In this document: positions 1 through 64,000 of the stretch, piece by piece
How the letters are laid out: each line of letters opens with the position of its first letter
How positions within the stretch are numbered: the stretch's first letter is position 1
Source of the DNA: an uncultured Clostridia bacterium
Lineage (GTDB): Bacteria > Acidobacteriota > Aminicenantia > UBA2199
DNA length: 64,000 nucleotides
Assembly: GCA_964628035.1 (NCBI GenBank)
Contig: CAZVPI010000007.1
Span: 10,322 to 74,321, forward strand
Direction: 5' to 3'
Made by a program: the position numbers and the translations under genes
Notes under the pieces: model-generated
Seen by the model: the letters and a program-made list of their open reading frames with translations, nothing else
Databases searched by the model: none
Told to the model about the DNA's origin: nothing

Positions 1-660
1 CAATGAGCCGTGGACCTTGTAAAGGCGAATGTGCTTCCTATGCTTGTAGATCGTCTTCAAAAGTCCGCGTTGGGGTACTTGTTCACGTATAAGCAAGGAT
101 TGATTCGCGGCCTCCCAATCAGTTCGCCGTTCTATGCCTCCACAAAATCCGCTTGTATAGTAGATGCCGACGTAATCGCAGGCATGCTCAAACAGCGTGT
201 CATAGTTTGGCGTCAGAACATGAAGGATGCGGTCTCCTTCAGGAAGTGTTTCGACCAGACGCTTGAAGAAGTTTGTTGCGGGCCAAGTTACGTCACCGTT
301 AGCGATTCGTAGGGCATACTCACGATCAAAGGCTGAGACAAACCGCCCGGTGGCTACGGTGATCTTTTGCAGAAGCACAGGATCGGTGACATTATCAAGA
401 GCAGATTCCAAGCTGACGCCTTTCTGAAGTGACTTAAGAACCTTTGCCCATTGCTTCTTTTGGCCAGACGAATGGGAGTCGGCAATAACGCTCTGGGCAA
501 GCTCATCTTTCAAAGATTGCATGCCGAAGTGGGGATCAAGCGCACATGACATTCCCGTTCCAAAAAACACAAACGGTTTATTGCGGAAGAAATCGCGTAT
601 GGTATTGATCGCAACGTCTTCGGTCATTTCTGGACGTGTTGATGATTGGGAGCTACCCAT
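1..660 (-). CDS. SIR2_2-family (Sir2-like NADase-type) domain protein, N-terminal about 220 aa; gene continues beyond window start
   Basis: Minus-strand translation from ATG at 660..658 reads MGSSQSSTRPEMTEDVAINTIRDFFRNKPFVFFGTGMSCALDP...LTPNYDTLFEHA...RLYKVHGS. FFGTGMS matches the Rossmann GAGxS motif, TPNYDTLFEHA matches the SIR2_2 ITTNYDxLLExA motif, and HGS is the C-terminal motif. It is not in the ORF track because it runs off the window edge. The start is 1 nt after the rmuC stop. Confidence 0.6.
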   Translation of the reverse strand, partial: MGSSQSSTRPEMTEDVAINTIRDFFRNKPFVFFGTGMSCALDPHFGMQSLKDELAQSVIADSHSSGQKKQWAKVLKSLQKGVSLESALDNVTDPVLLQKITVATGRFVSAFDREYALRIANGDVTWPATNFFKRLVETLPEGDRILHVLTPNYDTLFEHACDYVGIYYTSGFCGGIERRTDWEAANQSLLIREQVPQRGLLKTIYKHRKHIRLYKVHGSL

Positions 661-661
661 C

Positions 662-2134
662 CTATCCTCCCTCATCCGTTAGTACAGGCACATCTGAGCC
701 AATCTGTTCTGTTCCGAGGGTATCGATTAAATCCGTCGACAGCTCCGGTGCCGACAGCACACGTGGCGTTGTCTCGACAGGTGATAGAGGCGGAATCTCG
801 TTTCCAATCGCGGCCCCCAAGTCCTTGAACCTTCGAGCCGCAGGCAGAATCCTGACTTCCATCGAGCCAACCGCGCTGTTATATGCGGCGTTGGCTTTCT
901 CCAATCCCTTACCGATTTCCCCGATGTGCTCGGCCATGGTCTTCATGCGCTCATAGAGCTGCTTCCCGAGGTCGCTGATGACCTGGGCGTTCTTTGCGAC
1001 CTGTTCCTGACGCCAGCCATAGGCAATAGCACGCAAAAGCGCAATTAGTGTTGTTGGAGTCGATAAAACCACGCGCTTTTCCAACCCGTCTTCGATGAGG
1101 CTGTGGTCGGCATCCAACGCTGCGCCAAAAAATGATTCGCCTGGAATAAACATAATAACAAACTCAGGTGCTTTAGAAAATTGGCTCCAATACGCCTTCG
1201 ACGCAAGGGTATTCATGTGAGTTCGCACCTGAGCCGCATGTCGAGCCATCGCCGTCTTTCGCGTATCTTCCGACTCGGAAGCTATGGCGTCGAGGTACGC
1301 ATCTAGAGATACCTTTGCATCCACGACAATTTCTCTTTCGGAAGGAAGCCGAATGACGAGGTCGGGACGCTGGCGGCCTTCTTCAGTGCTTGCGGTAACC
1401 TGTTCGGTAAAATCACAGTGCTCGGACATCCCCGCCAACTCCACCACACGGCGAAGAGTCATTTCGCCCCACCGGCCTCTTACCTGGGGCTTTCGTAGTG
1501 CCGTAACAAGATTCGCAGTTTCTTTCTGCAGTTGTTGTTGACCCGCGGACAGTATCTTTAGATGCTCTGTAAGCCCCGAATAGGCATCTTGTCTATCCTT
1601 CTCGATTGTGCGTACATGTGCCTCAAATTTACTGATGGACTCTGACAGAGGCTTGACTAAACCTTGAATGGCTTCTTGACGTTTTCCAAGATCCCCCCTG
1701 GCATCCGTCAAAGCATTCTCAAGAGTTACCTTGGCTAATTTCAGGAAAGCCGTTGTGCTGTTGTTTAGAGTATCCCCAGCGAGTGCTTTAAAAGTATCCG
1801 TTAGCTTGCTTTTGGCTTCATTAAGAAAATTTCTTTCTTCTTGGAGATGCTGGACAGTTTCCGTCAATTGAGTTTCTGCTTTTACTCGCGCACTGCTTTC
1901 TTTTGTTAGTTGGTCTCTAATCCTGGACAAATCCTCAAAATTCTTTTGATTCTGTGCACGCAATTCGTTATTGATCCCTTCCAAACTCGAAACCCGTGTT
2001 TCAAAAGCGCTTGCTCTATGCTCCACATCACTAATTTTTTCTGAAAATTTCCTTGATACTCGATTTGATGCGATTACCCAAGTAAGAACTGCCCCAATTA
2101 AAAAACCAATTATTGCATAAAGAATAAAAAGCAT
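662..2134 (-). CDS. rmuC: DNA recombination protein RmuC family (N-terminal TM, coiled coil, C-terminal RmuC nuclease-like domain)
   Basis: 490-aa ORF. N-terminal hydrophobic helix, then a long coiled coil rich in Q/E/K, then the conserved RmuC C-terminal block (...[52 protein letters not shown]...). An AAGGAAGG RBS lies upstream of ATG 2134. Confidence 0.85.
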
Positions 2135-2322
2135 CGTTGCCCTTCCTTACATACTTATAATATGTTCTATAAATACACCAAATAATGAAGCAAAGACCTT
2201 TACAACAAGCGTTTAAGTTATTCATTCATTTATTACCACATTAATGTGATATTCATTTCTCTTCTATTGGTTCTCTTTAACAACTCGCCCCCTTTAAATA
2301 CACTCAATGTGATGGAATCCAC

Positions 2323-3552
2323 TTAATCACCTCGGTGATCACCAGATGGCCCCTTTGTGGCCCTTTCCCTTCCGCCAGACACTTGCTTTGCTCCTATGCG
2401 CTTCTTCATTCTAACAGACTCCGGCGGTTTGAAAGCGATCCCTTTTCGTTTCTGCAGCAGGGCTTGGGTCCGCTCGATCTCGGCAGCCAGTTCCTTTTCA
2501 TCGGGGAGGGCTGTCCGATACTCAGAAGCCATCACTTTATTCGGAAGTCCTTCCAACGCGTAGCGGGCAACGGCCGCGTCTTTCTGGGCGCAAAGAATCA
2601 GCCCCACGGGCGGATTTTCATCCTTACGGACCCAGTGTTCCTGCGCGTAGTTAAGATAAAGATGCATCTGTCCGGCGTCGGCGTAGGTGAATTTGCCGAT
2701 CTTCAAGTCGATAATCACCAGACATCGCAGGCGACGGTGGAAAAAGACCAGGTCCACCCGATACCATTCGTCCCCGATGCGCAGACGTTTCTGCCTGCCG
2801 ATGAAACAGAAGTCGCCGCCTAGCTCCAGGAGAAAAGATTCAAGGTGCCGGATAAGCGCCTCTTCCATGTCGGTTTCGGAGTATTCATCCTTGAGCCCGA
2901 GAAATTCCAGAAAATAAGGGTCCTTGATCTCCTCTTCGGGACGGATCCGATCCTTGACGCCGGCCTTCTCGCCCTTGATCAACATAGCGGCCTTGTTTCG
3001 GGATAGTGCCGTGCGTTCGTAGAACTGGGAATTGATCTGGCGATCGAGTTGCCGCACCGACCAACCGCCGCGCCGGGCTTCGGTTTCATAAAAACGCCTG
3101 GCATTTTCGTTCTTTACCGAAAGCAGCCGGACATATGCCGACCAAGGAAGAGAGAAGCAGGATGCGATGCTGGAAAGGGAAGATTCTGCAGACACTGTCT
3201 GCGGAATTTCAAGGCCATCCGATTCTGCGGATGTCGTCTGCGGAATCTGCCATGCGAGGTAGAACGCCTTTATTTGCCAGATATTGCGAACCGAAAAGCC
3301 CTTGCCGTAACGGGCGGACAAATCACCGGACAATCTTTCGATTAGTTCTTCACCATACCCCGCTCGCTTTTCTCCCCTTTGCTCAGTCTCCACAATTCGT
3401 CTTCCAATCAACCAGTAAGCGGCTGTCATCAGGCAATTTACCGAACGAGCCGCCGATCTCCTGGCCGCATCGATAACAGCGGAGATTTCGCCGAGGACGG
3501 AATCGTAATGTTCATCCAGCCGGGCGTCCGGTTTTATCGGCATTTTTGTCAC
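2323..3552 (-). CDS. YhcG/DUF1016-family PD-(D/E)xK nuclease
   Basis: 409 aa. A strong DUF1016 signature is present: DMEEALIRHLESFLLELGGDFCFIGRQKRLRIGDEWYRVDLVFFHRRLRCLVIIDLKIGKFTYADAGQMHLYLNYA, which contains a D...(I/V)DLK nuclease motif. Confidence 0.8.
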   Translation of the reverse strand: MTKMPIKPDARLDEHYDSVLGEISAVIDAARRSAARSVNCLMTAAYWLIGRRIVETEQRGEKRAGYGEELIERLSGDLSARYGKGFSVRNIWQIKAFYLAWQIPQTTSAESDGLEIPQTVSAESSLSSIASCFSLPWSAYVRLLSVKNENARRFYETEARRGGWSVRQLDRQINSQFYERTALSRNKAAMLIKGEKAGVKDRIRPEEEIKDPYFLEFLGLKDEYSETDMEEALIRHLESFLLELGGDFCFIGRQKRLRIGDEWYRVDLVFFHRRLRCLVIIDLKIGKFTYADAGQMHLYLNYAQEHWVRKDENPPVGLILCAQKDAAVARYALEGLPNKVMASEYRTALPDEKELAAEIERTQALLQKRKGIAFKPPESVRMKKRIGAKQVSGGRERATKGPSGDHRGD

Positions 3553-3607
3553 AGATCCCCCTTCCCGTCGAGCCGTCGTGCGTTCCGTGCTTGTTGTCTG
3601 AAGGTCA

Positions 3608-6600
3608 TCATTTCAATTTGCCTCCGTCAGCCATTCCATCCTCGAGCGACTTGGTCATAACATTGGCATTCAGCCAATAATGTTGGATCTTGACGACTTC
3701 CTGCCATGGGAACCTGGCCGGGTCCTTGATAGGATCAAGTAAGGTCGGCTGTTGCGAGCAATTGGTGACCACATAAAGCCAATAACAGTCACGGCGGTCC
3801 TGGGCTACCCGCCTTTCATTCGGGCTCAACAGGATGGCTCCACTGGATGCGCCGATGCCCTTGACTTCAATGAGCCGCAGTTCGCCGGAATTGATGTCCA
3901 GGCTGGTGATATCGTAGCCCAGGTTCTTTTCGTGAACGTCAAACACCTGGCGGCCCTGAGCTTTTTCATAATCTATCACCACATTCATCGCTTTGATTTC
4001 GGTCTCCTTGTTCTGGCGCAAATTACTAATCTCAGGATTTTCTCGTTCGGGATGCGGCAGGACAAGGATGCTGGCTATTCTTTCCACTCCTTGAAGGGAA
4101 AGCGATTTCTGGCGTTCAAGCTCCTCGCGTCGTCTTTCGCGGCGCGCCATGAGTTCAGCGTGTCGATTTTCCGCTTGCGACAAGCGACCGTCCGCTCCGA
4201 CAACCCCTTCATCTTTCTCTTCATTGGCCCTGCCGATCTCTTCATCGGCCCGTTGCAGCAGCTCGGTGAGGGAGAGATCCACGTGCTTTTCGATGCGCTT
4301 CACCTCGGCCAACCGCTCCTCGCGCACTTCATTCAAAAAAGGCTGGAGCGCATTGGCTTGCAACCAAGAGTCGGACTCGGGTTCATTGGCCATCGCTGGA
4401 ATTTCGCTTGGACGATCAGCAGGAATGAGATCATTGAGCATATTGGGTTCACGCAAGCAGGGTTCGGAATCCTTGGCTATTTCAACGGCGAAAAGCCGTT
4501 CGTGGACGATCTGCCCGAGTCCGTCCACAACGCGGGCGCGATAAAAATCGATGCGGCTGGGAATCGCGTGTTGCAAGGAATAAAAACAAGCCCCTTTCCC
4601 AAATACATCACCGGCCTTTTCGCAAGTAAATCTGCGCAACGCCTCAAAGAAGGGATGCCCGGGGGTGATCCATTCCAGGGTATTCTTTTCCGCAGTTTCA
4701 CGGTCGGTCGAACAGCGCGGGTATTTCGAAGCCAAGGCCGGCAATTTCCAATCCGGCTGGCGGTCGAACCGCTGTAGAACAGTTGGCAGGCGGGCTGGTT
4801 CAAAGGTGTGTGCTAGAGTGTCAATGACCTTCAGCTTCAACGGCACATAAGGGGCAGCCTCGATGATGAAGCGGGAGATGGTCTCGGGCACAACCCTTTT
4901 CTCCTGGGCCTTGGCGCGCCGTTCGAGCAACATGGCCAGGTTCAGCTTCTTGGAAGCCAGGCCCTCCAGTGCATTCTGACAGATGGCGCGAAAATGGCTC
5001 TCATCGACATTTTCAAGCAATTGATCTTCCAGATCGGCATCGCCCAGCTTTCCGGAATAGTAGTCGCGAAGCACCCTTTCGACATGGGTGACCGGGAGAA
5101 TCTCGCCGACGACATTAAAAACCGCATCGTCATCCAGGGCGTTGCGGATCTCCTGGAGCTTTTCCAAGAGACGCTGCAGGACCTTCCCCTCGATCGTGTT
5201 GGTCGCGACGAAGTTAAAGATCAGGCAGTCTTCCGTCTGTCCGTAACGATGGATGCGCCCCATGCGTTGTTCCAGGCGGTTGGGATTCCAGGGGATATCA
5301 TAGTTGAACATGATATGGCAGCATTGCAGGTTGATGCCTTCGCCGGCAGCCTCGGTGGCCACCAGGATCTGGATATCCCCTTGCCAGAATTGTTGCTCCG
5401 TATAGATGCGCGTGCCTGGCTCGTCCCGGGAGCCGGGTTTCATGCCGCCATGGATAAAACCCACCTTGAAGTTCCAGGATCGCAGCTTTTCAACGATGTA
5501 GTCGAGCGTGTCCTTGAATTCAGTGAACAAAAGAAGGCGCTTGTCCGGCTGATCAAAGAAGCCCTCCTGCTTCATCAACGATTTGAGTTTTGCTAATTTT
5601 GCCTCGGTATCAGAGATCTCGATATCTTTGGCCTTTTGCGCAAATTGGCGGAGTTCGGCGATCTCTTCGCGAACTTGCTCGGCATTGCCGGAGAGGGTAA
5701 TGGCTTCGAGAATCTGCTCAAGCCGTTCACGGTCATCCTCTTCCATCTCTTCGAGCTCTTCCGGATCAGGGAGGTCAGCCGGGGCTATGCGGATTAACTC
5801 CTGGGCTCGTTTCAGCCCATCCTCTAAGCGCCGAGCCCGGTTCTCCAGGCTATGCCGCATGGCGTACATACTGGATGCCAACCGGCGCTGATACAGGGCC
5901 ATCAAGAAACCGACCGCGCGAGCGCGCGGATCATCGCCTTGGGCGGCCGCCTTGGCACTCTGCCGCTTGACCATGCGCGTGATTTCGCAATAAAGTTCAC
6001 ATTCGGCGCCATCGATTTGAAAATCGACGGTTTGGGGGATACGCTTTTTGAAGATCTTTTCCGCCGCCCACGTACCATCCGCTTGCTGTTCGGGGAAATA
6101 GACCATGGCCTCCTTGGTACGGCGTAGATAAAACGGCGCACGCTTGCGTTCCATGGCTTCGTGGATGGAACGAACATCGGCATAGGCATCGGGATCCAAT
6201 AACTGCAGAAAACGGGTGAAATTCTCCGGATCGCCCTTATGGGGCGTCGCGGTCATGAGCAGCAAATGGTCCGTCGTATCGCGGAGCAACTCCCCGAGAG
6301 CGTAGCGAGCGGTTTTGCGCGCCGGCGGGGTCCAGGACATGTGGTGCGCCTCATCGATAACGATCAGGTCCCAATGAACCTGCTTCAATCCCGGCAAGAT
6401 GTCGGTACGCTTGGCCAGATCGAGCGAAGTAATAATTTTTTTCTGCTCCAGCCACTGGTTGACCCCGTATTGATCGCGGATTTCACTGCCTTTAATGACC
6501 ATGAACTTTTCAGCGAATTTTTCTTTCAACTCCCGCTGCCATTGGAAGGCGAGGTTGGCCGGGCATACGACCAATATTCGTTCGGCCAATCCCCGGAGTT

Positions 6601-7051
6601 GGAGTTCGCGAATCAGCAGACCGGCCATGATGGTCTTTCCCGCTCCAGCATCATCGGCAAGCAGAAAGCGAACTTGGGGAAGCTTGAGAAGATAATCGTA
6701 AACCGCTTCCAGTTGGTGCGGGAGCGGATCCACCCGGGAGATCGAAAGCCCGAAATAGGGATCGAATTCCCAGGCAATGCCAAGCGAATAGGCCTGCAAG
6801 CCCAAGCGAAGCAGTTCTCCATCGCCATCATAGGTGAAACCTGTACTCTGGACAGCAAGAGTTTGTAGATCTTTTTCTGAAAGCGTGACCTTGCGAAATT
6901 TTTCCGAGTTTATTCCTACAAGCCCCAAGGTCATCCCGCCGGAGGGATCGGCCTGAACCGTCTCCACACGCATGGGCTCATTGAAGAGAGAACCTGAAAT
7001 GACACATCCAACTCGAATTGAATCGTGTGACTTACTCATCACTGTCACCAT
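3608..7051 (-). CDS. SNF2-family helicase (DExx box, HELICc) with C-terminal DUF3883-like PD-(D/E)xK nuclease domain
   Basis: 1147 aa. Walker A LLADDAGAGKTIMAG and DExH box LIVIDEAHH are present. A helicase C-terminal block (...QRMGRIHRYGQ) follows. The C-terminal about 120 aa read ...DVHEKNLGYDITSLDINSGELRLIEVKGIGASSGAILLSPNERRVAQDRRDCYWLYVVTNC, which contains D...ExK. The start overlaps the upstream DUF2075 gene by 1 nt. Confidence 0.8.
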   Translation of the reverse strand: MVTVMSKSHDSIRVGCVISGSLFNEPMRVETVQADPSGGMTLGLVGINSEKFRKVTLSEKDLQTLAVQSTGFTYDGDGELLRLGLQAYSLGIAWEFDPYFGLSISRVDPLPHQLEAVYDYLLKLPQVRFLLADDAGAGKTIMAGLLIRELQLRGLAERILVVCPANLAFQWQRELKEKFAEKFMVIKGSEIRDQYGVNQWLEQKKIITSLDLAKRTDILPGLKQVHWDLIVIDEAHHMSWTPPARKTARYALGELLRDTTDHLLLMTATPHKGDPENFTRFLQLLDPDAYADVRSIHEAMERKRAPFYLRRTKEAMVYFPEQQADGTWAAEKIFKKRIPQTVDFQIDGAECELYCEITRMVKRQSAKAAAQGDDPRARAVGFLMALYQRRLASSMYAMRHSLENRARRLEDGLKRAQELIRIAPADLPDPEELEEMEEDDRERLEQILEAITLSGNAEQVREEIAELRQFAQKAKDIEISDTEAKLAKLKSLMKQEGFFDQPDKRLLLFTEFKDTLDYIVEKLRSWNFKVGFIHGGMKPGSRDEPGTRIYTEQQFWQGDIQILVATEAAGEGINLQCCHIMFNYDIPWNPNRLEQRMGRIHRYGQTEDCLIFNFVATNTIEGKVLQRLLEKLQEIRNALDDDAVFNVVGEILPVTHVERVLRDYYSGKLGDADLEDQLLENVDESHFRAICQNALEGLASKKLNLAMLLERRAKAQEKRVVPETISRFIIEAAPYVPLKLKVIDTLAHTFEPARLPTVLQRFDRQPDWKLPALASKYPRCSTDRETAEKNTLEWITPGHPFFEALRRFTCEKAGDVFGKGACFYSLQHAIPSRIDFYRARVVDGLGQIVHERLFAVEIAKDSEPCLREPNMLNDLIPADRPSEIPAMANEPESDSWLQANALQPFLNEVREERLAEVKRIEKHVDLSLTELLQRADEEIGRANEEKDEGVVGADGRLSQAENRHAELMARRERRREELERQKSLSLQGVERIASILVLPHPERENPEISNLRQNKETEIKAMNVVIDYEKAQGRQVFDVHEKNLGYDITSLDINSGELRLIEVKGIGASSGAILLSPNERRVAQDRRDCYWLYVVTNCSQQPTLLDPIKDPARFPWQEVVKIQHYWLNANVMTKSLEDGMADGGKLK

Positions 7052-8913
7052 TACTCCATCCTACTCTTGAAAAATCGTTCGGTTTCCTTGTCTTGGAAAT
7101 AAACATAGCACCCTTTCAGGCCACGTGAAAGCAGAACTCGGTACGTATTTTTTACTAAACTTAGGAAATTGTCCTTGCTCTTTTTCACTACTGGGTCGGC
7201 GGAGCAGGCCTTGTCGCCGATCCATTTTTGGGCATCGAAAGAATAGCAGAGGTCCTTGCCAAAGATTATCCCGACGTAGTCGAACTCGAAGCCCTGGGCC
7301 GTGTAGATGCAGCCGACCTGATCTATGCCCCCGGGATCATTGGCCCAAAGAGTGGCTTTGGGAATACCCTTAGCAAGGCGGGTAGCCTCCGGCTTGGCAT
7401 TCCAGGGGCGATGAAAGTCATCGATCTTCACGTCGTCGACCAGGGTCCCATCGGGACGGGCATCGGACCAGGACCAGCAAAAACCGGCGGCCAAGCGGGC
7501 GCTGAAGCCCTCTACCGCCTTGGCCCGGATCGCCTTATCCAGTTCTTCAGGCGACGGTAATATCCTGAAATCGAACTCCTCCTCCCTGGTGTTCCAAAGC
7601 ACGTTGGCCGTGCGGTGGATCCCTAGAGTATTTTCTATCCAGGCGACGAAACCCTGTGAGCCGGCGCAGCGAAACTGGATGTCGAGAGTGAACTCTTCGA
7701 TATTGGTCATGAGCGCGTTCCCGGCCTTGACGATGTAGTCGGTCGACCCTATCTCACCGGGTCGCACAACTTGGTCGTTATCAATGAAGAAGACGCAGAC
7801 CCGCGCCGCTTTTAAAAGCTCCTCCACCTGGGGTTTGTTCGATTTCTTCTGGAAGCGTGTATTACTAGTTTCGCGGATGCGGTGCGACTCGTCGCAGATT
7901 AGAACATCGACCTCGTCGGGCTGGGCGCCGGCATAACTGTTGAAATACTTGAATTGAACACTGCCTCGCCTGCCGATTACATTGCGCAGAGTCTCGGTAA
8001 AGGCCCGAGATCCGGTGGCGTAATGGGCGTTGAATCCCTTGCGGAGCAATTCAGCCATCAGATTGATGGCAATCACCGACTTTCCTGTGCCCGGGCCACC
8101 CCGGACAATAATCACATATTTTTGCCGCATGTGAAAACCGCGGTCCACGATGCCCAGGATCTTGTCGAATACGACACGCTGCTCGTCGAGAAGAATATAC
8201 TCAGCCTTGCCCTCGATCACACCGGCCACATGGTCCATCAGTTTTTTGCTGGGGCGGTACTTGCTCTCCTCGACCCGGCGCAAGACTTCCATCCCATTCC
8301 CTTTCTTGAGGCGCCGATCCAGGTATGCGCAGATGGAGTCGAAATCGTCTGCAGTAAAGACGGGAGAAGATGCGATAAGAGAGTCAAACTTTGACGCGAA
8401 AAGGACATCCTTTGGTTCCGGCGCATAGTTATGCAGATAAGCGCAGGAATGCAGGTCAACTGGATTGTCGTCAGCATAAAAAGCCGTGTGCGTATCCTTA
8501 AGATATTGTTTGTAATAATCAACCTGGGCCGAAGGATGCAGCACATCTGTGTATCCTCCGGCAAGGATAGTGGACAGTTCGTTGTCGCCAATGGCTTCCC
8601 GGCATTTCCCCCACTGCTTGAGTTCAACGATGACCGCATTGTCCATATCGTCTTCATTCCTGCCGCAGACCATACAATCCAGCCTTTTCGAGCTCAAGGG
8701 AAGTTGGTATTCAAGCAGAATGCCATGATCGACCAATCCCGCGTGTTGGATAACGTCCTTCATCCTTATGAGCGAGTTGTTCCAGGAGCGGATCTCGGCC
8801 TCAGACGGGTTGTATCGGAAATGCTCGAAAAAGGAGCGCCGCAATTTTTCCGAGATCTGGTTGCGAACCGTGTCCTCGATGAAATTCTTAGAATTCCCGG
8901 CGTAAAGCCTCAT
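7051..8913 (-). CDS. DUF2075-family (Schlafen-like) P-loop ATPase/helicase with N-terminal PD-(D/E)xK-like nuclease domain
   Basis: 620 aa. The N-terminal region has D...ELK (RLDCMVCG...NAVIVELKQW). Walker A is IIVRGGPGTGKSVIAINL and Walker B/DExH is VLICDESHRI. The C-terminal DUF2075 region (FVAWIENTL..., CIYTAQGFEFDYVGIIFG) follows. It overlaps the MazG-like gene by 4 nt and the SNF2 gene by 1 nt. Confidence 0.8.
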   Translation of the reverse strand: MRLYAGNSKNFIEDTVRNQISEKLRRSFFEHFRYNPSEAEIRSWNNSLIRMKDVIQHAGLVDHGILLEYQLPLSSKRLDCMVCGRNEDDMDNAVIVELKQWGKCREAIGDNELSTILAGGYTDVLHPSAQVDYYKQYLKDTHTAFYADDNPVDLHSCAYLHNYAPEPKDVLFASKFDSLIASSPVFTADDFDSICAYLDRRLKKGNGMEVLRRVEESKYRPSKKLMDHVAGVIEGKAEYILLDEQRVVFDKILGIVDRGFHMRQKYVIIVRGGPGTGKSVIAINLMAELLRKGFNAHYATGSRAFTETLRNVIGRRGSVQFKYFNSYAGAQPDEVDVLICDESHRIRETSNTRFQKKSNKPQVEELLKAARVCVFFIDNDQVVRPGEIGSTDYIVKAGNALMTNIEEFTLDIQFRCAGSQGFVAWIENTLGIHRTANVLWNTREEEFDFRILPSPEELDKAIRAKAVEGFSARLAAGFCWSWSDARPDGTLVDDVKIDDFHRPWNAKPEATRLAKGIPKATLWANDPGGIDQVGCIYTAQGFEFDYVGIIFGKDLCYSFDAQKWIGDKACSADPVVKKSKDNFLSLVKNTYRVLLSRGLKGCYVYFQDKETERFFKSRME

Positions 8914-9278
8914 TTGAATTCAGTATATTTCTTGGCCGAACCCTTAGCCTTATCGACAGGGTATCGGACTTCATTATGACCGATTTTTTTCCGAATCGCC
9001 TTCTCGATATCTATCTTGGCCTCATGAGCAAAAAGCATGGAAAAGATTAGGATATCGGCAATTTCAGAGGCAAGCCTCTCCCTTTTCTCCTTTGTGATCT
9101 TCCTAGATTCCTGAGGGGTCTTCCAGAGGAAATGTTCCAAGAGCTCTCCTGCCTCTATTGAAATCGCTTCCGCCAGATTCTTCGGATCATGAAACTGCGC
9201 CCAATCACGACGGTCACGAAAAACCAGGATCGTCTCCATTAAATCCCCAGGCATCTTCATTTCATGCCCCCCATCCAT
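8910..9278 (-). CDS. MazG-like all-alpha NTP pyrophosphohydrolase (start may be the internal METILVF at about 9239)
   Basis: The EAGELLEHFLWK and ASEIADILIFSMLFA motifs (E-x-x-E...E-x-x-D metal-binding helices) are typical of MazG/YpjD-like NTP-PPases. The protein is 110-122 aa. It is the first gene of a three-gene overlapping operon. Confidence 0.7.
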   Translation of the reverse strand: MDGGHEMKMPGDLMETILVFRDRRDWAQFHDPKNLAEAISIEAGELLEHFLWKTPQESRKITKEKRERLASEIADILIFSMLFAHEAKIDIEKAIRKKIGHNEVRYPVDKAKGSAKKYTEFK

Positions 9279-9320
9279 CTATTTGAAATCCACTGTTTCA
9301 GGCTAGCTAATTTTAAAAAA

Positions 9321-9349
9321 CGCAGCATTCAATGTCAACCCCAATATTT
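9321..9349 (-). promoter_or_regulatory. sigma70-like promoter TTGACA-N17-TAAAAT upstream of the MazG/DUF2075/SNF2 operon
   Basis: The minus-strand sequence reads TTGACAttgaatgctgcgtttttTAAAAT, with the -35 at 9349..9344 and the -10 at 9326..9321. It sits about 40 nt upstream of the MazG-like start in an AT-rich intergenic region. Confidence 0.35.
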
Positions 9350-9566
9350 TCCTTTTTTTGCCCTGATATAGCCAAGTTCAGATATTTGAATGAGAGAAAA
9401 TAGGGAAAAATGTGATCCCTTCGAAATACGAAGCCAGAGGTTCGACGTCCAAGGGAATTGGGGTCAGGTCTTGAAATGACAGATCCTTCATCGTCCCTAT
9501 TCATGTTTCCGCAGGGCCAAGCTGATGCTCGAATAATGCATCCCCAGATAATCGCCGATTTCACGC

Positions 9567-9860
9567 ATGGTCTATCCTGCCCTCAACATAGGCCCGGTAA
9601 AGAAACATGAGGGGCGGGTCTTGAACACGTTCATCCATACCATCGCCCACCAGATCGGCGTCGGCATGCTGAAGCTCCTGGGAACGGTTTTCGCCTCCAC
9701 CCGCTTCCCGGCCGACCTGGCCGATCCCCTCGGCTACCTGGCCGTGCTGACCCTGTTCGCCGTGCTGCTGACCCTGGCCAAGAAGATCGCCTGGATCGTG
9801 CTGGCCGTGGGCTGGGGATTCATCGTCATCAGGCTGTTGATGATCATCTTCAAGATCTAG
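9567..9860 (+). CDS. small membrane protein, two TM helices (true start possibly MLKLLG at about 9669)
   Basis: The ORF track shows a 97-aa ORF. The C-terminal two-thirds are hydrophobic (LGYLAVLTLFAVLLTLA, IAWIVLAVGWGFIVIRLLMIIF). It lies at the low-GC/high-GC junction and I do not recognise the family. Confidence 0.35.
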   Translation: MVYPALNIGPVKKHEGRVLNTFIHTIAHQIGVGMLKLLGTVFASTRFPADLADPLGYLAVLTLFAVLLTLAKKIAWIVLAVGWGFIVIRLLMIIFKI

Positions 9861-9861
9861 A

Positions 9862-10011
9862 GACGTTAGACATTAGCCGTTAGACGGTAGACGAGAGAAC
9901 GAGCACGAGACATTAGACGTTAGACGTCAGCAAGAGAAAGCAAGTGAAAAAGGAGGGGAGTCGCTCTACTTAATGCGTTTCCTTGTCACTCGTCACTCTT
10001 CACTTGTCACC
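9862..10011. repeat. modular intergenic repeat: TAGACGT-type tandem units, a GAAAGCAAGTGAAAAAGGAGG box, then a GTCACTC-type array
   Basis: agacgttagacattagccgttagacggtagacgag...gacattagacgttagacgtcagc is followed by cttgtcactcgtcactcttcacttgtcacc. The same modules recur in at least 18 other intergenic regions. Confidence 0.7.
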
Positions 10012-10023
10012 AAAGTTCGCCTG

Positions 10024-10506
10024 TTAAATGAACAACGTGAACTTGGACTCCGAGGCGTCGGCGATGAACGAGGCGACGCCGCCGATCGCGACGCCGTCGA
10101 TCAGGTCCTCCTTCTTGATCTCCATGACGTTCATGCTCATCTCGCAGGCGGTGAGCTTGACGCCGAGGTCCTGCGCCTGCTTGAGCAGCTGGGGCAGGCT
10201 GGTGACGTTGTGGGCCTTCATCATCTTCTTGAACATCCAGCGGCCCAGGCCGCCGAAGTTGAACTGGGAGGGGCCCAGGCGGTCGATGCCGCCGCGGTTC
10301 AGCAACCCCAGCATGCGGCCCATCAGCCCCTTGCCGGTCAGGTTGCCCTTCTGGATGGCCTTCAGCCCCCAGAAGGTGAAGAACATGGAGACCTGCATGT
10401 CGAAGGCGGCGGCGCCGGTGGCGATGATGAAGGCGCCCATCACCTTGTCCATGTCGCCGCTCATGACCACCAGGCTCGCTTTCTCAGGCGTTTGCGCGTC
10501 GCTCAT
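10024..10506 (-). CDS. dsrE: DsrE/DsrF-like sulfur-relay family protein
   Basis: 160 aa, reading MSDAQTPEKASLVVMSGDMDKVMGAFIIATGAAA...TACEMSMNVMEI. This is a DsrE-fold protein with a conserved Cys, and it is the last gene of the tusA-hdr operon. Confidence 0.7.
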   Translation of the reverse strand: MSDAQTPEKASLVVMSGDMDKVMGAFIIATGAAAFDMQVSMFFTFWGLKAIQKGNLTGKGLMGRMLGLLNRGGIDRLGPSQFNFGGLGRWMFKKMMKAHNVTSLPQLLKQAQDLGVKLTACEMSMNVMEIKKEDLIDGVAIGGVASFIADASESKFTLFI

Positions 10507-10533
10507 TGATCTCCTCCTCGGGATTCGTTTCGG

Positions 10534-11622
10534 CTATTTCAGGCCGGCAAAAAACAGGGCCGCCGGCCGGTAGACGACGTGGGCGAACTTGCTGAAGGGG
10601 AAGGTGACCAGCAGGTCGAAGACGAAGACGATGTGCACGGCCACGGTCACGTAGGCCGCCGGCAGCAGGCCCAGGAAGCGGAAGCCGACGATGGCGAAGC
10701 CGCTGAGCACCGAGAGCGCCAGCAGCAGCAGGAAGGCCCAGTCGCTGGGGTGGGAGTACTTGCCCACCGCCGTCTTCCCCGTCAAACGCAGGGCAAGGTA
10801 GTACCCCAGCCCCAGCGCGCAGGCGGCGCCGGAGACGGATCCGATTGCCAGCGATACCCAGCGCGGCCAGGGCAGCCAGCCGAAGTCGACGGCGCCGATG
10901 ATGATCGTGGCCAGCAGCATGCCCATGAAGCCCCAGGAGACCCCCATGTGCGCCAGGCGCCGCAGGCGGTCGTCGGCGCACTCGCCGAAGCGGTCCTGCA
11001 GCACCGACTCCTTGAGCGTCTGGAACGCCGAGTGGCCGGCCTTTTCCGCCCGCAGCGCGGCGAGGACATTCGGCGTGCCGCTCAGGTTGCGGGCCAGGAT
11101 CCACACCTGGATGGCGGCGACCCCGGCGATGAAGGCGACCAGGACGATCCCCGCCCAATGGACGGGCCCCAGGGGGATGAAGGACTGGAAGTCGAAGCGC
11201 TCCATGTCGGGATGCGGCTGCCGCGCCAGCAGCACCAGGGCCAGGGCGACGGCGCTCAGCGCCAGCCAGGTGACCAGCGATCCCAGTGAGGAATACACGG
11301 CGTCGGCGGCGCGGCCGAGCGCGTAGCGCCGGGTGGCGAAGCGGCGTAGGGCCATCATCAGCGAGGCGGGCTCGGCCTGGCGCGGGCAGGTCTCGCTGCA
11401 CTCGCCGCAGTAATAGCACAGCCAGGGCTCGGGCGCGGAGAGCAGGCGCCTTTCCAGGCCGAGCAACGCGTAGCGGATCATGCGCCGCGGGAAGGATGCG
11501 GCCTCCTGCGAGAGCGGGCAGATGGCCGAACAGGTGCCGCAGCTGTAGCAGGCCTCGAGGTCGAAGGCGCCGAGCTTCTTGATCTCGGCCAGGACCCGGG
11601 GATTGACCTTTTCCATGCTCAT
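10534..11622 (-). CDS. QmoC/HdrE-like membrane subunit: N-terminal HdrC-like 2x[4Fe-4S] ferredoxin fused to a multi-TM cytochrome b-like domain
   Basis: Start MSMEKVNP at about 11622 forms an ATGA overlap with the upstream gene stop. Two CxxCxxCxxxCP motifs are present (CYSCGTCSAICP, CYYCGECSETCP). About 6 TM helices follow, with conserved His residues (HSAF, HMGVSWGF, HIVFVFD, FAHVVY) as in HdrE/DsrM/QmoC. Confidence 0.7.
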   Translation of the reverse strand: MSMEKVNPRVLAEIKKLGAFDLEACYSCGTCSAICPLSQEAASFPRRMIRYALLGLERRLLSAPEPWLCYYCGECSETCPRQAEPASLMMALRRFATRRYALGRAADAVYSSLGSLVTWLALSAVALALVLLARQPHPDMERFDFQSFIPLGPVHWAGIVLVAFIAGVAAIQVWILARNLSGTPNVLAALRAEKAGHSAFQTLKESVLQDRFGECADDRLRRLAHMGVSWGFMGMLLATIIIGAVDFGWLPWPRWVSLAIGSVSGAACALGLGYYLALRLTGKTAVGKYSHPSDWAFLLLLALSVLSGFAIVGFRFLGLLPAAYVTVAVHIVFVFDLLVTFPFSKFAHVVYRPAALFFAGLK

Positions 11623-11897
11623 TTCTCCCCGGCCAGCGAGTAGCGGTGGAAGCCCTCGCCGTCGGCCTTCTCCGAGGCCCTGACCCGGCCGTAGCGCACG
11701 AAGCCCATCACCCACCAGGTGACCTGGGGCTCGGGGGCGCCCAGCTCGCGCGCCAGCTCGGGCAGGGTCAACGGCCCGCGGGCCGCCAGCAGCTTCAGGA
11801 CCCGGCCGCGGACGGCGAATTCCTGGCGGGCGGTCTCGCGCCCGCGCCCGAGAATGGCGACGCTCTCGGGAAAGCGCTCGCGGCTGCTGTCATTCAT
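11619..11897 (-). CDS. small winged-helix-like protein (putative regulator), conserved hypothetical
   Basis: 92 aa. The central segment VLKLLAARGPLTLPELARELGAPEPQVTWWVMGFVRYGRV looks like a helix-turn-helix. It overlaps both the hdrA end and the qmoC-like start. Confidence 0.4.
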   Translation of the reverse strand: MNDSSRERFPESVAILGRGRETARQEFAVRGRVLKLLAARGPLTLPELARELGAPEPQVTWWVMGFVRYGRVRASEKADGEGFHRYSLAGEK

Positions 11898-13662
11898 TCT
11901 CGGCCTCCCGGGCCAGCACGTCGATCATGGCCTCGATTTGTTCGTCGCTGTAGCCCTTCATCTGGGTGGCGTCGAGCGGGCAGGGGGGCAGGCAGGCGCC
12001 GCAGCCCTTGCACAGGGCCTCGACCACCTGGGCCACCTCCTTGTCCCCATAGGCGGCCTTCTCGATGGCGCCGTAGGGGCAGGCGGGCTGGCACTTGCCG
12101 CACCAGGTGCATGCATCGGCGCGGACATAGGCCACGAAAGGCTGCAGGTCGACATAGCCCTTGATCAGCAGCGCCGCGGCCTTGGCCACCGCCGCCAGCG
12201 AGGAGACGACGCTCTCGCCGGCGTTCTTCGGACCCTGGCAGGCGCCGGCGATATAGACGCCGTCGATGACCGTCTCCACCGGCCGCAGCTTGGGGTGGAT
12301 CTCGTTGTAGAAGCGGTCGGCGCCCAGCGGCAGCTTCAGCACCTTCGTCAGCCCGTCGTTGTCCCGCGCCGTCATGCCGGTGACCAGCACCACCAGGTCG
12401 GCCGCCAGCGCCACTTCCTCGCCGCCGGTGAGCAGGTCCTGGACGACCACGCGCAGGGAATCGCCGTCGCGCTCGACGCGCGGCGGCCGCTCCTCGTGGA
12501 AGCGCAGGAAGACCGAGCCCGACTTGCCCGCCTCCTCGTAGATCGTCTCGAACTTGCCGTAGGTGCGCATGTCGCGGTAGAGGTGGTAGCTGCGCACGCC
12601 GGGGAATTTCCTGGAGGCCAGCAGCGCCAGGTGGCAGGCGGCGCTGCAGCAATAGCGCGAGCACCAGCGGTTGAGGTCTTCGCCCTCGCCGTTCTGGCGG
12701 CTGCCGACGCAGTAGATGAAGGCGACCGAGCGGACTTCCCGGCCCTCGTGGAACAGCCGGCCGTCCCCCTCTTGCAGGAGTTTCTCGAACTGCGAGAGGG
12801 TGACCACCCCGGGCTGCCCGAAGGCGTACTCGCCCGGCTTGGGCCCGTACTCGGCGAAGCCGGTGGCCACCAGGATGGCGCCGACCCGGATGCGCACCGT
12901 TTCCTCCGCCGCGCCCCCTCGCCGGGAGCCTTCAGGGCCGGCGGGCCGGATGCGGATCGCCAGGTCAAACTCGCCGATATGGCCGTTTTTTCCCGCCAGT
13001 TCGGCGTTGCGGAACAGGGTGATGCCCGGCCGCTTGCGAACCTCCTCCAGCAGGGAGGCGACCAGCTCGGAGCCGACCTTGCCGGCCGGGAACATCTCGC
13101 CCAGCGCCGCGACCTGGCCTCCGGCGCGCGCCTCACGCTCAACGACGAAGACCTCAACGCCCAGGTCGGCCAGCTCGACGGCGGCGCGCAGGCCGGCGAT
13201 GCCGGCGCCCACGACCAGCACCCGCTTCACCGAGGTGACGCGGATCGGTTTCAGGGCCTCCTGGCGCAGGGCCTTCTCGACGCCGGCGCCCACCAGGTTG
13301 GCCGCCTTGCAGGTGGCGCCCGGGTGGTCGTCGGAATGGGCCCAGGAGCACTGCTCGCGGATGTTGACCTGCACGTACTGGAACGGGTTGAGCCCGGCGC
13401 GTGCCGACAGGTTGCGGAAAGTGGTCAGGTGCAGCTTGGGCGAGCAGGAGGCGACCACCAGGCCGTCAAGCCCCTGCTCCTGGATGTCCTTCATCATCTC
13501 GTTCTGCGAGGCGTCGGAGCAGGTGAACATCGAGGTCCTGGCCACGGTGACGCCGTATTGCTCCTCGATGCGCCTGCGCACCTCCTCGACGTCGATGTGG
13601 TCGGAGATGTTGCCGCCGCAATGGCAGATGTAGACGCCGATCCTCCTCTTCTTCTCTTCCAT
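11890..13662 (-). CDS. hdrA: heterodisulfide reductase subunit A (HdrA) flavoprotein
   Basis: True start MEEKKRRIGVYICHCGGNISD is at about 13662; the track ORF carries a spurious N-terminal extension. The HdrA N-terminal 4-Cys motif is present (IGVYICHCG...VVASCSPKLH...NIREQCSWAH). The FAD fold shows VLVVGAGIAGLRAA, and C-terminal ferredoxin motifs are CTWCGKCQPACP and CKGCGACLPPCP. Confidence 0.85.
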   Translation of the reverse strand: MEEKKRRIGVYICHCGGNISDHIDVEEVRRRIEEQYGVTVARTSMFTCSDASQNEMMKDIQEQGLDGLVVASCSPKLHLTTFRNLSARAGLNPFQYVQVNIREQCSWAHSDDHPGATCKAANLVGAGVEKALRQEALKPIRVTSVKRVLVVGAGIAGLRAAVELADLGVEVFVVEREARAGGQVAALGEMFPAGKVGSELVASLLEEVRKRPGITLFRNAELAGKNGHIGEFDLAIRIRPAGPEGSRRGGAAEETVRIRVGAILVATGFAEYGPKPGEYAFGQPGVVTLSQFEKLLQEGDGRLFHEGREVRSVAFIYCVGSRQNGEGEDLNRWCSRYCCSAACHLALLASRKFPGVRSYHLYRDMRTYGKFETIYEEAGKSGSVFLRFHEERPPRVERDGDSLRVVVQDLLTGGEEVALAADLVVLVTGMTARDNDGLTKVLKLPLGADRFYNEIHPKLRPVETVIDGVYIAGACQGPKNAGESVVSSLAAVAKAAALLIKGYVDLQPFVAYVRADACTWCGKCQPACPYGAIEKAAYGDKEVAQVVEALCKGCGACLPPCPLDATQMKGYSDEQIEAMIDVLAREAENE

Positions 13663-16370
13663 CAGGACTTCCTCTTCATGCGCTCGATGTAGGCCGCCGC
13701 CTGGGCCGCCGCCGCCCCGGCGCTCAGGATGGAATCGGGGATGTCCAGCGGCCCGGTGGCGGTGCCGGCGCTGAACACCCCGGGGATGGAGGTGCGCGCC
13801 GGGTCGACCTGCTTCCCGGGCTGGGCTACGAACAGCGTCTCGTCGAAGTCCGGCCCGCCGCCGGCGAACAGCCCGCGGCAGCCGTCGCCGGCCACGATGC
13901 CCGTCGACAGCACCACCAGGTCGTGCTCGGCCTCGCGCACGGCGCCGTGGTCGTCGATGTCCTCGTAGCGCACCTTCAGGTTGCCGTTGCCGGCCTCGCT
14001 GACCTTGGCCACCTTGCCCTTGACAAAGCGCACGCCCATGGCCCGGGTTTGCTCGAAGAATTCGTCGTAGCCCTTGCCGAAGGCGCGGATGTCGATGTAG
14101 TAGATCGTGATGTCGGCCACCGGCAGCGCCCCCAGCAGCAGCTGCGCCTGCTTGAGCGAGTACATGCAGCAGACGCGCGAGCAGATGGGATTGTTCTGGG
14201 TGCGGTCGCGCGAGCCGACGCAGAAGACATAGGCGATGTTGGCCGGCGCCTTGCCGTCGCCGGGCCGCAGCACATGGTTGTAGGGGCGGGTGGGCGCCAC
14301 CAGGCGGTCCATCTGCATGGCGGTGACGACGTTGGCGTACTTGCCGTAGCCGAATGTCTCCATGAGTTCGGCCGGGAAAAGGCGGAAGCCAGTGGCCAGC
14401 ACCACGGCTCCGGCGCCGACCTCCTCGACCTGCTCGCGCTGGTCGAAGTCGATGGCGTCGGCCGGGCAGGCGCGCTTGCATTCCTGGCACTCGCTGCAGA
14501 TGCCGCAATTGAGGCAGTTGGCGGCACTGGCCAGGGCCTCCTCCTCGCTGAACGGCAGGTCGACCTCGGCGAAATCCTTGATGCGTTCGCGCGGGTGGCG
14601 CTCCGACTTCTCCACCCTGCGGGCCGGGAATTCGGCCTGCCGCGCCAGCACATCCTTTTTGTCGACGACCGGCAGCCGCGGGTCGAACTCGACATCCGCC
14701 AGCGTCTCGCCGCGCAGGAAGCGGTCGATGAAGAAGGCCGCCCGCTTGCCCAGCCCCATGGCCTGGACGATCATCGCCGGACCGGTCACGGCGTCGCCTG
14801 CGGCGAACAGCCAGGGCCGGTCGGACTGCAGCGTGCGCTCGTCGGCCCGTACCGTTCCGTCGCGGTTGAGCGGCAGCTCGCGCCGCAGGGCCGCCGCCTC
14901 GGCGCTCAAGCCGATGGCGACGATGGCCAGGTCGAAATCAGCGGTGAACTCCGAGCCGGGAACGGGCACCGTGCGGCGGCGGCCGCCGTTGCCTTCCGCG
15001 ACCGGCTTCATGCGCACGCTGCGCACCCGCCGCAGGCGGCCGTTCTCCTGCTCGAAGGCCACGGGATTGCCGAGAAACTCCAGGACCACCCCCTCGGCCT
15101 CGGCCGCCGCGACCTCCTCGCCGGAGGCCGGCATCTCGGTTCGCGTGCGGCGGTACTGCAGGACGACCCTGGCCGCCCCCAGCCGCAGCGCCGTGCGCGC
15201 GGCGTCCACGGCCACGTTGCCGCCGCCGACCACCAGCGCGCTCTTGCCGCGCAGGTCGAGCTTCTGGCCGCAGAGGACCTCGGCCAAAAACTCGATGCCG
15301 CTGAAGACCTCCGGCAGCTCCTCCCCGGGGACCATGAGCCTCCTGGGCTTGGGCGTGCCGACGGCGACGAGGACGGCGTCGTAACCGCTGTCCTTGAGCG
15401 CGCTGAGCGAATCCACGCGAGCGCTGGCGCGGATCTCCACGCCCAGGGCGGTCACGTTGCGGATGTCGCGGTCGACGACGTCCTTGGGCAGCCGGTAGTC
15501 GGGCAGGCTGGAGCGCAGCATGCCGCCCGGCTCTCGGTCGGCCTCGAAGACCGTGACCGGGTATCCCGAGCGTGCCAGGAAGTAGGCCGCGGTCAGGCCG
15601 GCCGGGCCCGAGCCGACGACCGCCACCTTCCTGTCCCGCGTATTTTCCATGGCGCCGTAGTCGGGCTCGGGATGGCGGGCGTAATACCAGTCGGCGACGA
15701 AGCGCTTCAGGTGGCGGATGTGCGGGGCGGCGCCGATCTCCTCCCGCGAGCACTCGCGCTGGCAGAAGGCATAGCAGGCGCGGCCTAGGGTGCCGACCAG
15801 CGGCGCGTCTTCCAGCACCAGCCGGAACGCTTTTTCAAACTCGCCCTGGCGGATGAGCGAGATGTAGCCGTTGGCCTTGATGCCCGCCGGGCAGGCGTAG
15901 GTGCAGGGCGAGGTGCCGGCGCGGTCGATCACGGCCTTCTTGGGCACCGCCTGGGGATAGGCGATGTGGGCCACGCGCCGCGAGACGAGGTTCTCGTTGT
16001 ATTCGTCGGGGACGGTGACGGTGCAGGCCTTCTCGCAGTCCTGGCAGCCGGTGCACTTGGCGAAGTCAACGAAGGCCGGCTTGCGCGCCACGCGGGCGCG
16101 GAAGCCGCCGGCCCCGTCGCGGCGCACCTCGCGCACCTCGCTGTAGACGCGCAGGTCGATGTTGGCGTGGCTGGCCGCCAGCGCCATCTTGGGGGTGGAG
16201 ATGCAGGAGGCGCAGTCGAGCGTGGGGAAGACCTTGCTGAGCAGGATCATCTTGCCGCCGATGCTCGGCTCCTTTTCCACCAGCAGCACCTTGTAGCCCA
16301 TGTCGCCCAGGCTGACCGCCGCCTCCATGCCGGCGATGCCGGCGCCGAGGACCATCACGTCGTAGTCCAT
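13662..16370 (-). CDS. HdrL-like large HdrA homologue with inserted GltD/NfnB-like NAD(P)H-binding domain
   Basis: 902 aa. The N-terminal HdrA FAD fold reads MDYDVMVLGAGIAGMEAA. A ferredoxin motif CTGCQDCEKAC is present. The inserted GltD/NfnB-type domain reads KVAVVGSGPAGLTAAYFLARSGYPVTVFEADREPGGMLRSSLPDYRLPKDVV...ALVVGGGNVAVDAAR. The later motif CLNCGICSECQECKRACP is followed by the HdrA C-terminal part. Both its start and its stop form ATGA-type overlaps with neighbours. Confidence 0.8.
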   Translation of the reverse strand: MDYDVMVLGAGIAGMEAAVSLGDMGYKVLLVEKEPSIGGKMILLSKVFPTLDCASCISTPKMALAASHANIDLRVYSEVREVRRDGAGGFRARVARKPAFVDFAKCTGCQDCEKACTVTVPDEYNENLVSRRVAHIAYPQAVPKKAVIDRAGTSPCTYACPAGIKANGYISLIRQGEFEKAFRLVLEDAPLVGTLGRACYAFCQRECSREEIGAAPHIRHLKRFVADWYYARHPEPDYGAMENTRDRKVAVVGSGPAGLTAAYFLARSGYPVTVFEADREPGGMLRSSLPDYRLPKDVVDRDIRNVTALGVEIRASARVDSLSALKDSGYDAVLVAVGTPKPRRLMVPGEELPEVFSGIEFLAEVLCGQKLDLRGKSALVVGGGNVAVDAARTALRLGAARVVLQYRRTRTEMPASGEEVAAAEAEGVVLEFLGNPVAFEQENGRLRRVRSVRMKPVAEGNGGRRRTVPVPGSEFTADFDLAIVAIGLSAEAAALRRELPLNRDGTVRADERTLQSDRPWLFAAGDAVTGPAMIVQAMGLGKRAAFFIDRFLRGETLADVEFDPRLPVVDKKDVLARQAEFPARRVEKSERHPRERIKDFAEVDLPFSEEEALASAANCLNCGICSECQECKRACPADAIDFDQREQVEEVGAGAVVLATGFRLFPAELMETFGYGKYANVVTAMQMDRLVAPTRPYNHVLRPGDGKAPANIAYVFCVGSRDRTQNNPICSRVCCMYSLKQAQLLLGALPVADITIYYIDIRAFGKGYDEFFEQTRAMGVRFVKGKVAKVSEAGNGNLKVRYEDIDDHGAVREAEHDLVVLSTGIVAGDGCRGLFAGGGPDFDETLFVAQPGKQVDPARTSIPGVFSAGTATGPLDIPDSILSAGAAAAQAAAYIERMKRKS

Positions 16371-16371
16371 T

Positions 16372-16782
16372 TCAGGCCCCCTGAGCCGGCCGGCCCAGCT
16401 TGCGCAGCGCCTCGCTGAAGGTCACCATGTACTTCTGGAACGACTCGGCGCACACCGAGCAGACCGCCGCCATCTTCACCCGCGCCGGCTCCAGCGCGCG
16501 CGCCTTCAGCAGCGCCTGCGCCGCGGCGACGGTGGCCGCCGTGCGCCGGGTGCAGTCGGGCACGAAGGAGCAGTCGCTGCCGTCGGCGGCGATGAAGACG
16601 CCGTCGAAGCCGCGCTCGAAGGCGCGGACGATCCAGCGCGGCTTGACGGCGCTGGAGCACGGCAGGGTGATCACAAACACGCTGGCCGGGTAGTGCATCT
16701 TGTTGCGTCCAGCCAGGTCGATCCCCGGGTCGGAGACGTTGTCGGTTGAGAACACAAGGATGCGGGGCTTGAAATCATTCAT
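16372..16782 (-). CDS. mvhD: MvhD-like (methyl-viologen-reducing hydrogenase delta subunit) [2Fe-2S] protein
   Basis: 136 aa with conserved Cys (LPCSSAVKPRW...DGSDCSFVPDC...CSVCAE), typical of MvhD partners of HdrA. Confidence 0.8.
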   Translation of the reverse strand: MNDFKPRILVFSTDNVSDPGIDLAGRNKMHYPASVFVITLPCSSAVKPRWIVRAFERGFDGVFIAADGSDCSFVPDCTRRTAATVAAAQALLKARALEPARVKMAAVCSVCAESFQKYMVTFSEALRKLGRPAQGA

Positions 16783-17113
16783 GGAACGTCTTCTCCATGG
16801 TTTGGATCAGGCCCGCCAGCCGCGGGTCGGCGATGCGGTAGTGGACGTGGTTGCCCTGGCGCCGCGCCAGCACCAGCCCCTCGCGGCGCATGCGCGTCAG
16901 ATGCTGCGAGATGAGCGGCTGCGAGGCGTCGCACGCGGCGCGCAGGTCGCTGACGGTCGCTTCGCCCTTGGCCAGCCGGCAGAGCAGGAAAAGACGCTGC
17001 GGATGGGCTAGGCTCTTGAGCAGCGCCGCCACCCGGGCGCAGCGCTTCTTGGAGGCGGCAAGGTCGGACATCTGGGTCGCAGGGGGCGGTGAGGGCGCCC
17101 AGCCCCGCATCAT
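16775..17113 (-). CDS. ArsR/SmtB-family transcriptional regulator (start possibly MSDLA at about 17071)
   Basis: The HTH reads LKSLAHPQRLFLLCRLAKGEATVSDLRAACDASQPLISQHLTRMRREGLV. It overlaps tusA by 4 nt and mvhD by 8 nt. Confidence 0.75.
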   Translation of the reverse strand: MMRGWAPSPPPATQMSDLAASKKRCARVAALLKSLAHPQRLFLLCRLAKGEATVSDLRAACDASQPLISQHLTRMRREGLVLARRQGNHVHYRIADPRLAGLIQTMEKTFHE

Positions 17114-17370
17114 TTCGTCTTCTTGACGAAGAGACGCCAGAAGCCGGCGTCCTCGACCACTCCCAGGAAATCATACCGCATCTTGCCCGCCCACATGGGG
17201 ATGTCGTTGTTGGTCCCCTCGTCGGACGAAAGAACTTCCATCACGGCGCCGACCGGGACGGAGGTGACCGCCTTCTTGGCTTCGAGCAGCGGCCCCGGGC
17301 AGGCCATGCCGCGGGCGTCGACCACCCTGTCGGCCTTGAGTCGCTTCAGTTCTTCCTGAGTCATGGGCAT
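17110..17370 (-). CDS. tusA: TusA-like sulfurtransferase
   Basis: 86 aa. The conserved CPxP motif is present (DARGMACPGPLLEAKK). An AAGGAG RBS lies 7 nt upstream of the ATG. Confidence 0.8.
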   Translation of the reverse strand: MPMTQEELKRLKADRVVDARGMACPGPLLEAKKAVTSVPVGAVMEVLSSDEGTNNDIPMWAGKMRYDFLGVVEDAGFWRLFVKKTK

Positions 17371-17393
17371 ACTCCTTGATCAAGGATTCGCGA

Positions 17394-17434
17394 GAATATT
17401 AGAATATTAAAATATTCTTATATTCACTGTCAAG
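17394..17434 (-). promoter_or_regulatory. AT-rich 15-2-15 inverted repeat (GAATATTAGAATATT-AA-AATATTCTTATATTC) overlapping a sigma70-like promoter upstream of tusA
   Basis: The arms match 14/15 when reverse-complemented. On the minus strand, TTGACA (17434..17429) is followed by an 18-nt spacer and TAATAT (17410..17405). This sits about 25-65 nt upstream of the tusA ATG and is a candidate operator for the operon-encoded ArsR-family regulator. Confidence 0.4.
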
Positions 17435-17738
17435 AGGCGAACGAAATTTCCGGGATGACACTGGCGCCCTTGGTTCGATCAGCTTCTGGCCAGCACAAAC
17501 ACCAACCTGCCCAAAATTCCTTTGCAGGAAACCTAATGAAACGGGCAGGACGAAAGCACCCATTTCCAAGCACCAAATCCACCTGGCGGGGACGATGCCC
17601 CCTGGCGGGGGCGATGGGACCCAAACCAGGGCCCTCGAAAGGAAAAGGCAAAAGTGAGGCGAACAGGCAATTTATTTTGGACGGCGCTGGTTTCTTGCTC
17701 GCACTAACACTAACGCTGCGAAATGGGTTTCCTTATCG

Positions 17739-18332
17739 TTACTTCCAGCGGAAATTTTCGTACGGGATCCTGACCGCCGTCCACGTCCCCTGGTTCGTGC
17801 CGTTGTCCCAGGTCCAGGTGCCGCTGATGGCCGGGATGGGAGTGATGAACTTGTGCCCCGCCAGGTCGCTGAACACGAGAGCCAGGCTGCCGGCGTTGGC
17901 CAGCCAGGTGCCGAAATGGCCGCGGTCGTCCCGGAACGTTCCCTGCAGCAGGCCGGCGCCCTCGAGCAGCACCGTGAACTTGGTCTCCGCGCTGTTGGCG
18001 TCCAGGGCGGTGATCTCCCAGGGGCCGCGGGGATCGAACAGCCGCGCGACCAGCGCCGTGTCGTGATAGATGATGACGCTGGCGGCCGCCGCCTCGGTCT
18101 CCTCGTCGACCAGCACCTCGACCGTGTTCCGGGAGTCCTCGGCGACGTAATTATAGGCGACCTCCTCGAGCTCCTTGTGCGTGTACACGCCGTTGGCCGG
18201 GCTGCCGCTCACGCCGGCCTCCACGGTGACGGCAAGCTGGTAGTCGGGATGGCCGATGAACTTGCAGCCGGCCAGGGGCAGGAGCGCCACGCCGGCGGCC
18301 AGGACGAATCCGAGTGTTCGCTTCATGAGCAA
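17739..18332 (-). CDS. lipoprotein, unknown function
   Basis: 197 aa. It has a signal peptide with a lipobox (LLPLAGC). The mature part is rich in T/G/W. I do not recognise the family. Confidence 0.5.
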   Translation of the reverse strand: MLMKRTLGFVLAAGVALLPLAGCKFIGHPDYQLAVTVEAGVSGSPANGVYTHKELEEVAYNYVAEDSRNTVEVLVDEETEAAAASVIIYHDTALVARLFDPRGPWEITALDANSAETKFTVLLEGAGLLQGTFRDDRGHFGTWLANAGSLALVFSDLAGHKFITPIPAISGTWTWDNGTNQGTWTAVRIPYENFRWK

Positions 18333-18605
18333 AGCTCCTTGGGGATCGAGCCCATATTATAATACAAATGCGCAAGATCGCCAAATGGAAATGGATGATC
18401 ACGTGTTAGCGTTGGTGTTAGCAGGAAATTCAACGAACAAGAGGGGATAGTGACGATGGCAGCAGCGGCATCGATAAGGGCGTATGGCTTTTGCCGTACG
18501 CCGTACGCCCTCTGTCGAACGCCAATCTCCATGAAGTTCCCTTGCAACCCGGTTCGACACCCCCTCGTCGAATATGATACAGTATACAAGGAAAACGACC
18601 ATCCC

Positions 18606-19538
18606 ATGTTTAAAATTATGCGCACAGGCGGGACGACCGAGAAAGACGACCGCGCCGGCGAAGGCAAGGCCCGGCGGCGGATCATCGTGCTTTCCCTTCT
18701 CCTGCACGTGCTGCTCCTTGTCGCCTGGAATTCGGCCCTGCTGGTCGACCTGGGCTCCCTGCTCCCCGTCGCCGCCGCCCCGGCCAAGGCCGCCCCCCTG
18801 GTCTTCGACCTGGAGACGCCCGAGGCCCCCCGCGAGGTGATCGCCACCCCTGACGACGCCCGCGCGGCCGAAGCGCCGCGCAGCGCCGAGTTCCTCTCCG
18901 ACAAGAACGCCATGGCCCGCGACCAGGAGGCGCCCCCATCCCTGCCCGTGACCGGCTCCCCCTATTCCCGGGGCGACCTGGCCTCGCACGAGATCCCCGC
19001 GCCGCCGCCGGGCCCGCAGCAGGCCCGCCCCGCTGAGGCCCGGCCGGGACCGGAAACAAACGCCGAAAGGCCGGCCGACGAAACCCCCGCCCCGACCGGG
19101 AGCGAGCCGTCCGCGGCCCCGGAAACGGGCCCCGCGACCGCCCCCCGCCGCCCCTTCCGCCTCGAGATGCCCTCCGTCCCGCACCGGCAGCTAGAGGGAC
19201 GCGCCGGCGAGGAGGGCGGGCTTTCGTTCAACACCTACGACTGGGACTTCGCTCCCTACATGCTGGCCCTGAAGCGGCGCATCGGCCGCAACATCTTTCC
19301 GCCCCTGGCCTACACCATGCTGGGGATGATCGACGGCGACACCCTGCTGCGCTTCAAGATCTATCCCGACGGCCGCCTGGCCGACCTGGAGCTCCTGGCC
19401 TACAACGGGCACCGCTCGCTGATGGAGACCAGCCGTTCGGCCGTCACCATCTCCGCGCCCTTCCCCGCCCTGCCGGCCGATTTTCCCAAGCCGTACCTGG
19501 AAGTGACCGCCAAGTTCACCTATTTCGTCAGGCGCTAA
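18606..19538 (+). CDS. tonB: energy transducer TonB (start uncertain; the track ORF begins at 18450)
   Basis: An N-terminal TM helix (RIIVLSLLLHVLLLVAW) is followed by a long Pro/Ala-rich linker and a C-terminal TonB domain (...YDWDFAPYMLALKRRIGRNIFPP...LRFKIYPDGRLADLELL...). exbB and exbD follow directly. Confidence 0.7.
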   Translation: MFKIMRTGGTTEKDDRAGEGKARRRIIVLSLLLHVLLLVAWNSALLVDLGSLLPVAAAPAKAAPLVFDLETPEAPREVIATPDDARAAEAPRSAEFLSDKNAMARDQEAPPSLPVTGSPYSRGDLASHEIPAPPPGPQQARPAEARPGPETNAERPADETPAPTGSEPSAAPETGPATAPRRPFRLEMPSVPHRQLEGRAGEEGGLSFNTYDWDFAPYMLALKRRIGRNIFPPLAYTMLGMIDGDTLLRFKIYPDGRLADLELLAYNGHRSLMETSRSAVTISAPFPALPADFPKPYLEVTAKFTYFVRR

Positions 19539-19550
19539 CAAAGGAGACCC

Positions 19551-20180
19551 ATGAAGAACGTCATCGAATTCCTGGCCAAGGGCGGCATCATCATGATCCC
19601 CCTGTTCCTGTGCTCGGTCGCCGCCCTGGCGGTGGCCATCGAAAAGTCGCTGGCCCTGCGGCGCCGCAAGATCATCGTCCCCGAGGTGGTCGGCGTGCTG
19701 GAGAACGTCACGGGGCCCGAAGACTTCGGCCTGGCCCTGTCCATCTGCGCAAAGCACCGCGGCCCCTTCGCCGGCCTCATACGCCTCGGCCTGGAGAACC
19801 GCCTGCTGCCCCGCGAGGAGCTCAAGGAAGCGATGCTGGACCAGGGCCGCCAGGAAGTGCACCGCCTGGGCCGCGGGCTGGGCGTGCTGGAGACCGTGGC
19901 CGGCATCGCCCCGCTGCTGGGGCTGCTGGGAACGGTGCTCGGCATCCTCAAGGTCTTCAAGGTCATCTCGCTGATGGGCGTCGGCCAGGCGGCGGCCCTG
20001 GCCGGCGGCATCTCCGAGGCCCTGATCACCACCATCGCCGGGCTGTTCATCGGCATCCCGGCCCTGGTGGCCTACAATTACTTCTCGGACAAGGCCGAGT
20101 CGCTGGTGCTGGAGATGGAGAAGCACTCCAACCTGCTGCTGGGCAAGATCGCCCGCTTCCCGGGCGGCGCGGGAGGGTGA
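19551..20180 (+). CDS. exbB: ExbB/TolQ/MotA-family proton channel
   Basis: 209 aa with three TM helices. The conserved C-terminal region reads GLLGTVLGI...AGGISEALITTIAGLFIGIPALVAYNYF. Confidence 0.85.
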   Translation: MKNVIEFLAKGGIIMIPLFLCSVAALAVAIEKSLALRRRKIIVPEVVGVLENVTGPEDFGLALSICAKHRGPFAGLIRLGLENRLLPREELKEAMLDQGRQEVHRLGRGLGVLETVAGIAPLLGLLGTVLGILKVFKVISLMGVGQAAALAGGISEALITTIAGLFIGIPALVAYNYFSDKAESLVLEMEKHSNLLLGKIARFPGGAGG

Positions 20181-20181
20181 C

Positions 20182-20583
20182 GTGCGCCTGCAGGAGCGGC
20201 CGCGGCGCCGGGCCGTCATCAACATCACCTCGCTCATCGACGTCATCTTCATGCTGCTGCTGTTCTTCATGATCACCTCGACCTTCCTGGAACAGCCGGG
20301 GATCAAACTCGAGCTGCCGGCGGCCAAGGCCGAGGCGGTCGGCGAGCCACAGGAGTACGTGCTGACGGTCGACCGCCGGGGGGCGTTGTTCCTGAACCGC
20401 CGGCCGCTGGACCTGGAGAGCCTCGAGGCGGCGATCCGCGAGGCCCTGCCGCGCATGAGGGACTCGGCCCTGGTGCTCAAGGCCGACCAGGGGGTCACCC
20501 ACGGGCTGGTGGTGCGCGTCATGGACCTGGCCAAGCGCGGCGGGGTCAAGAAGCTCATCATCGGCACCAAGCCCGAGAACTAG
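20182..20583 (+). CDS. exbD: ExbD/TolR-family protein
   Basis: 133 aa, with INITSLIDVIFMLLLFFMITSTF matching the ExbD TM helix consensus. Confidence 0.85.
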   Translation: MRLQERPRRRAVINITSLIDVIFMLLLFFMITSTFLEQPGIKLELPAAKAEAVGEPQEYVLTVDRRGALFLNRRPLDLESLEAAIREALPRMRDSALVLKADQGVTHGLVVRVMDLAKRGGVKKLIIGTKPEN

Positions 20584-20621
20584 CCGATACCCTTGACCAG
20601 GCGGCGGTAAGGGGATCGGCA

Positions 20622-20723
20622 GGCTTGGCATACGGCGCACGGCGGACGGCAAACCCCTGTACCGCTCGATTTCGTCAAGGGCCCGCTGCCGTATGCCGTA
20701 CGCCGTGAACCGTCCGCCAAGCC
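20622..20723. repeat. ACGGC-unit repeat block present in both orientations (imperfect about 100-nt palindrome) between exbD and lptB
   Basis: ggcttggcatacggcgcacggcggacggcaaacc...gctgccgtatgccgtacgccgtgaaccgtccgccaagcc. Both arms start and end with GGCTTGGC / GCCAAGCC. Confidence 0.6.
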
Positions 20724-20801
20724 CGTTCTGGGAAGCCCCTTTTTGACACCCTCGCTTTTGGATGCTATTATTACGTGGGGATTCCCGTTGTTGATCCAAC
20801 C

Positions 20802-21518
<717 letters not shown>

Positions 21519-21521
21519 CCC

Positions 21522-22922
21522 ATGACCATCAAGATGCAGCTCAAGGGCACCCAGCAGCTGACGATCACCCCGGTCATGCATTATTTCATCCAGCTGCTGG
21601 CCGACAACCACCTGGAGCTGGCCGCCAGCCTGCAGAACGAGGCCGAGTCCAACCCCATGCTGGAGATCGAGACCACCGAGAGGCCGCAGCGCCAGGAGGA
21701 GGAGTCCAACGACATGCGCGAGCGCATCGAGCGCGCCGACGCCTCCTTCCTCACCCCCTATGAGGACCAGGGGTTCTTCAAGCGCGACCCCGACCGCATC
21801 GACAAGAACCGCGCCCTGGAGGTGCTCACCGCCTCCAGCGTCAGCCTGGCCGACCACCTGTTGGAGCAGGCCCGGGCCACGTTCAGCCGCGAGGAGGAGA
21901 TCGAGAGCGCCCGCCAGATCATCTACAACCTCGACGGCGACGGCTACCTGAAGATCGAGATCGAGTCGATCGCCTCGCAGATCGGGGCCACTGCCGACGA
22001 GATCGAGCGCGTGCGCCGGCAGATCACGCAGTTCGATCCGCCGGGCTGCGCCAGCCGGTCGCTGACCGAGTGCCTGCTGGCCCAGGTCGGCGAGGAGCCG
22101 GAGAACGAGAGCCTGCGGCGGCTGATCCGCGACCACCTCGAGGACCTGTCGCGCGCCAACTACGAGCTCATCGCCAGGCGCCTGGAAACCGGCGCCGACG
22201 AGGTGCTGCGCCTGGCCGCCCGCCTGAAGCGCCTCTCCCCCCGCCCCGCCGAGTCCTTCGACCGCGGCGAGGTGGAATACGCCGAGGTCGACCTCATGCT
22301 GCTCCGCGAGAACGGCGACTACCGCGTCGTCTACCTGGAGGACGGGCTGCCGCGCCTGACCCTCTCCCGCTACTACCAGGAGATGCTGGAGAAGGCGCCC
22401 GACAAGCAGACCGTGTCCTACCTGAGGAACCGCTGGCGCGACGCCCAGTTCTTCCTCGAGAGCATCGAGCTGCGCAAGAAGACCATCCTGCGCATCGCCC
22501 AGTTCCTGGTCAAGGCGCAGAAGGATTTCCTCGATTTCGGCGAGAAGTGGAAGAAACCCCTCACCATGAAGGACGTGGCCCGCGAGATCGGCCTGAACGA
22601 ATCGACCATCTCACGCGCCGTGAGCAACAAGTTCATGACCTGGGAGAAGGGGGTCATCCCCCTCAAGGCCTTCTTCAGCTACGGGCTGAAGGGTGACTTC
22701 GGCTTCTCCCACGCCGTGGGCACGATCAAGGACAAGATCCGCGAACTGATCGCCGCCGAGCCGCCGCACAAGCCGCTGGCCGACGACGAGATCGCCAGCC
22801 GCCTGGCGGCGCTGGGCATCCGCATCGCCCGGCGCACCGTGCGCAACTACCGCGAGGAGATGAACCTGCCGAGCTCGTTCGTCCGCAAGAAAGAAAATAA
22901 AATCAAAGGAGTTTCGAAATGA
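21522..22922 (+). CDS. rpoN: RNA polymerase sigma-54 factor RpoN
   Basis: 466 aa with a C-terminal RpoN box (ARRTVRNYREEMNLPSS), an HTH upstream of it, and an N-terminal Gln/Leu-rich region. Confidence 0.9.
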   Translation: MTIKMQLKGTQQLTITPVMHYFIQLLADNHLELAASLQNEAESNPMLEIETTERPQRQEEESNDMRERIERADASFLTPYEDQGFFKRDPDRIDKNRALEVLTASSVSLADHLLEQARATFSREEEIESARQIIYNLDGDGYLKIEIESIASQIGATADEIERVRRQITQFDPPGCASRSLTECLLAQVGEEPENESLRRLIRDHLEDLSRANYELIARRLETGADEVLRLAARLKRLSPRPAESFDRGEVEYAEVDLMLLRENGDYRVVYLEDGLPRLTLSRYYQEMLEKAPDKQTVSYLRNRWRDAQFFLESIELRKKTILRIAQFLVKAQKDFLDFGEKWKKPLTMKDVAREIGLNESTISRAVSNKFMTWEKGVIPLKAFFSYGLKGDFGFSHAVGTIKDKIRELIAAEPPHKPLADDEIASRLAALGIRIARRTVRNYREEMNLPSSFVRKKENKIKGVSK

Positions 22923-23485
22923 GCATCAACTTCGTGCACCGGAACGTCAAGATGCCGGGCGCGCTGAAGGCCTTCGCCGAGCAGCACCTGGCCGACATCG
23001 AGAAGATCGCCGGCGAGATCATCGACGCCGAGGTGATCGTCAACGAGGAAAAACTCCAGTTCAAGGCCGAGCTTTCATTGAAGACGCGGATGGACTCGTT
23101 TCACGCCGTGGGACGCGACAAGATACTCAAGCAGGCGCTGCGCGACGCGCTGAACACCCTGCGCGGGCAGGCCAAGCGCAGCAAGGAGAAGATCAAGGAG
23201 AGCAAGAAGCGTGCCGGGGCCAAGGGCATCTCCATGGCCACGGTGGCGCTGGATGCGGGCCGGCGCCGCGAGCGGGGCCGGCGGCCGCCCGCCCCCGAGC
23301 GCGAGGACGGCATCGTGATCTCCGACAACTATGCCCGCCAGCCGATCACCGTCGACGAGGCCGTCTTCTTCCTCAACGAGAGCGGCGAGAACGGCTACAT
23401 GTTCCTCAACGCCGAGACCAACCGCCTGGCGGCCGTCTTCCGCAACCGCCAGGGCGGCGTCACCCTGATCGAGCCCAACCTGTAG
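22919..23485 (+). CDS. hpf: ribosome hibernation promoting factor (long HPF / RaiA family)
   Basis: 188 aa. The N-terminal sigma54-modulation-protein fold reads MSINFVHRNVKMPGALKAFAEQHLADIEKI. A C-terminal dimerisation extension is present. The position downstream of rpoN is conserved. Confidence 0.8.
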   Translation: MSINFVHRNVKMPGALKAFAEQHLADIEKIAGEIIDAEVIVNEEKLQFKAELSLKTRMDSFHAVGRDKILKQALRDALNTLRGQAKRSKEKIKESKKRAGAKGISMATVALDAGRRRERGRRPPAPEREDGIVISDNYARQPITVDEAVFFLNESGENGYMFLNAETNRLAAVFRNRQGGVTLIEPNL

Positions 23486-23501
23486 CCCGCGGGCGGCGCC
23501 G

Positions 23502-24458
23502 ATGGCCAAGGAAATCAAGGGCATCCAGCTGCACCAGGTCCGCGACCTGCCGCAACTGAAGATCATCCGCGTCTTCAACGAGAAGGGGCTGGAGAACCTG
23601 GTGCGCCACCCGCGGCCGCAGCGCCCCGGGCTGGGCCTGACCGGCTACCTCAAGCACATCCAGGACGGGCGCATCCAGGTCTTCGGCAAGACCGAGGCCG
23701 GCTACCTGAACAGCCTGAAGGAGGCGGAGAAAGCCCGCTGCCTGAAAAACTACTTCGCGCTCAAGCTGCCGGGCGTCATCGTCTCCGAGAGCATCGAGCC
23801 GCCGCCCGACTGGATCGCCGCCGCCCACCGCTACGCCACGCCCATCCTGGTGTCGGAACTGCACACGGCGCCGCTCATCTCACGGCTCAGCGCCCACCTC
23901 TACCAGTATTTCTCGCGCAAGATCAAGATGAACGGCGTGCTGATGGACATCATGGGCCAGGGGGTGCTGATCACCGGGGCCTCGGGCATCGGCAAGAGCG
24001 AGACGGCCCTGGAGCTGGTCAACAAGGGCTACCAGCTGATCGCCGACGACGTGGCCGAATTCTTCCTGGATTCCAATGACGACCTGGTCGGACGCTGCAA
24101 CGAGGCCATCAAGAACCTGATGGAGGTGCGCGGCCTGGGCATCCTCAACATCAAAGACATCTTCGGCGCCTCAGCCGTCCTCGAGGAGAAGAAGCTGAAC
24201 CTGGTGATCAACCTGGAAAAGTGGGACGCCAAGAAGAAGTACGACCGCCTGGGCGAGGACAACCTCTACTTCAAGATCCTCGGCCTGGAGGTGCCCCTGA
24301 TCAACCTGCCGGTGGGCCCGGGGCGCAACCTGTCGACCATCATCGAGGTGGCGCTGCGCAACTTCCTGGCCAAGAAGAGCGGCCGTCCCACCTACCTGCA
24401 ATCCCGCGCCCAGGCCCCGGCGGCGGCGCCGGAGGAAAACGGAGGGACGGCGCCATGA
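23502..24458 (+). CDS. hprK: HPr kinase/phosphorylase
   Basis: The P-loop is GASGIGKSETALELV. The HprK C-terminal signature reads LMEVRGLGILNI...LPVGPGRNL. Confidence 0.85.
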   Translation: MAKEIKGIQLHQVRDLPQLKIIRVFNEKGLENLVRHPRPQRPGLGLTGYLKHIQDGRIQVFGKTEAGYLNSLKEAEKARCLKNYFALKLPGVIVSESIEPPPDWIAAAHRYATPILVSELHTAPLISRLSAHLYQYFSRKIKMNGVLMDIMGQGVLITGASGIGKSETALELVNKGYQLIADDVAEFFLDSNDDLVGRCNEAIKNLMEVRGLGILNIKDIFGASAVLEEKKLNLVINLEKWDAKKKYDRLGEDNLYFKILGLEVPLINLPVGPGRNLSTIIEVALRNFLAKKSGRPTYLQSRAQAPAAAPEENGGTAP

Positions 24459-24856
24459 TCAAGAGCGTGATCGTCACCCACGGCAACCTGGGGCGCGAGC
24501 TGGTGCAGGTGGCCGAACGGATCCTGGAACAGAAGCTCGACATCGAGATCGTCGCTTTCGACTGGCAGGGCGACGGCAGAGGCATGATCGCCCAATTGGA
24601 GTCGTTCATCGCCCGCCACCCCGGCCGCAAGGTCGTCATCTTCACCGACATGTTCGGCGGCTCGCCCTCGAACGTCTCCACGCGCTTCGTGGGGCCACAC
24701 GTCGAGGTGATCTCGGGGATCAACCTGCCCGGGCTGCTCAAGTTCTTCTGCTGCGACGAGCCGGACGGGCGCTTCCGCCAGCTGGTCAAGAAGGTCGAGC
24801 AGGAGGCCAAGGACGGCATCAACATCCTCAGCGAATACCTAGGAGAGAAAAAATGA
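24455..24856 (+). CDS. PTS EIIA component, mannose/fructose class
   Basis: MIKSVIVTHGNLGRELVQVAERILEQ matches the EIIA-Man N-terminus with its active-site His. It is about 133 aa and lies between hprK and ptsH. Confidence 0.7.
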   Translation: MIKSVIVTHGNLGRELVQVAERILEQKLDIEIVAFDWQGDGRGMIAQLESFIARHPGRKVVIFTDMFGGSPSNVSTRFVGPHVEVISGINLPGLLKFFCCDEPDGRFRQLVKKVEQEAKDGINILSEYLGEKK

Positions 24857-25122
24857 TCGAGAAGAAGCAGCAGATACTGAACAAGCTGGGGCTTCACGCC
24901 CGGGCGGCCGCCAAGCTCTCGCACCTGGCCAACATGTTCAGCTCCGACATCTACCTCATCTACAACGAGGACAAGGTGAACGCCAAGAGCCTGTTGGGCA
25001 TCCTGACCCTGGCCGCCTCGGTGGGCAACGAGATCACGCTGCAGGCCGCCGGCACCGACGAGAAGGAGGCGCTCAAGGCCATCGGCGACCTCTTCGACCG
25101 CAAGTTCGACGAAGAGATGTGA
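24853..25122 (+). CDS. ptsH: phosphocarrier protein HPr
   Basis: 89 aa. GLHARAAAKL contains His15, and the Ser46 region is NAKSLLGIL. Confidence 0.85.
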   Translation: MIEKKQQILNKLGLHARAAAKLSHLANMFSSDIYLIYNEDKVNAKSLLGILTLAASVGNEITLQAAGTDEKEALKAIGDLFDRKFDEEM

Positions 25123-25126
25123 TGTG

Positions 25127-26887
25127 ATGGTCCGCTTCCAGGGCAAGGCCGTCTCCCCGGGCATCGCCATGGGCCGCGCCCAGCTGCACCGCTCCAGCCG
25201 CGAGGAGGTCGCGGCCGAGCCCATCGCCCCGCGGGCGCTGGAGCGCGAGATCTGGCGCCTGGAGAACGCCGTCAAGAAATCGCGCGCCCAGCTGAAGAAG
25301 ATCCACCGCGGGCTGCAGAAGATCATGGGCAAGGACGCCGCCTTCATCATCGAGACGCAGCACATGCTGCTGACCGACAGCCACCTGCTCGACGAGATCA
25401 AGGGCACCATCAGCGAGCGGCTGGTGAAGGCCGAGTGGGCCATCCGTCTGGTGGAGCGCAAGTACCAGGAGCTTTTCCGCACCATCCCCGACCTCTCCTT
25501 CAAGGCCAAGAGCAACGATGTGTCCGACGTGCTCAACCGCCTGATCGGCAACCTGCGCCGCACCCCGGCCCGCCCGGCCGCCGCCCCGGCCGCCGGCGAG
25601 CAGTTCGTGCTGGTGGCCGACGACATCAGCCCCTCGGAGGCGGCCACGCTGATGAGCAGCAAGCGCCTGCTGGGTCTGGTGCTGAACAAGGGCGGCGAGA
25701 CGTCGCACACGGCCATCCTGGCCCGCACCCTGGGCATCCCCGCCATCCTGGACACGGGCAACGCCACCGAGCTGATCGCCTCCGGCGACACCGTCGCCCT
25801 GGACTCGACCAGCGGATCGGTCATCGTCGCCCCCACCCCCGACGCCGCCCTGGAGATCGGCCGCAAGATCGAGCAGTTCGGGCAGTACAAGGAGCAGCTC
25901 AAGGCCTTGAGCCAGCTGCCGGAGCTGACCCGCGACCGCCACCAGTTCCACCTCCTCGCCAACATCGAGCTGCCCTTCGAAAGCGAGGTGGTGCAGTCGT
26001 TCGGCGCCAAGGGCATCGGCCTGTTCCGCACCGAGTTCCTCTACCTCGACTCCAGGATGAGCCTCTCGGAAGAGGATCAGTGCCTGATCTACAAGAAGAT
26101 CGCCCAGAACGTCTACCCCCACCCGCTGGTCATCCGCACCTATGACCTGGGCCGCGACAAATCCGATCCCGGCCGGCCCGCGCGCGAGGACAACCCCTCG
26201 CTGGGGCTGATGGCGGTGCGCCTGTTCCTCAAGGAACGCGAACCGCTGCACGTGCAGATCAGGGCCATCCTGCGCGCCAATGCCAGCGGCAACATCCGCA
26301 TCCTCTTCCCCATGGTCACCGAGATCGAGGAAGTGCGCATGCTGCGCGAGATGATGGCCGAGGCCAGGCGCGAGCTGCAGCGCGCCGGCGTCGGCGCCCG
26401 CAAGGACGTCAAGGTCGGCATCATGCTGGAGATCCCCGCCGCCGTGCGCCTGATCCGCCACCTGGGCAACGACGTCGACTTCTACTCGGTGGGCAGCAAC
26501 GACCTCATCCAGTACTTGCTGGCCGTCGACCGCAACAACGTCGAGGTCGCCCACCTCTACAGCCCCTTTCACCCGGCCCTGGTCCACATCCTGAAGGAGA
26601 TCCGCCGCGAGGCGGACCGCGCCGGCAAGGAAGTGACCGTCTGCGGCGAGATGGCCGGCCAACGGCTGCCGGCGCTGATGCTCCTCGGCCTGGGTTTCAC
26701 CCACTTCTCCATGAACGCCCTGGCCATCGCCGAGATGAAGCGCATATTCACCCGGGTCGATTACGCACGCCTGCGCCGCATCGTCGCCCAGCTTGACCGC
26801 TTCGGCTCGCGCGTGGAGATCGAGCGGCATTTGCGCAACGAGCTCGAGAAGGCGTATCCAGGATTGTTGAGCTCGAACAGCCAGTGA
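25127..26887 (+). CDS. ptsI: phosphoenolpyruvate-protein phosphotransferase (PTS Enzyme I)
   Basis: About 586 aa. The phospho-His region is GGETSHTAILARTLGIPA. The C-terminal PEP-utilising TIM barrel includes MLEIPAA and VGSNDLIQY. Confidence 0.85.
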   Translation: MVRFQGKAVSPGIAMGRAQLHRSSREEVAAEPIAPRALEREIWRLENAVKKSRAQLKKIHRGLQKIMGKDAAFIIETQHMLLTDSHLLDEIKGTISERLVKAEWAIRLVERKYQELFRTIPDLSFKAKSNDVSDVLNRLIGNLRRTPARPAAAPAAGEQFVLVADDISPSEAATLMSSKRLLGLVLNKGGETSHTAILARTLGIPAILDTGNATELIASGDTVALDSTSGSVIVAPTPDAALEIGRKIEQFGQYKEQLKALSQLPELTRDRHQFHLLANIELPFESEVVQSFGAKGIGLFRTEFLYLDSRMSLSEEDQCLIYKKIAQNVYPHPLVIRTYDLGRDKSDPGRPAREDNPSLGLMAVRLFLKEREPLHVQIRAILRANASGNIRILFPMVTEIEEVRMLREMMAEARRELQRAGVGARKDVKVGIMLEIPAAVRLIRHLGNDVDFYSVGSNDLIQYLLAVDRNNVEVAHLYSPFHPALVHILKEIRREADRAGKEVTVCGEMAGQRLPALMLLGLGFTHFSMNALAIAEMKRIFTRVDYARLRRIVAQLDRFGSRVEIERHLRNELEKAYPGLLSSNSQ

Positions 26888-27012
26888 CTTTCGTTATCCC
26901 GTGACGAGTAACGAGTGACGAGGGGAAACAACAGATCGACCTCTTCCCTCTTACCCCCAGCAAAGTTCAATTCATTGCCTTTTCTTGTCACTCGTCACTT
27001 GTTACTTGTCAC
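26884..27012. repeat. inverted pair of GTGACGA-unit arrays flanking an about 60-nt spacer between convergent ptsI and plsC
   Basis: gtgactttcgttatcccgtgacgagtaacgagtgacgagg at 26884-26923. cttgtcactcgtcacttgttacttgtcacgg at 26984-27012 is its reverse complement apart from a few substitutions. Confidence 0.7.
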
Positions 27013-27744
27013 GGAGAATGAGGCGGAATCCTCATGTTTTAAAAATACGCTCCGGACCTGGTCCATCAGCTCGCGCACGCTCTCGCGCGTGAAGCCCTGG
27101 GTGGGCACCGGCCTCTCGAAGGCCAGCTCGACGCGCCCCGGGCGGATGAGCAGGCTGCCGCGGCGGTTGACGGCGTAGGCTCCCTTCTGCACCAGGGGCA
27201 GGATCTCCAGGCCCGTCTCCAGCGCCAGCAGGAAGCCGCCCCTCTTGAACGGCCCGAGGCGGCCGTCGCGGGTGCGCGTGCCCTCGGGCAGGATCATGAA
27301 CGAGACGTCGCGCCGCGAGCGGATCAGGGCCGCGGCCCGGCGCAGCGATTCCAGGGCGCGGGCGCCGTGGCGGCGGTCGACGGGGATGTTGCCCATGCGC
27401 CGCACCACCCAGCCGTAGACCGGCCAGGAGAAGTGGCCCTGCTCCTCGATGCCGCGCGCCCGGCCGGGAAAGCGGCTGTAAAAGACCAGCCCGTCGAAAA
27501 AATTGACGTGGTTCATCATCAGCAGGTATTGGCGGCCCGGCGCGATGTTTTCCAGGCCGGAGACGGAGACGCGGATGCCGCAGAGCCAGACAGTCGAACG
27601 GCACAGCCATTTGAGCGCGGCCTCGAAGACGGCGCCGGCGCGGAACACGCCGATCAGCAGCACGACGAGCGCCCAGAAGACGAACCAGGGCAGGACCAGG
27701 GGCCAGGCCAGCAGCGAAAAGAGGACGGCCGCGGTCCGGCTCAT
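26995..27744 (-). CDS. plsC: 1-acyl-sn-glycerol-3-phosphate acyltransferase
   Basis: The HxxxxD motif is NHVNFFDG and the PEGTR motif is ILPEGTRTRDG. There is an N-terminal TM segment. Confidence 0.8.
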   Translation of the reverse strand: MSRTAAVLFSLLAWPLVLPWFVFWALVVLLIGVFRAGAVFEAALKWLCRSTVWLCGIRVSVSGLENIAPGRQYLLMMNHVNFFDGLVFYSRFPGRARGIEEQGHFSWPVYGWVVRRMGNIPVDRRHGARALESLRRAAALIRSRRDVSFMILPEGTRTRDGRLGPFKRGGFLLALETGLEILPLVQKGAYAVNRRGSLLIRPGRVELAFERPVPTQGFTRESVRELMDQVRSVFLKHEDSASFSVTSNK

Positions 27745-28655
27745 GCCAGGACGGTCAATGCGCCGGGCAGCACGCGCAGGCGCAGCGGCGTGCGCCCGAG
27801 CAGCTCGCCGTCGGCCATGAGCCGCAGCGGCGGATCGGCGTCGATGCCGACGGCGGCGGCGCGCAGGGTCTTGACCCTGCGGTGAGCGGTGTGCGCGCCG
27901 GCGAAGACGCGGGAGAAAATGGCCAGCATGTCGCGGCGGCTCACCCCCTGGAAGAGCACCAGGTCGGCCTGCCCGTCCGCGGTGTCGGCCATGGGGGCGA
28001 TCTTCATGGCGCCGCCGGTGAACTTGGAGTTGGAGACCACCAGGGCGCTGTCGGCGACCTCCAGCCTGACGCCGTCCACCTCGAGGCGCAGGCGGTTGCG
28101 CAGGCCCCGCGCCAGGCGCAGCAGCACGGCCAGGCTGTAGCTGAAGCGACCGAAGCCCTTGAGCTTCTCGTTGGTCAGCTGCAGGATGTCGGCGATCAGG
28201 CCGACGCCGAGGATGTTCAGGAGGTAGCGGCGGGCCCGTTCCCCGTTGTCCTCGTACTCGATCTCCAACAGGTCGACGCCACGGCGGCGTCCCTCCAGGA
28301 TGCCGTCCACGGCGTCGCGCCAGGAGCGGACGGCGAAGTCGCGCAGGAAGGAGTTGCCGGTACCGGCCGGTATCAGGCCCAGCTCCGGAGGCCGGCCGGG
28401 TCGCCCCTCGGCGTACAGGCCGTTGACGACCTCGAACGGCGTGCCGTCGCCGCCGAGGCAGAGGATGCGCTCCCAGCCCTCGCGCGCGGCCTGGCGCCCG
28501 ATCTCGCAGGCGTGGCCGGCGTATTCGGAAACGCGCGCCTCCAGCCCGGGGATGCCGCGCTGCAGGAGCTCGCGCACGGCGGGAAGGATGCGCCGCCCGC
28601 GCCCCTTGCCGGCATGGGGATTCACGACAAGCAGCGTCTTGAGGTCGGGCAGCAT
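27741..28655 (-). CDS. diacylglycerol kinase catalytic-domain lipid kinase (YegS/DgkA-like)
   Basis: LLVVNPHAGKGRG and the LCLGGDGTPFEVVNGL (GGDG) motif are present. It overlaps plsC by 4 nt. Confidence 0.75.
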   Translation of the reverse strand: MLPDLKTLLVVNPHAGKGRGRRILPAVRELLQRGIPGLEARVSEYAGHACEIGRQAAREGWERILCLGGDGTPFEVVNGLYAEGRPGRPPELGLIPAGTGNSFLRDFAVRSWRDAVDGILEGRRRGVDLLEIEYEDNGERARRYLLNILGVGLIADILQLTNEKLKGFGRFSYSLAVLLRLARGLRNRLRLEVDGVRLEVADSALVVSNSKFTGGAMKIAPMADTADGQADLVLFQGVSRRDMLAIFSRVFAGAHTAHRRVKTLRAAAVGIDADPPLRLMADGELLGRTPLRLRVLPGALTVLA

Positions 28656-28689
28656 AGGTCGCTTATATCACAGGCCGGGCGCGCTGGCA

Positions 28690-28860
28690 AATAAGGGACT
28701 AGGCGTACGGCACGGACAGAGTGATTAGTGATTTGTGATTAGTGATTAGCAAACACAATGAACCGGCCCATGCGGTTCCAATGACTGATTACTGATCACA
28801 ATTCGCGTTTGGCGTATGCTACTGCTGCTACTTTCGCCAGCATTTTCTGTCCGCTGAGCG
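28690..28860. repeat. modular intergenic repeat (ACGGC-, TGATTAG- and GCTACTGCTGCTAC-type modules)
   Basis: ctaggcgtacggcacggacagagtgattagtgatttgtgattagtgattagc...actgattactgatcac...gctactgctgctact. Confidence 0.55.
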
Positions 28861-29049
28861 GATTGCTGTTTCTGGCACGGAAAAAGAGGGACGCCGCGCC
28901 TTGGGGGCCGCGGCGTCCCAGGGGGGAGGAGAATCGATGATCCATACAAACGACTCAGGACATGAGGTGCAGCCCGGGAAGTATAAGGCTCGGGCAAGTC
29001 CGTTCGACGCCTTACCCTACGCCCTCCGCCCTGCGCCTTGTGCCTAGAG

Positions 29050-29763
29050 CTATTTCTTCTTTTTGATCGTGCTCAGCACCTTCTCCTTGTCGATCTTCCT
29101 GGTGCAGAAGAACCAGTCGTAGCAGGTGACGCCGGCCTGCTTGCCCTCCATGCGCTCCTTGGCCACGCCGCAGGAGCCGGCGGTGGGCACGATGACGTCG
29201 TCGCCCGGGCGCCAGTCGGCCGGGGTGGCCACGCCGAAGGCGTCGGCCGTCTGCAGCGCCTGCAGCACGCGCAGCAGCTCGTCGAAGTTGCGGCCCAGGC
29301 TCAGCGGGTAGTAGATGATGGTGCGGATGATCCCCTTGGGGTCGATGAAGAACACGGCGCGCACGGCCTTGGTCGAGCTCTCGCCGGGCTGGATCATGCC
29401 GTACTTCTTGGCCACTTCCATGGTGATGTCCTCGATCAGCGGGAACTTGACCTCGACGTTCTTCATCCCCTTGTAGTCGATCTTGTCCTTGATGGTGCGC
29501 AGCCAGGCGATGTGGCTGTACAGGCCGTCGACCGACAGGCCGACCAGCTGGCAATTCAGCTCGCTGAACTTGTCCTCCATGGTGGCAAAGGTCATGAACT
29601 CGGAGGTGCAGACCGGGGTGAAGTCGGCCGGGTGGCTGAAGAGGATGACCCACTTGCCCGCATACTGCTCGGGGAAGTTGATCTCGCCCTGGGTGGTGAC
29701 GGCCTTGAACGCCGGGGCCTTGTCGTTGATCCGGGGCATGCTGACGGTTTCGTTGTGTTCCAT
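29050..29763 (-). CDS. peroxiredoxin (Prx6/1-Cys-like AhpC/TSA family)
   Basis: True start is MEHNETVSMPRINDKAPAF at about 29763. The peroxidatic Cys motif is FTPVCTSE, within a thioredoxin fold. It lies directly downstream of a Fur-family gene. A GGAGATAAAAAAA RBS region is upstream. Confidence 0.85.
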   Translation of the reverse strand: MEHNETVSMPRINDKAPAFKAVTTQGEINFPEQYAGKWVILFSHPADFTPVCTSEFMTFATMEDKFSELNCQLVGLSVDGLYSHIAWLRTIKDKIDYKGMKNVEVKFPLIEDITMEVAKKYGMIQPGESSTKAVRAVFFIDPKGIIRTIIYYPLSLGRNFDELLRVLQALQTADAFGVATPADWRPGDDVIVPTAGSCGVAKERMEGKQAGVTCYDWFFCTRKIDKEKVLSTIKKKK

Positions 29764-29767
29764 TTTT

Positions 29768-30184
29768 TTATCTCCTTTTTTTTGATTTGCCCTGTTCCGC
29801 GGCCAGGCAGCCGGCGCAGGTGCCGTAGAAGCGGATGGTGTGGCCGCTGATGCGGTGGGGCGACAGCCGGCGCGCCGCAGCGGTGATGCCCGCGTCGGCG
29901 GGCATGGGGAAGTCGCTGACCGCGCCGCAGCGCTCGCAGACGAAATGGTAGTGCGGCTCGACCACGGCGTCGTAGCGCACGGTGCCGCTGCCGAACTCGC
30001 CGGCCTGCAGCCGCCCCTCCTCAAGCAGGATGGCGATGTTGCGGTAGACGTTGCCCAGGCTCAGGCTGGGCATCTCCGCCTTCAGGCGCTCGTAGACCGC
30101 CTGGGCGGTGGGATGCTGATGGCTGGATTGGATCTCTTCGAAAATCCGCTCGCGGCGCTTGCTTTTCCTTCTGCGTACTTTCAT
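29768..30184 (-). CDS. Fur-family metalloregulator, probably peroxide-responsive PerR
   Basis: 138 aa. The Fur DNA-binding helix region is IFEEIQSSHQHPTAQAVYERL. The HYHFVCERCG and GTCAGC structural Zn Cys pairs are present. It is adjacent to the peroxiredoxin gene. Confidence 0.7.
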   Translation of the reverse strand: MKVRRRKSKRRERIFEEIQSSHQHPTAQAVYERLKAEMPSLSLGNVYRNIAILLEEGRLQAGEFGSGTVRYDAVVEPHYHFVCERCGAVSDFPMPADAGITAAARRLSPHRISGHTIRFYGTCAGCLAAEQGKSKKRR

Positions 30185-30487
30185 ATTAGTAATAAATCAT
30201 ATTATTAATAATAAAACAGATTTTCATTCGTGTCCACTGGCTTGCCTCATTATGGGAAGCTCAGGGAAGACAGAGCCTGTTGGACTCAGGAGCAAACCGA
30301 TATGGAGAGGAGGGGGGGTGAAGCAAGAAAAGCAATCCAGAATCCGGCTGATAGGGCCTTTGCGGCTTTCTCCTATATAGTTCAATTCATTGCGGTTGCC
30401 AACACTGACACGAACACTGAAAAAGACTTTTCCCGCACTCTCTCCCCTCTTTCTTCCCTGGAGTGGATTCCATGCTATACTGCGCTC

Positions 30488-31198
30488 ATGCAACCGACGA
30501 GCTCATTCAGCGGCTTTCCCCAACTCACCGTCTCGTTCCTGCGCGAGCTGAAGAAGAACAACGACCGCGAATGGTTCGCCGCCCATCGCGGCGAATACGA
30601 GGAATCGGTCCTGGCGCCGGCCCGGGCCTTCGTGACGGCCATGGGCGAGCGCCTGCGCCGGCTGGCGCCCGGCATGAGCTTTTCTGCCGGGGCCAACGGC
30701 TCGATCTTCCGCATCCACCGCGACACGCGCTTCGGCCCCGACAAGTCCCCCTACAAGACCAACCTGGGCATCTATTTCTGGGAGGGGCGCGGAGCGAAGA
30801 TGGAAAGCTCGGGGTTCTATTTTCATGTCGAGCCGCCCGTCCTGCTGCTGGGCGGCGGCATGTACGTTTTTTCCAAAACCTTCCTCGCCCGCTACCGCCG
30901 GGCCGTGGCCGACCCAGAATTCGGGCCCGAGCTGGCCGCCATCGTGCGCCGCATCGCCCGCCGGCCCGGTTTCACCATCAACGGCAGCGCCTACAAGCGC
31001 ATCCCGCCCGGTTACGATCCGGCCCCCGAGGCCGCGCCGCTGCTGCTGCACGACGGCCTCTACGCCGGCTGGCAGGGGCGCATCCCCGCCGAGTTTCACT
31101 CCCCGGCCTTGGTTGATTTTTGCTTTGAAAAATTCAGGGTCATGCTGCCGCTGCACCGCTGGCTGTCGCAACTGATGCAAGGGGGCTTTGCGCTGTAG
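30488..31198 (+). CDS. DUF2461 (TIGR02453) family conserved hypothetical protein
   Basis: Start MQPTSSFSGF. The segments FLRELKKNNDREWF...FRIHRDTRFGPDKSPYKTNLGIYF...GFYFHVEP match the DUF2461 pattern as I recall it. Confidence 0.55.
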   Translation: MQPTSSFSGFPQLTVSFLRELKKNNDREWFAAHRGEYEESVLAPARAFVTAMGERLRRLAPGMSFSAGANGSIFRIHRDTRFGPDKSPYKTNLGIYFWEGRGAKMESSGFYFHVEPPVLLLGGGMYVFSKTFLARYRRAVADPEFGPELAAIVRRIARRPGFTINGSAYKRIPPGYDPAPEAAPLLLHDGLYAGWQGRIPAEFHSPALVDFCFEKFRVMLPLHRWLSQLMQGGFAL

Positions 31199-31285
31199 CG
31201 TCAACGCCGCGCCCGGGGCGAACTCGCCCCCTGCTGCCAGTCCGTGGGGACGATCATCCAACCGATAGGGCCGAGGCGGGCCGGC

Positions 31286-32671
31286 TCACCAGCTCTGCAT
31301 GCCTCGCTTGGAGCACACCTCGACCTCTCCCGGGAGGATCATGACCTCTTTGGGGCCGCTGGCAAGGTCATAGCGGATGTAGATCGATTTTTCGGCGATG
31401 GCCTCGCCGCTCTGCGTCGCCAGGTGCAAGGTCACCGTGAGTTTGGGGTAATAATCGGCGATGCAGAGCTTGCCGCCCTCGAACGCCCCCCCCTTCTGTT
31501 TCACCCCCACCCTCTGGCCGACCGCCAGGCCCTGGCAGTTCGGGTCGAATTCGGCATGGAACGTGACGTCGGCCCAGCCGAGCTGGGTCGGTTGCGCGCT
31601 CAAATGGAACGGCGGCCCCCCCTTCAGCGAGTAGACCGCGTCATGGACCTTGACGGCCGTGAACGAACCGTCCTTGGCCGTTCGCGGCACCTCGATGACG
31701 CAGCGGGCATACAGGGAGCCGTATTGCGGATGGCCGAAAAGCGGCGTCAGCGTGAAGCCCGATGGAGACGTGGCGCGCACGATCATGCCCACGCCCTGTA
31801 CGTCGCCATGGTCATACATTCCGTGCCCGAGGGAATCAACGGCGATCGTGGCCTTCTGGGCGAGCAAGTCCTTCACGTCCAGGGCGCGCACGGTCAGCAC
31901 GGGCACAGGGGAGAGCGGGCTGATCGTGAACTCGCCGCTGTCGCCATGGATCTTGCCATCAAGGGTCTGCACGCGCACAACGTGCTTGCCGGTGCGCTCG
32001 GTCGGCGCCAGCTTCCAGGTGAAGGAGCCCGAGTTGGGCGCGCTCTGGGCGATCCAGCGCCCCTGGCCGGCGGCGGCCAGCTGGGGCTGGCCCGCGGGAT
32101 AGAGCATGATCTTCACGTCGCCGTAGCCTCCGCCGGCGAGCGTCCAAGTGATCTTGGCCTCGTTGCCCTGCACCAGGACGGCTCCGGCGGACGGGTAGGT
32201 CACCCGCAGCGTCGGCGTGATCGCGTTCGCACCGGGTTGCGGGTTCTTGCGCAGGAGGATCATGTTGCCAGGCGGCGGTGCAGGAGGGACCGGCGCCGCA
32301 GGCGTGCCGGCGATTTCGAAAGGCCCTGCCTCCTTGTCCAGGATCGTGCTCGCGCCGTCGATCCTGACCAGCTGCAGCATGTATCCCTTGGCCGCCGGCA
32401 CGGCCTTGCCGTTCTCCAACATCCCCACCTGCCAGGCGAAGGAACCGCCGGCCAGGGGCAAGCCCGACTTGACCGGGCCGAGCTTGGTCCCCGCGGGGCC
32501 ATAAAGAAGAATCTTGACCGTGGCGCTCCCGGAATAGGTCCACTGGATCGTCTTCAGCTCGCCGAAGTTCCAAACCGTGTTCGCCTGCGGCACGGTGATC
32601 TCGGCAGTCTGGGCGGTGAGCAGCAGGGCAAGGGAAAACAAGGCGATGATCGCGATTGCTTTTTTGACCAT
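31286..32671 (-). CDS. secreted protein with repeated Kre9/KNH-like (Ser/Thr-rich GPI-anchored family-like) beta-sandwich modules
   Basis: 461 aa with a signal peptide. The modules TVWNFGELKTIQWTYSGSATVKILLY, AKITWTLAGGGYGDVKIMLY and SGSFTWKL repeat. Confidence 0.5.
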   Translation of the reverse strand: MVKKAIAIIALFSLALLLTAQTAEITVPQANTVWNFGELKTIQWTYSGSATVKILLYGPAGTKLGPVKSGLPLAGGSFAWQVGMLENGKAVPAAKGYMLQLVRIDGASTILDKEAGPFEIAGTPAAPVPPAPPPGNMILLRKNPQPGANAITPTLRVTYPSAGAVLVQGNEAKITWTLAGGGYGDVKIMLYPAGQPQLAAAGQGRWIAQSAPNSGSFTWKLAPTERTGKHVVRVQTLDGKIHGDSGEFTISPLSPVPVLTVRALDVKDLLAQKATIAVDSLGHGMYDHGDVQGVGMIVRATSPSGFTLTPLFGHPQYGSLYARCVIEVPRTAKDGSFTAVKVHDAVYSLKGGPPFHLSAQPTQLGWADVTFHAEFDPNCQGLAVGQRVGVKQKGGAFEGGKLCIADYYPKLTVTLHLATQSGEAIAEKSIYIRYDLASGPKEVMILPGEVEVCSKRGMQSW

Positions 32672-32716
32672 GATGTCTCCTCCTGCCCAGGAAATAGAAG
32701 ATTTGCGCGCCTTATC

Positions 32717-32908
32717 TCAGAAAAGATCGTCACGTTTCACTTGGACAAAGGAAAGGCGCGTGTCTTCCTCGGCAAGGCGCCGCGGCAGCGGGTTTGGCGG
32801 TTTCCTGAAGACCGGGACCAGGGCGATCAGGACCTCCTCCAGCTGCGGGTAGGCCTCGATGAGCTGCAGCACCTTCGTCTTGGGGGTGATGACCGGCTTG
32901 TCGTCCAC
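32717..32908 (-). CDS. DUF1858-family small protein
   Basis: 63 aa. ITPKTKVLQLIEAYPQLEEVLIALVPVF matches DUF1858. It is adjacent to a DUF438 protein, and this pairing is conserved. Confidence 0.55.
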   Translation of the reverse strand: MDDKPVITPKTKVLQLIEAYPQLEEVLIALVPVFRKPPNPLPRRLAEEDTRLSFVQVKRDDLF

Positions 32909-32911
32909 GGT

Positions 32912-34177
32912 TCACTCCCCGTACTGCAGGATGCGCCGCTGGCCCTCGAGCCGGCGGTAGCGCCCGACGTCGTGCGACACCTCGAGCGTGCCCAGGTACT
33001 CCCCCTTGCCGCTGCGCAGGGCGAAGTACTCGATGTGGATGAACTTGTCCCCCATCTGGATCCAGAAGGGGGCGCGGCTCTGCCTGCCGCTCTTGAAATC
33101 CTCGAGGATGCGCTCCACGATGTGGGCGCTGGCCGGCGGGTGGCAGTGGCGCACGTCGCGCTGCAGGATGGCGCGGTTGCGCTGGAAGACGCGCTCGGCG
33201 CCCTGGGTGAAATACTTGACCTTGTCGTCGCGGTCGACGAAGGTCATGTCGACCGGCACGGTGTTCAGGATGGCCAGAAGTTCTTCCGAAGTGAAGCTTC
33301 CTGAGGGGAGGACAATCTTATCGCCCCGCACTGCATGGCCTTCTGCCGAAGCGGCAGGGCTCGGCTTTTCCGCCACCTCCTCGGCGGCGGAGTCCCCCGG
33401 ATCGCGGGGCGGCCATTCGGCCGGGGGATCATAGAGGCAATAGCCAAACTGGCTGGACTCCCGGCCGATGGCACGCCAGTCGCCCTCGCTCAGCTTGTCC
33501 AGCGCCATGGGCAGCAGGATCTCCTCCTCCTTGGCGGTCATGTCGTCGATCGCCTGCAGCGCCGGCCGCAGCAGGATGTCGGCAACGGCCAGCAGCTCGT
33601 CGCGCCCCATCTCCCCGGCCTGCAGCGCCTCGATGCCCCCCTTGAGCTGGTCGCGGATCTCGTCGTGCTTGCCCCACATCACCTTGGGCGGGCCGGTGAT
33701 CCCCTGCTTCTCCAGGTAGGGGAAGACAAGGTACTCCTTGCGCTGGTAGTGCTTGTCGGCGTCGAACAGCAGGTTGAACAGCAGGCGCAGCTCCAGGACG
33801 GCGGCGGCGGCGTCACCGCCGCCGGCGGCCTCATGGAGCACCTGGCGCGCCCGCGCCGTCACCTTGCGCAGCTCGGCGTTCTCGCGGCGCAGGACGTCGA
33901 CCGGGTGGCCGGCCGGCACCGGCTTCTGGCCGCTCAGGTCGACGCGGCCGTGCAGCACCGCCGAGTGGGCGTCGCAGAGCTTGAGCACTTCTGACTCGGG
34001 CAGCCCCTCGCCCATCAGTTCCTGCTCGACCTCGACCACCTCGCCGTAGGGGACGGCGGCCAGGCTCTGCAGCAGCTCGCGGCGCACCGCCTCCTGGCCC
34101 TCGCCGGCATGCAGCTTCAGGATCAGCTCCTTCAATTTCTTCTTTCTATCCCGTGAGTTGTCGATGATCTCGCTCAT
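32912..34177 (-). CDS. DUF438 / hemerythrin-like / PAS-like domain protein
   Basis: 421 aa. The N-terminal DUF438 region is followed by hemerythrin-like HHE cation-binding segments (HYQRKEYLVFPYLEK, HDEIRDQ) and a C-terminal PAS-like region. Confidence 0.6.
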   Translation of the reverse strand: MSEIIDNSRDRKKKLKELILKLHAGEGQEAVRRELLQSLAAVPYGEVVEVEQELMGEGLPESEVLKLCDAHSAVLHGRVDLSGQKPVPAGHPVDVLRRENAELRKVTARARQVLHEAAGGGDAAAAVLELRLLFNLLFDADKHYQRKEYLVFPYLEKQGITGPPKVMWGKHDEIRDQLKGGIEALQAGEMGRDELLAVADILLRPALQAIDDMTAKEEEILLPMALDKLSEGDWRAIGRESSQFGYCLYDPPAEWPPRDPGDSAAEEVAEKPSPAASAEGHAVRGDKIVLPSGSFTSEELLAILNTVPVDMTFVDRDDKVKYFTQGAERVFQRNRAILQRDVRHCHPPASAHIVERILEDFKSGRQSRAPFWIQMGDKFIHIEYFALRSGKGEYLGTLEVSHDVGRYRRLEGQRRILQYGE

Positions 34178-34199
34178 GTTCCCTCCTCATCTCAATGCC

Positions 34200-34413
34200 T
34201 GCCCAATCATACCCCAAGAGAGGAGACTATCCAACATTCAGCTAACGCTTTCCCGGCGGACGGAACCGGTTTTTTCAACATTTTTTAGCTGTCTTTTTAA
34301 TTATTGATTTATTTTACTATTTTGTAAATTGATATTTATTTTTTTAATATTTTTTTTGACTTTATTAATTTTTTATGCTATTAATACTTCAGAAAATAAT
34401 GGAGGGCCTATCA
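34200..34413. promoter_or_regulatory. extremely AT-rich divergent promoter region with an extended -10 promoter for the DUF2089 operon
   Basis: About 190 nt of A/T tracts in a roughly 68% GC genome. TTGACT (34356-34361) is followed by 17 nt and TGcTATTAAT (34376-34385). A GGAGGG RBS lies at 34401, ahead of ATG 34414. Confidence 0.4.
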
Positions 34414-34782
34414 ATGGCAAATGACTGGCAGGAACTGACAAGGTTGACCCAGGGAGCCCCCCTGACCGTGGAAAAAGTGCGCCTGGCCGGAACCGGCATC
34501 GCCGTGGAGGGCAGCTTCGAGCTGCCGCCCCTGGCCCGCCTGACCCGGGAGGACCAGACCTTCGTCACCGCCTTCGTGCGCGGCCACGGCTCGATCAAGG
34601 GGATGGAGGAGCTGTTCGGCATCTCCTACCCCACGGTCAAGAACCGGCTGAACCGCATCGCCGCCCAGCTCGAATTCGTGGAGATCAACCCGCCGCCGTC
34701 GGCCATGGACCTGCTCAAGCGCCTGGAGAGCGGCGAGATCAACGTCGAGGAGACCCTGAAAAAACTGGAGGAACGCCCATGA
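34414..34782 (+). CDS. DUF2089-family protein
   Basis: Start MANDWQELTRL. The C-terminal segment MEELFGISYPTVKNRLNRIA reads as an HTH-like helix typical of DUF2089. Confidence 0.6.
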   Translation: MANDWQELTRLTQGAPLTVEKVRLAGTGIAVEGSFELPPLARLTREDQTFVTAFVRGHGSIKGMEELFGISYPTVKNRLNRIAAQLEFVEINPPPSAMDLLKRLESGEINVEETLKKLEERP

Positions 34783-35060
34783 TCCCCCTTTGGCTGTGGA
34801 TCCGCTTCGAGGAGCCGGGCCGGCGCCGCGTGTCCTTCCCGGTGCCCCTGTTCCTGGTATGGCTGCTGCTAACCGCCCTGCTCTTGCTGCTTCTGCCGCT
34901 CGTTCTGCTGGCGGCCATCCTGTCCTGGCCTTGGGGCTGGGGCGTGCCGCTGCTGAAAATGTATTTTCAGGTGTTTGTCCTGATCGGCTCGCTGTCCGGG
35001 CTGCGCGTCGACATCGACACCCGCGAGCAGGGCAAGGTCACGCGCCTGGTGATGAAATAA
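34779..35060 (+). CDS. small membrane protein, two TM helices
   Basis: 93 aa (FPVPLFLVWLLLTALLLLLLPLVLLAAILSWPWGW). It overlaps the DUF2089 gene stop by 4 nt, so it is likely co-transcribed. Confidence 0.4.
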   Translation: MIPLWLWIRFEEPGRRRVSFPVPLFLVWLLLTALLLLLLPLVLLAAILSWPWGWGVPLLKMYFQVFVLIGSLSGLRVDIDTREQGKVTRLVMK

Positions 35061-35076
35061 AAACAAGGAGAATACA

Positions 35077-35484
35077 ATGAGCGAAGAAAAAAGGAAGATC
35101 CTGGAAATGCTGGCCGACAAGAAGATCTCGGTCGATGACGCCGAAAAGCTGCTGGCCGCGGTGGGCGACGCCCCGGCCGCCGCCGGCGGCGCCACCAAGG
35201 GCCCAAAGTACCTGCGCGTGCTGGTCGAGCCGGCGCCGGGCAACAAGGAGGGTGACCGGGTCAACGTCCGCGTGCCACTCAACCTGGTGCGCGCCGGCCT
35301 GAAGTTCGCCAGTTTCATCCCGCCCAAGGTGCAGGAGCGGGTCAACGCCGAGCTGAAGGAGAAGGGCGTCCCCTTCGACCTGAGCCACTTCAACGCCCAG
35401 GACATCGAGGCGTTGCTGGTCCACTTGAACGACCTGACCGTCGAGGTCGAGGGCAAGGAGAACGTCAGGGTCTTTTGTGAATAA
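35077..35484 (+). CDS. SHOCT-like N-terminal domain protein (conserved hypothetical)
   Basis: 135 aa. KILEMLADKKISVDDAEKLLAAV resembles a SHOCT motif. It is the third gene of the DUF2089 mini-operon. Confidence 0.45.
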   Translation: MSEEKRKILEMLADKKISVDDAEKLLAAVGDAPAAAGGATKGPKYLRVLVEPAPGNKEGDRVNVRVPLNLVRAGLKFASFIPPKVQERVNAELKEKGVPFDLSHFNAQDIEALLVHLNDLTVEVEGKENVRVFCE

Positions 35485-35967
35485 TAGAACTTGACGTACG
35501 GCATACGGCCCTGAAGGTCCCCGCTGAGGGGGCATAAGGCTGACGGCAGAAGCGAAGCGCAGGGAAAACAAGGGGAAGGCTGAGGGAAGAGAGGCGTTGC
35601 CCCCATCCCCTCCCCTGCAACAAGCGATGCGAACGAGCATATTCCCAATAACCAGGATGAAACGACAAACGCAAACAAACAGCGAAAATGATGGCGGGGG
35701 CGAGCGTTCCCGGCGCCCTGCGCCCGCGGCGCGGCCTGGATGCATCCCCCTCTTCCCCTGTTGCGGCCTGATCCTCGCGCCCCTGCTGGGAATGCCGTGC
35801 CGGCCCCCCGCCGAACCCCGGCGCTGCAGGCGCCGCGTTCACGGCCGTCCCTGAACCATGGCGACCCCGGTCTCCCGCCAAAAAACTCCCTGGCTGAGAT
35901 AATCCTCCTTCGCAAGCAATTAATCTTGCAAGGAACGGCGCCCGGGCGGTGCACTGGGGAGGGAAAC

Positions 35968-37629
35968 ATGCGGTCCATGAAGAACACCTTGCTTGCGGTT
36001 GTTCTGATCGCGGTCCTGGCGGCAGCGGTGGCCTGCGACAACGGGGGCGGGGACGACGGAGACCGCGAGGCCCCCTCGGTGCCGGCCGGGCTGGTGTTCA
36101 GCCACGTGACCGCCTACAGCCTGGTCCTGACCTGGAACGCGTCGAGCGACAACGTGGGGGTCGAGGGCTACCGCGTGTACCGCAACAACGGCCTGGCCGC
36201 GACCGTGAACGCCACCCGCTTCCAGGACAGCGGGCTGGAGCCGGCCACCTCCTACGCCTATTCCGTCGCGGCCTTCGATGCCGTAGGCAACAGCAGCGCC
36301 CAGAGCGCGGCGGCGGCGGTCACCACGGCCGCGGGCGGGGACGACCCGCTCCTGCCGCGTGCTTCGCTGGACGATTTCATCTACCAGGGATCGTTCCGGG
36401 CGCCCTTCGGCCAGTACGGCCAGGGCAAGATCGCCTGCAATCCGCAGGGCGACAACGGCAAGGGCTCCCTGTTCCTGGTCGCCGGCGGGACCGACGCCTT
36501 CGCCGTGGGCGAGATCGCCATTCCGGCCCTGGCCAGCGTCAGCGGCCGCGACGGGCTCGGCGCGTTGCACACGGCGGGGATCCTGCAGCACCCGGCCGAT
36601 CTCTACGCCCGCATCCCGGTCAAGGGAGCCACCTGGCCCGCGGGCGCGGTCAACCGCTTCGACGAGGGCAATTTCGCCGCCTTCGGCGGCCTGCACTACG
36701 AGGGGGGGAGGCTCTATTTCAACGCCTACACATACTACGACGGCGAAGGCATCGAAACCGTGACCACCGGCTTCGTCCAGGACCCCGGCCGCCTGGCCTC
36801 CTCGCCCGTCTCGGGCATGTTCCGGGTCCAGGGAGCGGCCCACGCCTCGGGATGGCTGGCTGCCGTCCCGGCGGCCTGGCGGGCGCGCCTCCAGGGCTCG
36901 CACTTGATGGGCCACGACAACCAGATCACGATCGTCTCCCGGGCCAGCGCCGGCCCCAGCCTTTTCGCCTTCGACCTGGCTGACGTGGCGGCCGCAGCCA
37001 ACGGCGCCGCGGTCGCCGCCCGCGGCTGGCTCGACTATTCCCTGGAGCACTCGATCTGGGGCGACGACATGGCCAACGTCAGCGGCAACAACAAGACCTG
37101 GACGCTGAAGACCGAGACGGGCGTCGGCCTGATCGTCCCCGGCACCCGCACCTACGCCCTGCTGGGCTGCGCCGGCGGCTTCAACCGCAACCCGGCCAAC
37201 CCCTGGCACGGCACCCCCGAGCCGGCGTTCCAGCCGCCGGTCGCCGGCACCATCGTCTACAAGCGCGACGACTCGATGGGCCACAACAACGGCGGCGTGG
37301 CGGTCTGGGACGCCCAGGACCGCCATTATATGTTCGCCTTCTACGACCTGGAGGAGATCCTCGCCGCCTCCAAGCCCTATGCCCCCAGGCCCTACGCCCA
37401 CGGCATCTTTCCCGCCCCCTTCCCTCGCTACGGCCATTACACCGTGCCGGGCCAGATGGCCGACGCCGTCTGCGGCGGCGCCTATGACCCGCAGCGCAAC
37501 CTGCTCTACCTGACCCTGCCGGCGGCGGCCAACGAAAGCGACCCTCTGTATCCCGGCGACCCGGTCATCGCCGTCTACCGCTTCAAGCGCAGCAACCAGC
37601 AGGCAGACGGCCCTGACGGTTCCCGCTGA
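35968..37629 (+). CDS. lipoprotein with a fibronectin type III-like domain
   Basis: Start MRSMKNTLLAVVLIAVLAAAVAC carries a lipobox. The FN3-like segment is PSVPAGLVFSHVTAYSLVLTWNASSDNVGVEGYRVYRN. The large C-terminal domain is unassigned. Confidence 0.5.
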   Translation: MRSMKNTLLAVVLIAVLAAAVACDNGGGDDGDREAPSVPAGLVFSHVTAYSLVLTWNASSDNVGVEGYRVYRNNGLAATVNATRFQDSGLEPATSYAYSVAAFDAVGNSSAQSAAAAVTTAAGGDDPLLPRASLDDFIYQGSFRAPFGQYGQGKIACNPQGDNGKGSLFLVAGGTDAFAVGEIAIPALASVSGRDGLGALHTAGILQHPADLYARIPVKGATWPAGAVNRFDEGNFAAFGGLHYEGGRLYFNAYTYYDGEGIETVTTGFVQDPGRLASSPVSGMFRVQGAAHASGWLAAVPAAWRARLQGSHLMGHDNQITIVSRASAGPSLFAFDLADVAAAANGAAVAARGWLDYSLEHSIWGDDMANVSGNNKTWTLKTETGVGLIVPGTRTYALLGCAGGFNRNPANPWHGTPEPAFQPPVAGTIVYKRDDSMGHNNGGVAVWDAQDRHYMFAFYDLEEILAASKPYAPRPYAHGIFPAPFPRYGHYTVPGQMADAVCGGAYDPQRNLLYLTLPAAANESDPLYPGDPVIAVYRFKRSNQQADGPDGSR

Positions 37630-37639
37630 GGGAGCTTAC

Positions 37640-37985
37640 GGCCGAGGGCCGCCGTACTGGGGATCTTATGTGATGAGTGGTAAATGATGAGGAACCGCAA
37701 TGGATCGAACTTTGTGGCTGCGAATCCCCGATCGAAAGCATTAGGCTGCAGGGGAAGAAAAAACCAGGGCTTTTTCGAATCTAGAAGTCCCAAATCACAG
37801 GCAAGCTCGGGCTTTGCTGTTTCTCATCACTCATTACTCATCACGCATCACTCATCACGATGGTTCATCTCAAGGCAGCTGCTACCACTATCACTACCAC
37901 TCTTAGCTCATTGATCTCGTCAGTTCGCTGGGTTTCCTGCTAACACCAACACGAACACTAAACACTAAGAGATCGTTCTGTTGCT
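37640..37985. repeat. composite intergenic repeat with conserved module order (ACGGC-like, ATCACGA array, GCTGCTACCACTATCACTACCACT, TCGTCAG, CTAACAC array)
   Basis: ...tcatcactcattactcatcacgcatcactcatcacgatgg...gctgctaccactatcactaccact...tcgtcagttcgctgggtttcctgctaacaccaacacgaacactaaacactaagagatcgttct. The same order recurs at 49044-49300 and 44462-44692. Confidence 0.65.
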
Positions 37986-38044
37986 CTCAAAAAGTTGCTC
38001 CTCCTCTCCGCTTCTGCCATAATCCATCCTGTCATGGGGGGAAG

Positions 38045-40597
38045 ATGAACGCTGCAAAAGTTGCCGCCCTGCTGCTGCTGGCCTTGTGGCCGGTCCTGCC
38101 GCTGCCGGCCCAGGTCTGGGCCAACAACGGCGAGGACAAGGTCACCCGCGACGAGCTGCGCGCCGCCGCCGACCCGGGCGCGGTGGTCAACTCGGTCTGG
38201 ACCGGCTCGCGCGTCACCCTCTTCGGCGCCCGCAACGAGGTGGTCAACTTCAACCTGGTGATCGAGGCCGCCGTTGCGCCGCTGGCCGGCGTGCGCGTGG
38301 AGTTCGACCGCCTGACCGGCCCCGGCGGCGCGCTGATCTCCTCGTCGCCGGCCTCGGGCGACGCCCTGTTCGACTGGACGGGACGCAACATCGAGTTGTT
38401 TTACGTGCGCTACCTGCGCATCAAGGGGCTCAGCCGGCTGGGATATGAGAACTATTATGACGAGCGGCACGTGCCGGCGAGGCTGCGCCGGCCCCACGAC
38501 GGCCGTTTCGCCGACCCGGGGACCGGCTGGAACGACCGCCCCGACCACGACAAGGAATACCCCGACATCGCCGTCCCCCTGGAAATGCACACGCCCTTCG
38601 CGGTGGCCGCGGGGAGCAACCAATCGGTCTGGTGCGACATCTACATCCCCAAAACGGCCGCCGCCGGCGCCTATTCCGGCACGCTCACGGTCAGCGTCAA
38701 CGGCACGCCGGCCTGGCAGGTCCCGGTCGACCTGCTCGTGCGCGACTTCACCCTGCCCGACCTGCCCGCCTGCAAGACCATGCTGGTCATGGGCGAAGGC
38801 GACGTCAACGAGCGCTACCTGGACCAGGCCTGGATCGACCCGGGCGACCCGCTGTTCGCCCAGTCCATGCGCATCATCGACCGCCACGTGCAGATGGCCC
38901 ACCGCCACAAGATCTCCATCATCGGCGCCGACGGCGGCGCCATCGAACGCATGGACGACGGCTGGACCGCCCGGCTCGACGGCAGCCTGTTCACCGCGGC
39001 CAACGGCTACGACGGCCCGGGCGCGGGCGTGGGCAACAACGTCTATTCCATCGGCACCTTCGGCTCCTGGACCGCCATGTGGGACCCGGACAGCGAGGCC
39101 GAGATGCGCAGCAACACCGACGCCTGGGTGAACTGGTTCGACGCCAGGGCGTTCGCCACGCCCACCGACACGTTCCTCTACCTGATCGACGAGTCGGACG
39201 ATTACCCGCAGCAGGAGCAGTGGGCGCAGTGGATGGACAACAACCCGGGCCCGGGAAGCCGCCTCCTTTCGTTCGCCACCATCTCCCTCCCCGAGGCCCA
39301 GGCCCACGTGCCTTCGCTGGACATCCCCTGCTCCCCGGCCGGGCTGGGGATCACCGCCGCCTGGCAGCAGGCCGCCGACGAAGTGCTGGCCGACCCCGGC
39401 AAGCGGCTGTTCGCCTACAACGGCTTCCGCCCGGCCACGGCCTGCTTCATGACCGAGGACGACGGCGTCGCCCTGCGATCGCTCGCCTGGGGGCAGTACA
39501 AGAAGGGGATCCAGCGCTGGTTCTACTGGGAGTCGACCTATTACGTGAACTTCCAGGCCTACGGCTACTCCGATCCCCGGGCGCGGGCCAACCTGTTCCA
39601 ACAGGCGCAGACCTTCGGCATGTTTTCCTCGACCGACGCCGTCCAGGGGGAGACCGGCTGGAACTACTCCAACGGCGACGGCGTTCTGTTCTATCCCGGC
39701 ACCGACCATCTCTTCCCGGCGGACAGCTACGGCCTGGCCGGCCCGATCGCCTCCCTGCGCCTCAAGCACTGGCGGCGGGGCATCCAGGACGTCGACTATC
39801 TTGCGCTGGCCGCGGCCATCGACCCGGAGCGCACGGCCGCGATCGTGGCCCGGATGATGCCCGCGTTCTACTGGGAGGTCGGGGTGGAAAGCGAGGACGA
39901 TCCCACCTACGTCTACGCCGACATCAGCTGGCCGACCGACCCCGACGCCTGGGAGGCGGCCCGCAAAGAGCTGGCCGACATCATCGACGGCGGACGCCTG
40001 ACCCTCACCGCACCCAACGGCTGGGAGCGCTGGAACCTGGGCGAGACCCGCAGCATCGCCTGGAGCGCCTCCGGCTACGACGGCCCGCTGCGCCTGGTGC
40101 TGTTCAAGGGCGGCAGCCGCTTCGGCAACATCGCCGCCGACGTCCCGGCCGCCGCCGGTTCCTATTCCTGGACCGTGGGCCAGACCTATGACGGCGGCAT
40201 GGCGCCCGCGGGAGGCGACTTCCGCCTCTACCTGCGCAGCGCCGACAACACCCTCGTCGACCCCAGCGACTACCGCTTCGCCCTGGCCGTTCCGGCGCCG
40301 CAGCTGCAACTGACCTCGCCCAACGGCGGCGAAAGCTGGCCCCTGGGCGCAACGCGCGCCGTCTCCTGGAACGCCAACGGTTACGCGGGGACCGTGCGCC
40401 TGGTGCTGTTCCACAAGGGGACCAAGATCGGCCAGATCGCCACCGGCATCCCCGCGTCCCAGGGGAGCTTTTCCTGGACCGTCGGCAGCCACGCCAACGG
40501 CATGGCGCCGGCGGGAGCGCTCTATTCCATCCGCCTGCTGGCCGGCGACGGCTCGCAGGAGGACTACAGCGACGCGCCGTTCGAACTGACAGACTGA
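38045..40597 (+). CDS. secreted DUF4091-like (putative glycoside hydrolase-like) protein with three C-terminal Kre9/KNH-like repeat modules
   Basis: 850 aa with a signal peptide. The central block [18 protein letters not shown]...[24 protein letters not shown] matches DUF4091 as I recall it. Three tandem modules of about 95 aa follow ([33 protein letters not shown]..., [33 protein letters not shown]...). Confidence 0.55.
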
Positions 40598-40840
40598 AAA
40601 GAAGCGAACTACAGACGTCAGACGCTAGGCGTTAGACGTCAGCAAGGCTAAGAATGTGAACAGAAAAAAGTGAAGGGGACACAACCGCTCCAGGCGTACG
40701 GCATAAGGCCCTGAAGGTCCCCGCTCAGGTGGCGCAAGACATACGGCAACGGCAGGGAACGAGCCGCAGGAATGAACAAACCTAGGCGTAAGGCATACAG
40801 CAAAAGCACTTCGTCTACAGAGAAGGTAGGCTTTCAACTT
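40598..40840. repeat. modular intergenic repeat (CAGACGT array, GAACAGAAAAAAGTGAAGG box, ACGGCATA...CCTGAAGGTCCCCGCTCAGG block, GGCTTTCAACTTGG box)
   Basis: The 40694-40760 block is about 85% identical to 35495-35550. The GGCTTTCAACTTGGCCTGTGG box recurs at 53046 as GGCTTTAAACTTGGTGCGTGG. Confidence 0.65.
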
Positions 40841-40880
40841 GGCCTGTGGTACGGGGCACTTGGAACCTCTCCTCAAGTGC

Positions 40881-41078
40881 CTATCCTGCCCTGGGCAGCT
40901 GGCGCTCGAGCTTCTTGCCCAGCAGCTGCCTGACGAACGTCGGCGTATCGGGGTCCTTCAGGCACCCCTCGCCGTACAGGCTGACATACTGGACCGCCAT
41001 GCGCCGCAGGTCATCCTCGCCGTTCAGGGATTCATCGGCATGGGTGGGCGCCGCGAAAAAGAAAACTTTCTGCTTCAT
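40881..41078 (-). CDS. small hypothetical protein (65 aa)
   Basis: MKQKVFFFAAPTHADESLNGEDDLRRMAVQYVSLYGEGCLKDPDTPTFVRQLL. A strong AGGAGG RBS lies 6 nt upstream of the ATG. I do not recognise the family. Confidence 0.35.
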   Translation of the reverse strand: MKQKVFFFAAPTHADESLNGEDDLRRMAVQYVSLYGEGCLKDPDTPTFVRQLLGKKLERQLPRAG

Positions 41079-41273
41079 GGTTCCTCCTGGCAACAAGATA
41101 AACGGGGGGGTGGGACAAATGATGTCCTAGCTGGAGAAACCGTTTCAATCCAAAGGAAAAAGGCAAAAGTGAAAGCCCCTATGCCCGCATCCCTTGGTGT
41201 CCGTATCCCCTGGTTGCATAGAAATCCAGGGCCTGCTACACTGCAGTCAGCAAGGATGACAAGGAGGCCCATC

Positions 41274-41480
41274 ATGTCCGTCGCCCGCATCACCGAGATC
41301 AAATCGTCCTCGAGCAAAAGCTTCGACGACGCCATCCGCAACGGCGTGGCCCGCGCCAACAAGACGCTGAAGAACGTCAAGTCGGCCTGGATCCAGAACC
41401 AGGAAGTGCTGCTCGACAACCAGGGAAAGATCGCCGAATACCGGGTGCAGATGAAGGTCACCTTCATCCTCAGCAAGTAG
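41274..41480 (+). CDS. dodecin-family flavin-binding protein
   Basis: 68 aa, reading MSVARITEIKSSSSKSFDDAIRNGVARANKTLKNVKSAWIQNQEVLLDNQGKIAEYRVQMKVTFIL. This matches the dodecin length and the beta-alpha-beta-beta pattern (VIEI.G.S...DA...A...A......W.EV...G.V...........Y.V.MKV.F). An AAGGAGG RBS is present. Confidence 0.6.
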   Translation: MSVARITEIKSSSSKSFDDAIRNGVARANKTLKNVKSAWIQNQEVLLDNQGKIAEYRVQMKVTFILSK

Positions 41481-41494
41481 GGCCGCGTCGCCAC

Positions 41495-42385
41495 GTGGCA
41501 GGAGACGGCTGGCTCCCCCGCGCCGCCCTCGCCGCGGCCCTGCTGCTGGCCCTGACGACTGCGTCCGCCGTCGCCCAGGAGGGGCCGCACATCGACCCGC
41601 AGGGCGGGACGGTGGCGGCGCGCTTCCTGCCCCCAGCCGGGTTTCGGCGCCCCGCGGCCGCGCCGGACAGCTTCGCCGCCTTCCTCCGCTCCCTGCCGCT
41701 GAAGGCGCAGGGCGCCGAAGTCCGGCTCTTCGACGGACGGATCAAGGCCAACCGCGGCGTCTATGCCGCAGTCGTCGACCTGCCCATCGGCCCCGTCCCG
41801 GCGGGACGGGGCGGCCCCCGCGACCTGCACCAGTGCGCCGACGCGATCATCCGCCTGCGCGCCGAGTACCTGTTCTCCCAGCGCCGCTTCGACGAGATCC
41901 GCTTCCGCTTCGGCAGCGGCTTTCCGGCCGAGTACGCCCGCTGGCGGCGGGGGGGACGCATCGCCGTGCGCGGCAACGACGCACGCTGGGTGGCGGGCGG
42001 TGCGCCCGGGGACGGCCGCCGCTCCTTCTGGCGCTACTTGGAGACGGTTTTTGCCTACGCCGGCACGGCGTCGCTGGCGCGGGAGCTGGCCCCGGCGCCG
42101 GGAAACGACCCCCGGATCGGCGACATCTTCATCCAGCCCGGCCATCCGGGCCATGCCGTCATCGTCGTCGACCGCGCCGTCGACTCCAGGGGCGGCGCCG
42201 TGTTCCTCCTGGCCCAGAGTTACATGCCGGCCCAGGAGATCCACATCCTGGCCAATCCGGCCGATGCCGACCTGAGCCCCTGGTACGCCTCCGGCTTCGG
42301 CGAAACCCTGGAAACGCCGGAGTGGACGTTTCGAGCTCAAGACCTGATGCGCTTCCCGGAGGAGCGGCAATCTCAAGTGAACTAA
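41495..42385 (+). CDS. secreted conserved hypothetical protein (possibly DUF4846-like)
   Basis: 296 aa. It has a signal peptide (ALLLALTTASAVAQE) and conserved blocks HQCADAIIRLRAEYLF and GDIFIQPGHPGHAVIVVD. The family assignment is from memory only. Confidence 0.4.
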   Translation: MAGDGWLPRAALAAALLLALTTASAVAQEGPHIDPQGGTVAARFLPPAGFRRPAAAPDSFAAFLRSLPLKAQGAEVRLFDGRIKANRGVYAAVVDLPIGPVPAGRGGPRDLHQCADAIIRLRAEYLFSQRRFDEIRFRFGSGFPAEYARWRRGGRIAVRGNDARWVAGGAPGDGRRSFWRYLETVFAYAGTASLARELAPAPGNDPRIGDIFIQPGHPGHAVIVVDRAVDSRGGAVFLLAQSYMPAQEIHILANPADADLSPWYASGFGETLETPEWTFRAQDLMRFPEERQSQVN

Positions 42386-42589
42386 GTGACAAGTGACGAG
42401 TGACGAGTGACGAGGAGCCGCAAGGAACGATCTTTGCCTGTTCCTCACCTCGACAACTCAGCCTCCCGCCTTCGCTCATTACGCCTCACGAAACGTGATC
42501 GCCCGCCCGACCGGGTGATTGCCTCAAAATTTATGATCGATCGACCAATGACTTTCCTTGTTACTTGTCACTCGTCACTTGTCACTGAG
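42377..42589. repeat. inverted pair of GTGACGA-unit arrays flanking an about 140-nt spacer between convergent genes
   Basis: gtgaactaagtgacaagtgacgagtgacgagtgacgagg at 42377-42415, and cttgttacttgtcactcgtcacttgtcactgag at 42557-42589, which is reverse-complementary to it. The structure is the same as at 26884-27012. Confidence 0.7.
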
Positions 42590-42600
42590 TCCGCGGTTCG

Positions 42601-44388
42601 CTAAGAATCCAGCACCTGCCTGACCTTGGCCGCGAGCTCCTCGGTGGTGAAGGGCTTGGCGATGAAGGCGACGCCGCCCTCCGGCGCCACTTCGCTCTCG
42701 GGGTGGGCCGACATGAAGAGCACCTTCATGCCCGGGCGCAGGCGGCGGACCTCACCGGCCAGCGTCATTCCCGTCGTGTCGGGCAGGATGACATCGGTCA
42801 GCAGGAGATCGCAGCAGGCTCCCGCCCGGTTGAGGATGGCGCGCGCGGCGGCGCCGTCGCCGGCGGAACTCACGCCGTAGCCCAGGCTGGCCAGGACCAG
42901 CTCGGTGAACTCCAGGACCATGGCGTCGTCCTCCACCAGCAGGATCGTCTCGTCGCCGCCGGGAAGCTCGCCGCGGGTCTCCTGGGGCTCGGCAGGCCGC
43001 ATCGGGAGCCTGGTCGCCGGAAAATAAACCGTCATGCGCGTGCCGCGGCCGGGATCGGAGCGGACCGCGATGGAACCGTTGTTCTGCTGCACCGCGCCGT
43101 ACACCAGCGAAAGCCCGAGCCCGGTCCCCTGTCCCACCGGCTTGGTGGTGAAGAAGGGATCGAAGATGCGGTGCAGGTCGGCCTCGGGAATGCCGATGCC
43201 GGTGTCGGCGACGGAAAGCAGCGCGTAGTCGCCCGGCTTCAGGACCGGGCTGGCCGCTGGCGGCGAACCGGCGATCCGCCTCTGCCCGGTCTCGATGGTG
43301 ATGACACCGCCGCCGGGCATGGAATCACGGCTGTTGAGCGCCAGGTTGATCACGATCTGCTCCACCTGGCCCGGGTCGGCCATGATGGGCGCCACCCCGG
43401 CGCCGAGCTTCAGCTCCAGGCGGAAGCCCTCGCCGAGAAGCCGCTCCAGCAGGCGGCAGGCGCTCTCCACGTGGCGGTTCAGGTCCATGGGCCGGGGCTC
43501 GATTTCCTGGCGGCGGGAGAAGGTGAGCAGGTGGCGGGTCAGGGCGGCGGCGCTGTCGGCGGCGCGCATGATGTCCTTGAGCCGGGCCACGGCGGGGCTG
43601 GCGGGATCGGCCTTGGCCAGGGCCATGCCGGCGTTGCCCAGGATCGTGGTCAGCAGGTTGTTGAAGTCATGGGCCACGCCGCCGGCCAGGCGGCCCACCG
43701 ACTCCATCTTCTGGGAGTGGAGCAGTTGCGCCTGCAGGCGCTCCTTTTCCTCCTCCTGGCGCCGGCGCTCGGCCAGTTCGCGCTCCATCTGCTCCAGGGC
43801 CCGCTGGTTGATCAGGTAGGCGGCGAATCCGGTGAGGGTGATGAACACGATGGCTATTGCGTTGTCGGCGAAATATTCCATGTAGCGATGGAAGGGCAGG
43901 GGCAACTGCCTGCGGACCAGGAGCAGGAAAAGGGCCAGGAAAACGAGGTTGGCGGCCCCGTAGACGAGGATGACGCGCTTGCGCCGCGCCACGGCCAGGG
44001 GCGTCAGCGTCAGCAACCCCAGCACGAAGGCGATGGTGTCCAGCTTGGACACCTCCCCGGTGCGGTCGAGGATCATGACCGTCCAGATCACCAGGAAGAC
44101 GAAGACCAGCAGCAGGTGGGCCGACAGGGAGAAGCGGCCGCGCAGCAGGAGGACCAGGACCCCCGCCAGCAGCACCAGGGCCAGGCCCTCGGGGACCAGG
44201 ACCAGCGGATTGAGGCGATAGCCCATGTCGGGGTTGTGCAGCTGGGAGCAGGCGCTGTAGGCCATGGCGATGGGGATGAGGACCATGATGAACAGGTGAA
44301 GCAGGAAGAAGAACTTGGCCTTCATGCGGATCACCGGATCGGCCCCTTCGTAGCGCTTCATGGCCCTGTCCAGCACTCCCTTGAGCAT
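42601..44388 (-). CDS. hybrid sensor histidine kinase (multi-TM sensor, HisKA, HATPase_c, C-terminal receiver domain)
   Basis: 595 aa with about 6 N-terminal TM helices. The H-box is AGGVAHDFNNLLTTILG. G-boxes GTGLGLS are present in the HATPase domain. The C-terminal receiver reads ILLVEDDAMV...DLLLTDVILPDTTG...KVLFMSAHP. Confidence 0.8.
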   Translation of the reverse strand: MLKGVLDRAMKRYEGADPVIRMKAKFFFLLHLFIMVLIPIAMAYSACSQLHNPDMGYRLNPLVLVPEGLALVLLAGVLVLLLRGRFSLSAHLLLVFVFLVIWTVMILDRTGEVSKLDTIAFVLGLLTLTPLAVARRKRVILVYGAANLVFLALFLLLVRRQLPLPFHRYMEYFADNAIAIVFITLTGFAAYLINQRALEQMERELAERRRQEEEKERLQAQLLHSQKMESVGRLAGGVAHDFNNLLTTILGNAGMALAKADPASPAVARLKDIMRAADSAAALTRHLLTFSRRQEIEPRPMDLNRHVESACRLLERLLGEGFRLELKLGAGVAPIMADPGQVEQIVINLALNSRDSMPGGGVITIETGQRRIAGSPPAASPVLKPGDYALLSVADTGIGIPEADLHRIFDPFFTTKPVGQGTGLGLSLVYGAVQQNNGSIAVRSDPGRGTRMTVYFPATRLPMRPAEPQETRGELPGGDETILLVEDDAMVLEFTELVLASLGYGVSSAGDGAAARAILNRAGACCDLLLTDVILPDTTGMTLAGEVRRLRPGMKVLFMSAHPESEVAPEGGVAFIAKPFTTEELAAKVRQVLDS

Positions 44389-44461
44389 CTCCCGCTCCCG
44401 CCGGCAACGCCGGCCAGCTCCAATTCGCGCGAATTATAGCGCAGGGGATTGTCCATAGCAA

Positions 44462-44692
44462 TCTTTTACAAGCAACAGACGTTAGACGCCAGACGGAAGA
44501 CGATAGCCAGGCAAAGAGAGTGAAAATGGAGAGAGTCGGTACAGCACGGGTTCACGGTATACGGTAGACGGTTTATGGCAACGGCGCTCAATGATCTGCA
44601 GTGATGAGCGATACGTGACAAGTGATGAGAAACCGCGCTCGTCGAGTTTCTTGCTAACACTAACACAGAGAGATGGTTCAGAGCTGGATTGA
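44462..44692. repeat. composite intergenic repeat (CAGACGT array, GAGAGTGAAAATGGAGAG box, ACGGT array, GTGATGAG/GTGACAAG, CTAACAC array)
   Basis: caacagacgttagacgccagacggaagacg...acgggttcacggtatacggtagacggtttatggcaacgg...gtgatgagcgatacgtgacaagtgatgag...tcgtcgagtttcttgctaacactaacacagagagatggttc. Confidence 0.65.
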
Positions 44693-44751
44693 CTTTGGCG
44701 GGAAAATGGTATAAAAAGTCGCTTCAAGAGCCACGCGGCCGGGAGACGAAC

Positions 44752-45579
44752 ATGAAAAAGATTACCCTTCTTCTCATCGCGATCATGCTGGCGGCAGCAG
44801 GCCTTGCCGCGCAGCAGAAGGACAGCGCGGCATGCAAGGACCACCCCTCCTTCACCCGCATGCCCGACTATTGGATCTATTCCTGCCAGCAGAAGCAGTT
44901 CGAGTCCTACGCCTTCGCGGTGGGCAAGGGCAAGACCGAGCCGGTGGAGGGCCAGTACTGGATGATCGCCTACCGCCCGCAGAACACGCTGGCCGCCAAG
45001 CCCAGCGAGCTGCAGATCCAGCGCAACTTCGAGAACGCCGTCCAGAAGCAGGGCGGCGCGGTGCTGTGGAGCGAAAAGGGCAAGAGCACCTTCCGGCTGT
45101 CCGGCGCCGGCGTCGAGATCTGGGCCGAGCTGCGCACCGATTTCACCAGCGGCTACCGGCTGTTCATCGTGCAAAAGCAGGACATGTCCCAGGACATCGT
45201 CGCCGACGCCGCGGCCATGGCCGGGGACATCAACGCCACCGGCCACGTCGCCGTCTATGGAATTTACTTCGACTCGGGCAAGGCGCTCATCAAGCCCGAG
45301 TCGGCCCAGGCCATCGCCGAGATCGCCAAGCTGCTCAAGGGCCAGCCCGCCCTCAAGCTCTTCGTGGTCGGCCACACCGACAACGAGGGAACGGTGGAGG
45401 GCAACCTTGCCCTGTCGCAGCAGCGCGCCGACGCCGTGCTCAAGGCGCTCGCCGGCGAGCACGGCATCGCCACCGCGCGGCTGCGGGCCCACGGCTGCGG
45501 CCAGTTCGCCCCGGTCGCCAGCAACGACACGCCGCAGGGCCGGGCCAAAAACCGCCGCGTCGAGCTGGTCAAGCAGTAG
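44752..45579 (+). CDS. OmpA-family protein (C-terminal OmpA/MotB peptidoglycan-binding domain)
   Basis: Start MKKITLLLIAIMLAAAGLAAQ is a signal peptide. The C-terminal region LFVVGHTDNEGTVEGNLALSQQRADAVLKAL...AHGCGQFAPVASNDTPQGRAKNRRVELV matches OmpA_C. Confidence 0.75.
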   Translation: MKKITLLLIAIMLAAAGLAAQQKDSAACKDHPSFTRMPDYWIYSCQQKQFESYAFAVGKGKTEPVEGQYWMIAYRPQNTLAAKPSELQIQRNFENAVQKQGGAVLWSEKGKSTFRLSGAGVEIWAELRTDFTSGYRLFIVQKQDMSQDIVADAAAMAGDINATGHVAVYGIYFDSGKALIKPESAQAIAEIAKLLKGQPALKLFVVGHTDNEGTVEGNLALSQQRADAVLKALAGEHGIATARLRAHGCGQFAPVASNDTPQGRAKNRRVELVKQ

Positions 45580-45593
45580 ATCGCAGAAACCTA

Positions 45594-46147
45594 TGGAGGT
45601 AACCCTGCCGCAGGAGCACGGCAAAAGGAAGATCGTCGCGGAAAGGATCAGCCATTTCCTCATGGGATCGGCGGTGCTCCTGAAGGGGGTCGCCAAGGCC
45701 GAGCATTTCCGCGACCATCCCTGGCTGGTGGTCTTTCTCTTTGCCGCCGGTCTGTTCATCCTCATCGGCGCCGCGCTGCACCGCCCGATCGAGAGGAGGA
45801 TCCCCCATTTCACGAAGCTGTTTTATGTGGCGGAGGGACTGGCCCTGATCGCCGTCGGCCTGGCGCTGCTGGAGAAGAGCGCCCGCATCCCCTACTTTTT
45901 CATGTTCGCGGGTTTCGCCTATCTGGCGTTCGGGATCTTCGAATTCAAAGCCGATGCCGGGGAGAAAGAAAGGCTGGCGCCCCTTTTCGCCGCTGCCATG
46001 GGCGGCGCCTTCATCGTCTTTGCCGCAACGGCGGCCTTTCTGAACACCCTCGGCGCCCGCAACGGCTGGGCCTATTTCACCTCCGGCCTGATCGCCGTTG
46101 TGGGCATTTTTCTGCTGATCGCCCGCCAAAGGCTTTTTCGCAAATAG
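45594..46147 (+). CDS. integral membrane protein, 4-5 TM helices, unknown function
   Basis: Start MEVTLPQEH. Hydrophobic segments are WLVVFLFAAGLFILIGAAL, LFYVAEGLALIAVGLALL, YFFMFAGFAYLAFGIF and GLIAVVGIFLLIA. Confidence 0.45.
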
Positions 46148-46269
46148 GTCGACTTCGGCAAACCACTCCGACACTGAAGGCCGTATTGGGACAAGCAGCA
46201 AGCTCTGTAAAGGGTTTGGGGGATAGCCAAAACGGTTTTTAGGCAAGGCCAGATACTGGTAAGACTAAA

Positions 46270-46428
46270 ATTCCAAGCACCAAGCACCAAATCCCAAACA
46301 AATTCCAAGTTCCAAATTCCAATCTCCCGAACAAAAACCCATTCAAGCGTCTTTTCTTGTTTTGTTCATTGGGTAATTGGTGCTTGGTGCTTGTTTGGAA
46401 TTTGGTGCTTGGAACTTGGTGCTTCGGT
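46270..46428. repeat. inverted arrays of CACCAAG/CCAAATT units forming an about 160-nt imperfect palindrome
   Basis: ttccaagcaccaagcaccaaatcccaaacaaattccaagttccaaattccaatctcc...ggtaattggtgcttggtgcttgtttggaatttggtgcttggaacttggtgcttcgg. The right half is the reverse complement of the left, with substitutions. Confidence 0.7.
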
Positions 46429-46637
46429 CATACCCGTTTTTAATTTATTTTGGACAGATTTGATAAGCAATGAGAAGCTGCACAAGATCGATCTGTGCTG
46501 ATTCAAATGCAAATCACGAATCACGACAGGAAGGGATCATTTGCTTCATTCTTGAATGAATGCAAAATGTCCTGCTTCCCGGTCGCATTTTCACTTTGCT
46601 TCTGGCACAATTTTGTTTGCGAGATCGAGAGGAGCCG

Positions 46638-49043
46638 TCCATGCGCATCGACAATTTTTCTATCCTGAAGCGATGCATCATGGCGATCCTGCTTGCCGGC
46701 CTGACGTCGCTTCCGCTTTTCCTGCCGGGCCAGGAGCAGGTCCACGAGAAGATCGAGGTGATCTACCAGGAGATCCTGGTGCGGGTGTTCGACAACGGCC
46801 GACCCGTTCCCGGGCTCCAGGCCGAGGATTTCGCCGTGGTTGAGGACGGCGAGCCGGTGAAAGTCGCCTACTGCCGCCAGCTGCGGCGCTCGCTGGCCCG
46901 CCCCGAGGCCGAGCCCGGCGGCGCCGCGGAGGCCCCGGCCCCGACCAGGCCGCGCCTGTTCTTGTTCATGTTCTGGCTCAACGAGGAGAGCCGCGAGTGG
47001 CCCAAGGCCTGGGAATATTTCGCCAGCCAGATCCACTGCCCCGGCGACCGGGTCGTGCTCAGCGACGACAGCCGGGACGTGGAAATCCGCTCCCTGGCCG
47101 AGGAGAAGGAGAAGATCGACGCCTTTTTCGCCCGCCTGGGCGAAGACCTGAAGAAGAAGCAACTCGAAAAGAAGAGGCTGGTGAACGAGCTGGAGCTGAG
47201 CGCCGGCGATTTCTACGACAGCCTTGTCGCCTTCCAGGGATCTCCGCATCCCCCGCCGGAAAACATGATGCTGGAGCGGTTCAAGATGAGCTATCTCGGC
47301 GCCCTCAATGAATACCGCCTGGAGCGGCTGGCCACGGCGCTGAAGGCGGTGGAGGCCGAGAAATGGGCGCTGCTGTTCCTGCAGAACGAGCGGCTGCCGC
47401 TGCTGCATCGCGACGCGCGGCTGCTGCGCGACGCGCCGATGAAGCAGGAGACCCTGGCCGCTCTCAAGGAGTTCATGGACCGCAGCGAGAGGCAGCTCAA
47501 GCTGGCCGGCGACGTGACGAGCTATCTGCGCGACCTGCGGCCGCTGTTCGTCGGCGCCAACGCCACTTACCACGTCTTCCTGTGCGATGCCGCCGGCGAG
47601 ACGCTGCCCGGCGAGCACCTGCAGTGGCAGCCGGTGTTTTCCTCGTGGGAGGGAGCCATCCGCCAGATCAGCGCCGACACCGGCGGCCGGGTCAGCGACA
47701 CCACCCGTTTGGGCGAGGCGCTGCGGCAGGCTGCGGAAAAGGAAGATGTTTATTATGTCCTGACTTATAAGCCTCCCGCCGGCCGGCAGCGCCGGCGCCA
47801 GCTGCAGGTCGAGGTGGGAGGACCGGGGCTGAAGGCGGTCTACTCGCGCAAGCTGGAGCTGGGCGAGCTGTTCCCCCTGAAGATCCAGGCCCTGGAGTGG
47901 GGTCAGGGGAAGCTGACCGTGTCGCTGGCCGACTACCAGAGGACCTACGGCGAAAAGGGACTGGCCGGCCGCCTGCAGGTCAGCCTCCGCGCCCATCTGC
48001 GCGGCAACGAGCCCCTGGCCTTTGCCAGGGAGATCCTGCCGGACGAACCCGCCGTCGATGTCGAGATGGCCCTCCATTTCCCCGAGCCGGGGAGTTACCA
48101 GGTCCACGTCGAGGCGCAGGACCTGCTGACCGGCAACCGGGCCACCGCTGAAAAGGAAATCGCCGTGCTGCCGCCTCCGGCTTCTGCTCCCGTTTTAGAG
48201 CCTGAGGTCGATACGCCGTTCCTGCCCGAGGAGTTGGAGCCGGTCATGGCCAGGGCCGCGGAGTATTGCCGGCGCCTGAAGGAGGCGGCGTTCCGCTTCT
48301 ACTGTCTGGAGAAGGTAGAGGAGCGGATGCTGGAACGCAATCCGCTTGCGAAACGGACGGAGCCGGTAGAGCGGCGCTGGGAGTACGACTACCAGATCAC
48401 CGGCGCCGGCGGCACGATCAGCGAACAGCGGCGATTGGTCCGCGAGGGGACGCGGAAAATGGACAAGGCGAACGCTGCCCTGGAGACCCGCTTCTCTTCC
48501 CACTACTCGGTGTTCCAGCCCGTCATCCTGCTGGCGTTGGAGAACCGGGCGGCTTATTCCTGCCGCCTCGTTGGCCGCGATCGCATCGGCAGCCGCCGCT
48601 GCGCCGTCGTCGAAATGACGCCGAGGCAGGCGGGGGACAGCGGCATCGCCCAGGGCAAAGCGTGGATCGACGAGGCCGACGGCTCGGTGCTCAAGATCGA
48701 GATGAGCCCGCACGGGGTGGTTGGCGCCGAGGAGCTGGAGAAGGCGGCCGCGAGCTTCCAGGCGCGGCTGCTGCTCGAGGTGACCCACCAGTACTCTGTC
48801 GAGCGGGACGGCCTGTGCTTTCCCTCCATGACCCTGTTCCGCGAGGCCTACGTCCTGGAAAAGGTGGTGACGGAGAGGAGCCGTGAAATGGCCGGCGGGA
48901 ATCTCAATGGGAGCGGGATGATGATCACCTTGCCCCAACTGGAGGGGAGAAGGCGCGAGATCGAATTCTACCGCCTGCGCCAAGACTACGGGAAGTACCG
49001 CTTCTTCGACGTGGACAGCCAGGTCGAGGTCCAGGAGCCCTGA
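46638..49043 (+). CDS. von Willebrand factor A domain protein of the VWFA-related Acidobacterial-domain type (TIGR03436-like)
   Basis: About 800 aa with a signal peptide. The N-terminal block EKIEVIYQEILVRVFDNGRPVPGLQAEDFAVVEDGEPVKV matches the TIGR03436 family signature as I recall it. A GAGGAG RBS lies 7 nt upstream. Confidence 0.65.
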   Translation, partial: SMRIDNFSILKRCIMAILLAGLTSLPLFLPGQEQVHEKIEVIYQEILVRVFDNGRPVPGLQAEDFAVVEDGEPVKVAYCRQLRRSLARPEAEPGGAAEAPAPTRPRLFLFMFWLNEESREWPKAWEYFASQIHCPGDRVVLSDDSRDVEIRSLAEEKEKIDAFFARLGEDLKKKQLEKKRLVNELELSAGDFYDSLVAFQGSPHPPPENMMLERFKMSYLGALNEYRLERLATALKAVEAEKWALLFLQNERLPLLHRDARLLRDAPMKQETLAALKEFMDRSERQLKLAGDVTSYLRDLRPLFVGANATYHVFLCDAAGETLPGEHLQWQPVFSSWEGAIRQISADTGGRVSDTTRLGEALRQAAEKEDVYYVLTYKPPAGRQRRRQLQVEVGGPGLKAVYSRKLELGELFPLKIQALEWGQGKLTVSLADYQRTYGEKGLAGRLQVSLRAHLRGNEPLAFAREILPDEPAVDVEMALHFPEPGSYQVHVEAQDLLTGNRATAEKEIAVLPPPASAPVLEPEVDTPFLPEELEPVMARAAEYCRRLKEAAFRFYCLEKVEERMLERNPLAKRTEPVERRWEYDYQITGAGGTISEQRRLVREGTRKMDKANAALETRFSSHYSVFQPVILLALENRAAYSCRLVGRDRIGSRRCAVVEMTPRQAGDSGIAQGKAWIDEADGSVLKIEMSPHGVVGAEELEKAAASFQARLLLEVTHQYSVERDGLCFPSMTLFREAYVLEKVVTERSREMAGGNLNGSGMMITLPQLEGRRREIEFYRLRQDYGKYRFFDVDSQVEVQEP

Positions 49044-49300
49044 AAGCGGCGTACGGTTCACGGTGGACGGTTTACGGCAAGAAAAAACAGCAAATTTCAA
49101 ACAAGCACCAATGACCCAAACCTAGTCGCTTGAAAAGTAAAAGGAAAAAGGCAAGAGTTAAGTGACCTTGGTCTTTCGAATCACGAATTACGAATTACGA
49201 TAGCTCTTTTATTGCTGCTACTATCACTACCACTATCACTTCTAGTTCGTCGAGGTTCTTGCTGACACTGACACTGACACTGGCACGGAGGGATCGTTCT
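49044..49300. repeat. composite intergenic repeat with the same module order as 37640-37985
   Basis: gcgtacggttcacggtggacggtttacggc...aagcaccaatgacc...gaaaagtaaaaggaaaaaggcaagagttaagtgacc...gaatcacgaattacgaattacgatagc...gctgctactatcactaccactatcac...tcgtcgaggttcttgctgacactgacactgacactggcacggagggatcgttct. Confidence 0.7.
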
Positions 49301-49301
49301 T

Positions 49302-50366
49302 CTACTTCCCCTGCGGCAAGAGCCCTGATTTCAGGAACGCCTGCACGGCGACGACGATGGCCGGCCCCAGGATCAGGCCCGCCACGCCCAGCAGCTGCAA
49401 GCCGGCGAACATGGCCATCAGCGAGACCAGCGGGTGCAGCCCCAGCTGGCCGCCGACGATGCGCGGCTCCAGCGCGTAACGGATCACGGTCATCACCAGG
49501 TAGAGGACCAGCAGGCCGACGCCGGTCGCCGTCTTGCCCAGCACGATGGCGGCCAGGGCCCAGGGAAGGAGGACCGTGCCCGTACCCAGCACCGGCAGGA
49601 TGTCGACCAGGGCGGTGAGCAGGGAGATGACCAGGGCGTAGCGGATGCCGAGCAGGCTCAGGCCGATGAAGCACTCGCTGAAGGTGAGGGTCATCAGGAT
49701 GAGCTGCGCCTTGAGAAAGCCGGCCAGCGAGCGCCCCAGGCTGTTCTTCAGCGCCAGCAGCTTGGCATAGGTCGCCGCCGGCACCAGCCGCGAGAACTTC
49801 TCGCCGAAGCGTTGCCGGTCGCGAGAGATGAAGAACGTGGCGATCAGGGTGAACATGGCGAACAGCAGCAGGTTGGGCAGCGAGGTCAGCAGGTCCAGGA
49901 TCGAGCCGGCCAGCGAGGTCAGCACCCCGGCGGCGCGGGAGGCCAGGTTCACGAGCGACTCCTGCAGCGGGCCCACGATCTCCTTGGGCAGCCGCAGGTA
50001 CATCGACCGGCCCCATTGCGCCACGTCATCGAACACCTTGGCCAGGAAGCGTCCGGCGTCGGGGATCTCCTTGGCGAGGGCGCTCACTTCGGCCACGAGC
50101 CGGCTGGCGATCAGGATCCCCGCGGCCAGCAGGATCCCGAAATAGACGAACATGACAAGGGACACCGCCAGGCTGCGGGGGACCCGGCGCCGCGTCAGGA
50201 GCCTGACCGGGGGCTCCATGGCCAGGGCGATGGGCAGGGCGATGACGAAGGGCAGCAGGTAGCGGAAGGCGACATGGAGCGCCAGTAGGACCAGGCCCAG
50301 GGCGGCCAGGATGACGAGGCCGCGCATCAGCAGGGGATAACGCCCGTTCAGTTCCTTCATGGTCAT
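49302..50366 (-). CDS. AI-2E family transporter (UPF0118/PerM-like)
   Basis: 354 aa with 7-8 TM helices. The AI-2E conserved C-terminal region reads LALVDILPVLGTGTVLLPWALAAIVLG...RYALEPRIVGGQLGLHPLVSLMAMFAG. Confidence 0.8.
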   Translation of the reverse strand: MTMKELNGRYPLLMRGLVILAALGLVLLALHVAFRYLLPFVIALPIALAMEPPVRLLTRRRVPRSLAVSLVMFVYFGILLAAGILIASRLVAEVSALAKEIPDAGRFLAKVFDDVAQWGRSMYLRLPKEIVGPLQESLVNLASRAAGVLTSLAGSILDLLTSLPNLLLFAMFTLIATFFISRDRQRFGEKFSRLVPAATYAKLLALKNSLGRSLAGFLKAQLILMTLTFSECFIGLSLLGIRYALVISLLTALVDILPVLGTGTVLLPWALAAIVLGKTATGVGLLVLYLVMTVIRYALEPRIVGGQLGLHPLVSLMAMFAGLQLLGVAGLILGPAIVVAVQAFLKSGLLPQGK

Positions 50367-50497
50367 GAGCCACCTCGCCGGGAGATTGCGACACGTAGTG
50401 TATCACAAAGGGCTGGGATTGTATGTCAGGGCACTCAAAAGGCCAAAAGAAGATGCCCGCGGTTTTTCGGATTCCGGATCACGACAGCTCGTGTCAT

Positions 50498-50582
50498 CAT
50501 GGCTGCTCCCATCACGGATCGCCGATCACCCATCACCTGGACTTGTTCATTGTAGGGCTTGTTGTTGCCACCACCATGACCC
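50498..50582. repeat. about 85-nt intergenic element with a second copy at 53120-53210 (about 75-80% identity)
   Basis: catggctgctcccatcacggatcgccgatcacccatcacctggacttgttcattgtagggcttgttgttgccaccaccatgacc compared with catggctgccgcgaatcactaattccccatcaccaggacttgttcattccagggctcgctgctaccaagaccactatgacc. Confidence 0.65.
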
Positions 50583-50636
50583 CAAGCACTTCAGGGTTCG
50601 CCGAGTTTCTTCGCCGACACGGCTGGTTCGTTGCGT

Positions 50637-50666
50637 TTGACTTGCCTGCGGCGAATCCCCTATAAT
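50637..50666 (+). promoter_or_regulatory. sigma70-like promoter TTGACT-N18-TATAAT upstream of pyrF
   Basis: ttgacttgcctgcggcgaatcccctataat. The predicted TSS is about 30 nt upstream of ATG 50706. Confidence 0.4.
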
Positions 50667-50705
50667 GCCTCTGCCGCGCGAAAATCTCGGCGGAGCGAAG
50701 AGCGC

Positions 50706-51536
50706 ATGGAAAGCTTCTTCACCTTCCTGGAAAAGCGGGTGAGCGACTGCTCCTCGCTGCTGTGCGTGGGGCTCGATCCCCACCTGGCCGACCTGCCCTT
50801 TCCCAACGCCGAGGCCGCCGCCGCCTTCTGCGCCGAGCTGGTCGAGCGCACCGCCCCCTATGCCGCGGCCTTCAAGCCCAACGCCGCCTTTTTCGAGCAG
50901 TTCGGGGCGCCGGGCTGGGCGGCGCTGGAACGGGTCATCGCCGTTGTTCGCGAGCGCTCGCAGCGCCAGGGCTCCCTGATCCCGGTCATCCTCGACGCCA
51001 AGCGCGGCGACATCGCCTCGACCGCCGAGGCCTACGCCCGCTCGGCTTTCCGCGTCCTGGGCGCCCATGCCGTCACCCTTTCGCCGTACCTGGGCCGCGA
51101 CTCGATCGAGCCTTTCCTGGCCGATCCGGAGAAGGGGGCGTTCCTGCTTTGCAAGACATCCAATCCCGGAGCCGCCGACCTGCAGGACCTGGCCCTCGCC
51201 GCGAACAACGAACCGCTGTATCTTGCCGTCGCCCGCCTGGCCCGGGACTGGAATACGAGCAACAACGTGGGCCTGGTCGTGGGAGCCACCCAGCCCGAGG
51301 CCCTGGCCCGCGTCCGCCAGGCGGCGCCCGAACTGTGGATCCTGGCCCCGGGGATCGGCGCCCAGGGCGGCGAGCTGGAGACGGCGCTTCTGGCCGGCTT
51401 GAGGACCGATGGCCGCGGCCTGTTGCTGCCCGTGTCGCGCGCCATTTCGCGCGCCTCCGATCCGGGCAAGGCGGCGGCCGAGCTGCGCGACCGCATCATC
51501 GACATTCAATACCGGCACGGCAGCACGCGGAAATAG
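50706..51536 (+). CDS. pyrF: orotidine 5'-phosphate decarboxylase (type 2)
   Basis: Start MESFFTFLEKRV. The motifs LLCVGLDPH, ILDAKRGDIASTA (catalytic Lys/Asp) and the C-terminal GIGAQGG phosphate-binding loop are present. Confidence 0.85.
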   Translation: MESFFTFLEKRVSDCSSLLCVGLDPHLADLPFPNAEAAAAFCAELVERTAPYAAAFKPNAAFFEQFGAPGWAALERVIAVVRERSQRQGSLIPVILDAKRGDIASTAEAYARSAFRVLGAHAVTLSPYLGRDSIEPFLADPEKGAFLLCKTSNPGAADLQDLALAANNEPLYLAVARLARDWNTSNNVGLVVGATQPEALARVRQAAPELWILAPGIGAQGGELETALLAGLRTDGRGLLLPVSRAISRASDPGKAAAELRDRIIDIQYRHGSTRK

Positions 51537-51716
51537 CTCGGCGAACGATCATAGCTGTATATTTTTTACCCGCATTCAATTTCCATTTTCCCACTTGAAC
51601 GAGCACCCATTCAATAGAAATGAAGGGATGTCGATTTTCCCCGCAGCCCGCCCCCGCAAACCCTTTAGCATTATAAGTTGTCAGGATATGACTTAATTAT
51701 AGGCGATCTTCAATAA

Positions 51717-51917
51717 TCAATAATGTGCATTCTCAGGGAAATCAGAGCGTACCGTCATCTCGGAAGTCGGTGAATTGGTTTTCCACATCCCATGTTGATA
51801 TACCCCTTGCATGATCAGCAAGCGACCCTGCTCAGGCACGGGCAATTTTTCCACATTTGCACTGACAAACAACGTCCCCGGCAAGTCCATCCTTTTGTTC
51901 CCTTCAAGGAGTGTCAT
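51717..51917 (-). CDS. small hypothetical ORF (66 aa) translationally coupled (ATGA overlap) to the VOC-like ORF, in a low-GC patch
   Basis: MTLLEGNKRMDLPGTLFVSANVEKLPVPEQGRLLIMQGVYQHGMWKTNSPTSEMTVRSDFPENAHY. There is no recognisable domain, and local GC is lower than the surroundings. Confidence 0.25.
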   Translation of the reverse strand: MTLLEGNKRMDLPGTLFVSANVEKLPVPEQGRLLIMQGVYQHGMWKTNSPTSEMTVRSDFPENAHY

Positions 51918-52237
51918 GAATCGAGAGGGATCGCGCGCCCCGGCCCCCAGATCTTCCGCCGCGGGCTCTTCCTCTTCCGGAACTCGATCAGCTCGATCGG
52001 CGACCCGTCGTGGAGCATCACGGCCACGCGCACTCCCGGCGAGGGGGAGTTGGGCGGAGCGAGCACCTCGGCACCGCACTCGCGCAGCGCCCGTTCCAGG
52101 TCGTCGACCTCGAAGGCCACATGGGGAACGGAGCGGATGACCGCGGACTGCGTCTCGTTCTCAAAGCGCATCCACTGGATGCCGAAAGGGCTGCTATCGA
52201 AGCCGGAAACGCGCATGTCCAACCCGGGGAGGTGCAC
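51914..52237 (-). CDS. glyoxalase/VOC-family protein, possibly truncated or degraded (GTG start, in-frame stop immediately upstream)
   Basis: PHVAFEVDDLERALRECGAEVLAPP...GVRVAVMLHDGSPIELIEF is one beta-alpha-beta-beta-beta VOC module. The first 37 aa do not look like a second module. Only about 107 aa are present, so this may be a gene fragment. Confidence 0.4.
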   Translation of the reverse strand: MHLPGLDMRVSGFDSSPFGIQWMRFENETQSAVIRSVPHVAFEVDDLERALRECGAEVLAPPNSPSPGVRVAVMLHDGSPIELIEFRKRKSPRRKIWGPGRAIPLDS

Positions 52238-52478
52238 CTCGCCCGGATGCGCCGTTGTTGCCGGGATGCCCAGATGATGGCAGCGTCAGCCCAGTTCGCC
52301 GGTCACCCGGGACGGCTCATGGCCCTTTCGCCTGCGGCGATTCATCCCGTACGGGAAACACGCCATGCCTGTTGTAGGGGGCGGAGGGGGAGGAGGTCAA
52401 TCGCCGGCCGCAGGCCGTCCCAGGCTGAGATTTCACCCCGATAGTCGTATTCAGTTCGCGATGAAGAAAGGAGGCCCC

Positions 52479-52940
52479 ATGAAAAGGAGTTCCCAATTCA
52501 CGGTTCTATTGCTGGCTTTCGCGTTTCTGGCGACGATGGCCGCCGCCGCCCTGCCCGCCCAGGCGCTGAAGCTGTGCTGCGTGGCCGGCAAGTACGAGGG
52601 CACCCAGATCAGCACCGCCAAGCCCAACTGCCCGCCGCCGGAAAAGGAAAAGTTCACCATGATCATCGAGCAGGACCGCAGCTGCGGGCCCAAGCTCAAG
52701 GGGGCGATCCTCGATGCGGCGGGCACGCTCAGCAACTGGACGGGCACCCTGGCCCGCGGCCTGCGCGGCTGCTGCAAGCTGGAAGGAAGCTTTCTTACTC
52801 CAGGCGGCAACACCGTCAAGTTTCAGGGCACGATCTGCCGCAACGCCCTGGGCAAATGGCAGGCCAAGGGGACCTGGGAGGAGATCGGCGCCCCGGACCC
52901 GTGTCGCGGAAGCGGCAGCTGGCAGATGACCCAGATCTAG
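52479..52940 (+). CDS. small secreted cysteine-rich protein, unknown function
   Basis: Start MKRSSQFTVLLLAFAFLATMAAAALPAQA is a signal peptide. There are 8 Cys in about 125 mature residues, including two CC pairs. An AAGGAGG RBS is present. Confidence 0.5.
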   Translation: MKRSSQFTVLLLAFAFLATMAAAALPAQALKLCCVAGKYEGTQISTAKPNCPPPEKEKFTMIIEQDRSCGPKLKGAILDAAGTLSNWTGTLARGLRGCCKLEGSFLTPGGNTVKFQGTICRNALGKWQAKGTWEEIGAPDPCRGSGSWQMTQI

Positions 52941-53119
52941 GAGATTGAAAAGAGCAATCCAGGTTAGTCAGCGACGGACAGACCGACGGTCCAACGCGGT
53001 TCCACGTACCATGTACCACGTTAAACAGCAAAAGCACATCGCCGATAGAGGACGCCGGCTTTAAACTTGGTGCGTGGGGGGTGGCCATGGAATCTCATCT
53101 TTATCTCCCAGGTGCCACT

Positions 53120-53210
53120 CATGGCTGCCGCGAATCACTAATTCCCCATCACCAGGACTTGTTCATTCCAGGGCTCGCTGCTACCAAGACCACTATGACC
53201 ATCACTGGCA
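53120..53210. repeat. second copy of the about 85-nt element found at 50498-50582, preceded by GGCTTTAAACTTGG and ACGG-type modules
   Basis: See 50498-50582. The upstream flank 52962-53010 reads cagcgacggacagaccgacggtccaacgcggttccacgtaccatgtaccacg. Confidence 0.6.
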
Positions 53211-53249
53211 TGGTTTTGCCGTAAGCCCTGTTCTTTCTTTACAGACGCT

Positions 53250-53870
53250 CTACTCCCACTCGAACACGCAGCGGCGCAGGTGCGACGTGTCGTTGAGCCC
53301 GGCCAGCACGAAGCCGCGCGTGCCGTCATGGAGCAGGGTGGAGACGGAGGCGTTGTCGAGGTGGAATTTCCAGAACCACTTCTCGCCGAGGCCGAGGGCC
53401 TCGGCCAGCAGCGCCTTGAGCACCGAGCGGTGGGAGACCACGGCGATGCGTTCGCAGCCGGCCTCGGCCAGCAGGCGGTTGAAGGCGCGGGCGCGCGCCT
53501 TGACCGCGGCCAGCGACTCGCCGCCCGGGAAAGCCAGGCGCTCCGGCTCCTCGAGCCAGCGCCGCCACATCTCGGGCTCCTCGGCGGAGATCTCCTGCTT
53601 GCGCCTCCCCGACCAGCGCCCCAGGTCGAGGTTGTTGACCAGCTCCTGGGGCTCGATCTCCAGGCCGGGGAAACAGGCCGCCGCCGTTTCCGCGGCCCGG
53701 CGCAGCGGCGAGGAGTAGACGCGCTGCACGCCGGCGCCGGCGAAGCGGGCGCGCAGTTCCGCGGCCTGCTCCAGGCCGGCGGGGCTCAGCGGCACCTCGC
53801 CGCGGCCGCGGAAGATCCCCTCGCGGTTGGCCTGCGTCTCGCCGTGGCGGATCAGGTAGATCGACTTCAT
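53250..53870 (-). CDS. histidine phosphatase family protein (phosphoglycerate mutase-like / CobC-like)
   Basis: Start MKSIYLIRHGETQANREGIFRGR contains the RHG catalytic motif. A second His lies in RIAVVSHRSVLKAL. Confidence 0.75.
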   Translation of the reverse strand: MKSIYLIRHGETQANREGIFRGRGEVPLSPAGLEQAAELRARFAGAGVQRVYSSPLRRAAETAAACFPGLEIEPQELVNNLDLGRWSGRRKQEISAEEPEMWRRWLEEPERLAFPGGESLAAVKARARAFNRLLAEAGCERIAVVSHRSVLKALLAEALGLGEKWFWKFHLDNASVSTLLHDGTRGFVLAGLNDTSHLRRCVFEWE

Positions 53871-54313
53871 GACAGGTCCAGGTGCCGCAGGCGGCTGCGG
53901 ACGGTGATGCGCCGCCTGCCGTCGCCCTCCTCGTTCAGGGTCACGGCGACGGCCTGGGGCAGCGAAAAGTAGCCCGCGTCGAGATATTGGGCCCACTCGA
54001 CGGCGAGCACCCCGGCGCCGAGGAACTCGTCGACAGGGTTCTCCAGAGCCTCGGGCATCACTCCCAGGCGGTAAAGGTCGAAGTGATAGAGGTCGTGCCG
54101 GCCGGCATAAAGGTTCATCAGCACGTACGAAGGGCTGACCACCTCGGCGGCCGGGATGTCCAGCCCCGCGGCCAGCCCCTTGATGAAGACGGTCTTGCCG
54201 GCCCCGAGTTCGCCGCTGACCAGGACGAGCTCATCGCCGCGCAGCAGCCGGCCCAGGCGCTCGCCCAGGGCCTGGGTCTCCTCAGGAAGCGAGGTAAGGA
54301 GAGAGAAATCCAT
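53867..54313 (-). CDS. tsaE: tRNA threonylcarbamoyladenosine biosynthesis protein TsaE
   Basis: 148 aa. The P-loop is VLVSGELGAGKTVFIKGL. The YjeE family C-terminal region includes HFDLYRL. Confidence 0.85.
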   Translation of the reverse strand: MDFSLLTSLPEETQALGERLGRLLRGDELVLVSGELGAGKTVFIKGLAAGLDIPAAEVVSPSYVLMNLYAGRHDLYHFDLYRLGVMPEALENPVDEFLGAGVLAVEWAQYLDAGYFSLPQAVAVTLNEEGDGRRRITVRSRLRHLDLS

Positions 54314-55844
54314 GGGCCTTCAGGAAGCTCCGGGGCAGGAAGCGGAGGAGGTCGCCGGCGGTCAGCCCGGCTTCGCCGACCTCGGCCACGGCCAGGTCTC
54401 CCGCGTAGCCGTGCAGGAAGACGGCGGCGGCCAGGATGAGGTCCAGGTCATGGCACCGGCCGTGCTGGGCGATGAGCCCGGCGATCAGGCCGCCCAGCAC
54501 GTCGCCGCTGCCGGCCGTGGCCATCCCCGGGTTTCCCGTCTGGTTGACCCAGACGCGGCCCTGCGGCGAGACGGTCAGCGTGCGATGCCCTTTCAGCACC
54601 AGGAAACAGCCGCAGCCCTGGGCGAACTCGCGGGCCAGGTTGAGGCGGTCGCGCTGCACCGCGGAGGCGTCCCGGCCGCAGAGGCGGGCGAACTCGCCGG
54701 GATGGGGCGTCAGCACCAGCGGCCGCTCCCCGCGGCTGCGCAGCAGATCGGGGCGGCCGGCCAGCACATTGAGGGCGTCGGCATCGAGCACCAGCGGGAC
54801 CTCCGCCTCGGCGAGCAGCATGGCCACCGTGGCCAGCGTTTCGGGGCCCTCGCCCAGCCCGGGACCCACGAGCACCGAGGTGAAGCCCTTGATCCGGGAC
54901 AGGATCTGCGCGGGCTCCTCGAAGGGCAGGGTCATCACCTCGGGATGGGCCAGGACCGAGAGAGCGCGGTTTTCCGGCGGCACGGCCGCGGTGCAGAGCC
55001 CGGCTCCGCTGCGCAGGGCGGCGTAGGCGGCGAGGACGCCGGCTCCCGGCTTTTCCCGCGAGCCGGCTACGACCAGGACGTGCCCGAAATCCCCCTTGTG
55101 GGCCGAGCGCGGCCGGGGCGCCAGCAGGGGGGAAAAATCGGCCGGCTCGGTGAGGCGGATGAAGTACTCGTCACTCTCCTCCAGCTCGCGGGGGATGCCG
55201 ATGTCCAGGACGCGGATGCGGCCGCAGTCGGGATTGCCGTCGGGGTTGAGGTGGGCCCATTTGAGGGCATGCAGGGCGGCGGTGACCTCGGCGCGGACGT
55301 GAACCCCCTGTGCGGGAGGGAAGCCCTCGCCCAGCCCGGAGGGGATGTCGATCGCCGCCAGGGGCAGCCGCGCATCGTTGAGGGCAACGATGGCCTCGGC
55401 GAACAGGCCGGAGGTGACCGGCTTGTCCAGCCCGGTGCCGAACAGGGCGTCGACCACGAAGGTCCGCCCGGGATCGCAGCCGGCCAGGGCCCGGCGCAGC
55501 TCGGCGGCCGAGGCCGCCAGGCCGGGGGCGGCTCCCGCCTCGAGCAGGCGGTCGTAGTTCGTCCGCGCTTCGGGCCCCAGGTCGTCGGGACGGGCCAGGA
55601 GCAGGGCGCGGACTTCATAGCCCCGTTCGCGCAGCAGCCGGGCGAGGGCCAGGCCGTCGCCGCCGTTGTTGCCCTTGCCGGCGACCACCAGGCAGCCGGG
55701 AAAACGGTCGCGGGGAAAGGAGGAGGAGAAGTATTCGCAGCAGGCGGCGGCGGCGTTTTCCATCAGCGCCAGGGCCGGGATGCCCCGGCGGACGGCGGCG
55801 CGATCGATCTCGCGCATCCAGGAATTGAGCAGGACCTTCATCAC
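54282..55844 (-). CDS. nnr: bifunctional NAD(P)H-hydrate repair enzyme Nnr (YjeF_N epimerase + YjeF_C dehydratase)
   Basis: 520 aa. The N-terminal YjeF_N region has GKGNNGGDGLALARLL. The C-terminal carbohydrate-kinase-like region has GPGLG and GSGDVLGGLIAGLIAQ. Confidence 0.85.
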   Translation of the reverse strand: MMKVLLNSWMREIDRAAVRRGIPALALMENAAAACCEYFSSSFPRDRFPGCLVVAGKGNNGGDGLALARLLRERGYEVRALLLARPDDLGPEARTNYDRLLEAGAAPGLAASAAELRRALAGCDPGRTFVVDALFGTGLDKPVTSGLFAEAIVALNDARLPLAAIDIPSGLGEGFPPAQGVHVRAEVTAALHALKWAHLNPDGNPDCGRIRVLDIGIPRELEESDEYFIRLTEPADFSPLLAPRPRSAHKGDFGHVLVVAGSREKPGAGVLAAYAALRSGAGLCTAAVPPENRALSVLAHPEVMTLPFEEPAQILSRIKGFTSVLVGPGLGEGPETLATVAMLLAEAEVPLVLDADALNVLAGRPDLLRSRGERPLVLTPHPGEFARLCGRDASAVQRDRLNLAREFAQGCGCFLVLKGHRTLTVSPQGRVWVNQTGNPGMATAGSGDVLGGLIAGLIAQHGRCHDLDLILAAAVFLHGYAGDLAVAEVGEAGLTAGDLLRFLPRSFLKAHGFLSPYLAS

Positions 55845-58075
55845 GCCCCGTTCTTCTTCCCGGCCTTCCTCTCCTTCTTGGCGCCCTTTTCCTCCGCCTC
55901 GTCGCCTTCCTTCTTGACGATCTGGTCCAGGACGCTGGCCAGCGCGCCGCCGAAGGCCCCCTCGTCCTTGTAGGCGACCTTGACCTCCTTGACCGGTTCC
56001 TTCTTGGCCTCGGACTCGCGGGCGGCGGCCTCCTCGATCAGGTCCTCGGTCAGGATCTGCTTCTTGATCTCGTCCAGCTCGATCTTCTCCTCCAGGATCT
56101 TCTTCTGCCCCTTTTTGGCCGTCTTGACAGGCTTCTCCGGCTCAAGCTTCTTCTTGCCCTTCTTGGCTGCCGCCTCGGGCCTGGCCGGCGGCGTGGCAAA
56201 GGGGGCGGGCTGGGCATAGGGCTCTTGGGCAGGCTTGCGGCCGGCGCGCGGCGCCGCGGCGGCTTCCTGGGCGGCGAATGCCGCCTCGGCGCGGCGCTGC
56301 TGCTCCCGTTCCTGGCGCTGCTTCTCCCTCTGCCACATCTCCTCCTCTCGCTTCTTGCGCCGTTCCTCGCGCAGCAGGCGGATCTCCTCCTTGGCCTTGA
56401 GTTCCTCGTCCTGCTGCTGGCGGCGGAGTTCCTCGCGGCGCCGCTTCTGGTCCTCGATCAGCCCCTGGCGGCGGACCTTCTCCTCCTCCTCGATCTCCAT
56501 CACGGCGTCCGAGTCGAGGTAGAAGACGCCGGCCAGCTTCTCGGCCGGGATGAACTCGGGGTTGCTCAGGATGATGTCCTCGACGGTGCGCAGGTCGACC
56601 GGAGCGATGAGGTCCAGGATGTGGTACAGGCGCAGGATGTGGATTTCGTAGTTTTTCTCGCGCTGGCCGAACTCCAGGAATACCTTGTGGAACAGCTTGT
56701 TGTAGCTCTCGCATTTGCGGAACTCGTCCAGTCGCTCGGCCAGGGTCTGGAAGACCTCGTTCTCCAGGAAGATCGTCTTGTTGGGGGCGACCGTCGAGGC
56801 GACCTTCTCGCCGCTGGGCAGGAAGACCCGGCGCTCCTCGTCGTAGACGATGCGGTCGGTGATGGCCCCCTTCTTGGTGGTCTTGATCGAGAACTGGAAT
56901 TCGCCGGCGGCCGTCTGCTCGAAGACCAGCGTCGTTCCCTGCAGCGCCTTGTAGGCCTCGAAGACCTTGTCGAAGCCCAGCAGCAGGTTCTCGTCGGGAT
57001 AATAATAGAGGGTGTGCTTCTTGTGACCGGCGGCGTCGCTGGCCTCGAGCTCCATGGTCTCGCCGAAGCGGTAGAGGCCGGGCTTCAGGCGCACGGCGCC
57101 GGAGGCGACCTCGCGCTGGGTCAGGAAATAGCGGGTCTCGCCCTCGGTGAAGATCTGCTCCTCGAACTTCTTGCGCTTCTGCGGCAGGTTCTTGCGGTCG
57201 GCGTAGCTGGCCTTGGCCAGGAAGGGATTGGGCTCGCTGACCAGCGAGTTGCGGCGGATGCGGTAGAGGGCCGAGATCAGGTGCCACTTGCCCCAGCCCT
57301 CGCCGCTGGTCTGCTGCAGGTCGATCTTGTACTCGGTGGTCATGATGAAGTTCAGGGCGAAGCAGGTGGCGGCGAAGTCCGGGTGGTCCGGCGCGACCTT
57401 GGCGAAGTTCTCGGCGAAAAACTCGGTGCTTTCCGAGGAGGGGCGGCCCTTGAGGAATTCGCGGATGGCGTCGAACACCGCCGCCGGGATGGCCCTGAGG
57501 TTCTCCTTGAGCATCACCTTGTCGCTGAGGAAGGCGATGACCGCCTCCTTGTTCAGCGCCGTGGCCAGCTTGCGGCGCAGCTGGTTGAAATCGCGCTCGA
57601 TCAGCGGCGACTCGGTCCGGCGCGGGTCGATGTCGGCGGTGATGAACTCGGCCGGCCGGCAGGGGGCCGCCTCCTTGTGCGGCAGCAGCAGATCGATCTT
57701 CTGGCGCAGCAGGTACTCGGTGTAGCGGCGGAACTCGGAGGTCCCCTCGTAGCTGAGGCGGATCTCCTCGCGGCCGCCGCGGCTGCGCGCCTCCTCGACC
57801 TTGAGGATGACGCCGCCCTCGACGGAGATGTACTTCTTGTTGCCCACCGGCAGCTGGCCCGGGTATTCCTTGTAGATCAGGTCCCCGGCCTGGTACTCGC
57901 AGTGGGGGTGATAGACCTTGACCCGGCTCTTGCGGTCCTCGCGGGTCTTGAACAGCGCCACCTGGGTGACCAGCTCCTCGAACTCCAGCGGCTGCTTCTT
58001 GTCCTTGAGGAAACCGCGGATGAACTCCAAATCGGCGGGGCCGATATCCAGATTCGTCTCACTCTTGCGTTCCAT
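55841..58075 (-). CDS. large conserved hypothetical protein with an about 250-aa Lys/Glu/Arg-rich low-complexity C-terminal tail
   Basis: 744 aa. The N-terminal about 480 aa are globular and I do not recognise them. The C-terminal part reads EEEEKVRRQGLIEDQKRRREELRRQQQDEELKAKEEIRLLREERRKKREEE...AAKKGKKKLEPEKPVKTAKKGQKKILEEK. The 4-nt overlap with nnr suggests co-transcription. Confidence 0.5.
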   Translation of the reverse strand: MERKSETNLDIGPADLEFIRGFLKDKKQPLEFEELVTQVALFKTREDRKSRVKVYHPHCEYQAGDLIYKEYPGQLPVGNKKYISVEGGVILKVEEARSRGGREEIRLSYEGTSEFRRYTEYLLRQKIDLLLPHKEAAPCRPAEFITADIDPRRTESPLIERDFNQLRRKLATALNKEAVIAFLSDKVMLKENLRAIPAAVFDAIREFLKGRPSSESTEFFAENFAKVAPDHPDFAATCFALNFIMTTEYKIDLQQTSGEGWGKWHLISALYRIRRNSLVSEPNPFLAKASYADRKNLPQKRKKFEEQIFTEGETRYFLTQREVASGAVRLKPGLYRFGETMELEASDAAGHKKHTLYYYPDENLLLGFDKVFEAYKALQGTTLVFEQTAAGEFQFSIKTTKKGAITDRIVYDEERRVFLPSGEKVASTVAPNKTIFLENEVFQTLAERLDEFRKCESYNKLFHKVFLEFGQREKNYEIHILRLYHILDLIAPVDLRTVEDIILSNPEFIPAEKLAGVFYLDSDAVMEIEEEEKVRRQGLIEDQKRRREELRRQQQDEELKAKEEIRLLREERRKKREEEMWQREKQRQEREQQRRAEAAFAAQEAAAAPRAGRKPAQEPYAQPAPFATPPARPEAAAKKGKKKLEPEKPVKTAKKGQKKILEEKIELDEIKKQILTEDLIEEAAARESEAKKEPVKEVKVAYKDEGAFGGALASVLDQIVKKEGDEAEEKGAKKERKAGKKNGA

Positions 58076-58078
58076 GTG

Positions 58079-59053
58079 CTATTCTCCCTGGGGGGATCTC
58101 CCCGCGCGGCCGCGGTGGATGAGGGTCCCCGAACGGCCGGCCAGCGCCGCCTTGAGCTTCTCGGCCGAGGTGATCAGCACCTGGCGGCCGCCGCCCTGGA
58201 TGTAGTCGATGGCGGCGACGATCTTGGGCCCCATCGAGCCGGGCGGGAATTGTCCCTGCTCCAGCATGCGCCGGGCCTGCTGGACGTCCATGGCGGCGAC
58301 GGGCCGGGCGTTCTCCTTGCCGAAGTTCTCCCAGACGCGGTCGACGCCGGTCAGGATGATGAACAGGTCGGCCTTCGCCTCGCGGGCGATGAGCGCCGAG
58401 GCGTGGTCCTTGTCGATGACCGCCTCCACCCCCTCCACCAGCCCCGAGGAGTTGATGAAGACCGGGATGCCGCCGCCGCCGGCGGCGATGACCACGATGC
58501 CCCGCTCCACCAGCGAGCGGATCGCCCGCTTGGGGATGATGTCGATGGGCAGCGGCGAGGGGACGACGCGGCGGAAGCCGCGGCCGGCGTCCTCCACCAT
58601 CTGCCATTTGTTCTCTTTGCGCAACTGGGCGGCGCGGAAGGCGTTGTAGAAAGGGCCGATGGGCTTGGTGGGGTTCTGGAAGGCCTTGTCCTCGCGGTCG
58701 ACCACCACCTGGGTCAGAACCGTCGAGACCTCCTTGTCGATGGAGCGCTTGCGCATCTCGTTCAGCAGGGCCCGCTCCAGCATGTAGCCCATGCTGCCCT
58801 CGGTCATGGCGTCGCAGACGTCGAGCGGGAAAGCGGGGAGGGTGTTGGCCGCCGCTTCCATTTGCAGCAGCAGGTTGCCCACCTGCGGGCCGTTGCCATG
58901 GACGATGATCAGCTCGTAGCCCTTGCGCACGATCTCGACCATCAGCTGGGCCGCTTTCTGGGCGTTGCGGTATTGTTCCCTGGCCGTGCCCTTGGACCCG
59001 GCTTCCAGCATGGCATTGCCCCCGAAAGCGATCAAGGCCAGTTTGTTTCTCAT
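58079..59053 (-). CDS. arcC: carbamate kinase
   Basis: Start MRNKLALIAFGGNAM. The conserved regions IVHGNGPQVG and VIAAGGGGIPV are present. A GGAGAA RBS is upstream. Confidence 0.8.
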   Translation of the reverse strand: MRNKLALIAFGGNAMLEAGSKGTAREQYRNAQKAAQLMVEIVRKGYELIIVHGNGPQVGNLLLQMEAAANTLPAFPLDVCDAMTEGSMGYMLERALLNEMRKRSIDKEVSTVLTQVVVDREDKAFQNPTKPIGPFYNAFRAAQLRKENKWQMVEDAGRGFRRVVPSPLPIDIIPKRAIRSLVERGIVVIAAGGGGIPVFINSSGLVEGVEAVIDKDHASALIAREAKADLFIILTGVDRVWENFGKENARPVAAMDVQQARRMLEQGQFPPGSMGPKIVAAIDYIQGGGRQVLITSAEKLKAALAGRSGTLIHRGRAGRSPQGE

Positions 59054-59125
59054 CGTTCTCCAGCCCCGCAAAAAAAGCCGTCCGCCCCCTGCCGGGAGCG
59101 GACGGCGGCTGCGCCGCTGCGGCGC

Positions 59126-60440
59126 CTATTTCTTGAATTTCTTGCCCAGGATCTCCTCCAGGTTCGGGGTGCCGATCTCCTGGAGCTCGTAGCCGACGCG
59201 GACCGTGGGCCTCTTGAACGTGACGATGCGGCCCAGGTCGATGGGCGTGGCGATGACGATCAGGTCGCAGTCCACCTTGTTGATGGTGGCCTCCAGGTCC
59301 TTCATCTGCTTGGCGCCGTAGCCCATGGCCGGCAGCAGCACGCCGATGTCGGGGTACTTGCGGAAGGTCTCGGCGATGGTGCCCACGGCCCAGGGGCGCG
59401 GATCGACCAGCTCGGCGGCGCCGTACTTCTGGGCGGCCATGACGCCGGCGCCGTACTGCATCTCGCCGTGGGTCAGGGTCGGGCCGTCCTCGATGACCAG
59501 CACGCGCTTGCCGCGGATCCTCTCGCCGTTCTTGACCAGCAGCGGCGAGGCGGCGTCGACCACGACGGCCTTGGGGTTCAGCTCGCGGATGCTCTCGCGC
59601 ACCTCCAGGACGTTCTCCAGGTCGGCGGTGTCGATCTTGTTGATGACGATGACGTCGGCGCGGCGGAAGTTGACCTCCCCCGGGTAATACTCGCGTTCGT
59701 GGCCAGCGCGGTGCGGGTCGGCGACCACGATCTCCAGGTCCGACTTGTAGAAGGGGAAGTCGTTGTTGCCGCCGTCCCAGAGGATGACGTCGGCCACCTT
59801 CTCGGCCTCGCGCAGGATGGCGCCGTAGTCGACGCCGGCGAACACGATGACGCCGTTCTCGATGTGCGGCTCGTACTCCTCCATCTCCTCGATGGTGCAC
59901 TTGTGCCTGGCCAGGTCGGCCTTGGTGACGAATTTCTGCACCTTCTGGGCCACCAGGTCGCCGTAGGGCATGGGATGGCGGATGGCGGCCACCTTCTTGC
60001 CCATGGCGATCAGGATCTGGCTGACGCGGCGGGTGGTCTGGCTCTTGCCGCAGCCGGTGCGCACGGCGCAGACCGAGACGACGGGCTTGCTGCTCTTGAT
60101 CATCGTTTCGCGGGGCCCGAGCAGGATGAAGTTGGCGCCGGCGGCCTGGACCTCGGCGGCCTTGTCCATGACGTACGTATGGCGCACGTCGCTGTAGGCG
60201 AAATAGACGTCGTCGATCTCCAGCTTCTTGATCAGATCGACCAGTTCGGTCTCGGGATAGATGGGGATGCCCTGGGGATAATATTCGCCGGCCAGCTGGC
60301 GGGGGTACTTGCGCCCGGCGATGTCGGGAATCTGGGTGGCGGTGAAGGCCTTTACCCGGATCTCGGGGTTGTTGCGGAAAAACACGTTGAAATTATGGAA
60401 ATCCCGGCCGGCGGCACCCATGATCAAGGCGTTACGCATG
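59126..60440 (-). CDS. cyclic 2,3-diphosphoglycerate synthetase-like / COG2403-type predicted P-loop GTPase
   Basis: 438 aa from MRNALIMGAAGRDFHNF. The P-loop is VCAVRTGCGKSQTT. The family assignment is from memory (cpgS-like). It lies upstream of arcC on the same strand. An AGGAGG RBS is present. Confidence 0.5.
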
Positions 60441-60526
60441 AAATTCCTCCTGTATTTTTGTTGTTTTTCGCAGTGGCAATGAACGGTAATTATAAACAAT
60501 ATGGGGCGGGGTGTCAATGATAAAAA

Positions 60527-60770
60527 AGACGTCAGACGCCAGACGTCAGACGCGGGCAAGACAAGGAAAAAGACCTTCTTCGGCATTCTGAAGCTGAATG
60601 CGCCATGTTCACCGTCAGGGCCGTTTTTCCTGCTAACGTCTGTCGTCTAACGTCTATGAAGAAGACGTCAGATGTTAGACGTTAGCGGTTAGCAAGAAAA
60701 AAGCCCTGTAATCACAAATCTTCTCTTCTCTTGCTAACGTCTAACGTCTAGCGTCCAACGTCGAATGTCT
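60527..60770. repeat. four alternating-orientation CAGACGT/GTTAGACG arrays in the divergent intergenic region between the cpgS-like gene and galE
   Basis: aagacgtcagacgccagacgtcagacgc (+), tgctaacgtctgtcgtctaacgtcta (-), aagacgtcagatgttagacgttagcggttagc (+), ttgctaacgtctaacgtctagcgtccaacgtc (-). Confidence 0.7.
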
Positions 60771-60783
60771 CGCGCTCGCTCTA

Positions 60784-60813
60784 TTGACTGCCTCCGATCC
60801 CTCCCCTATACTC
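60784..60813 (+). promoter_or_regulatory. sigma70-like promoter TTGACT-N18-TATACT placed so that galE mRNA would be leaderless or nearly so
   Basis: ttgactgcctccgatcccctcccctatactcaagccATG. No Shine-Dalgarno is visible upstream of ATG 60818, and the -10 ends 4 nt before the ATG. Confidence 0.3.
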
Positions 60814-60817
60814 AAGC

Positions 60818-61832
60818 CATGAACAGCCCCAAAACGGCTTCCAACGAGCCGATCCTGGTCACCGGCGGCGCCGGCTACATCGGCTCGCACGTGGTCCGCG
60901 ACCTGGGAGCGAGCGGTTATCGCCCGATCGTTCTCGACGACCTGTCCTCCGGGCACGAGGAGGCCGTTCTGTCGGGCGAGCTGGTGCGCGGCGACGCCGG
61001 CGACGCCGGCCGGGTCGCATCGCTCCTGCGCAGCCGCAAAATCCGCAGCGTCCTCCATTTCGCCGCCTTCATCCAGGTGGAGGAATCGGTGGCCGAGCCG
61101 CTGAAATACTACCGGAACAATTCGTTCAACTGCCTGCGCCTGCTGCAGGCCTGCCTGGAGACCGGAGTGGAACACTTCATCTTCTCCTCCACCGCCGCCG
61201 TCTACGGCATGCCGGATAAGGTTCCGGTCGCCGAAACGGCGCCGCTGCTGCCCATCAACCCCTACGGCGCCTCCAAACTGGTCGCCGAGATGATGCTGCG
61301 CGATGCCGCCGCCGCCCATCCCGGCTTCCGCTATGTCGCCCTGCGCTATTTCAACGCCGCCGGCGCCGACCGCCAGGCCCGGCTGGGGCAGAATTACCGC
61401 CGACCGACCCACCTGCTCACCCGGGCGCTCAAGACCGCCCTCGGCGGGTACCCCGGGCTGGAGATCTTCGGCAGCGATTACCCGACCGCCGACGGCACGG
61501 CGGTGCGCGACTACATCCATGTCGACGACCTTTCCTGCGCCCACCTCCTGGCCCTGGACTACCTGAAGCGGGGGGGGCGCAGCCGGGCGTTCAACTGCGG
61601 CTACGGCATCGGCCACTCGGTCCTCGATGTCGTCGCCGCCGTCAAGCGGGTCACGGGGGTCGATTTCCCCGTGTCGCGCACCGGCCGCAGGCCCGGCGAC
61701 CCGGCGTCCCTGGTCGCCGACGCCTCCCTGATCCGCCAGGAACTGGGCTGGTCGCCCGTCGTCCCGCCGCTGGACGAGATCGTGGCCAGCGCCTGGGCAT
61801 GGGAGCGCAAGCTGGCCGCGCGGCAGCCGTGA
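60818..61832 (+). CDS. galE: UDP-glucose 4-epimerase
   Basis: Start MNSPKTASNEPILVTGGAGYIGSH is the NAD Rossmann GxxGxxG. The SSTAAVYG and YGASK catalytic triad region (Y/K) are present. It is about 338 aa. Confidence 0.85.
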
Positions 61833-61842
61833 ACAAACGGTC

Positions 61843-64000
61843 ATGAAAAAAGTGTTCGTTCTTCTGGGGCTGGCCTGCGCCCTGGCAACGGCTGCCCTGC
61901 CGGCCGCAAAGTTCCCCCCGGGAGTCCGCTGGCGCGAGATCGGCCATGACTCCATCACCGTCATCTTTCCGGCCGAACGGAGCGCCGAGGCCGCGGCGGC
62001 GCTGGCTTCGGCCCGCGCCCTGAACCTGGGGCTGGCCTCCTACTGGGGCTTCCGCCTGCGGGGGCGGACACGCATCGTGCTCGGCGACTTCAGCGACCAG
62101 GCCAACGGTTTCGCCACCTTCTTCCCCTATAACCTGGTCGGGGTCGACCTGGCCGAGCCCCCGCCCGATTCGGAGATCGCCAGCAGCCGGGAATGGCTCG
62201 ACCTGGCCCTGGCCCACGAGCTGACCCACATCCAGACCCTGAACGCCGGCTCGGCGGCGATCCGGCTGGGCCGCCGCCTGTTCGGTTCCCATCCGGTTCT
62301 CTTTCCCGCAACGCAGCTCCCGCCCTGGGTTGTCGAGGGTCTGGCCATCGAGGGCGAGTCGCGGCTTTCGGGCGAGGGGCGCCTGAACCACGCTCCCTAC
62401 CGGCTGATGCTCGCCGCAGCCCGCCGCGACGGCGCTTTCCCGAGCTGGCGTTCGCTTGCCGGAATGCCGGCCGCCTGGCCCGGCGGATCGGCCAAGTACC
62501 TTTTCGGCGCCGGCTTCATGGACTTCCTGGCCGAAACGCAAGGCCCGACGGCCTCCACGCGCTACGTGCGGCGCTTTTCCAGCCGTCTGCTCACCCTGGG
62601 AGCCAGCCGCGATTTCCGGAAGCTCTTCGGCAGGACCCTGGGCGAGCTATGGGGCGAATACGCCGAGGCGAAGGAACGGCCACGGCGGGCGACGGTCGAG
62701 CCGCTGACGAAGGACGGCTTCGCCAACCGATTCCCCTGCGCTCTGGCCGGGGGCCGCTTCGCCTACTACCACCGCGATGACCGCGGCCGGGGGGAAATAC
62801 GGCTGGTCGATCGTCACGGGAAGGAGCGGACCCTGTTCAAAATGGACGCGGTCAATGCCCTGGGAGCGGGCAGGCCGGGGAAGCTGCTCCTCTCGGCCTG
62901 CGAGCTGCACCGCTCGTTCCGCGACTTCTCCGACCTGTACGAGGTTGACCTGGAAAAAGGCCGGTTGAAGCGCCTTTCGCGCGGGAAGCGCCTCTCTCAT
63001 CCCGCCTGGCATGCCCCCCGGCCGGGCGAGGCCGGCCGGGTCTACTGCGTCGAGCGCCGCAACAACCGCAGCCGCCTGGCCCTGTTCGACCCGAAAAAGG
63101 CCGAGGCGCGCTCCATCTCCATGGCCTTCGCCGGCATGGCCCAGGTGGACGTCTCGCCGGACGGGACGCGGATCGCGGCGGCGGCCAAACCGGCGGGCGG
63201 CCCCTGGGGGATCGCGGTCTTCCAAGCCAGCGGCGCCTTGGAGCGCTTCCTCTCGCTGGCCGCAAGCGACCTGAGCCAGCCGCGCTGGGCAAGGGACGAC
63301 CGGCTGTTCTTCATCGCCTCGGGGAAGGAAACCTCGTTCGTCGCCTTCTGGTCACCCGACATGGATGGCGCCTGGCGCCTCGACGAGCCGCGTCTGGCCG
63401 GCGTCCGCCAATTCGACCTCAGCCGCGACTTCAAGGAGATCCTGTTCGCGACCTTCAGCGGCCGCGGCGAGGAGATCGCCAGAGCGGCGTTCGAGTGGAT
63501 CCCGCAAGCGCCGGCCGATATTTCCGTGGCTGCGGATATTCCCGAGGGCCATGCCGCGCCTGCGGCTCCCCCTTCATCGCGCCCCTATCGGCCGCTGCGC
63601 GACCTGCCGCCCCGCTGGTGGTCGCCGGTGCTGAGATCAGGCGACGGCGACATCCTGGCCGGCCTGGCCAGCGGAGGCCAGGACGCCCCGGGCATCCATG
63701 CCTACTCCCTGGAAGCGGGTTATGGCACAGGCAGCCGCAGGGCGAACTTGTTCTTTCAATACGCCTATGACGGGCTGTTCCCCACCCTGCGGCTCATCCT
63801 GGGCGACCGCAGCGAGTATTTCCGCGGTTCGGACACGGCCATCCGCACCCGGGAGCTGACCCTGGCCTCGCTCTGGCCCCTGCGCCTGCGCCGGCGCTCG
63901 CAAACCCACGCCTACGCTGACCTGCACCTGGAGAAGCGATCCTTCATCGACGGGCCGAGGCGATTCCCCCTCCCCGACCTGGGCAATGGCTTTCATGCCG
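61843..64000 (+). CDS. secreted putative zinc metallopeptidase (HExxH) with C-terminal TolB-like beta-propeller repeats; partial, continues past window end
   Basis: Start MKKVFVLLGLACALATAALPAAK is a signal peptide. The HELTHIQ motif lies in the N-terminal domain. The later segments VDVSPDGTRIAAAA and ...SPDMDGAW... resemble TolB/WD40-like propeller blades. It is not in the ORF track because no stop codon falls within the window. Confidence 0.45.
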   Translation, partial: MKKVFVLLGLACALATAALPAAKFPPGVRWREIGHDSITVIFPAERSAEAAAALASARALNLGLASYWGFRLRGRTRIVLGDFSDQANGFATFFPYNLVGVDLAEPPPDSEIASSREWLDLALAHELTHIQTLNAGSAAIRLGRRLFGSHPVLFPATQLPPWVVEGLAIEGESRLSGEGRLNHAPYRLMLAAARRDGAFPSWRSLAGMPAAWPGGSAKYLFGAGFMDFLAETQGPTASTRYVRRFSSRLLTLGASRDFRKLFGRTLGELWGEYAEAKERPRRATVEPLTKDGFANRFPCALAGGRFAYYHRDDRGRGEIRLVDRHGKERTLFKMDAVNALGAGRPGKLLLSACELHRSFRDFSDLYEVDLEKGRLKRLSRGKRLSHPAWHAPRPGEAGRVYCVERRNNRSRLALFDPKKAEARSISMAFAGMAQVDVSPDGTRIAAAAKPAGGPWGIAVFQASGALERFLSLAASDLSQPRWARDDRLFFIASGKETSFVAFWSPDMDGAWRLDEPRLAGVRQFDLSRDFKEILFATFSGRGEEIARAAFEWIPQAPADISVAADIPEGHAAPAAPPSSRPYRPLRDLPPRWWSPVLRSGDGDILAGLASGGQDAPGIHAYSLEAGYGTGSRRANLFFQYAYDGLFPTLRLILGDRSEYFRGSDTAIRTRELTLASLWPLRLRRRSQTHAYADLHLEKRSFIDGPRRFPLPDLGNGFHA

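Follow-up and report, generated by a model that had tools for sequence, protein, structure and literature searches.

A SIR2-HerA pair and a Shield-like RmuC gene nested in an Hma operon: a probable composite of known defence systems

The stretch of DNA analysed here (64,000 nucleotides, hereafter the window) begins within a SIR2 gene, which is preceded on the minus strand by a series of co-oriented genes (Table 1). Near-identical metagenome contigs, which show 0 mismatches to the window across the 2134 nt in common, completed the locus. In the completed locus, the order is MazG-like, SLFN-type helicase, HmaA, YhcG nuclease, RmuC, SIR2, HerA, HmaB, AbiJ-like and HmaC, the AbiJ-like gene between HmaB and HmaC being of the AbiJ/Abi_C type. 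The first ~9.3 kb of the window probably represent one end of a defence island of roughly 19 kb. The island has a GC content of 51.8%, against 65.8% in the remainder of the window, with a jump near 9.9-10 kb; it is foreign and was acquired horizontally. The rmuC gene itself has 48.7% GC and a GC3 of 0.47. As the island (52% GC) departs from the host (~66%), rmuC is probably not the core copy, and the non-core setting that the original prediction called for is borne out by its position in a defence island of low GC and foreign origin. Neither an Rfam scan of the window nor a search for tRNAs in the window and in contigs L001, L002, L129 and L133 gave a match, and no island border element or integration site was identified.

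Table 1. Features of the defence locus. Positions refer to the window; those preceded by L001 lie outside it, on metagenome contig L001.
Feature	Position	Strand	Length	Description and basis
SIR2_2 gene, 5' part	1..660	minus	220 codons of 372 aa	PADLOC SIR2 PDLC04086; invariant N152/D154/H217; fold
rmuC/SIR2 junction	658..673	minus		TAG-G-ATG; Shine-Dalgarno-like GAGGGAGGA at 673..665 in the 3' end of rmuC; read from the sequence
rmuC	662..2134	minus	490 aa	Hydrophobic helix 1-23; helical/coiled-coil region; RmuC PD-(D/E)xK nuclease domain 155-442
AT-rich spacer, yhcG to rmuC	2135..2322		188 nt	32% GC; only sizeable gap of the operon
yhcG	2323..3552	minus		YhcG/DUF1016 PD-(D/E)xK nuclease; PADLOC candidate PDC-S02; between hmaA and rmuC
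hmaA	3608..7051	minus		SNF2 helicase with C-terminal NOV_C/DUF3883 nuclease domain; Pfam, PADLOC
Schlafen group-3/DUF2075-type helicase gene	7051..8913	minus		Stop overlaps hmaA start; in low-GC island
MazG-like gene	8910..9278	minus	122 aa	Overlaps start of Schlafen-type helicase gene; last island gene before the GC jump
SIR2 gene, complete	L001:11475-12593		372 aa	
herA	L001:12596-14335		579 aa	Co-oriented; begins 3 nt past the SIR2 stop
hmaB	L001:14393-17374			PADLOC E=2e-112; DUF1156 E=3e-23
hmaC	L001:18330-21095			PADLOC E=7e-90; DUF499 E=1e-13

The backbone of the island is probably an Hma operon, comprising the helicase-nuclease HmaA, the DUF1156 N6-methylase HmaB and the DUF499 ATPase HmaC. 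HmaA matches the PADLOC HmaA model (E=8.8e-176) as well as the Pfam domains SNF2-rel_dom, Helicase_C and NOV_C (E=3.7e-22). The idea that RmuC makes up for a nuclease-less HmaA was rejected because HmaA retains NOV_C, in which the D...ExK motif is visible. For yhcG, positions 3552, 3543 and 3429 are all candidate starts. The spacer between yhcG and rmuC is a possible internal promoter region. A scan of positions 1-4000 for promoters and terminators found no minus-strand consensus promoter in this spacer and, as the counts were no higher than in shuffled sequences, it does not delimit the transcription unit.

RmuC matches the Pfam family PF02646 with E=2.4e-105, and residues D258, D272 and K274 of its PD-(D/E)xK domain are invariant in the homologues. 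The first 19 residues have a mean hydropathy of 2.36. Against NF007686, the NCBIfam equivalog model of E. coli RmuC, the protein reaches 185.2 bits, below the cut-off of 810, although the match spans model positions 5-437 of 475. PADLOC matched nothing beyond the RmuC model PDLC03812, which is RT-associated (E=3e-62), and, weakly, coiled-coil models. Relatives at 67-76% identity are found in at least six phyla. As homologues at only slightly lower identity (57-64%) occur in housekeeping settings, beside MreB, NlpC/P60 and MFS transporters, RmuC does not belong to a strongly divergent family devoted to defence. A tblastn search of RmuC against plasmids returned no close relative: the best match had 50% identity, that to E. 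coli RmuC 29%, and the surrounding genes were uninformative.

The junction between rmuC and the SIR2 gene was read directly from the sequence, and this reading confirms that, as originally proposed, the rmuC stop lies 1 nt from the SIR2 start. The stop is a TAG at 664..662, followed by one spacer base at position 661 and by the SIR2 ATG at 660..658, from which the frame is open through position 1; across the junction the minus strand reads ...GAGGGAGGATAGGATGGGT... A GGAGG at 670..666 stands 5 nt ahead of this ATG, and the start is backed by many homologues of 372 aa that align from residue 1. The translational coupling that had been claimed is real, but it is not specific to SIR2: homologous rmuC genes overlap whatever gene comes next, by -4/-8 nt (the usual range being 4-8 nt). 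We read the TAG-G-ATG junction as a sign of a tightly packed, co-expressed operon, not of a dedicated pair of sensor and effector.

The SIR2 protein exhibits the expected motifs, in the form of FFGTGMS, TPNYDTLFEHA and HGS. The window-truncated product scores 21.9 bits against Pfam SIR2_2, below the cut-off of 24.5, for the sole reason that it is truncated; the complete protein of 372 aa matches the family with E=4e-12, in agreement with the earlier family assignment. The match to the PADLOC SIR2 model PDLC04086 is E=7.7e-71 for the truncated product and E=1e-141 for the complete one, over model positions 2-361 of 361. Additional C-terminal domains had been thought possible beyond the window, but the completed gene adds none, and a single SIR2_2 match is present. 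Residues N152, D154 and H217 do not vary among 32 homologues and correspond to N163, D165 and H212 of the Paenibacillus SIR2 (PsSIR2), which form its catalytic triad (PMC11472057). An AlphaFold2 model of the protein (pLDDT 81.8) was compared with the PDB using Foldseek, and each of the best 39 matches is a SIR2 chain from a SIR2-HerA entry (one of these, 8sxx, contains SIR2 only). The alignments are full-length (~373 aligned columns), with best TM-scores of ~0.6. The invariant N/D/H residues and the fold match thus agree with the NADase-effector type proposed earlier, and the protein is a defence-type sirtuin and a predicted NADase effector.

Two other identities for the SIR2 protein were rejected. 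A class III deacetylase, one of the possibilities that could have overturned the original prediction, would carry a Zn-ribbon with two CxxC pairs. The Zn-ribbon cysteines are lacking in the SIR2 protein, whose six cysteines are scattered (39, 161, 173, 268, 304, 331) with zero CxxC, and defence SIR2 proteins rank first in the fold search. Thoeris ThsA, DSR1-DSR2 and SIR2-pAgo do not fit either, as there is no SLOG domain, no large C-terminal sensor and no short pAgo/APAZ, and as HerA adjoins; in the fold search, DSR2 appears only from rank 40 on.

The gene that follows SIR2 encodes HerA, which matches the full PADLOC HerA model PDLC04105 (E=2e-227) and DUF87 (E=1e-26) and has an intact Walker A motif, GSTGSGKS. 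SIR2-HerA is reportedly the two-gene abortive-infection system Nezha of Gao 2020 and Garb 2022. HerA directly follows SIR2 in all 32 sampled species loci whose contig extends past SIR2. RmuC, in contrast, precedes SIR2 in only one of the 34 species loci of the SIR2-anchored sample, in none of the 30 with at least 2.7 kb of upstream sequence, and in two of five close metagenomic lineages. The order HmaA-SIR2-HerA-HmaB(-HmaC) is found without RmuC in L015, L016, L034, L037 and L136. The partner of SIR2 is HerA rather than RmuC, and published SIR2-HerA systems work as two genes (PMC11472057, PMC11514289, PMC13434337). A two-gene module of RmuC and SIR2, with RmuC as the sensor, is consequently not supported: the next gene encodes the established partner. 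As for the conservation of the RmuC-SIR2 adjacency, it does recur, in L032, L045/46 and L047/48, because both genes occupy the same hmaA/hmaB gap, but it is rare among the SIR2 loci (1/34), and this type of SIR2-HerA is absent from 80 RmuC-anchored loci.

In these 80 loci, where neighbours were assigned from tblastn or Pfam matches and precomputed gene calls, RmuC lies between or beside hmaA and hmaB in 14 cases, and this SIR2-HerA type is present in none. The only recurrent neighbours are HmaB (12), the HmaA/SNF2-type helicase family (10, a count that takes in distant Hma-like members) and the OLD family (5). The three closest RmuC relatives examined (76-82% identity) each occupy the space between HmaA and HmaB, with OLD or AAA_13 cargo after them. 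More generally, the place after RmuC is interchangeable, being taken by an OLD nuclease in some loci and by an AAA_13 ATPase, a different SIR2-HerA pair or hmaB in others. RmuC overlaps hmaB directly in L069 and L070, and it lies ahead of an unrelated SIR2-HerA pair (HerA 30% identical) in L053. The RmuC of the window is 74-80% identical to the RmuCs of loci with OLD/AAA_13 cargo, whose HmaA is 73-78% identical, but only 71-73% identical to the RmuCs adjoining the most similar SIR2. Judged by these identities, RmuC travels with the Hma backbone, not with the cargo. In most Hma loci, an NTPase-based module comes next after RmuC, a pattern that could indicate that RmuC works with its downstream neighbour.

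Based on these results, we consider it probable that the locus is a composite of known systems, namely a SIR2-HerA pair inside an Hma/Type-1 BREX-related operon together with a Shield-like RmuC, and that RmuC and SIR2 do not form a unit. This reading rests on the gene content, the family assignments, the adjacencies that are or are not conserved, the foreign base composition and the intact catalytic motifs. Three self-contained modules would be nested between hmaA and hmaB: a YhcG-type nuclease, a membrane-anchored coiled-coil RmuC nuclease and a complete SIR2-HerA pair. As in the solved SIR2-HerA systems, SIR2 and HerA would assemble into a complex which, upon phage sensing, would nick DNA, burn ATP and release the NADase activity of SIR2; NAD+ depletion by SIR2 would then stop the infected cell. 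By analogy with ShdA of Shield, or with the RmuC embedded in DISARM or Type I RM operons of Pseudomonas, RmuC would most likely act as an extra DNA-degrading nuclease. From the comparisons above we infer what these enzymes do, that they act against phage, and that the RmuC protein functions independently of SIR2-HerA.

Other readings give RmuC a closer relationship with its neighbours. The first, which we regard as unlikely, is that the locus belongs to a distinct, phylum-spanning Hma subtype in which membrane-anchored RmuC is a functional fourth component at the cargo slot and cooperates with a coupled, exchangeable NTPase module. RmuC would hold a fixed hmaA-hmaB position and be translationally coupled to OLD, an AAA_13 ABC ATPase or SIR2-HerA; for example, the ends or nicks that it makes in DNA could set off the downstream abortive-infection module. 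The RmuC-SIR2-HerA of the window would then be one case of a general, so far undescribed "RmuC + NTPase" cassette.

A related and quite improbable explanation is that RmuC forms the constant nuclease half of a back-up cassette with a swappable NTPase, inside and outside Hma operons, its partner being the directly downstream NTPase module (OLD-family, AAA_13 ABC ATPase or SIR2-HerA). Within Hma loci, the RmuC stop is indeed nearly always coupled to such a module (OLD, AAA_13 or SIR2-HerA), but in L069 and L070 hmaB follows directly, without an NTPase. A separate, non-Hma RmuC clade is followed by ABC ATPases of 849-961 aa or OLD-like proteins (L095, L097, L103, L106, L107), with a PIN gene also present in L103, and the available part of the BREX/BR survey describes OLD-type ABC ATPases paired with PD-(D/E)xK nucleases (PMC12839542). 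Nevertheless, OLD proteins have their own TOPRIM nuclease, SIR2-HerA is autonomous elsewhere, ShdA alone suffices for defence, and in L050, L076 and L079 RmuC and OLD are 204-254 nt apart.

Extending the original prediction by HerA leads to a three-component system of RmuC, SIR2 and HerA, in which RmuC would be an added sensor or a second effector, for instance a nuclease anchored in the membrane that the HerA ring recruits or activates. The recurrence of the RmuC-SIR2 adjacency in three lineages and in L053 makes some functional cooperation possible: the gap is 1 nt, or the overlap 8 nt, in the window, L032, L045/46 and L047/48, and in L053 the pair that RmuC directly precedes is an unrelated SIR2_2+HerA, perhaps through convergence. 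Furthermore, among solved structures the HerA of the locus is nearest to the HerA of HerA-DUF4297, and those HerA proteins activate a nuclease, in the literature a homologue of the CBASS effector Cap4. However, more than 30 species carry this type of SIR2-HerA (HerA 72-91% identical) with no RmuC, some of them in Hma loci in which SIR2 starts ~35 nt after hmaA, and the type is found in 0/80 RmuC-anchored loci. As the identity of RmuC follows HmaA, not SIR2, and as published SIR2-HerA is functional as two genes, we find this explanation very improbable. Finally, that rmuC is the ordinary housekeeping copy of the host, acting in recombination and inversion control and adjoining SIR2 by chance, is hardly credible, as neither its architecture spanning the E. 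coli RmuC model nor the homologues of 57-64% identity in housekeeping neighbourhoods outweigh its place inside a co-oriented, tightly packed operon from hmaA to hmaB, its 48.7% GC in a host of ~66%, its recurrence at this position in 14 or more metagenome loci as well as the three closest relatives examined, the spread of relatives of 67-76% identity across at least six phyla, and the 185 bits (cut-off 810) against the E. coli equivalog.

With the composite of known systems as the preferred reading, the proposed new RmuC-SIR2 NADase system is absent, and the locus instead shows how restriction-like operons carry second-line defences: in a single Hma/Type-1 BREX-related operon, a YhcG and an RmuC nuclease are found together with an AbiJ-like gene and a whole SIR2-HerA pair. 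Two observations go slightly beyond the literature consulted. RmuC in restriction-like operons, reported only for Pseudomonas, recurs in Hma operons of many phyla, and hmaA and hmaB repeatedly flank one subtype of SIR2-HerA. Both observations bear on the co-regulation of first-line (restriction) and back-up (abortive) immunity.

Compared with housekeeping RmuC (E. coli YigN), the RmuC of the locus has the same overall length and domain order and matches nearly the whole NCBIfam model, but it is only ~29% identical and its gene lies in a foreign low-GC defence operon. With ShdA of Shield it shares the N-terminal membrane helix, the coiled coil and the RmuC nuclease domain, and with ShdA and Pseudomonas RmuC the location in a restriction-modification-like operon within a defence island, a likeness of architecture and setting. 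On its own, an RmuC-domain protein protects against phage and breaks down DNA, and in Pseudomonas some DISARM-like and Type I RM operons contain an RmuC gene (PMC10270631, PMC11090510). Reports of Shield and of DISARM-associated ShdA come only from Pseudomonas, whereas the RmuC lineage of the locus is found in Hma operons in metagenomes and MAGs of many other phyla.

The SIR2-HerA pair resembles the systems of known structure (8J4U, 8SU9, 8SUB, 8WLD, 8YHX) in its SIR2_2 protein of ~370 aa, its co-oriented HerA/DUF87 ATPase gene within 3 nt, its N-x-D...H residues and intact Walker A, its full-length matches to the PADLOC models and its fold. In contrast, its SIR2 is only 14-19% identical to the solved examples, with a phmmer E of ~1e-8 over residues 130-309 only, its HerA matches the one in HerA-DUF4297 systems (E=6e-82) better than it matches E. 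coli Nezha HerA (E=2e-31), and the subtype is often nested in an Hma operon, not standing alone. Hma (Payne 2021) also goes by the name of Type-1 DUF499-centred BREX-related (BR) system (PMC12839542), and the locus exhibits its co-oriented SNF2 helicase with C-terminal PD-(D/E)xK (NOV_C), DUF1156 N6-methylase and DUF499 ATPase. Septu sits between HmaA and HmaB in Halomonas (PMC11232893), and the available part of the BREX/BR survey describes BREX/BR loci that contain embedded auxiliary nucleases and OLD modules (PMC12839542). In its available text and supplements, RmuC and SIR2-HerA are not named, although its PD-(D/E)xK category might include RmuC, and YhcG is also without a match in these supplements. 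The locus likewise hosts embedded auxiliary effectors, as BREX/BR loci do, but it differs from Hma/Type-1 BR in that the embedded modules are RmuC and SIR2-HerA, and in that three to four nested modules (YhcG, RmuC, SIR2-HerA, AbiJ-like) are stacked in a single locus.

The original prediction had placed the rmuC stop codon 1 nt from the start of a SIR2 gene carrying three characteristic motifs, and both points are confirmed by the window coordinates and the translated product. The minus-strand junction reads GAGGGAGGA-TAG-G-ATG, with a GGAGG 5 nt ahead of the SIR2 ATG, and the 220-codon product contains FFGTGMS, TPNYDTLFEHA, and HGS. The predicted family assignment is also upheld, as the PADLOC SIR2 model matches this partial product (E=7.7e-71) as well as the complete protein. 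The partial product lies below the Pfam SIR2_2 cut-off solely because it is incomplete; for the completed locus, the Pfam assignments of SIR2, HerA, HmaA, HmaB, and HmaC agree with PADLOC.

The locus was completed by an exact-sequence look-up of RmuC, which retrieved ten metagenome contigs (L001-L010). They differ from the window at 0-1 positions within the common 2134 nt and at 0-10 positions along as much as 10 kb in the other direction, and are therefore a legitimate extension of it. The C-terminal part of SIR2 that lies beyond the window brings no further domain: a profile search of the completed 372-aa protein found none there, and the gene directly following is HerA, the canonical partner of SIR2. 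All genes, from the MazG-like gene through DUF499, are co-oriented on one strand, with gaps or overlaps of 1 nt (RmuC-SIR2), 2 nt (SIR2-HerA), and 4 nt (DUF1156-AbiJ). The MazG-like gene runs into the start of the Schlafen-type gene, which in turn overlaps the hmaA start with its stop codon; the two, which have only weak PADLOC matches (PDC-S41, AbiO, Nhi), may constitute another defence module of two genes heading the operon. The hmaB-hmaC gap, into which the AbiJ-like gene is wedged, is a second cargo slot, occupied by a DUF8426 gene in another locus (L129).

Features of the window and of compared loci (locus genes numbered in order; positions refer to the window unless a contig is named)
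Feature	Position	Strand	Details
FAD/NAD(P)-binding proteins	11890-16370	minus	large; 4Fe-4S domains present; DsrE-like and Fe-S proteins adjacent
DsrE-like gene	10024-10506		
1, MazG-like	8910-9278	minus	122 aa
1-2, MazG-like and helicase	7051-9278	minus	
2, Schlafen-type helicase		minus	Schlafen group-3/DUF2075, 620 aa
3, hmaA			SNF2 helicase with NOV_C domain; PADLOC HmaA E=9e-176, full model
4, YhcG/DUF1016			
5, rmuC	662..2134	minus	490 aa; Pfam RmuC E=2.4e-105
rmuC stop TAG	664..662	minus	read from sequence
Spacer, single base	661		between rmuC stop and SIR2 ATG
6, SIR2 gene, 5' part	ATG at 660..658	minus	frame open to position 1, 220 codons
6, SIR2_2, complete			372 aa; PADLOC SIR2 E=1e-141, full model
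7, DUF87/HerA			579 aa; PADLOC HerA E=2e-227, full model
8, hmaB (methylase)			DUF1156, 993 aa; PADLOC HmaB E=2e-112, full model
9, AbiJ-like	L001:17379-18308		AbiJ_NTD4/DUF7014/Abi_C, 309 aa; outside the window
10, hmaC (ATPase)			DUF499, 921 aa; PADLOC HmaC E=7e-90, full model
SIR2_2 + HerA of L053	L053:5264-8342		405 aa and 628 aa
RmuC locus of L086	L086:5728-15416		IrrE/HTH regulator, RmuC, 273 aa, 185 aa, 1152 aa, Eco57I/MmeI-type methylase

Adjacency of RmuC and SIR2_2 recurs elsewhere but is rare. When one genome per species was scanned with SIR2 as anchor, 34 loci were obtained (31 at 49-75% identity to the window SIR2, three distant at 25-27%). HerA follows SIR2 in all 32 whose contig continues, whereas RmuC precedes it in one of the 34, on a 1.7-kb Planctomycetaceae contig (L032), and in none of the 30 with at least 2.7 kb upstream. 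Among five close metagenomic lineages (73-76% SIR2 identity), RmuC overlaps the SIR2 start by 8 nt in two (L045/46, L047/48) and does not precede SIR2 in three (L136-L138). Conversely, the SIR2-HerA type of the window was found in none of 80 loci (48-81% identity) from an RmuC-anchored metagenome scan. One of these, L053, carries an unrelated SIR2_2 + HerA pair, its HerA merely 30% identical, in the same RmuC-hmaB slot; this is an independent capture of like cargo. Seen from both anchors, RmuC and SIR2 do pair, but rarely, and each mostly occurs without the other. In L137 and L138, DUF1156 fragments flank SIR2-HerA on both sides (SIR2 relatives P0007 and P0009), with transposase genes nearby in L138; they resemble Hma loci that have decayed or been rearranged and have kept this cargo.

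Only three kinds of neighbour recur beside RmuC in the 80 loci: HmaB in 12, helicases of an HmaA/SNF2-type family that extends to distant Hma-like members in 10, and OLD-family proteins in 5. RmuC lies between or beside HmaA and HmaB in 14. All three of the closest relatives examined, P0122 (80% identity), P0134 (82%), and P0124 (76%, from an Acidobacteriota MAG), have RmuC between HmaA and HmaB, with a variable gene before it and the cargo after it; HmaC comes after HmaB, directly or behind an optional variable gene. The gene after RmuC may be an OLD-family AAA_15+TOPRIM protein, at times behind a small KTSC gene, an AAA_13 ABC ATPase, a DUF3644 protein with a restriction-endonuclease-like domain, or SIR2-HerA; in L069 and L070 there is no cargo and RmuC overlaps hmaB by 4 nt. 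As the downstream overlap is typically 4-8 nt regardless of the next gene, translational coupling is generic to the operon. The window RmuC is 74-80% identical to those of OLD- or AAA_13-cargo loci (whose HmaA are 73-78% identical), and only 71-73% identical to those adjoining the most similar SIR2; RmuC identity follows the Hma backbone, not the cargo. In a rough neighbour-joining tree without support values, Hma-linked RmuCs are concentrated in the clade of the window, and those with MreB/NlpC or MFS neighbours lie on other branches. SIR2-HerA without RmuC lies about 35 nt after hmaA in L015, L034, and L037 and about 1 kb after it in L016, and in L136 other genes separate hmaA from SIR2-HerA. 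RmuC and SIR2-HerA are both optional occupants of the hmaA-hmaB gap. Two other arrangements were observed. L054 and L057 encode ARPP-1, a WYL/WCX regulator, RmuC (75-77% identity), a small nucleotidyltransferase, and a 1280-aa SNF2/NOV_C helicase 32% identical to HmaA, an order unlike that of the window; in these two loci RmuC precedes a helicase that is distantly Hma-like. L086 looks like RmuC set before a BREX-type operon, its three middle proteins carrying no assigned Pfam domain.

To judge from gene order and identity, SIR2 belongs to HerA and RmuC to the Hma backbone, and the proposal of RmuC as sensor for a SIR2 effector is not supported. The effector part survives, as SIR2 is a candidate defence-type NADase, but its partner is HerA. 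Its N152, D154, and H217, unchanged across 32 homologues of 60-76% identity, match N163/D165/H212, the putative catalytic residues of Paenibacillus SIR2 (PMC11472057). The 372-aa protein lacks a Zn ribbon: its six cysteines are scattered and none forms a CxxC. When the AlphaFold2 model (pLDDT 81.8) was compared with the PDB, the first 39 matches were all SIR2 chains from SIR2-HerA entries (E. coli, Paenibacillus PsSIR2, 8YHX, with one SIR2-only entry, 8sxx); these predicted matches span the full length, with best TM-scores of about 0.6, and DSR2 appears no earlier than rank 40. In sequence, the SIR2-HerA pair is divergent; SIR2 matches solved SIR2 proteins at no better than E about 1e-8. The locus HerA, with an intact Walker A motif, is closest to that of HerA-DUF4297 systems (9C1M E=6e-82, 8XAU 5e-70), then Paenibacillus SIR2-HerA (8WIV 2e-60) and E. 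coli Nezha (8J4U 2e-31).

By analogy with characterized systems, SIR2 and HerA would assemble into a large complex in which phage cues switch on HerA nicking and ATPase activity and free the SIR2 NADase, and NAD+ depletion would arrest the infected cell (PMC11472057, PMC11514289, PMC13434337). The Hma methylase would mark self DNA, the DUF499 ATPase would scan or sense, and the helicase-nuclease would restrict foreign DNA (PMC11232893, PMC12839542). In RmuC, a hydrophobic helix at the N-terminus and a long helical region precede a PD-(D/E)xK core whose D258, D272, and K274 are invariant in homologues. ShdA of Shield defends when alone and degrades DNA in vitro, and in Pseudomonas relatives of it are built into DISARM-like and Type I RM operons (PMC10270631, PMC11090510); like ShdA, RmuC most likely contributes DNA-degrading activity. 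The sequence is compatible with RmuC acting by itself, together with Hma, or in concert with the neighbour encoded downstream. General cooperation with any NTPase module encoded after it seems improbable; it is favoured by a separate RmuC clade outside Hma (about 60% identity), which also precedes 849-961-aa ABC-type ATPases (L095, L097, and L103, the last with a PIN gene following) or OLD-like proteins (L106, L107). The L103 mini-island is flanked by ordinary metabolic genes (M20 peptidase, phosphoribosyltransferase, PrpF).

The original prediction could have failed had this rmuC been the core-genome copy; several observations argue against a vertically inherited core gene. GC content is 51.8% in window positions 1-10,000 versus 65.8% in the remaining 54 kb, with a sharp jump between the MazG-like and DsrE-like genes; no tRNA, integrase, or repeat was found at this border. 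GC3 varies within the island from 0.27 to 0.65 (AbiJ-like 0.27, HmaB 0.41, RmuC 0.47, SIR2 0.50, HerA 0.59, HmaA 0.63), which therefore is a mosaic of mixed origin. RmuC relatives of 67-76% identity belong, by name, to Acidobacteriota, Desulfobacterota, Bipolaricaulota, Nitrospirae, Bacillota, Planctomycetes, and Eisenbacteria, and the E. coli RmuC equivalog model gives 185 bits where its cut-off is 810, with about 29% identity to E. coli RmuC. The FAD/NAD(P)-binding, 4Fe-4S, and DsrE-like neighbours suggest an anaerobic host of roughly 66% GC.

The locus shows all sequence-testable defining features of two catalogued systems, SIR2-HerA and Hma. Auxiliary or back-up effectors embedded in BREX/BR loci include PD-(D/E)xK, HNH, OLD/TOPRIM, HEPN, PIN, and Schlafen proteins (PMC12839542); the text and available supplements of that survey name neither RmuC nor SIR2. 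Halomonas Hma carries Septu in the hmaA-hmaB gap, where this locus has RmuC and SIR2-HerA, and the Shield paper describes RmuC genes in restriction-like operons from Pseudomonas only. The new increments are that RmuC occupies a fixed position in Hma operons from different phyla and that one SIR2-HerA subtype is repeatedly nested in such operons; the locus itself is rated as a further case of known systems.

Follow-up and report, generated by a model that had tools for sequence, protein, structure and literature searches.

Positions 3608 to 9349 of the window (the whole stretch of 64,000 nucleotides analysed here) very probably hold two modules, namely a mobile MazG-DUF2075 cassette and an Hma system led by hmaA, which would work in the manner proposed below. 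The gene of the SNF2-DUF3883 protein belongs to the Hma system that is already known, the pair of MazG-like and DUF2075 genes is new as a candidate module, and the three genes are not a new three-gene system. The initial annotation had proposed an undescribed, self-contained system of three genes; this proposal fails on its third gene, which is the named HmaA followed by HmaB and HmaC, whereas the defence context of the three genes is upheld. Likewise, its statement that the trio matches no named system does not apply to gene 3, which is recognized by the HmaA profile of PADLOC, but it stands for the pair, which is found neither in PADLOC 2.0.0 nor in the literature searched.

Layout of the locus and of the island

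The features at the head of the locus are as follows.

3608..7051, minus strand: gene 3, hmaA, SNF2-DUF3883 protein of 1147 aa
7051..8913, minus strand: gene 2, whole ORF, Nhi-like nuclease-helicase of 620 aa
7090..8121, minus strand: gene 2, C-terminal DUF2075 / SLFN-g3 SF1B helicase-ATPase domain, aa 265-608 (Pfam PF09848)
8194..8913, minus strand: gene 2, N-terminal domain of PD-(D/E)xK nuclease fold, approximately aa 1-240 (E68, D79, E97-L-K99, Q100)
8910..9278, minus strand: gene 1, MazG-like protein of 122 aa
9310..9338, minus strand: sigma-70-type promoter-like site TTGACA-N17-TAAAAT, upstream of the MazG-like gene
9313-9564, minus strand: truncated remnant of an HTH-like ORF, just inside the island border
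9570..9620, no strand: approximate right border of the low-GC island (about 50% GC against about 68% in the host chromosome, from the composition profile)

The three genes are real ORFs and are probably co-transcribed. Their coordinates and overlaps were reproduced as first annotated: genes 1 and 2 share 4 nt (8910-8913, ATGA) and genes 2 and 3 share a single one (base 7051, GGAG TAATG), and translation of gene 1 may in truth begin at the ATG of codon 7 or of codon 9. The promoter given by the initial annotation was recovered as well. It is the best sigma-70 site and the sole 11/12 match in window positions 1-10200, where promoter-like sites as a class are not enriched relative to shuffled sequences (7 observed, 7.3 expected). 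Judged from the sequence, this predicted promoter likely drives the MazG-DUF2075 cassette, and read-through from it possibly extends into hmaA.

The genes in 3608-9349 form the 5' end of a defence island, about 18 kb long and probably acquired by horizontal transfer, in which all genes point in one direction; host Fe-S and DsrE genes lie beyond its right border. The window is 99.9% identical over 12 kb to contig L001 (L001 position = 12135 minus window position). Between hmaA and hmaB the following embedded genes fall within the window.

2323..3552, minus strand: DUF1016_N + YhcG_C PD-(D/E)xK nuclease (Pfam; PADLOC candidate PDC-S02, 9e-129)
662..2134, minus strand: RmuC-family gene (Pfam RmuC 2.4e-105; PADLOC RTasRmuC 3e-62)
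1..660, minus strand: 5' part of a SIR2 gene cut by the window edge (PADLOC SIR2 1e-141 on L001)

On L001 the SIR2 gene is followed, in this order, by HerA (PADLOC 2e-227), HmaB, an AbiJ_NTD4/Abi_C gene and HmaC.

Gene 3 is the hmaA of an Hma system

Gene 3 consists of an SNF2 translocase (aa ~108-640; SNF2-rel_dom 1.7e-17, Helicase_C 1e-23), in which a DEAHH motif can be read, and a NOV_C (DUF3883) PD-(D/E)xK nuclease at aa 1018-1104 (3.7e-22; window 3740-4000). It matches the PADLOC HmaA profile PDLC00659 with E 8.8e-176 over aa 53-1096, i.e. over profile positions 47-1131 of 1176. Downstream on the same strand, outside the window, are HmaB (L001 14393-17374; Pfam DUF1156; PADLOC HmaB 2.1e-112) and HmaC (L001 18330-21095; Pfam DUF499, an AAA+ ATPase; PADLOC HmaC 7e-90). 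Given the HmaA match and the presence of HmaB and HmaC downstream, gene 3 is hmaA, with which a complete Hma (Type-1 BREX-related) system begins; the window edge cuts through this system. An assignment to DISARM DrmD was rejected, as the NCBIfam DISARM_DrmD model gives 358 bits against a cut-off of 610; the PADLOC matches to DrmD and BrxH (BrxHI/II) are weaker than that to HmaA and leave out the C-terminus. None of the DISARM and BREX core genes DrmA/B/C, PglZ and BrxC was found on L001.

Hma was defined as HmaA/HmaB/HmaC (Payne et al. 2021, Liu et al. 2024) and has been renamed a DUF499-centred Type-1 BREX-related system (PMC12839542); its properties and frequent embedded genes are described in PMC8565338, PMC11232893, bioRxiv 10.1101/2024.01.29.577857 and PMC12839542. 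The present locus resembles the known ones in the SNF2 + NOV_C/DUF3883 build of gene 3, which covers the HmaA profile nearly in full, in the HmaB methyltransferase and HmaC ATPase on the same strand, and in the defence cassettes embedded between the hma genes, as is the case in 62.7% of Hma systems. It differs in two respects. Firstly, there are four genes between hmaA and hmaB, while the published survey allowed three. Secondly, hmaA is preceded by a docked cassette of two genes that overlaps it by 1 nt, and no such arrangement has been described for Hma. We also note that Hma was missing from the list of systems that the initial annotation had excluded.

The nuclease-helicase and its MazG-like partner

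The domain assignments made from the sequence at the outset, i.e. MazG-like, DUF2075, SNF2 and DUF3883, are borne out by matches to PF12643, PF09848, SNF2-rel_dom/Helicase_C and NOV_C, respectively. So is the fusion of a motor to a nuclease in both large proteins, with the nuclease at the N-terminus of gene 2 and at the C-terminus of gene 3. Gene 2 matches PF09848 (DUF2075, presently named SLFN-g3_helicase) with E 4.5e-85 at aa 265-608. Its Walker A (GPGTGKS) and Walker B (DESH) residues are invariant among relatives, and Foldseek relates the helicase to RecD2 (1e-10), SLFN11, Dda, Upf1 and Dna2. Both active sites of the DUF2075 protein are strictly conserved, as is the metal-binding site of the MazG-like protein. 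Some members of the DUF2075 family carry an additional C-terminal LexA-like S24 self-cleaving domain.

An N-terminal nuclease joined to DUF2075 is the architecture of the experimentally validated defences Nhi of Staphylococcus (Bari et al. 2022) and Nhi-like (Millman et al. 2022). Gene 2 has the same domain order, a restriction-type nuclease followed by a DUF2075 SF1 helicase in one polypeptide, and keeps both active sites, the comparison with Nhi-like being one of architecture alone. Full-length homology to the PADLOC Nhi profile was not found, however. The match to PDLC02372 (E 3.7e-13) is restricted to aa 236-390, that to AbiO (E 2.9e-14) to aa 237-390, and since both profiles match the P-loop region alone, the homology of gene 2 to the validated Nhi is distant. 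Moreover, members of the gene 2 family are as a rule accompanied by a MazG-like gene (72% of loci), and some have an S24 peptidase fused to them or HNH genes in tandem; none of these features belongs to the published descriptions of Nhi. PDC-S41 is matched in three short stretches (E 5.5e-16, best at aa 534-605). Membership of gene 2 in PDC-S41 or AbiO was rejected on account of such partial, weak profile matches; AbiO and the candidate PDC-S41 are single-gene, distant relatives within the DUF2075 family.

Gene 1 matches Pfam PF12643 MazG-like with E 2e-18 (66.7 bits, cut-off 27) and aligns over its whole length with dCTP pyrophosphatase 1 in the PDB (6sqw and 2a3q, E 8.5e-19). On its sequence, gene 1 is an all-alpha NTP pyrophosphohydrolase of the DCTPP1/RS21-C6 type. 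It retains the ExxE...ExxD metal site of DCTPP1 / RS21-C6 / XTP3TPA, readable as E42xxE45xxE48...E72xxD75 and conserved among 55 MazG partners (E42 100%, E45 98%, E48 93%, E72 100%, D75 100%). In contrast to DCTPP1, it is a prokaryotic protein of 122 aa, lies in a defence island and is translationally coupled to a nuclease-helicase, and its substrate is a predicted one.

Distribution of the pair

With the patterns used, the DUF2075 gene family was found in 164 of 185,579 species genomes. Of the 78 loci with enough upstream sequence, in bacteria as well as archaea, 56 have a MazG-like ORF immediately in front of the DUF2075 gene, with junctions that range from -4 to about +30 nt. In 21 of the 78 (27%) MazG is missing, which makes the MazG-like gene an accessory one, and it has been gained or lost repeatedly. 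Apart from it, no conserved neighbour of the DUF2075 gene was seen in the DUF2075 loci compared. Bacterial and archaeal members of the family share about 60% identity, and the pair persists on plasmids at 36%, 34% and 25% identity. Defence genes near the pair in the surveyed loci include HNH, AbiEii, type IV and Mrr restriction enzymes, SoFic, PDC-S02 and type I R-M. Genes 1 and 2 thus form a widespread, mobile and conserved two-gene module that is so far unnamed and uncatalogued; its architecture and genomic context point to a role in defence, and we regard it as a candidate system.

One system or two modules

Conserved co-occurrence, which the initial annotation had made a test of its proposal, holds for the MazG-DUF2075 pair but hardly for the trio, as hmaA is downstream of the DUF2075 gene in none of 80 species-level loci. 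A NOV_C domain is near that gene in only one of the 80, on the opposite strand. The two parts are also found separately. The pair is missing beside HmaA relatives of 81% and 78% identity, while the nearest DUF2075 relatives (83-85% identity) have two HNH_2 genes or a transposase in the position of hmaA. One further island, L091, contains the trio, with an HmaA that is 91-93% identical. In these two islands MazG-DUF2075-hmaA is one uninterrupted, collinear block of 5.6 kb, while the embedded cargo has turned over, and this shared block leaves some room for a functional integration of the pair with Hma. Note that the L091 pair is closer to that of L087 (88%), a locus with a transposase and Dnd genes and without Hma, than to the pair of the window (84%).

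That the MazG-like protein, the nuclease-helicase and the SNF2-DUF3883 protein make up a single integrated defence system is therefore improbable in our view. Besides the collinear block, such integration would agree with the stop/start overlaps behind a single strong promoter and with a DUF2075-family gene 2.4 kb from an hmaA in L085 (Caldisericia). It would also agree with the DUF2075 NTPases that adjoin DUF3883 nucleases in unrelated contexts, i.e. next to McaZI, a DUF3427-DUF3883 modification-dependent endonuclease (Lutz et al. 2019, PMC6765204), and on a Streptomyces plasmid. The McaZI arrangement is similar in that, in a restriction setting, a DUF2075 NTPase stands beside a protein with a DUF3883 nuclease. 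However, the DUF3883 protein there is a small modification reader-nuclease, whereas here the domain is the C-terminus of an SNF2 Hma protein, and the adjacency is not conserved in the gene 2 family. Against integration stand, in addition to the separate occurrences, the complete HmaABC set of which hmaA is a part and the finding that HmaA by itself defends against T4 in the Halomonas system, an activity that depends on its NOV_C nickase (PMC11232893). Hma operons, moreover, routinely house unrelated systems with overlapping junctions. A stop/start overlap is no proof of a functional unit, because hmaA and the embedded Septu gene ptuA of Halomonas overlap by 4 nt (coordinates in PMC11232893) and yet belong to separate systems.

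In the two-module reading, which we prefer, the tight junction at hmaA would reflect a cassette docked at the head of the operon and sharing its transcription, not a three-protein machine. The Hma module would begin with hmaA and continue with the DUF1016/PDC-S02, RmuC, SIR2-HerA and Abi-like cassettes embedded among hmaB and hmaC. According to the literature, HmaA would act as an independent ATP-dependent nickase, HmaB would probably mark self DNA and HmaC would be the sensor.

Possible roles of the pair

The pair would consist of a MazG-like (d)NTP pyrophosphohydrolase of the DCTPP1 type and an Nhi-like enzyme made of an N-terminal PD-(D/E)xK nuclease and an SF1B DUF2075 helicase. By analogy to Nhi, the helicase may load on phage replication intermediates, which the nuclease would degrade. 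The biochemistry of DCTPP1 suggests that the partner might hydrolyse cytosine-derived dNTPs, either 5-methyl- or 5-hydroxymethyl-dCTP or dCTP itself, and would so starve phage DNA synthesis of the protective modified base; alternatively, it may protect the host genome from incorporating modified nucleotides that are set free when phage DNA is broken down. We tentatively put forward that the pair is a bona fide, unnamed two-component immune system of bacteria and archaea, in which destruction of the modified dCTP (or dCTP) of the phage strips the protective modification or halts synthesis and the nuclease-helicase degrades the replication intermediates. In relatives, LexA-like self-cleavage triggered by RecA might arm the motor, or tandem HNH nucleases might work together with it. 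As a bolder version of this two-component reading, we speculate that the cassette could be functionally wired to Hma in this lineage.

Nucleotide-depletion defences are known, e.g. dCTP deaminase and dGTPase. MazG domains have been predicted, not validated, as defensive (DefensePredictor, PMC13092281). The theme of a dNTP-destroying enzyme in an anti-phage setting is common to all of them; gene 1, however, is missing in a quarter of the loci and is a small accessory to a DNA-degrading motor, not a standalone effector.

It is rather doubtful that the MazG-like protein of a defensive pair serves instead as a regulator or safety catch, degrading a nucleotide signal or alarmone that would otherwise activate the nuclease-helicase, or as an antitoxin-like partner. 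A precedent for the degradation of an alarmone is the mazEFG module of E. coli, where MazG keeps (p)ppGpp in check. The upstream, translationally coupled position typical of regulator or antitoxin genes, the dispensability and repeated gain or loss of the gene, and the different regulatory device (S24) of other family members would all fit such a role. On the other hand, the nearest solved structures belong to dCTP pyrophosphatases and dUTPases rather than to (p)ppGpp hydrolases, and the S24-fused members mostly retain MazG, so that S24 and MazG are no substitutes for each other. The strictly conserved catalytic site is compatible with either a regulator or an effector.

A mobile housekeeping module for DNA repair or the nucleotide pool, in which a RecD/Dna2-like nuclease-helicase is joined to a dNTP sanitiser and no immunity is involved, seems unlikely. 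It could draw on a conservation that is unusually high for a defence gene, on the SOS-type LexA-like fusions, on repair-like immediate neighbours (NUDIX/MutT, ERCC4, HhH) in a few loci and on eukaryotic DCTPP1, a house-cleaning enzyme according to PMC4491611 and PMC13510388. The pair is, however, rare and patchy among species genomes and variable in context, it resides on plasmids and low-GC islands in the company of R-M, Abi, TA, Dnd and Hma genes, and its architecture is that of the validated Nhi and Nhi-like proteins. Finally, it is highly improbable that the pair is what is left of a module with which a phage once replicated or managed its nucleotides: MazG-like enzymes and Dda-type SF1B helicases are frequent in phages, and the helicase fold resembles T4 Dda, but Dda has no N-terminal restriction-type nuclease, phage structural and integrase genes are not among the conserved or most frequent neighbours, and viral homologues amount to 4 among 50,697 phage records and 2 close ones among 2.9 million IMG/VR viral contigs, against the 164 species genomes.

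Gene content and promoter

The three ORFs lie where the initial annotation had placed them and are coupled as it described, since overlaps of 4 nt between genes 1 and 2 (ATGA) and of 1 nt between genes 2 and 3 (GGAG TAATG) can be read in the sequence.

Genes at the island end of the window
8910-9278, minus strand: gene 1, MazG-like, 122 aa (ORF; PF12643, 2e-18)
7051-8913, minus strand: gene 2, DUF2075 ORF, 620 aa (ORF; PF09848)
3608-7051, minus strand: gene 3, SNF2-DUF3883 ORF (hmaA), 1147 aa (ORF; Pfam)
1-660, minus strand: 5' part of a SIR2 gene, cut by the window edge

The proposed promoter, TTGACA-N17-TAAAAT, was also found, at 9338-9310 (-); it is the sole 11/12 match within the window's first 10.2 kb, where the total of promoter-like sites is not above that of shuffles. 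The MazG-like, DUF2075, SNF2 and DUF3883 assignments were all matched in Pfam: the C-terminal part of gene 2 corresponds to PF09848 (DUF2075, now SLFN-g3_helicase; 4.5e-85, aa 265-608), and gene 3 carries SNF2-rel_dom, Helicase_C and NOV_C/DUF3883 (aa 1018-1104) domains. At the level of sequence, all three proteins were shown to keep intact catalytic motifs.

Gene 3 is the head of a Hma system

The first ~9.6 kb of the window has a GC content of ~50%, as opposed to ~68% for the remainder, and gene 3 is oriented toward the left edge. In PADLOC-DB gene 3 matches HmaA over nearly the whole profile (E 8.8e-176), better than it matches DrmD and BrxH, and its NCBIfam score against DrmD is under the cut-off. 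An exact-protein look-up gave L001, a 48-kb metagenomic contig that is 99.9% identical to the window across 12 kb. On one strand, it encodes MazG-like, DUF2075, HmaA, DUF1016/YhcG, RmuC, SIR2, HerA(DUF87), DUF1156, AbiJ_NTD4/Abi_C and DUF499 proteins, in this order. PADLOC identifies the Hma partners HmaB (2e-112) and HmaC (7e-90) as well as embedded SIR2 (1e-141), HerA (2e-227) and DUF1016 genes, the last as the candidate system PDC-S02 (9e-129); the embedded RmuC is related to a PADLOC RmuC profile labelled DRT (RTasRmuC).

Payne et al. 2021 (PMC8565338) defined Hma, for helicase, methylase and ATPase. Its HmaB protein belongs to DUF1156, and its HmaC is an ATPase of DUF499; an analysis from 2026 (PMC12839542) uses a new name, DUF499-centred Type-1 BREX-related systems. 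Embedded genes occur in 62.7% of Hma systems (bioRxiv 10.1101/2024.01.29.577857), and the island has this same architecture. Given HmaB and HmaC on L001 and the embedded architecture, gene 3 heads a complete named system whose identifying partners were concealed by the window edge. Both the gene and its island are known already, as Hma with SIR2-HerA and PDC-S02 embedded. The interval between hmaA and hmaB holds four genes, DUF1016, RmuC, SIR2 and HerA (window 1-3552 (-) and beyond the left edge; L001:8706-14335). The published Hma survey tolerated at most three genes between hma genes, so automated tools may miss the completeness of this system.

The trio is probably not one unit

The initial annotation read the three genes as a candidate undescribed defence operon. 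The identity of gene 3 speaks against this integrated trio, and so does a survey of 80 species-level DUF2075 loci (78 with enough upstream sequence), in which an hmaA-like gene downstream of DUF2075 was found in 0/80. The sole NOV_C domain near these loci belongs to a divergently oriented hmaA (locus L085). Weak HmaA matches near other DUF2075 loci were considered as DUF3883 domains and rejected, as they come from the helicase core of unrelated SF2 proteins. In the closest non-identical DUF2075 relatives (85% and 83% identity; L108 and L111) two tandem HNH_2 genes come next, and in an ~84% relative (L087) a Y1 transposase and a Dnd-like cluster among toxin-antitoxin genes. From the other side, HmaA relatives at 81% (Aminicenantes) and 78% (Desulfoglaeba) are without the pair upstream.

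What favours the integrated trio is a second island, L091, where MazG-DUF2075 lies immediately 5' of an hmaA whose product is 91-93% identical (91% by global alignment). The two islands share a single 5.6-kb aligned block across both junctions, and hmaB and hmaC align too. The L091 pair is nevertheless nearer to the pair of the Hma-less L087 (88%) than to that of the window (84% and 76%). Judged from these sequence comparisons on the DUF2075 side, on the HmaA side and between L091 and L087, the trio is restricted to one narrow Hma lineage (window and L091), and the pair moves independently. Overlapping junctions do not by themselves mark a unit: the Halomonas hmaA has a 4-nt overlap with ptuA, a gene of the Septu system embedded there. 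The apparent three-gene system thus dissolves into a known system, Hma, and a widespread, uncatalogued two-gene cassette.

The cargo embedded in L091, a Qat-like cassette, is non-homologous to that of the window's island. The MazG-DUF2075-hmaA, hmaB, hmaC backbone is common to the two islands at 83-89% DNA identity, but the cargo between hmaA and hmaB (L001:8706-14335 compared with L091:6130-11002) differs entirely: the window's island has DUF1016, RmuC and SIR2-HerA, L091 has KAP_NTPase, QatB, a QueC-like gene and ASCH. The comparison clearly illustrates how cassettes turn over within Hma while the scaffold stays stable.

The MazG-like/DUF2075 pair in other genomes

In 56 of the 78 loci, a profile search placed a MazG-like ORF immediately upstream of DUF2075 in the same orientation; in one more the MazG-like gene is convergent and in 21 there is none. 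Most junctions fall between -4 and +6 nt. When all 1,043 ORFs flanking the 80 loci were clustered, no further broadly conserved neighbour emerged, and no MazG-DUF2075 fusion was found in 390 collected proteins, barring one odd 283-aa fragment (P0184) that we do not count as evidence. The pairing is ancient, and the pair was shown to be under strong purifying selection. A 'nucleotide pyrophosphohydrolase' accompanies DUF2075 on a Priestia plasmid (36% identity), with a restriction enzyme on one side and a type I R-M system on the other, and on a Halalkalicoccus plasmid (34% identity); a B. thuringiensis plasmid carries NTP-PPase, HNH and DUF2075 genes (25% identity).

Relatives of the pair recur beside HNH_2 endonucleases, Mrr and type IV enzymes, and a DUF3578 protein near them weakly matches a type IV methyl-directed restriction enzyme profile. 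This company fits a modified-DNA theme but does not prove it. A four-gene variant, MazG-DUF2075-HNH-HNH, recurs, with two ~300-aa HNH_2 genes in tandem (gaps 6-16 nt). Pfam has no family for the N-terminal ~160-190 aa of these HNH proteins, and the first HNH protein gave no hit when its sequence was searched against the PDB. In about 11 loci the cassette is closely preceded by a member of another family, of ~270-340 aa, which at times takes the place of MazG; four scanned members had no Pfam match, and the L039 member no PADLOC match.

Genes flanking relatives of the pair (coordinates local to each locus)
L108:2438-4271, L111:2353-4186, L045:4492-6335, L056:10380-12250: tandem HNH_2 genes after the pair
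L039:2164-3030, L046:6828-7631, L050:5232-6266, L062:7072-7872: members of the ~270-340-aa upstream family

Two further plasmids show other arrangements. In Hymenobacter canadensis (NZ_CP114769.1, L089:3904-7890) two tandem DUF2075 genes lie beside a DNA methyltransferase and a DUF4747 gene, no MazG-like gene being annotated. In Streptomyces (NZ_CP109577.1, L096:1761-4839) a standalone 319-aa DUF3883 protein is encoded directly 5' of a DUF2075 gene with 39% identity to gene 2, which echoes the McaZI-type DUF3883/DUF2075 adjacency (Lutz et al. 2019).

Gene 2, a nuclease-helicase of Nhi-like architecture

The N-terminal nuclease region proposed for gene 2 has no match in Pfam and was therefore checked separately. 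Foldseek with the full-length protein resolved the helicase half only, an SF1B fold matching RecD2, SLFN11, Dda, Upf1 and Dna2, so the N-terminal domain was folded alone; a sequence search of the whole protein against PDB chains found nothing. The model of the first 262 aa reaches pLDDT 83, and every one of 54 relatives, at just 27-57% identity, keeps E68, D79, E97-x-K99 and Q100 (100% conservation) together with the Walker A and B residues, which bears the nuclease claim out. A Fe-S or Zn site formed by four cysteines was also considered and dropped, the cysteines being kept in only 41-52 of these 54 divergent relatives.

The DUF2075 family is very large (at least 7,952 proteins at E <= 1e-10), with relatives of gene 2 in many bacterial and archaeal phyla at 60-65% full-length identity. 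The N-terminal domain has 1,879 50%-identity cluster representatives, always N-terminal, in proteins of ~620 or ~800 aa. Mean column identity in the gene 2 family is 73%, Omnitrophota, Bacillota, Bathyarchaeia, Methanosarcina, Thermoplasmata and others included; for a putative defence protein this is uncommonly strong conservation, which implies that the family either spread widely and recently by horizontal transfer or is strongly constrained. The nuclease plus DUF2075 layout is common to gene 2 and to the single-protein defences Nhi and Nhi-like, although, by sequence, gene 2 does not fall within PADLOC's Nhi, AbiO or PDC-S41 profiles.

About one third of the family carries a C-terminal Peptidase_S24 (LexA/UmuD-like) fusion of ~165-198 aa, scattered across the tree and absent from gene 2. 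In the fused domain the serine of G-x-S-M-E-P and the lysine of T-(V/I)-K-(K/R) are kept, and an A-A-G / A-V-A motif upstream looks like the Ala-Gly site at which LexA cleaves itself. These motifs suggest that the fused relatives might be activated by RecA-ssDNA.

DUF2075 ORFs fused to Peptidase_S24
L009-L013, L015-L018, L020, L022, L026, L027, L029, L034, L035, L037, L056, L064, L072, L073, L080, L081

Gene 1 and the proposed mechanism

Gene 1 is clearly homologous to dCTP pyrophosphatase 1 (DCTPP1, RS21-C6; E 8.5e-19); its E42, E45, E48, E72 and D75 are at least 93% conserved in 55 partners, and it has no match in PADLOC or NCBIfam. DCTPP1 is described as selective for abnormal cytosine triphosphates, e.g. 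5-methyl-dCTP. MazG domains are among the predicted, unvalidated defence domains of DefensePredictor.

Nhi and Nhi-like are validated, and Nhi degrades phage replication intermediates; by analogy, gene 2 would work as they do. Gene 1, as an enzyme of the DCTPP1 type, would hydrolyse cytosine-derived dNTPs and would either starve phages of modified dCTP or dCTP or, alternatively, stop salvage of modified nucleotides into host DNA. HmaA would act apart, as the ATP-driven nickase of Hma; the Halomonas HmaA protects against T4 via its NOV_C nickase activity (Liu et al. 2024, PMC11232893). Besides the integrated trio, MazG as a regulator and a repair function were considered as rivals. That the pair is a phage remnant is a weak proposal and was rejected: an alignment-based scan of 2.9 million viral contigs gave only 2 close relatives, a single-sequence scan gave none, and among 50,697 phage records 4 have homologues.

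The architecture of gene 2 is thus known, and the conserved pairing of a MazG-like protein with a nuclease-helicase is uncatalogued: it is absent from PADLOC 2.0.0, and a literature search for MazG together with DUF2075, Nhi-like or defence islands gave no paper on it. The pair is a conserved candidate module open to testing, an Nhi-like nuclease-helicase with a dCTP-pyrophosphatase-like partner, found in both prokaryotic domains. If gene 1 targets modified dCTP, its product would be a host counter to phage DNA hypermodification at the level of the nucleotide pool, one complementary to type IV restriction. There would then be parallels with the role of DCTPP1 in eukaryotes and with the helicase domain, of Schlafen type, in human antiviral and genome-surveillance proteins.

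Island border and host-side sequence

Just within the low-GC island border (9570-9620) lies an 83-aa ORF (window 9313-9564 (-)) with a helix-turn-helix-like end, MREIGDYLGMHYSSISLALRKHE; it has no Pfam match and may be what is left of a transposase or regulator. The junction itself is marked by neither a tRNA nor an Rfam element. The host-side intergenic region by the island contains degenerate heptamer arrays, AGACGTT (~10x, 74% matches) and GTCACTC (~3.7x). At E <= 1e-5, Pfam matches nothing in several large host ORFs, among them one of 1431 aa whose GC3 is lower (0.64).

Host-side features of the window
9861-9927 and 9985-10010: heptamer arrays
31244-33304, 46560-49043, 54156-55973 and 56225-60520, plus strand: large host ORFs

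The remaining host region consists of ordinary chromosomal genes (rpoN, PTS enzyme I, hybrid histidine kinase, sugar epimerase).

Follow-up and report, generated by a model that had tools for sequence, protein, structure and literature searches.

The question raised by this locus is what the short tandem repeats are that occupy nearly all of its intergenic spacers. The window, i.e. the whole stretch of 64,000 nucleotides that was analysed, comes from an uncultured bacterium of the Aminicenantia, and a preliminary description had proposed that it carries a genome-specific family of modular elements built from units of 6–7 bp, offering as possible readings iterated protein-binding sites, a mobile non-autonomous element or structured RNAs. 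Gene positions used here are those of gene calls on identical public contigs, while the clade sample for comparisons across species amounts to about 350 kb.

Reality of the arrays

That intergenic arrays of short units exist is upheld, since Tandem Repeats Finder reports period-7 arrays at essentially all of the places where they had been described (9861, 9985, 18493, 20632/20687, 26904/26984, 28720, 37823, 40612, 41152, 42385/42557, 44476/44554, 46273–46424, 49052/49177, 50508, 53002 and 60527–60770). The units named at that stage were all found (TAGACGT, GTGACGA, GACACTG/TAACAC, ATCACGA, ACGGCAT and CCAAGCA), as were the boxes said to accompany them (the purine box GAAAAGGCAAAAGTGA, and GCTGCTACCACTATCACTACC), and the picture of modular elements lying between genes in either orientation likewise stands (Table 1). 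Most of the regions originally listed are indeed tandem heptamers, but 17560–17730, 35495–35600 and 41140–41180 prove not to be clean tandems but to contain copies of the modules of particular families, and the proposed unit length of 6–7 nt holds for the heptamers but not for every module, some having a period of 6 (CTACCA, AACACN) or of 11–12 (GGGAAGA type).

At a looser threshold, the part of the window with 66–70% GC contains 16 period-7 clusters across roughly 6.5 kb of intergenic DNA, as against 0.04 ± 0.21 expected from 200 dinucleotide shuffles of the same spacers. Using a strict threshold (at least 17 matches out of 21 at lag 7), there are 12 clusters in 6.3 kb of intergenic DNA and none in the 47 kb of coding DNA, in keeping with the earlier claim that coding sequence is free of them; the same count made at lags 4, 5 and 8–13 yields 0 or 1, unlike lag 7, and lag-7 self-match is 0.329 in intergenic as compared with 0.266 in coding DNA. 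As had also been noted, the arrays are the more AT-rich, array spacers having a GC content of 0.32–0.66 against 0.65–0.71 for coding DNA. Array length is 3.0–5.4 units (median 4.1). No arrays occur in the island of 50% GC at positions 1–9550, which is a recent acquisition.

The one supposed exception, an array inside a coding sequence near the start of the DUF2461 gene, was mistaken, as 30393–30428 precedes an over-called start codon. In the called open reading frame the Pfam domain begins only at residue 76 and orthologues align only from residue 53–59, while a TGnTATACT box at 30471 is followed by an ATG at 30489; judged from these sequence features, the array and the element that encloses it lie upstream of the real promoter and start, outside the coding sequence. 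The possibility of an assembly artefact is ruled out, since in five further assemblies (ENA, Logan, JGI) there are contigs that agree with the window at 99.94–100% identity without gaps, arrays included.

Table 1 Repeat features of the window, with positions counted from its first nucleotide (z, folding z-score for the strand shown in brackets where given).
Position	Strand	Feature	Remarks
9861–9960	+	(AGACGTY)n arrays, then purine box AGCAAGAGAAAGCAAGTGAAAAAGGAG	Tandem Repeats Finder, arm consensus match; begin 1 nt past stop of small ORF
9982–10010	-	GTGACAA/GTGACGA-type arm (TYGTCAC on + strand)	14 nt from stop of DsrE-like gene (10024–10506, - strand)
17539–17716	+	Mosaic spacer: partial CCAAGCA-type copy 17539–17578, purine box 17645–17662, box GTTTCTTGCTcgCACTAACACTAAC 17690–17716	
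18403–18511	-	Composite: CTTGCTAACAC box and GCTGCTACCA box, reversed (18403–18470), and short GCCGTAC hairpin (18477–18511)	Just past -35 of leftward promoter (18384)
20622–20723		ACGGCNN/GCCGTNN inverted pair	Arms 20622–20654, 20691–20723, 82% complementary; z -3.0 (+), -6.4 (-); between ExbD stop and lptB -35 box at 20743
26900–27012		GTGACGA-type foldback	z -6.0; between convergent PtsI and acyltransferase genes; right arm overlaps final codons of acyltransferase
28719–28804		AGTGATT/AATCACT inverted pair	Upstream of DAGK promoter; related ATCACGA/AATCACT family in orthologous spacer of six species
29015–29040	-	(AGGGCGN)4 array on gene strand	2–10 nt past Prx stop; upstream of conserved intrinsic terminator at about 28899–28922
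30258–30467		Degenerate GGGAAGA-type element	CTCAGGGAAGACAGAG at left end, CTTTTCCCgCACTCTCTCCCCTCTTTCTTCCCTGGAG as right arm; encloses AACACTG array (30393–30418)
35495–35548	+	ACGGCAT module CGTACGGCATACGGCCCTGAAGGTCCCCGCTGAGGGGGC...	11 nt past SHOCT-gene stop; further copies 37602–37649 and 40695–40748 (85% and 83% identity)
37602–37649	+	ACGGCAT module, third copy	Spans stop codon (37629) of fn3-domain gene
37670–37859		GTGATGA/CTCATCA inverted pair	Arms 37670–37700, 37814–37859; 113 nt between; z -3.8
37878–37975	+	Box GCTGCTACCACTATCACTACCACT (period 6), then AGTTCGCTGGGTTTCCTGCTAACACCAACACGAACACTAAACAC	Module order recurs at 49213–49290 and, reversed, at 18403–18470
40611–40869	+	AGACGTY arm and purine box 40611–40685, ACGGCAT module 40695–40748, 73-nt non-array repeat 40797–40869	Non-array repeat common to 53025–53096
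41152–41174	+	Purine box AAAGGAAAAAGGCAAAAGTGAA	Further copies at 49140–49161 and 17645
42381–42590		GTGACGA-type foldback between convergent genes	Arms of 36 nt with 32 Watson-Crick pairs, centre of 138 nt; z -8.0 (+), -4.9 (-); left arm supplies TAA stop codon of DUF4846 gene
44475–44675	+	Mosaic: AGACGNN arm, purine box, ACGGTNN array (44549–44575), GTGATGAG segment, CTTGCTAACACTAACAC box	Exactly between divergent -35 boxes, 44461 (-) and about 44689 (+)
46255–46437		CCAAGCA/CCAAATT-type foldback, about 180 bp, opposite polarity	z -9.3 (+), -10.4 (-); homologous copies in three further species, in three different spacers
49050–49290	+	Unpaired mosaic: ACGGTNN 49050–49080, CCAA-type remnant 49085–49116, purine box 49131–49160, ATCACGA/ATTACGA 49176–49201, GCTGCTAC box 49213–49244, CTTGCT(GACACT)n 49245–49290	Between convergent genes
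50478–50640	+	ATCACNN/CCACCA composite	76% identity over 62 nt to 53131–53192; between divergent -35 boxes, 50446 (-) and 50637 (+)
52998–53230	+	CCACGTA array 52998–53022, non-array repeat 53025–53096, ATCAC/GCTGCTACCA composite 53105–53230	Between convergent genes
60527–60655		First AGACGTC/AACGTCT foldback	Arms 60527–60553, 60632–60655; z -3.8 (+), -5.0 (-); begins 10 nt past -35 of leftward promoter (60517)
60663–60762		Second AGACGTY foldback	Arms 60663–60697, 60729–60762; z -8.9 (+), -9.8 (-); ends 22 nt ahead of -35 of rightward promoter (60784)

Arms, families and hairpins

The chief structural point overlooked in the preliminary description is that about half of the arrays stand opposite an inverted array of their own family, with which they form a hairpin. 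The arrays are arms and not free microsatellites. Each arm is a module of 21–37 nt comprising 3–5 copies of a unit of 7 nt (6 or 11–12 nt in a few families), and there are about a dozen arm families; among 70 strong arrays the unit classes include the GTGACGC type (16, in 7 species), GTGACGA/GTGACAA (15) and ATCACGA (6). An inverted partner lies within 450 nt for 34 of these 70, as compared with 0 of 70 when the flanks are shuffled, and pairing within a family is seen in at least 11 different families. Paired arms are convergent about an unconserved centre of 20–230 nt, so that single-stranded DNA or RNA of either strand can form a long hairpin, and folding z-scores run from -3 to -10 on both strands, alike for RNA and DNA parameters. 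Arm polarity is G-rich 5′ and C-rich 3′, except in the CCAAGCA/CCAAATT type (46255–46437), where it is reversed, with the C-rich arm first.

Half elements, hybrids and mosaics of fixed module order also occur; the arm at 9982–10010, for instance, has no same-family partner, making its spacer a hybrid of two half elements. Flanks that are not themselves arrays are shared within the window at 85% over 54 nt, 76% over 62 nt and 74% over 73 nt. Copies in the window are mutually only 70–90% alike, so that nothing suggests a recent burst, a point against the mobile reading favoured below.

Relatives of the window

The description of the elements as genome-specific does not survive comparison with other sequences. 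Their families (GTGACGA/GTGACGC, AGACGTY, ACGGCAT, ATCACGA, CCAAGCA and others) are common to at least 10 related species-level Aminicenantes genomes, and comparable arrays are also present in unrelated metagenome contigs and in Burkholderiaceae. Four arm consensus sequences found no match in 897 kb of unrelated loci. The 28-nt arm CGTGACGCGTAACGCGTGACGCGTGACG recurs, with no more than one mismatch, at 11 sites distributed over 7 species and 4 spacers, whereas third-codon identity among the species sharing it averages 0.82 (i.e. synonymous sites are some 18% diverged), and at least one arm family is thus far better kept than synonymous sites. Two families are foldback elements of 130–190 bp that have been copied into unrelated spacers: the CCAAGCA type is found in 4 species, each time in another spacer, and at two loci (L020 and L023) lies nested within hairpin loops of other elements, while the GGGAAGA type has 8 copies, in addition to the degenerate one in the window, at 70–85% identity along the entire element, loop included.

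At a given orthologous spacer the family changes from species to species. Between ExbD and LptB there may be ACGGCNN, GTGACRA, GTGACGC, GGGAAGA or AGTGAAA pairs, or else a 16-nt palindrome, or nothing at all (a 79-nt spacer in L017), and the element type can be at odds with the relatedness of the flanking genes, L020 being 95% identical to L012 in those genes yet having an element of the L015 type.

A proposed clade-wide population of foldback repeats

These findings favour, tentatively and at somewhat less than even odds, the reading that the arrays belong, as arms or fragments, to small non-coding foldback repeats populating the whole clade and similar to REP/BIME sequences or to foldback MITEs; of the readings first offered, it is thus the mobile non-autonomous element that the data favour. 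Dispersal is supported by the recurrence of families at unrelated spacers and in many species, and turnover by the switching of families at orthologous spacers. The limited repertoire shared between species, the pairing of arms, the narrow range of array lengths and the lack of arrays in the recently acquired island speak for it as well, as does placement: the arrays fill dispensable DNA only, occurring between a stop codon and a terminator or -35 box, or between divergent -35 boxes. A sequence-specific protein would recognise the arms and copy or maintain them (as RAYT does for REP, or a transposase for the ends of its element), occasional slippage in 7-nt steps might alter the unit number, and any effects on the host, such as termination or insulation of transcription units, would be secondary.

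There are also points on the other side. No transposase or RAYT gene was found in the clade sequence examined, the extra DNA of L011 consisting of ordinary genes, and no convincing target-site duplications were seen, one possible 5-bp repeat (GGCTC) marking a single shared insertion. In the commonest families (GTGACGN and AGACGTY) the arms alone are shared, which counts against this reading because typical MITEs and REPINs conserve the interior too. At one orthologous spacer, moreover, GTGACGC arms are near-identical in several species although the loop has diverged beyond alignment, as would be expected of constraint acting in place or of gene conversion but less so of a selfish insert that simply decays.

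Comparison with known systems

Foldback (FB) transposons of Drosophila have a variable middle part enclosed by long terminal inverted repeats that themselves consist of short tandem units, and the Aminicenantes foldbacks likewise have inverted arms of tandem units around a variable centre; we know of no description of FB elements in bacteria. As with MITEs, the elements are small, non-coding and nested, but no target-site duplication or autonomous partner has been demonstrated for them, in contrast to both.

As to the general kind, intergenic heptanucleotide repeats are already known from Xanthomonas, Nostoc, Geobacter metallireducens, Beggiatoaceae (PMC4679880) and, as STRR, cyanobacteria. 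Those over-represented in Xanthomonas (GGGAATC) and Nostoc PCC 7120 (GGGGAYT) are dispersed, about 90% intergenic and of some four units, often forming convergent inverted pairs shortly behind an upstream ORF, with 70–75 such pairs per genome (Rehm et al. 2015, PMC4692102). The Aminicenantes arrays resemble these in their 7-nt units, in having about four per array and in lying near the end of the upstream ORF. They differ in that one G-tract unit, studied for G-quadruplex formation, dominates in those genera, whereas here there are a dozen families lacking G-tracts, so that quadruplexes cannot be the common denominator; in addition, there are Aminicenantes families that consist of complete foldback elements whose loops are conserved, and arrays between divergent genes, rare in Xanthomonas and Nostoc, are common in the window. 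G. metallireducens has several classes of 3–5 tandem repeats of 7–9 nt, paired on opposite strands at variable distance, intergenic and confined to one species among close relatives, which were read, without a test, as binding sites for global regulators (IHF/HU) (Aklujkar et al. 2009, PMC2700814). Intergenic tandem-heptamer pairs on opposite strands are common to both cases, although the unit sequences differ, and the comparison of orthologous spacers across species made here has no counterpart in that study (PMC2700814).

As summarised in PMC4679880 and PMC4692102, cyanobacterial STRR and long simple-sequence repeats of 5–11 nt (Mrazek et al. 2007) comprise several strongly intergenic heptamer families per genome and are patchy across phyla, heptamers being the most abundant class. 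STRR arrays can reach tens of units and vary in length, whereas the Aminicenantes arms have 3–5 units of fixed composition, and the slippage explanation given there is ill-suited to a conserved 28-nt arm.

The elements belong to no described REP, BIME, ERIC or Rfam family, as had been supposed from the outset. With REP, BIME and REPIN sequences (Bertels and Rainey 2011, PMC3116915) they share the properties of being short extragenic repeats, arranged as inverted doublets that form long hairpins, lying after genes or between convergent genes, forming mosaics of fixed order (as in BIMEs) and persisting within a lineage. However, a REP is an imperfect palindrome of 20–40 nt with a conserved GTAG-type head where the arm here is a tandem array, REPINs have a short, conserved spacer, unlike the unconserved centre seen here, and the REP system is defined by a cognate RAYT gene (PMC3116915), of which the clade sequence examined showed none.

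Alternative explanations

A terminator or insulator role is possible, and the arrays might instead be boundary elements selected by the host, their hairpins acting as transcription terminators, stabilisers of mRNA 3′ ends or insulators, perhaps by extruding a cruciform, by serving as a polar roadblock of bound protein or by presenting Rho with C-rich RNA where polymerases enter a gene; having a polar hairpin at each boundary would then matter more than its sequence family. We consider this doubtful, though it is the strongest of the alternatives. Where a gene end in the window faces a spacer of at least 100 nt, an array begins within 40 nt of the stop in about 17 of 21 cases, assessed by eye, and in several of them within 15 nt. 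Most species have a hairpin at the same spacer regardless of family, GTGACGC arms are conserved in place, the hairpins are very stable, and canonical intrinsic terminators are scarce in the window. Polarity follows the nearest gene end (G exceeds C in 25 of 34 arrays in the left half of a spacer, and C exceeds G in 21 of 21 in the right half; Fisher p = 2e-8), as it does in Xanthomonas and Nostoc (PMC4692102), and all three frames are closed in 37 of 55 arrays on the strand leaving the gene but in only 4 of 55 on the other. Counted by distinct family, however, the polarity reduces to 14 versus 5, and a bias in stop codons (11 of 23, 8.9 expected) is not significant (P = 0.2). Further, the pairs at 60527–60762, 44475–44675 and 50478–50640 lie wholly between divergent -35 boxes, where there is no mRNA from the flanking promoters; at Prx the arrays adjoin a conserved intrinsic terminator instead of replacing it; L017 copes without a hairpin between ExbD and LptB; no stem is directly followed by a T-run; and the arm mismatches at ExbD|LptB (6 G:T, 10 A:C, 12 other) show no sense-strand excess of G:U.

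Unlikely, and more so than a boundary role, is that the arrays are iterated sites bound by a single nucleic-acid-binding protein or a few of them, each arm offering four subsites each read once. Candidates would be a regulator of nucleoid or global type, like that proposed for the paired sites of Geobacter, or a protein that binds single strands with a 7-nt footprint (cold-shock-domain or HutP-like). It would suit the roughly four units per arm, the conservation across species of a 28-nt arm with its unit variants in fixed order, the presence of ACG or CGT in 48 of 70 units (19% expected) and the arrays adjoining -35 boxes at several promoters, and proposals of this type have been made before (PMC2700814, PMC4679880). 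Against it, a dozen families would demand many proteins or very loose specificity, one and the same promoter has different families in different species with gene order unchanged, the flanking genes have no common function, the distance to the -35 box or stop codon varies, and sites spaced by 7 bp do not fall on one face of the duplex.

Less probable again is neutral replication slippage favouring 7-nt steps (Mrazek's hypothesis) and tolerated only where frameshifts are harmless. It would account for the absence of arrays from coding DNA; period 7 is also the commonest of periods 5–11 in the 897 kb of unrelated contigs (16 clusters, as against 0–8 for each other period), and the sole clean indel between close relatives is one of 14 nt within an arm. 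However, the density is 18-fold above that of the controls, a small repertoire is shared across loci and species with its variants in the same order, the length range is narrow, arms pair within families, homology reaches past the arrays, and six assemblies with near-clonal contigs show no difference in the arrays. Finally, genes for structured RNAs, as first suggested, in the form of non-coding RNAs or of riboswitch-like leaders, are very improbable: despite the strongly negative z-scores and the location of some arrays inside 3′ or 5′ untranslated regions, an Rfam search gave 0 matches, the loops are unconserved, arm mismatches lack a wobble bias, both strands fold equally well, and some elements, including pairs between divergent -35 boxes, lie outside any predicted transcript.

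The foldback-repeat reading is retained as the best available, and on it the arrays are best regarded as what corresponds in Aminicenantes to the heptanucleotide repeats, likewise intergenic and unexplained, of cyanobacteria, Xanthomonas, Geobacter and Burkholderia: a new, many-family example of a kind of repeat already known.

Source of the window and gene map

The window comes from the genome of an uncultured Candidatus Aminicenantes (Acidobacteriota); the same DNA, identical, is found in ENA, Logan and JGI assemblies, and 16 Aminicenantes or Acidobacteria MAGs carry 79-87% identical orthologues of RpoN and its neighbours. The gene map used here is that of the public calls on identical contigs, with two Pfam-based corrections. 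Outside the island that makes up its first 9550 nt (1-9550) the window is native DNA of 62-71% GC. The island encodes a SIR2-like fragment, RmuC, a YhcG/PDC-S02 PD-(D/E)xK nuclease, a Schlafen-type helicase, a MazG-like protein and an HmaA/DrmD-like SNF2 helicase with a NOV_C domain (1147 aa), and contains no heptamer arrays; a 115-kb ENA contig terminates at window position 9718, close to the island junction.

Reality of the arrays

At nearly all of the intergenic regions where the preliminary description had placed short tandem arrays, Tandem Repeats Finder gives a period of 7. The self-match at a lag of 7 is 0.329 in spacers as against 0.266 in genes, and of strong clusters at this lag the 6.3 kb of spacer contain 12 and the 47 kb of coding DNA none, other lags giving 0-1; among periods 5-9 it is period 7 that prevails in the tandem copies of the window. 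With a looser threshold 16 clusters are observed, compared with 0.04 +/- 0.21 in dinucleotide shuffles. The observation of intergenic heptamer arrays is real, and the possibility of an assembly artefact, raised at the outset, can be set aside because independent assemblies (99.94-100% identical to the window, with no gaps) carry the same arrays unaltered. Nor are the arrays hypervariable, their lengths showing no differences across six near-clonal assemblies, which are otherwise uninformative on slippage rates.

The single array previously thought to lie within a coding sequence, near the start of the DUF2461 gene, is actually upstream of the true start codon. The Pfam domain runs from residue 76 of the called protein and orthologue alignments begin at residue 53-59, while a TGnTATACT box at 30471 is followed by an ATG at 30489; the N-terminal residues gained by the over-call are encoded by repeat-element DNA.

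Two further tracts may be mentioned here. The divergent spacer at 34178-34413 (32% GC) is without heptamer arrays; it shows several promoter-like matches and an AT-rich periodicity of 15 nt, loosely kept, and may represent curved DNA or a regulatory tract of the hemerythrin and DUF2089 operons. At 17585-17625 there is a direct repeat, ctggcggggacgatgcccc / ctggcgggggcgatggga, of period about 18, which falls outside all heptamer families.

Anatomy and placement of the elements

The arrays are not free microsatellites. Their length is 3.0-5.4 units (median 4.1), belonging to families such as GTGACGA, AGACGTY, ACGGCAT, ATCACGA, CCAAGCA and similar, and 34 of the 70 are paired with a reverse-complementary array of their own family no more than 450 nt away, as against 0 of 70 when the flanks are shuffled. 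The folding of these inverted pairs, which had been proposed as a check, gives hairpin z-scores between -3 and -10 for each of the two strands, whether RNA or DNA parameters are applied. Arms of 20-40 nt enclose non-repetitive centres of 20-230 nt; the elements measure 100-210 bp. Other spacers contain half elements, or mosaics in which the modules recur in order: an AGACGTY arm, a purine box, an ACGGYNT module, an ATCACGA array, a GCTGCTACCA box and a CTTGCT(AACACN)n box. BLAST among the window spacers shows likeness reaching past the arrays: 85% over 54 nt, 76% over 62 nt, 71% in a two-box composite of 68 nt, and 74% in a stretch of 73 nt that holds no array.

Set against a promoter scan, the arrays keep strictly clear of functional signals. 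In the co-directional spacer between the ExbD and LptB genes, the hairpin is situated between the stop codon and the -35 box at 20743, while downstream of the Prx gene arrays occupy both sides of a conserved canonical terminator (between stop codon and terminator, and between terminator and the next -35 box). The Prx terminator is kept in all relatives examined, and since canonical terminators are present the clade does not lack ordinary terminators. Arrays often start no more than 15 nt from a stop codon; twice the stop is itself supplied or spanned by an array (42383-42385 in the DUF4846 gene, 37602-37649 in the fn3-domain gene), and one arm, at 26995-27012, overlaps the end of the acyltransferase gene, whose last codons it encodes, so that the elements shape the 3' ends of genes.

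Features of the window and of related loci (L011-L028, loci from related Aminicenantes species)
Feature	Position or locus	Strand	Basis or remark
Island of ~50% GC with defence-type genes	1-9550	- strand	GC and gene content
Inverted pairs	20622/20691, 26900/26984, 28719/28785, 37670/37814, 42381/42555, 46255/46372, 60527/60632, 60663/60729		Arm complementarity
Elements exactly between divergent -35 boxes (three spacers)	60517/60784, 44461/~44689, 50446/50637		
Canonical GC-rich intrinsic terminators with T-runs	28899-28922 (Prx), 59077-59106		
Over-called DUF2461 start	30302-30488		~62 codons too long in public calls
Degenerate GGGAAGA-type copy	30258-30467		
GGCTC-flanked GGGAAGA-type copy	L011 4783-4908, L016 4763-4888		Single shared insertion
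ExbD-LptB spacer, ACGGCNN	window		
ExbD-LptB spacer, GTGACRA	L011, L021		
ExbD-LptB spacer, GTGACGC	L012, L014, L016		
ExbD-LptB spacer, GGGAAGA type	L015, L020		11-12-nt units
ExbD-LptB spacer, AGTGAAA	L028		
ExbD-LptB spacer without array pair	L023		16-nt palindrome
ExbD-LptB spacer without array pair	L017		Nothing; 79-nt spacer

Repertoire and turnover in related species

Strong period-7 clusters occur at 31.8 per 100 kb in eight related species, compared with 1.8 in 897 kb of unrelated metagenome contigs; this negative control comprises 80 unrelated loci, at which the histidine-kinase query had matched a generic kinase motif only. The repertoire of units, at first taken to be specific to this genome, is small and common to the species (among others, 16 arrays of the GTGACGC type over 7 species, 15 of GTGACGA/GTGACAA and 6 of ATCACGA), and ACG or CGT is present in 69% of units where 19% would be expected.

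Which family occupies a given orthologous spacer varies by species, as the table sets out for the ExbD-LptB spacer; the spacer between the PtsI and acyltransferase genes shows a comparable variety, and flanking-gene relatedness and element type disagree. Two families are present as whole foldback elements in unrelated spacers. The CCAAGCA type is found at window 46255-46437 and in three other spacers in L020, L023 and L021, and is nested twice within the loop of another hairpin, while the GGGAAGA type has eight copies with 70-85% identity, loop included. Copies of these two types share interior similarity; the loops of GTGACGN and AGACGTY elements are unrelated.

Clean indels between species amount to just one, of 14 nt, most spacer alignments being too diverged to trust. 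Large array-independent indels also change spacers in the clade: the p195-p335 spacer of L014 (6571-6980) is longer, by roughly 190-250 nt of non-repeat DNA, than that of the 90%-identical L012 and L020.

Further afield, intergenic GTGACGC/GTGACGA tandem arrays are seen in two Burkholderiaceae loci, one from Burkholderia cenocepacia (L109, ~401-430) and one from Caballeronia sp. (L110, 403-435), the latter in the G-rich orientation and beginning 10 nt past a stop codon; either one heptamer recurs across phyla or this is coincidence. Among the unrelated metagenome contigs, L037 (3496-14047) has four GTTCCGC/GTTCCGA arrays and two of other units, and L039 (10489-10677) has a GAAGGCT... / CCTTCAG inverted pair, G-rich arm first, directly after a histidine-kinase gene, from which it follows that other lineages have the same architecture.

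Polarity and constraint

Of 34 arrays lying in the left half of their spacer 25 are G>C, and all 21 lying in the right half are C>G (p = 2e-8), the G-rich strand being the one that runs away from the adjacent gene, at start and stop ends alike; the CCAAGCA type is the exception. Counted per distinct family the polarity is weaker (14 vs 5) than per array. It is confined to the arrays, as whole-spacer GC or purine skew does not differ significantly between left and right halves (12/23, 15/23). All three reading frames are closed on the outward strand of 37 of the 55 arrays in mapped spacers of the window and L011-L025, but on the inward strand of only 4 of 55; on that inward strand 45 of the 55 have no stop codons. 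This bias is driven by the abundant GTGACGN superfamily, and per distinct family it is not significant (11/23 vs 8.9 expected, P = 0.2).

One 28-nt arm, CGTGACGCGTAACGCGTGACGCGTGACG, has a fixed order of unit variants and, allowing a single mismatch, is found 11 times, in 4 different spacers and 7 species, and not once in the controls. The third-codon identity of neighbouring genes among these species is 76-94% (mean 82%), and between L012 and L016 the arms at the ExbD-LptB spacer are identical at 27-28 of 28 positions while their loops are unalignable. Conservation of arms above that of third codons, alongside unalignable loops, is not explained by plain slippage or neutral decay. To judge from these sequences, the arms would be either read sequence-specifically and selected, or continually re-copied or converted.

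Comparison with known repeat classes

In frequency, non-coding bias, a length of about four units and the presence of convergent pairs the arrays agree with the intergenic heptanucleotide repeats known as LSSR or STRR and those of Xanthomonas and Geobacter, and they do so in polarity too when counted per array, more weakly by family. The G-quadruplex subclass of such repeats (GGGAATC/GGGGAYT) does not accommodate them: in no heptamer family does each unit contain a G3 tract (units of the GGGAAGA type do, at a period of 11-12), and units lacking G-tracts rule out G-quadruplexes as a general cause.

As in REP, BIME and REPIN elements, extragenic inverted doublets form a hairpin. However, a REP consists of an imperfect palindrome, 20-40 nt long, that carries a conserved head, whereas the arms here are tandem arrays, complementarity running between arms and not inside an arm. 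No cognate RAYT (Y1 transposase) gene is present in the ~64 kb window or the relatives' 20-kb loci. Terminal inverted repeats and a size within 50-500 bp recall MITEs; the sole candidate target-site duplication is the GGCTC on both sides of one GGGAAGA-type copy, and no autonomous element with the same ends occurs in the window or loci, a small search space. The exact 28-nt arm has 0 matches in IMG/VR and only two weak ones among plasmids, both to Burkholderiaceae heptamer arrays. A search for a transposase in the extra 3.9 kb of L011 yielded instead a Mrp/ParA-type ATPase, a CGGC-domain protein and a DUF134 protein.

Two other classes were rejected. A scan for intrinsic (Rho-independent) terminators finds no excess over shuffles, the arms having loops of 20-140 nt between them and no adjoining T-run, and phase-variable contingency repeats are not indicated, given that the arrays lie outside -35/-10 spacers and coding DNA and show no length change in the six near-clonal assemblies.

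Interpretation

The reading that fits best, though it is put forward tentatively, is of a clade-wide population of small foldback, REP/BIME-like elements with heptamer-array arms, which would spread among dispensable spacers and be maintained by some factor. A host function, the elements acting as terminators or insulators, is rather unlikely: it would account for the polarity and for arms conserved in place, but elements also sit between divergent promoters, true terminators coexist with them and some species are without the hairpin. By analogy with REP elements, which are both selfish and host-co-opted, the readings considered here are not mutually exclusive.

Less well fitting than either is the proposal that the arrays are binding sites for a protein, which must be considered improbable. 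Slightly more improbable still is a general, protein-read "gene-boundary code", with polar arms recognised by a dedicated factor that stops or insulates transcription and the families being interchangeable alleles of one function. Were it true, arrays would bracket each transcription unit clade-wide (and likewise in Xanthomonas, Nostoc, Geobacter and Burkholderia, if the idea is extended), the outward strand of each array would be G-rich and close all three frames, and the factor would act as a polar roadblock or via Rho or R-loops; interchangeability would then explain why arms are conserved in place yet families are swapped between species. Pure slippage also fits less well than the foldback or host-function readings and is highly improbable, in view of the fixed arm length of about four units and the conservation of at least one arm family above synonymous sites.

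Structured RNAs, which again fit less well than those two readings, are very improbable indeed: mismatches between arms show no sense-strand wobble excess as a sign of selection on RNA (G:U vs A:C, 7 vs 7 in the window and 6 vs 10 at ExbD-LptB), folding is equally good on both strands, Rfam gives 0 matches at gathering score over 64 kb on both strands, and some elements fall outside every predicted transcript (those in 3' untranslated regions must be transcribed), all of which amounts to no evidence of RNA-structure selection.

Relation to known systems and significance

Bacterial intergenic heptanucleotide repeats in excess of expectation have been described since about 1990, and our literature search found no report of them for Aminicenantes. 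Known examples of the kind include the cyanobacterial STRR and long simple repeats of 5-11 nt (Mrazek 2007, as cited in PMC4679880 and PMC4692102), the paired heptanucleotide sites of Geobacter (PMC2700814) and the TAACTGA repeat of Beggiatoaceae (PMC4679880). The heptamers of Xanthomonas and Nostoc, described as G-rich by Rehm et al. (PMC4692102), share with the present elements same-family inverted pairing, G-rich-first polarity, a length of about four units and nearness to the upstream ORF. The kind is already known; what the Aminicenantes case brings to it is the coexistence of many families that lack G-tracts, a 28-nt arm that is conserved, families that replace one another at orthologous spacers, and whole foldback elements that are nested.

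In practical terms the elements mislead gene callers, as at the DUF2461 start, and could break assemblies; they also enlarge spacers and give some genes their stop and C-terminal codons. More generally, this case from a candidate phylum sets constraints for any explanation of heptanucleotide repeats, which would have to allow for arm families being exchanged at orthologous spacers and for whole foldback elements being copied from spacer to spacer.
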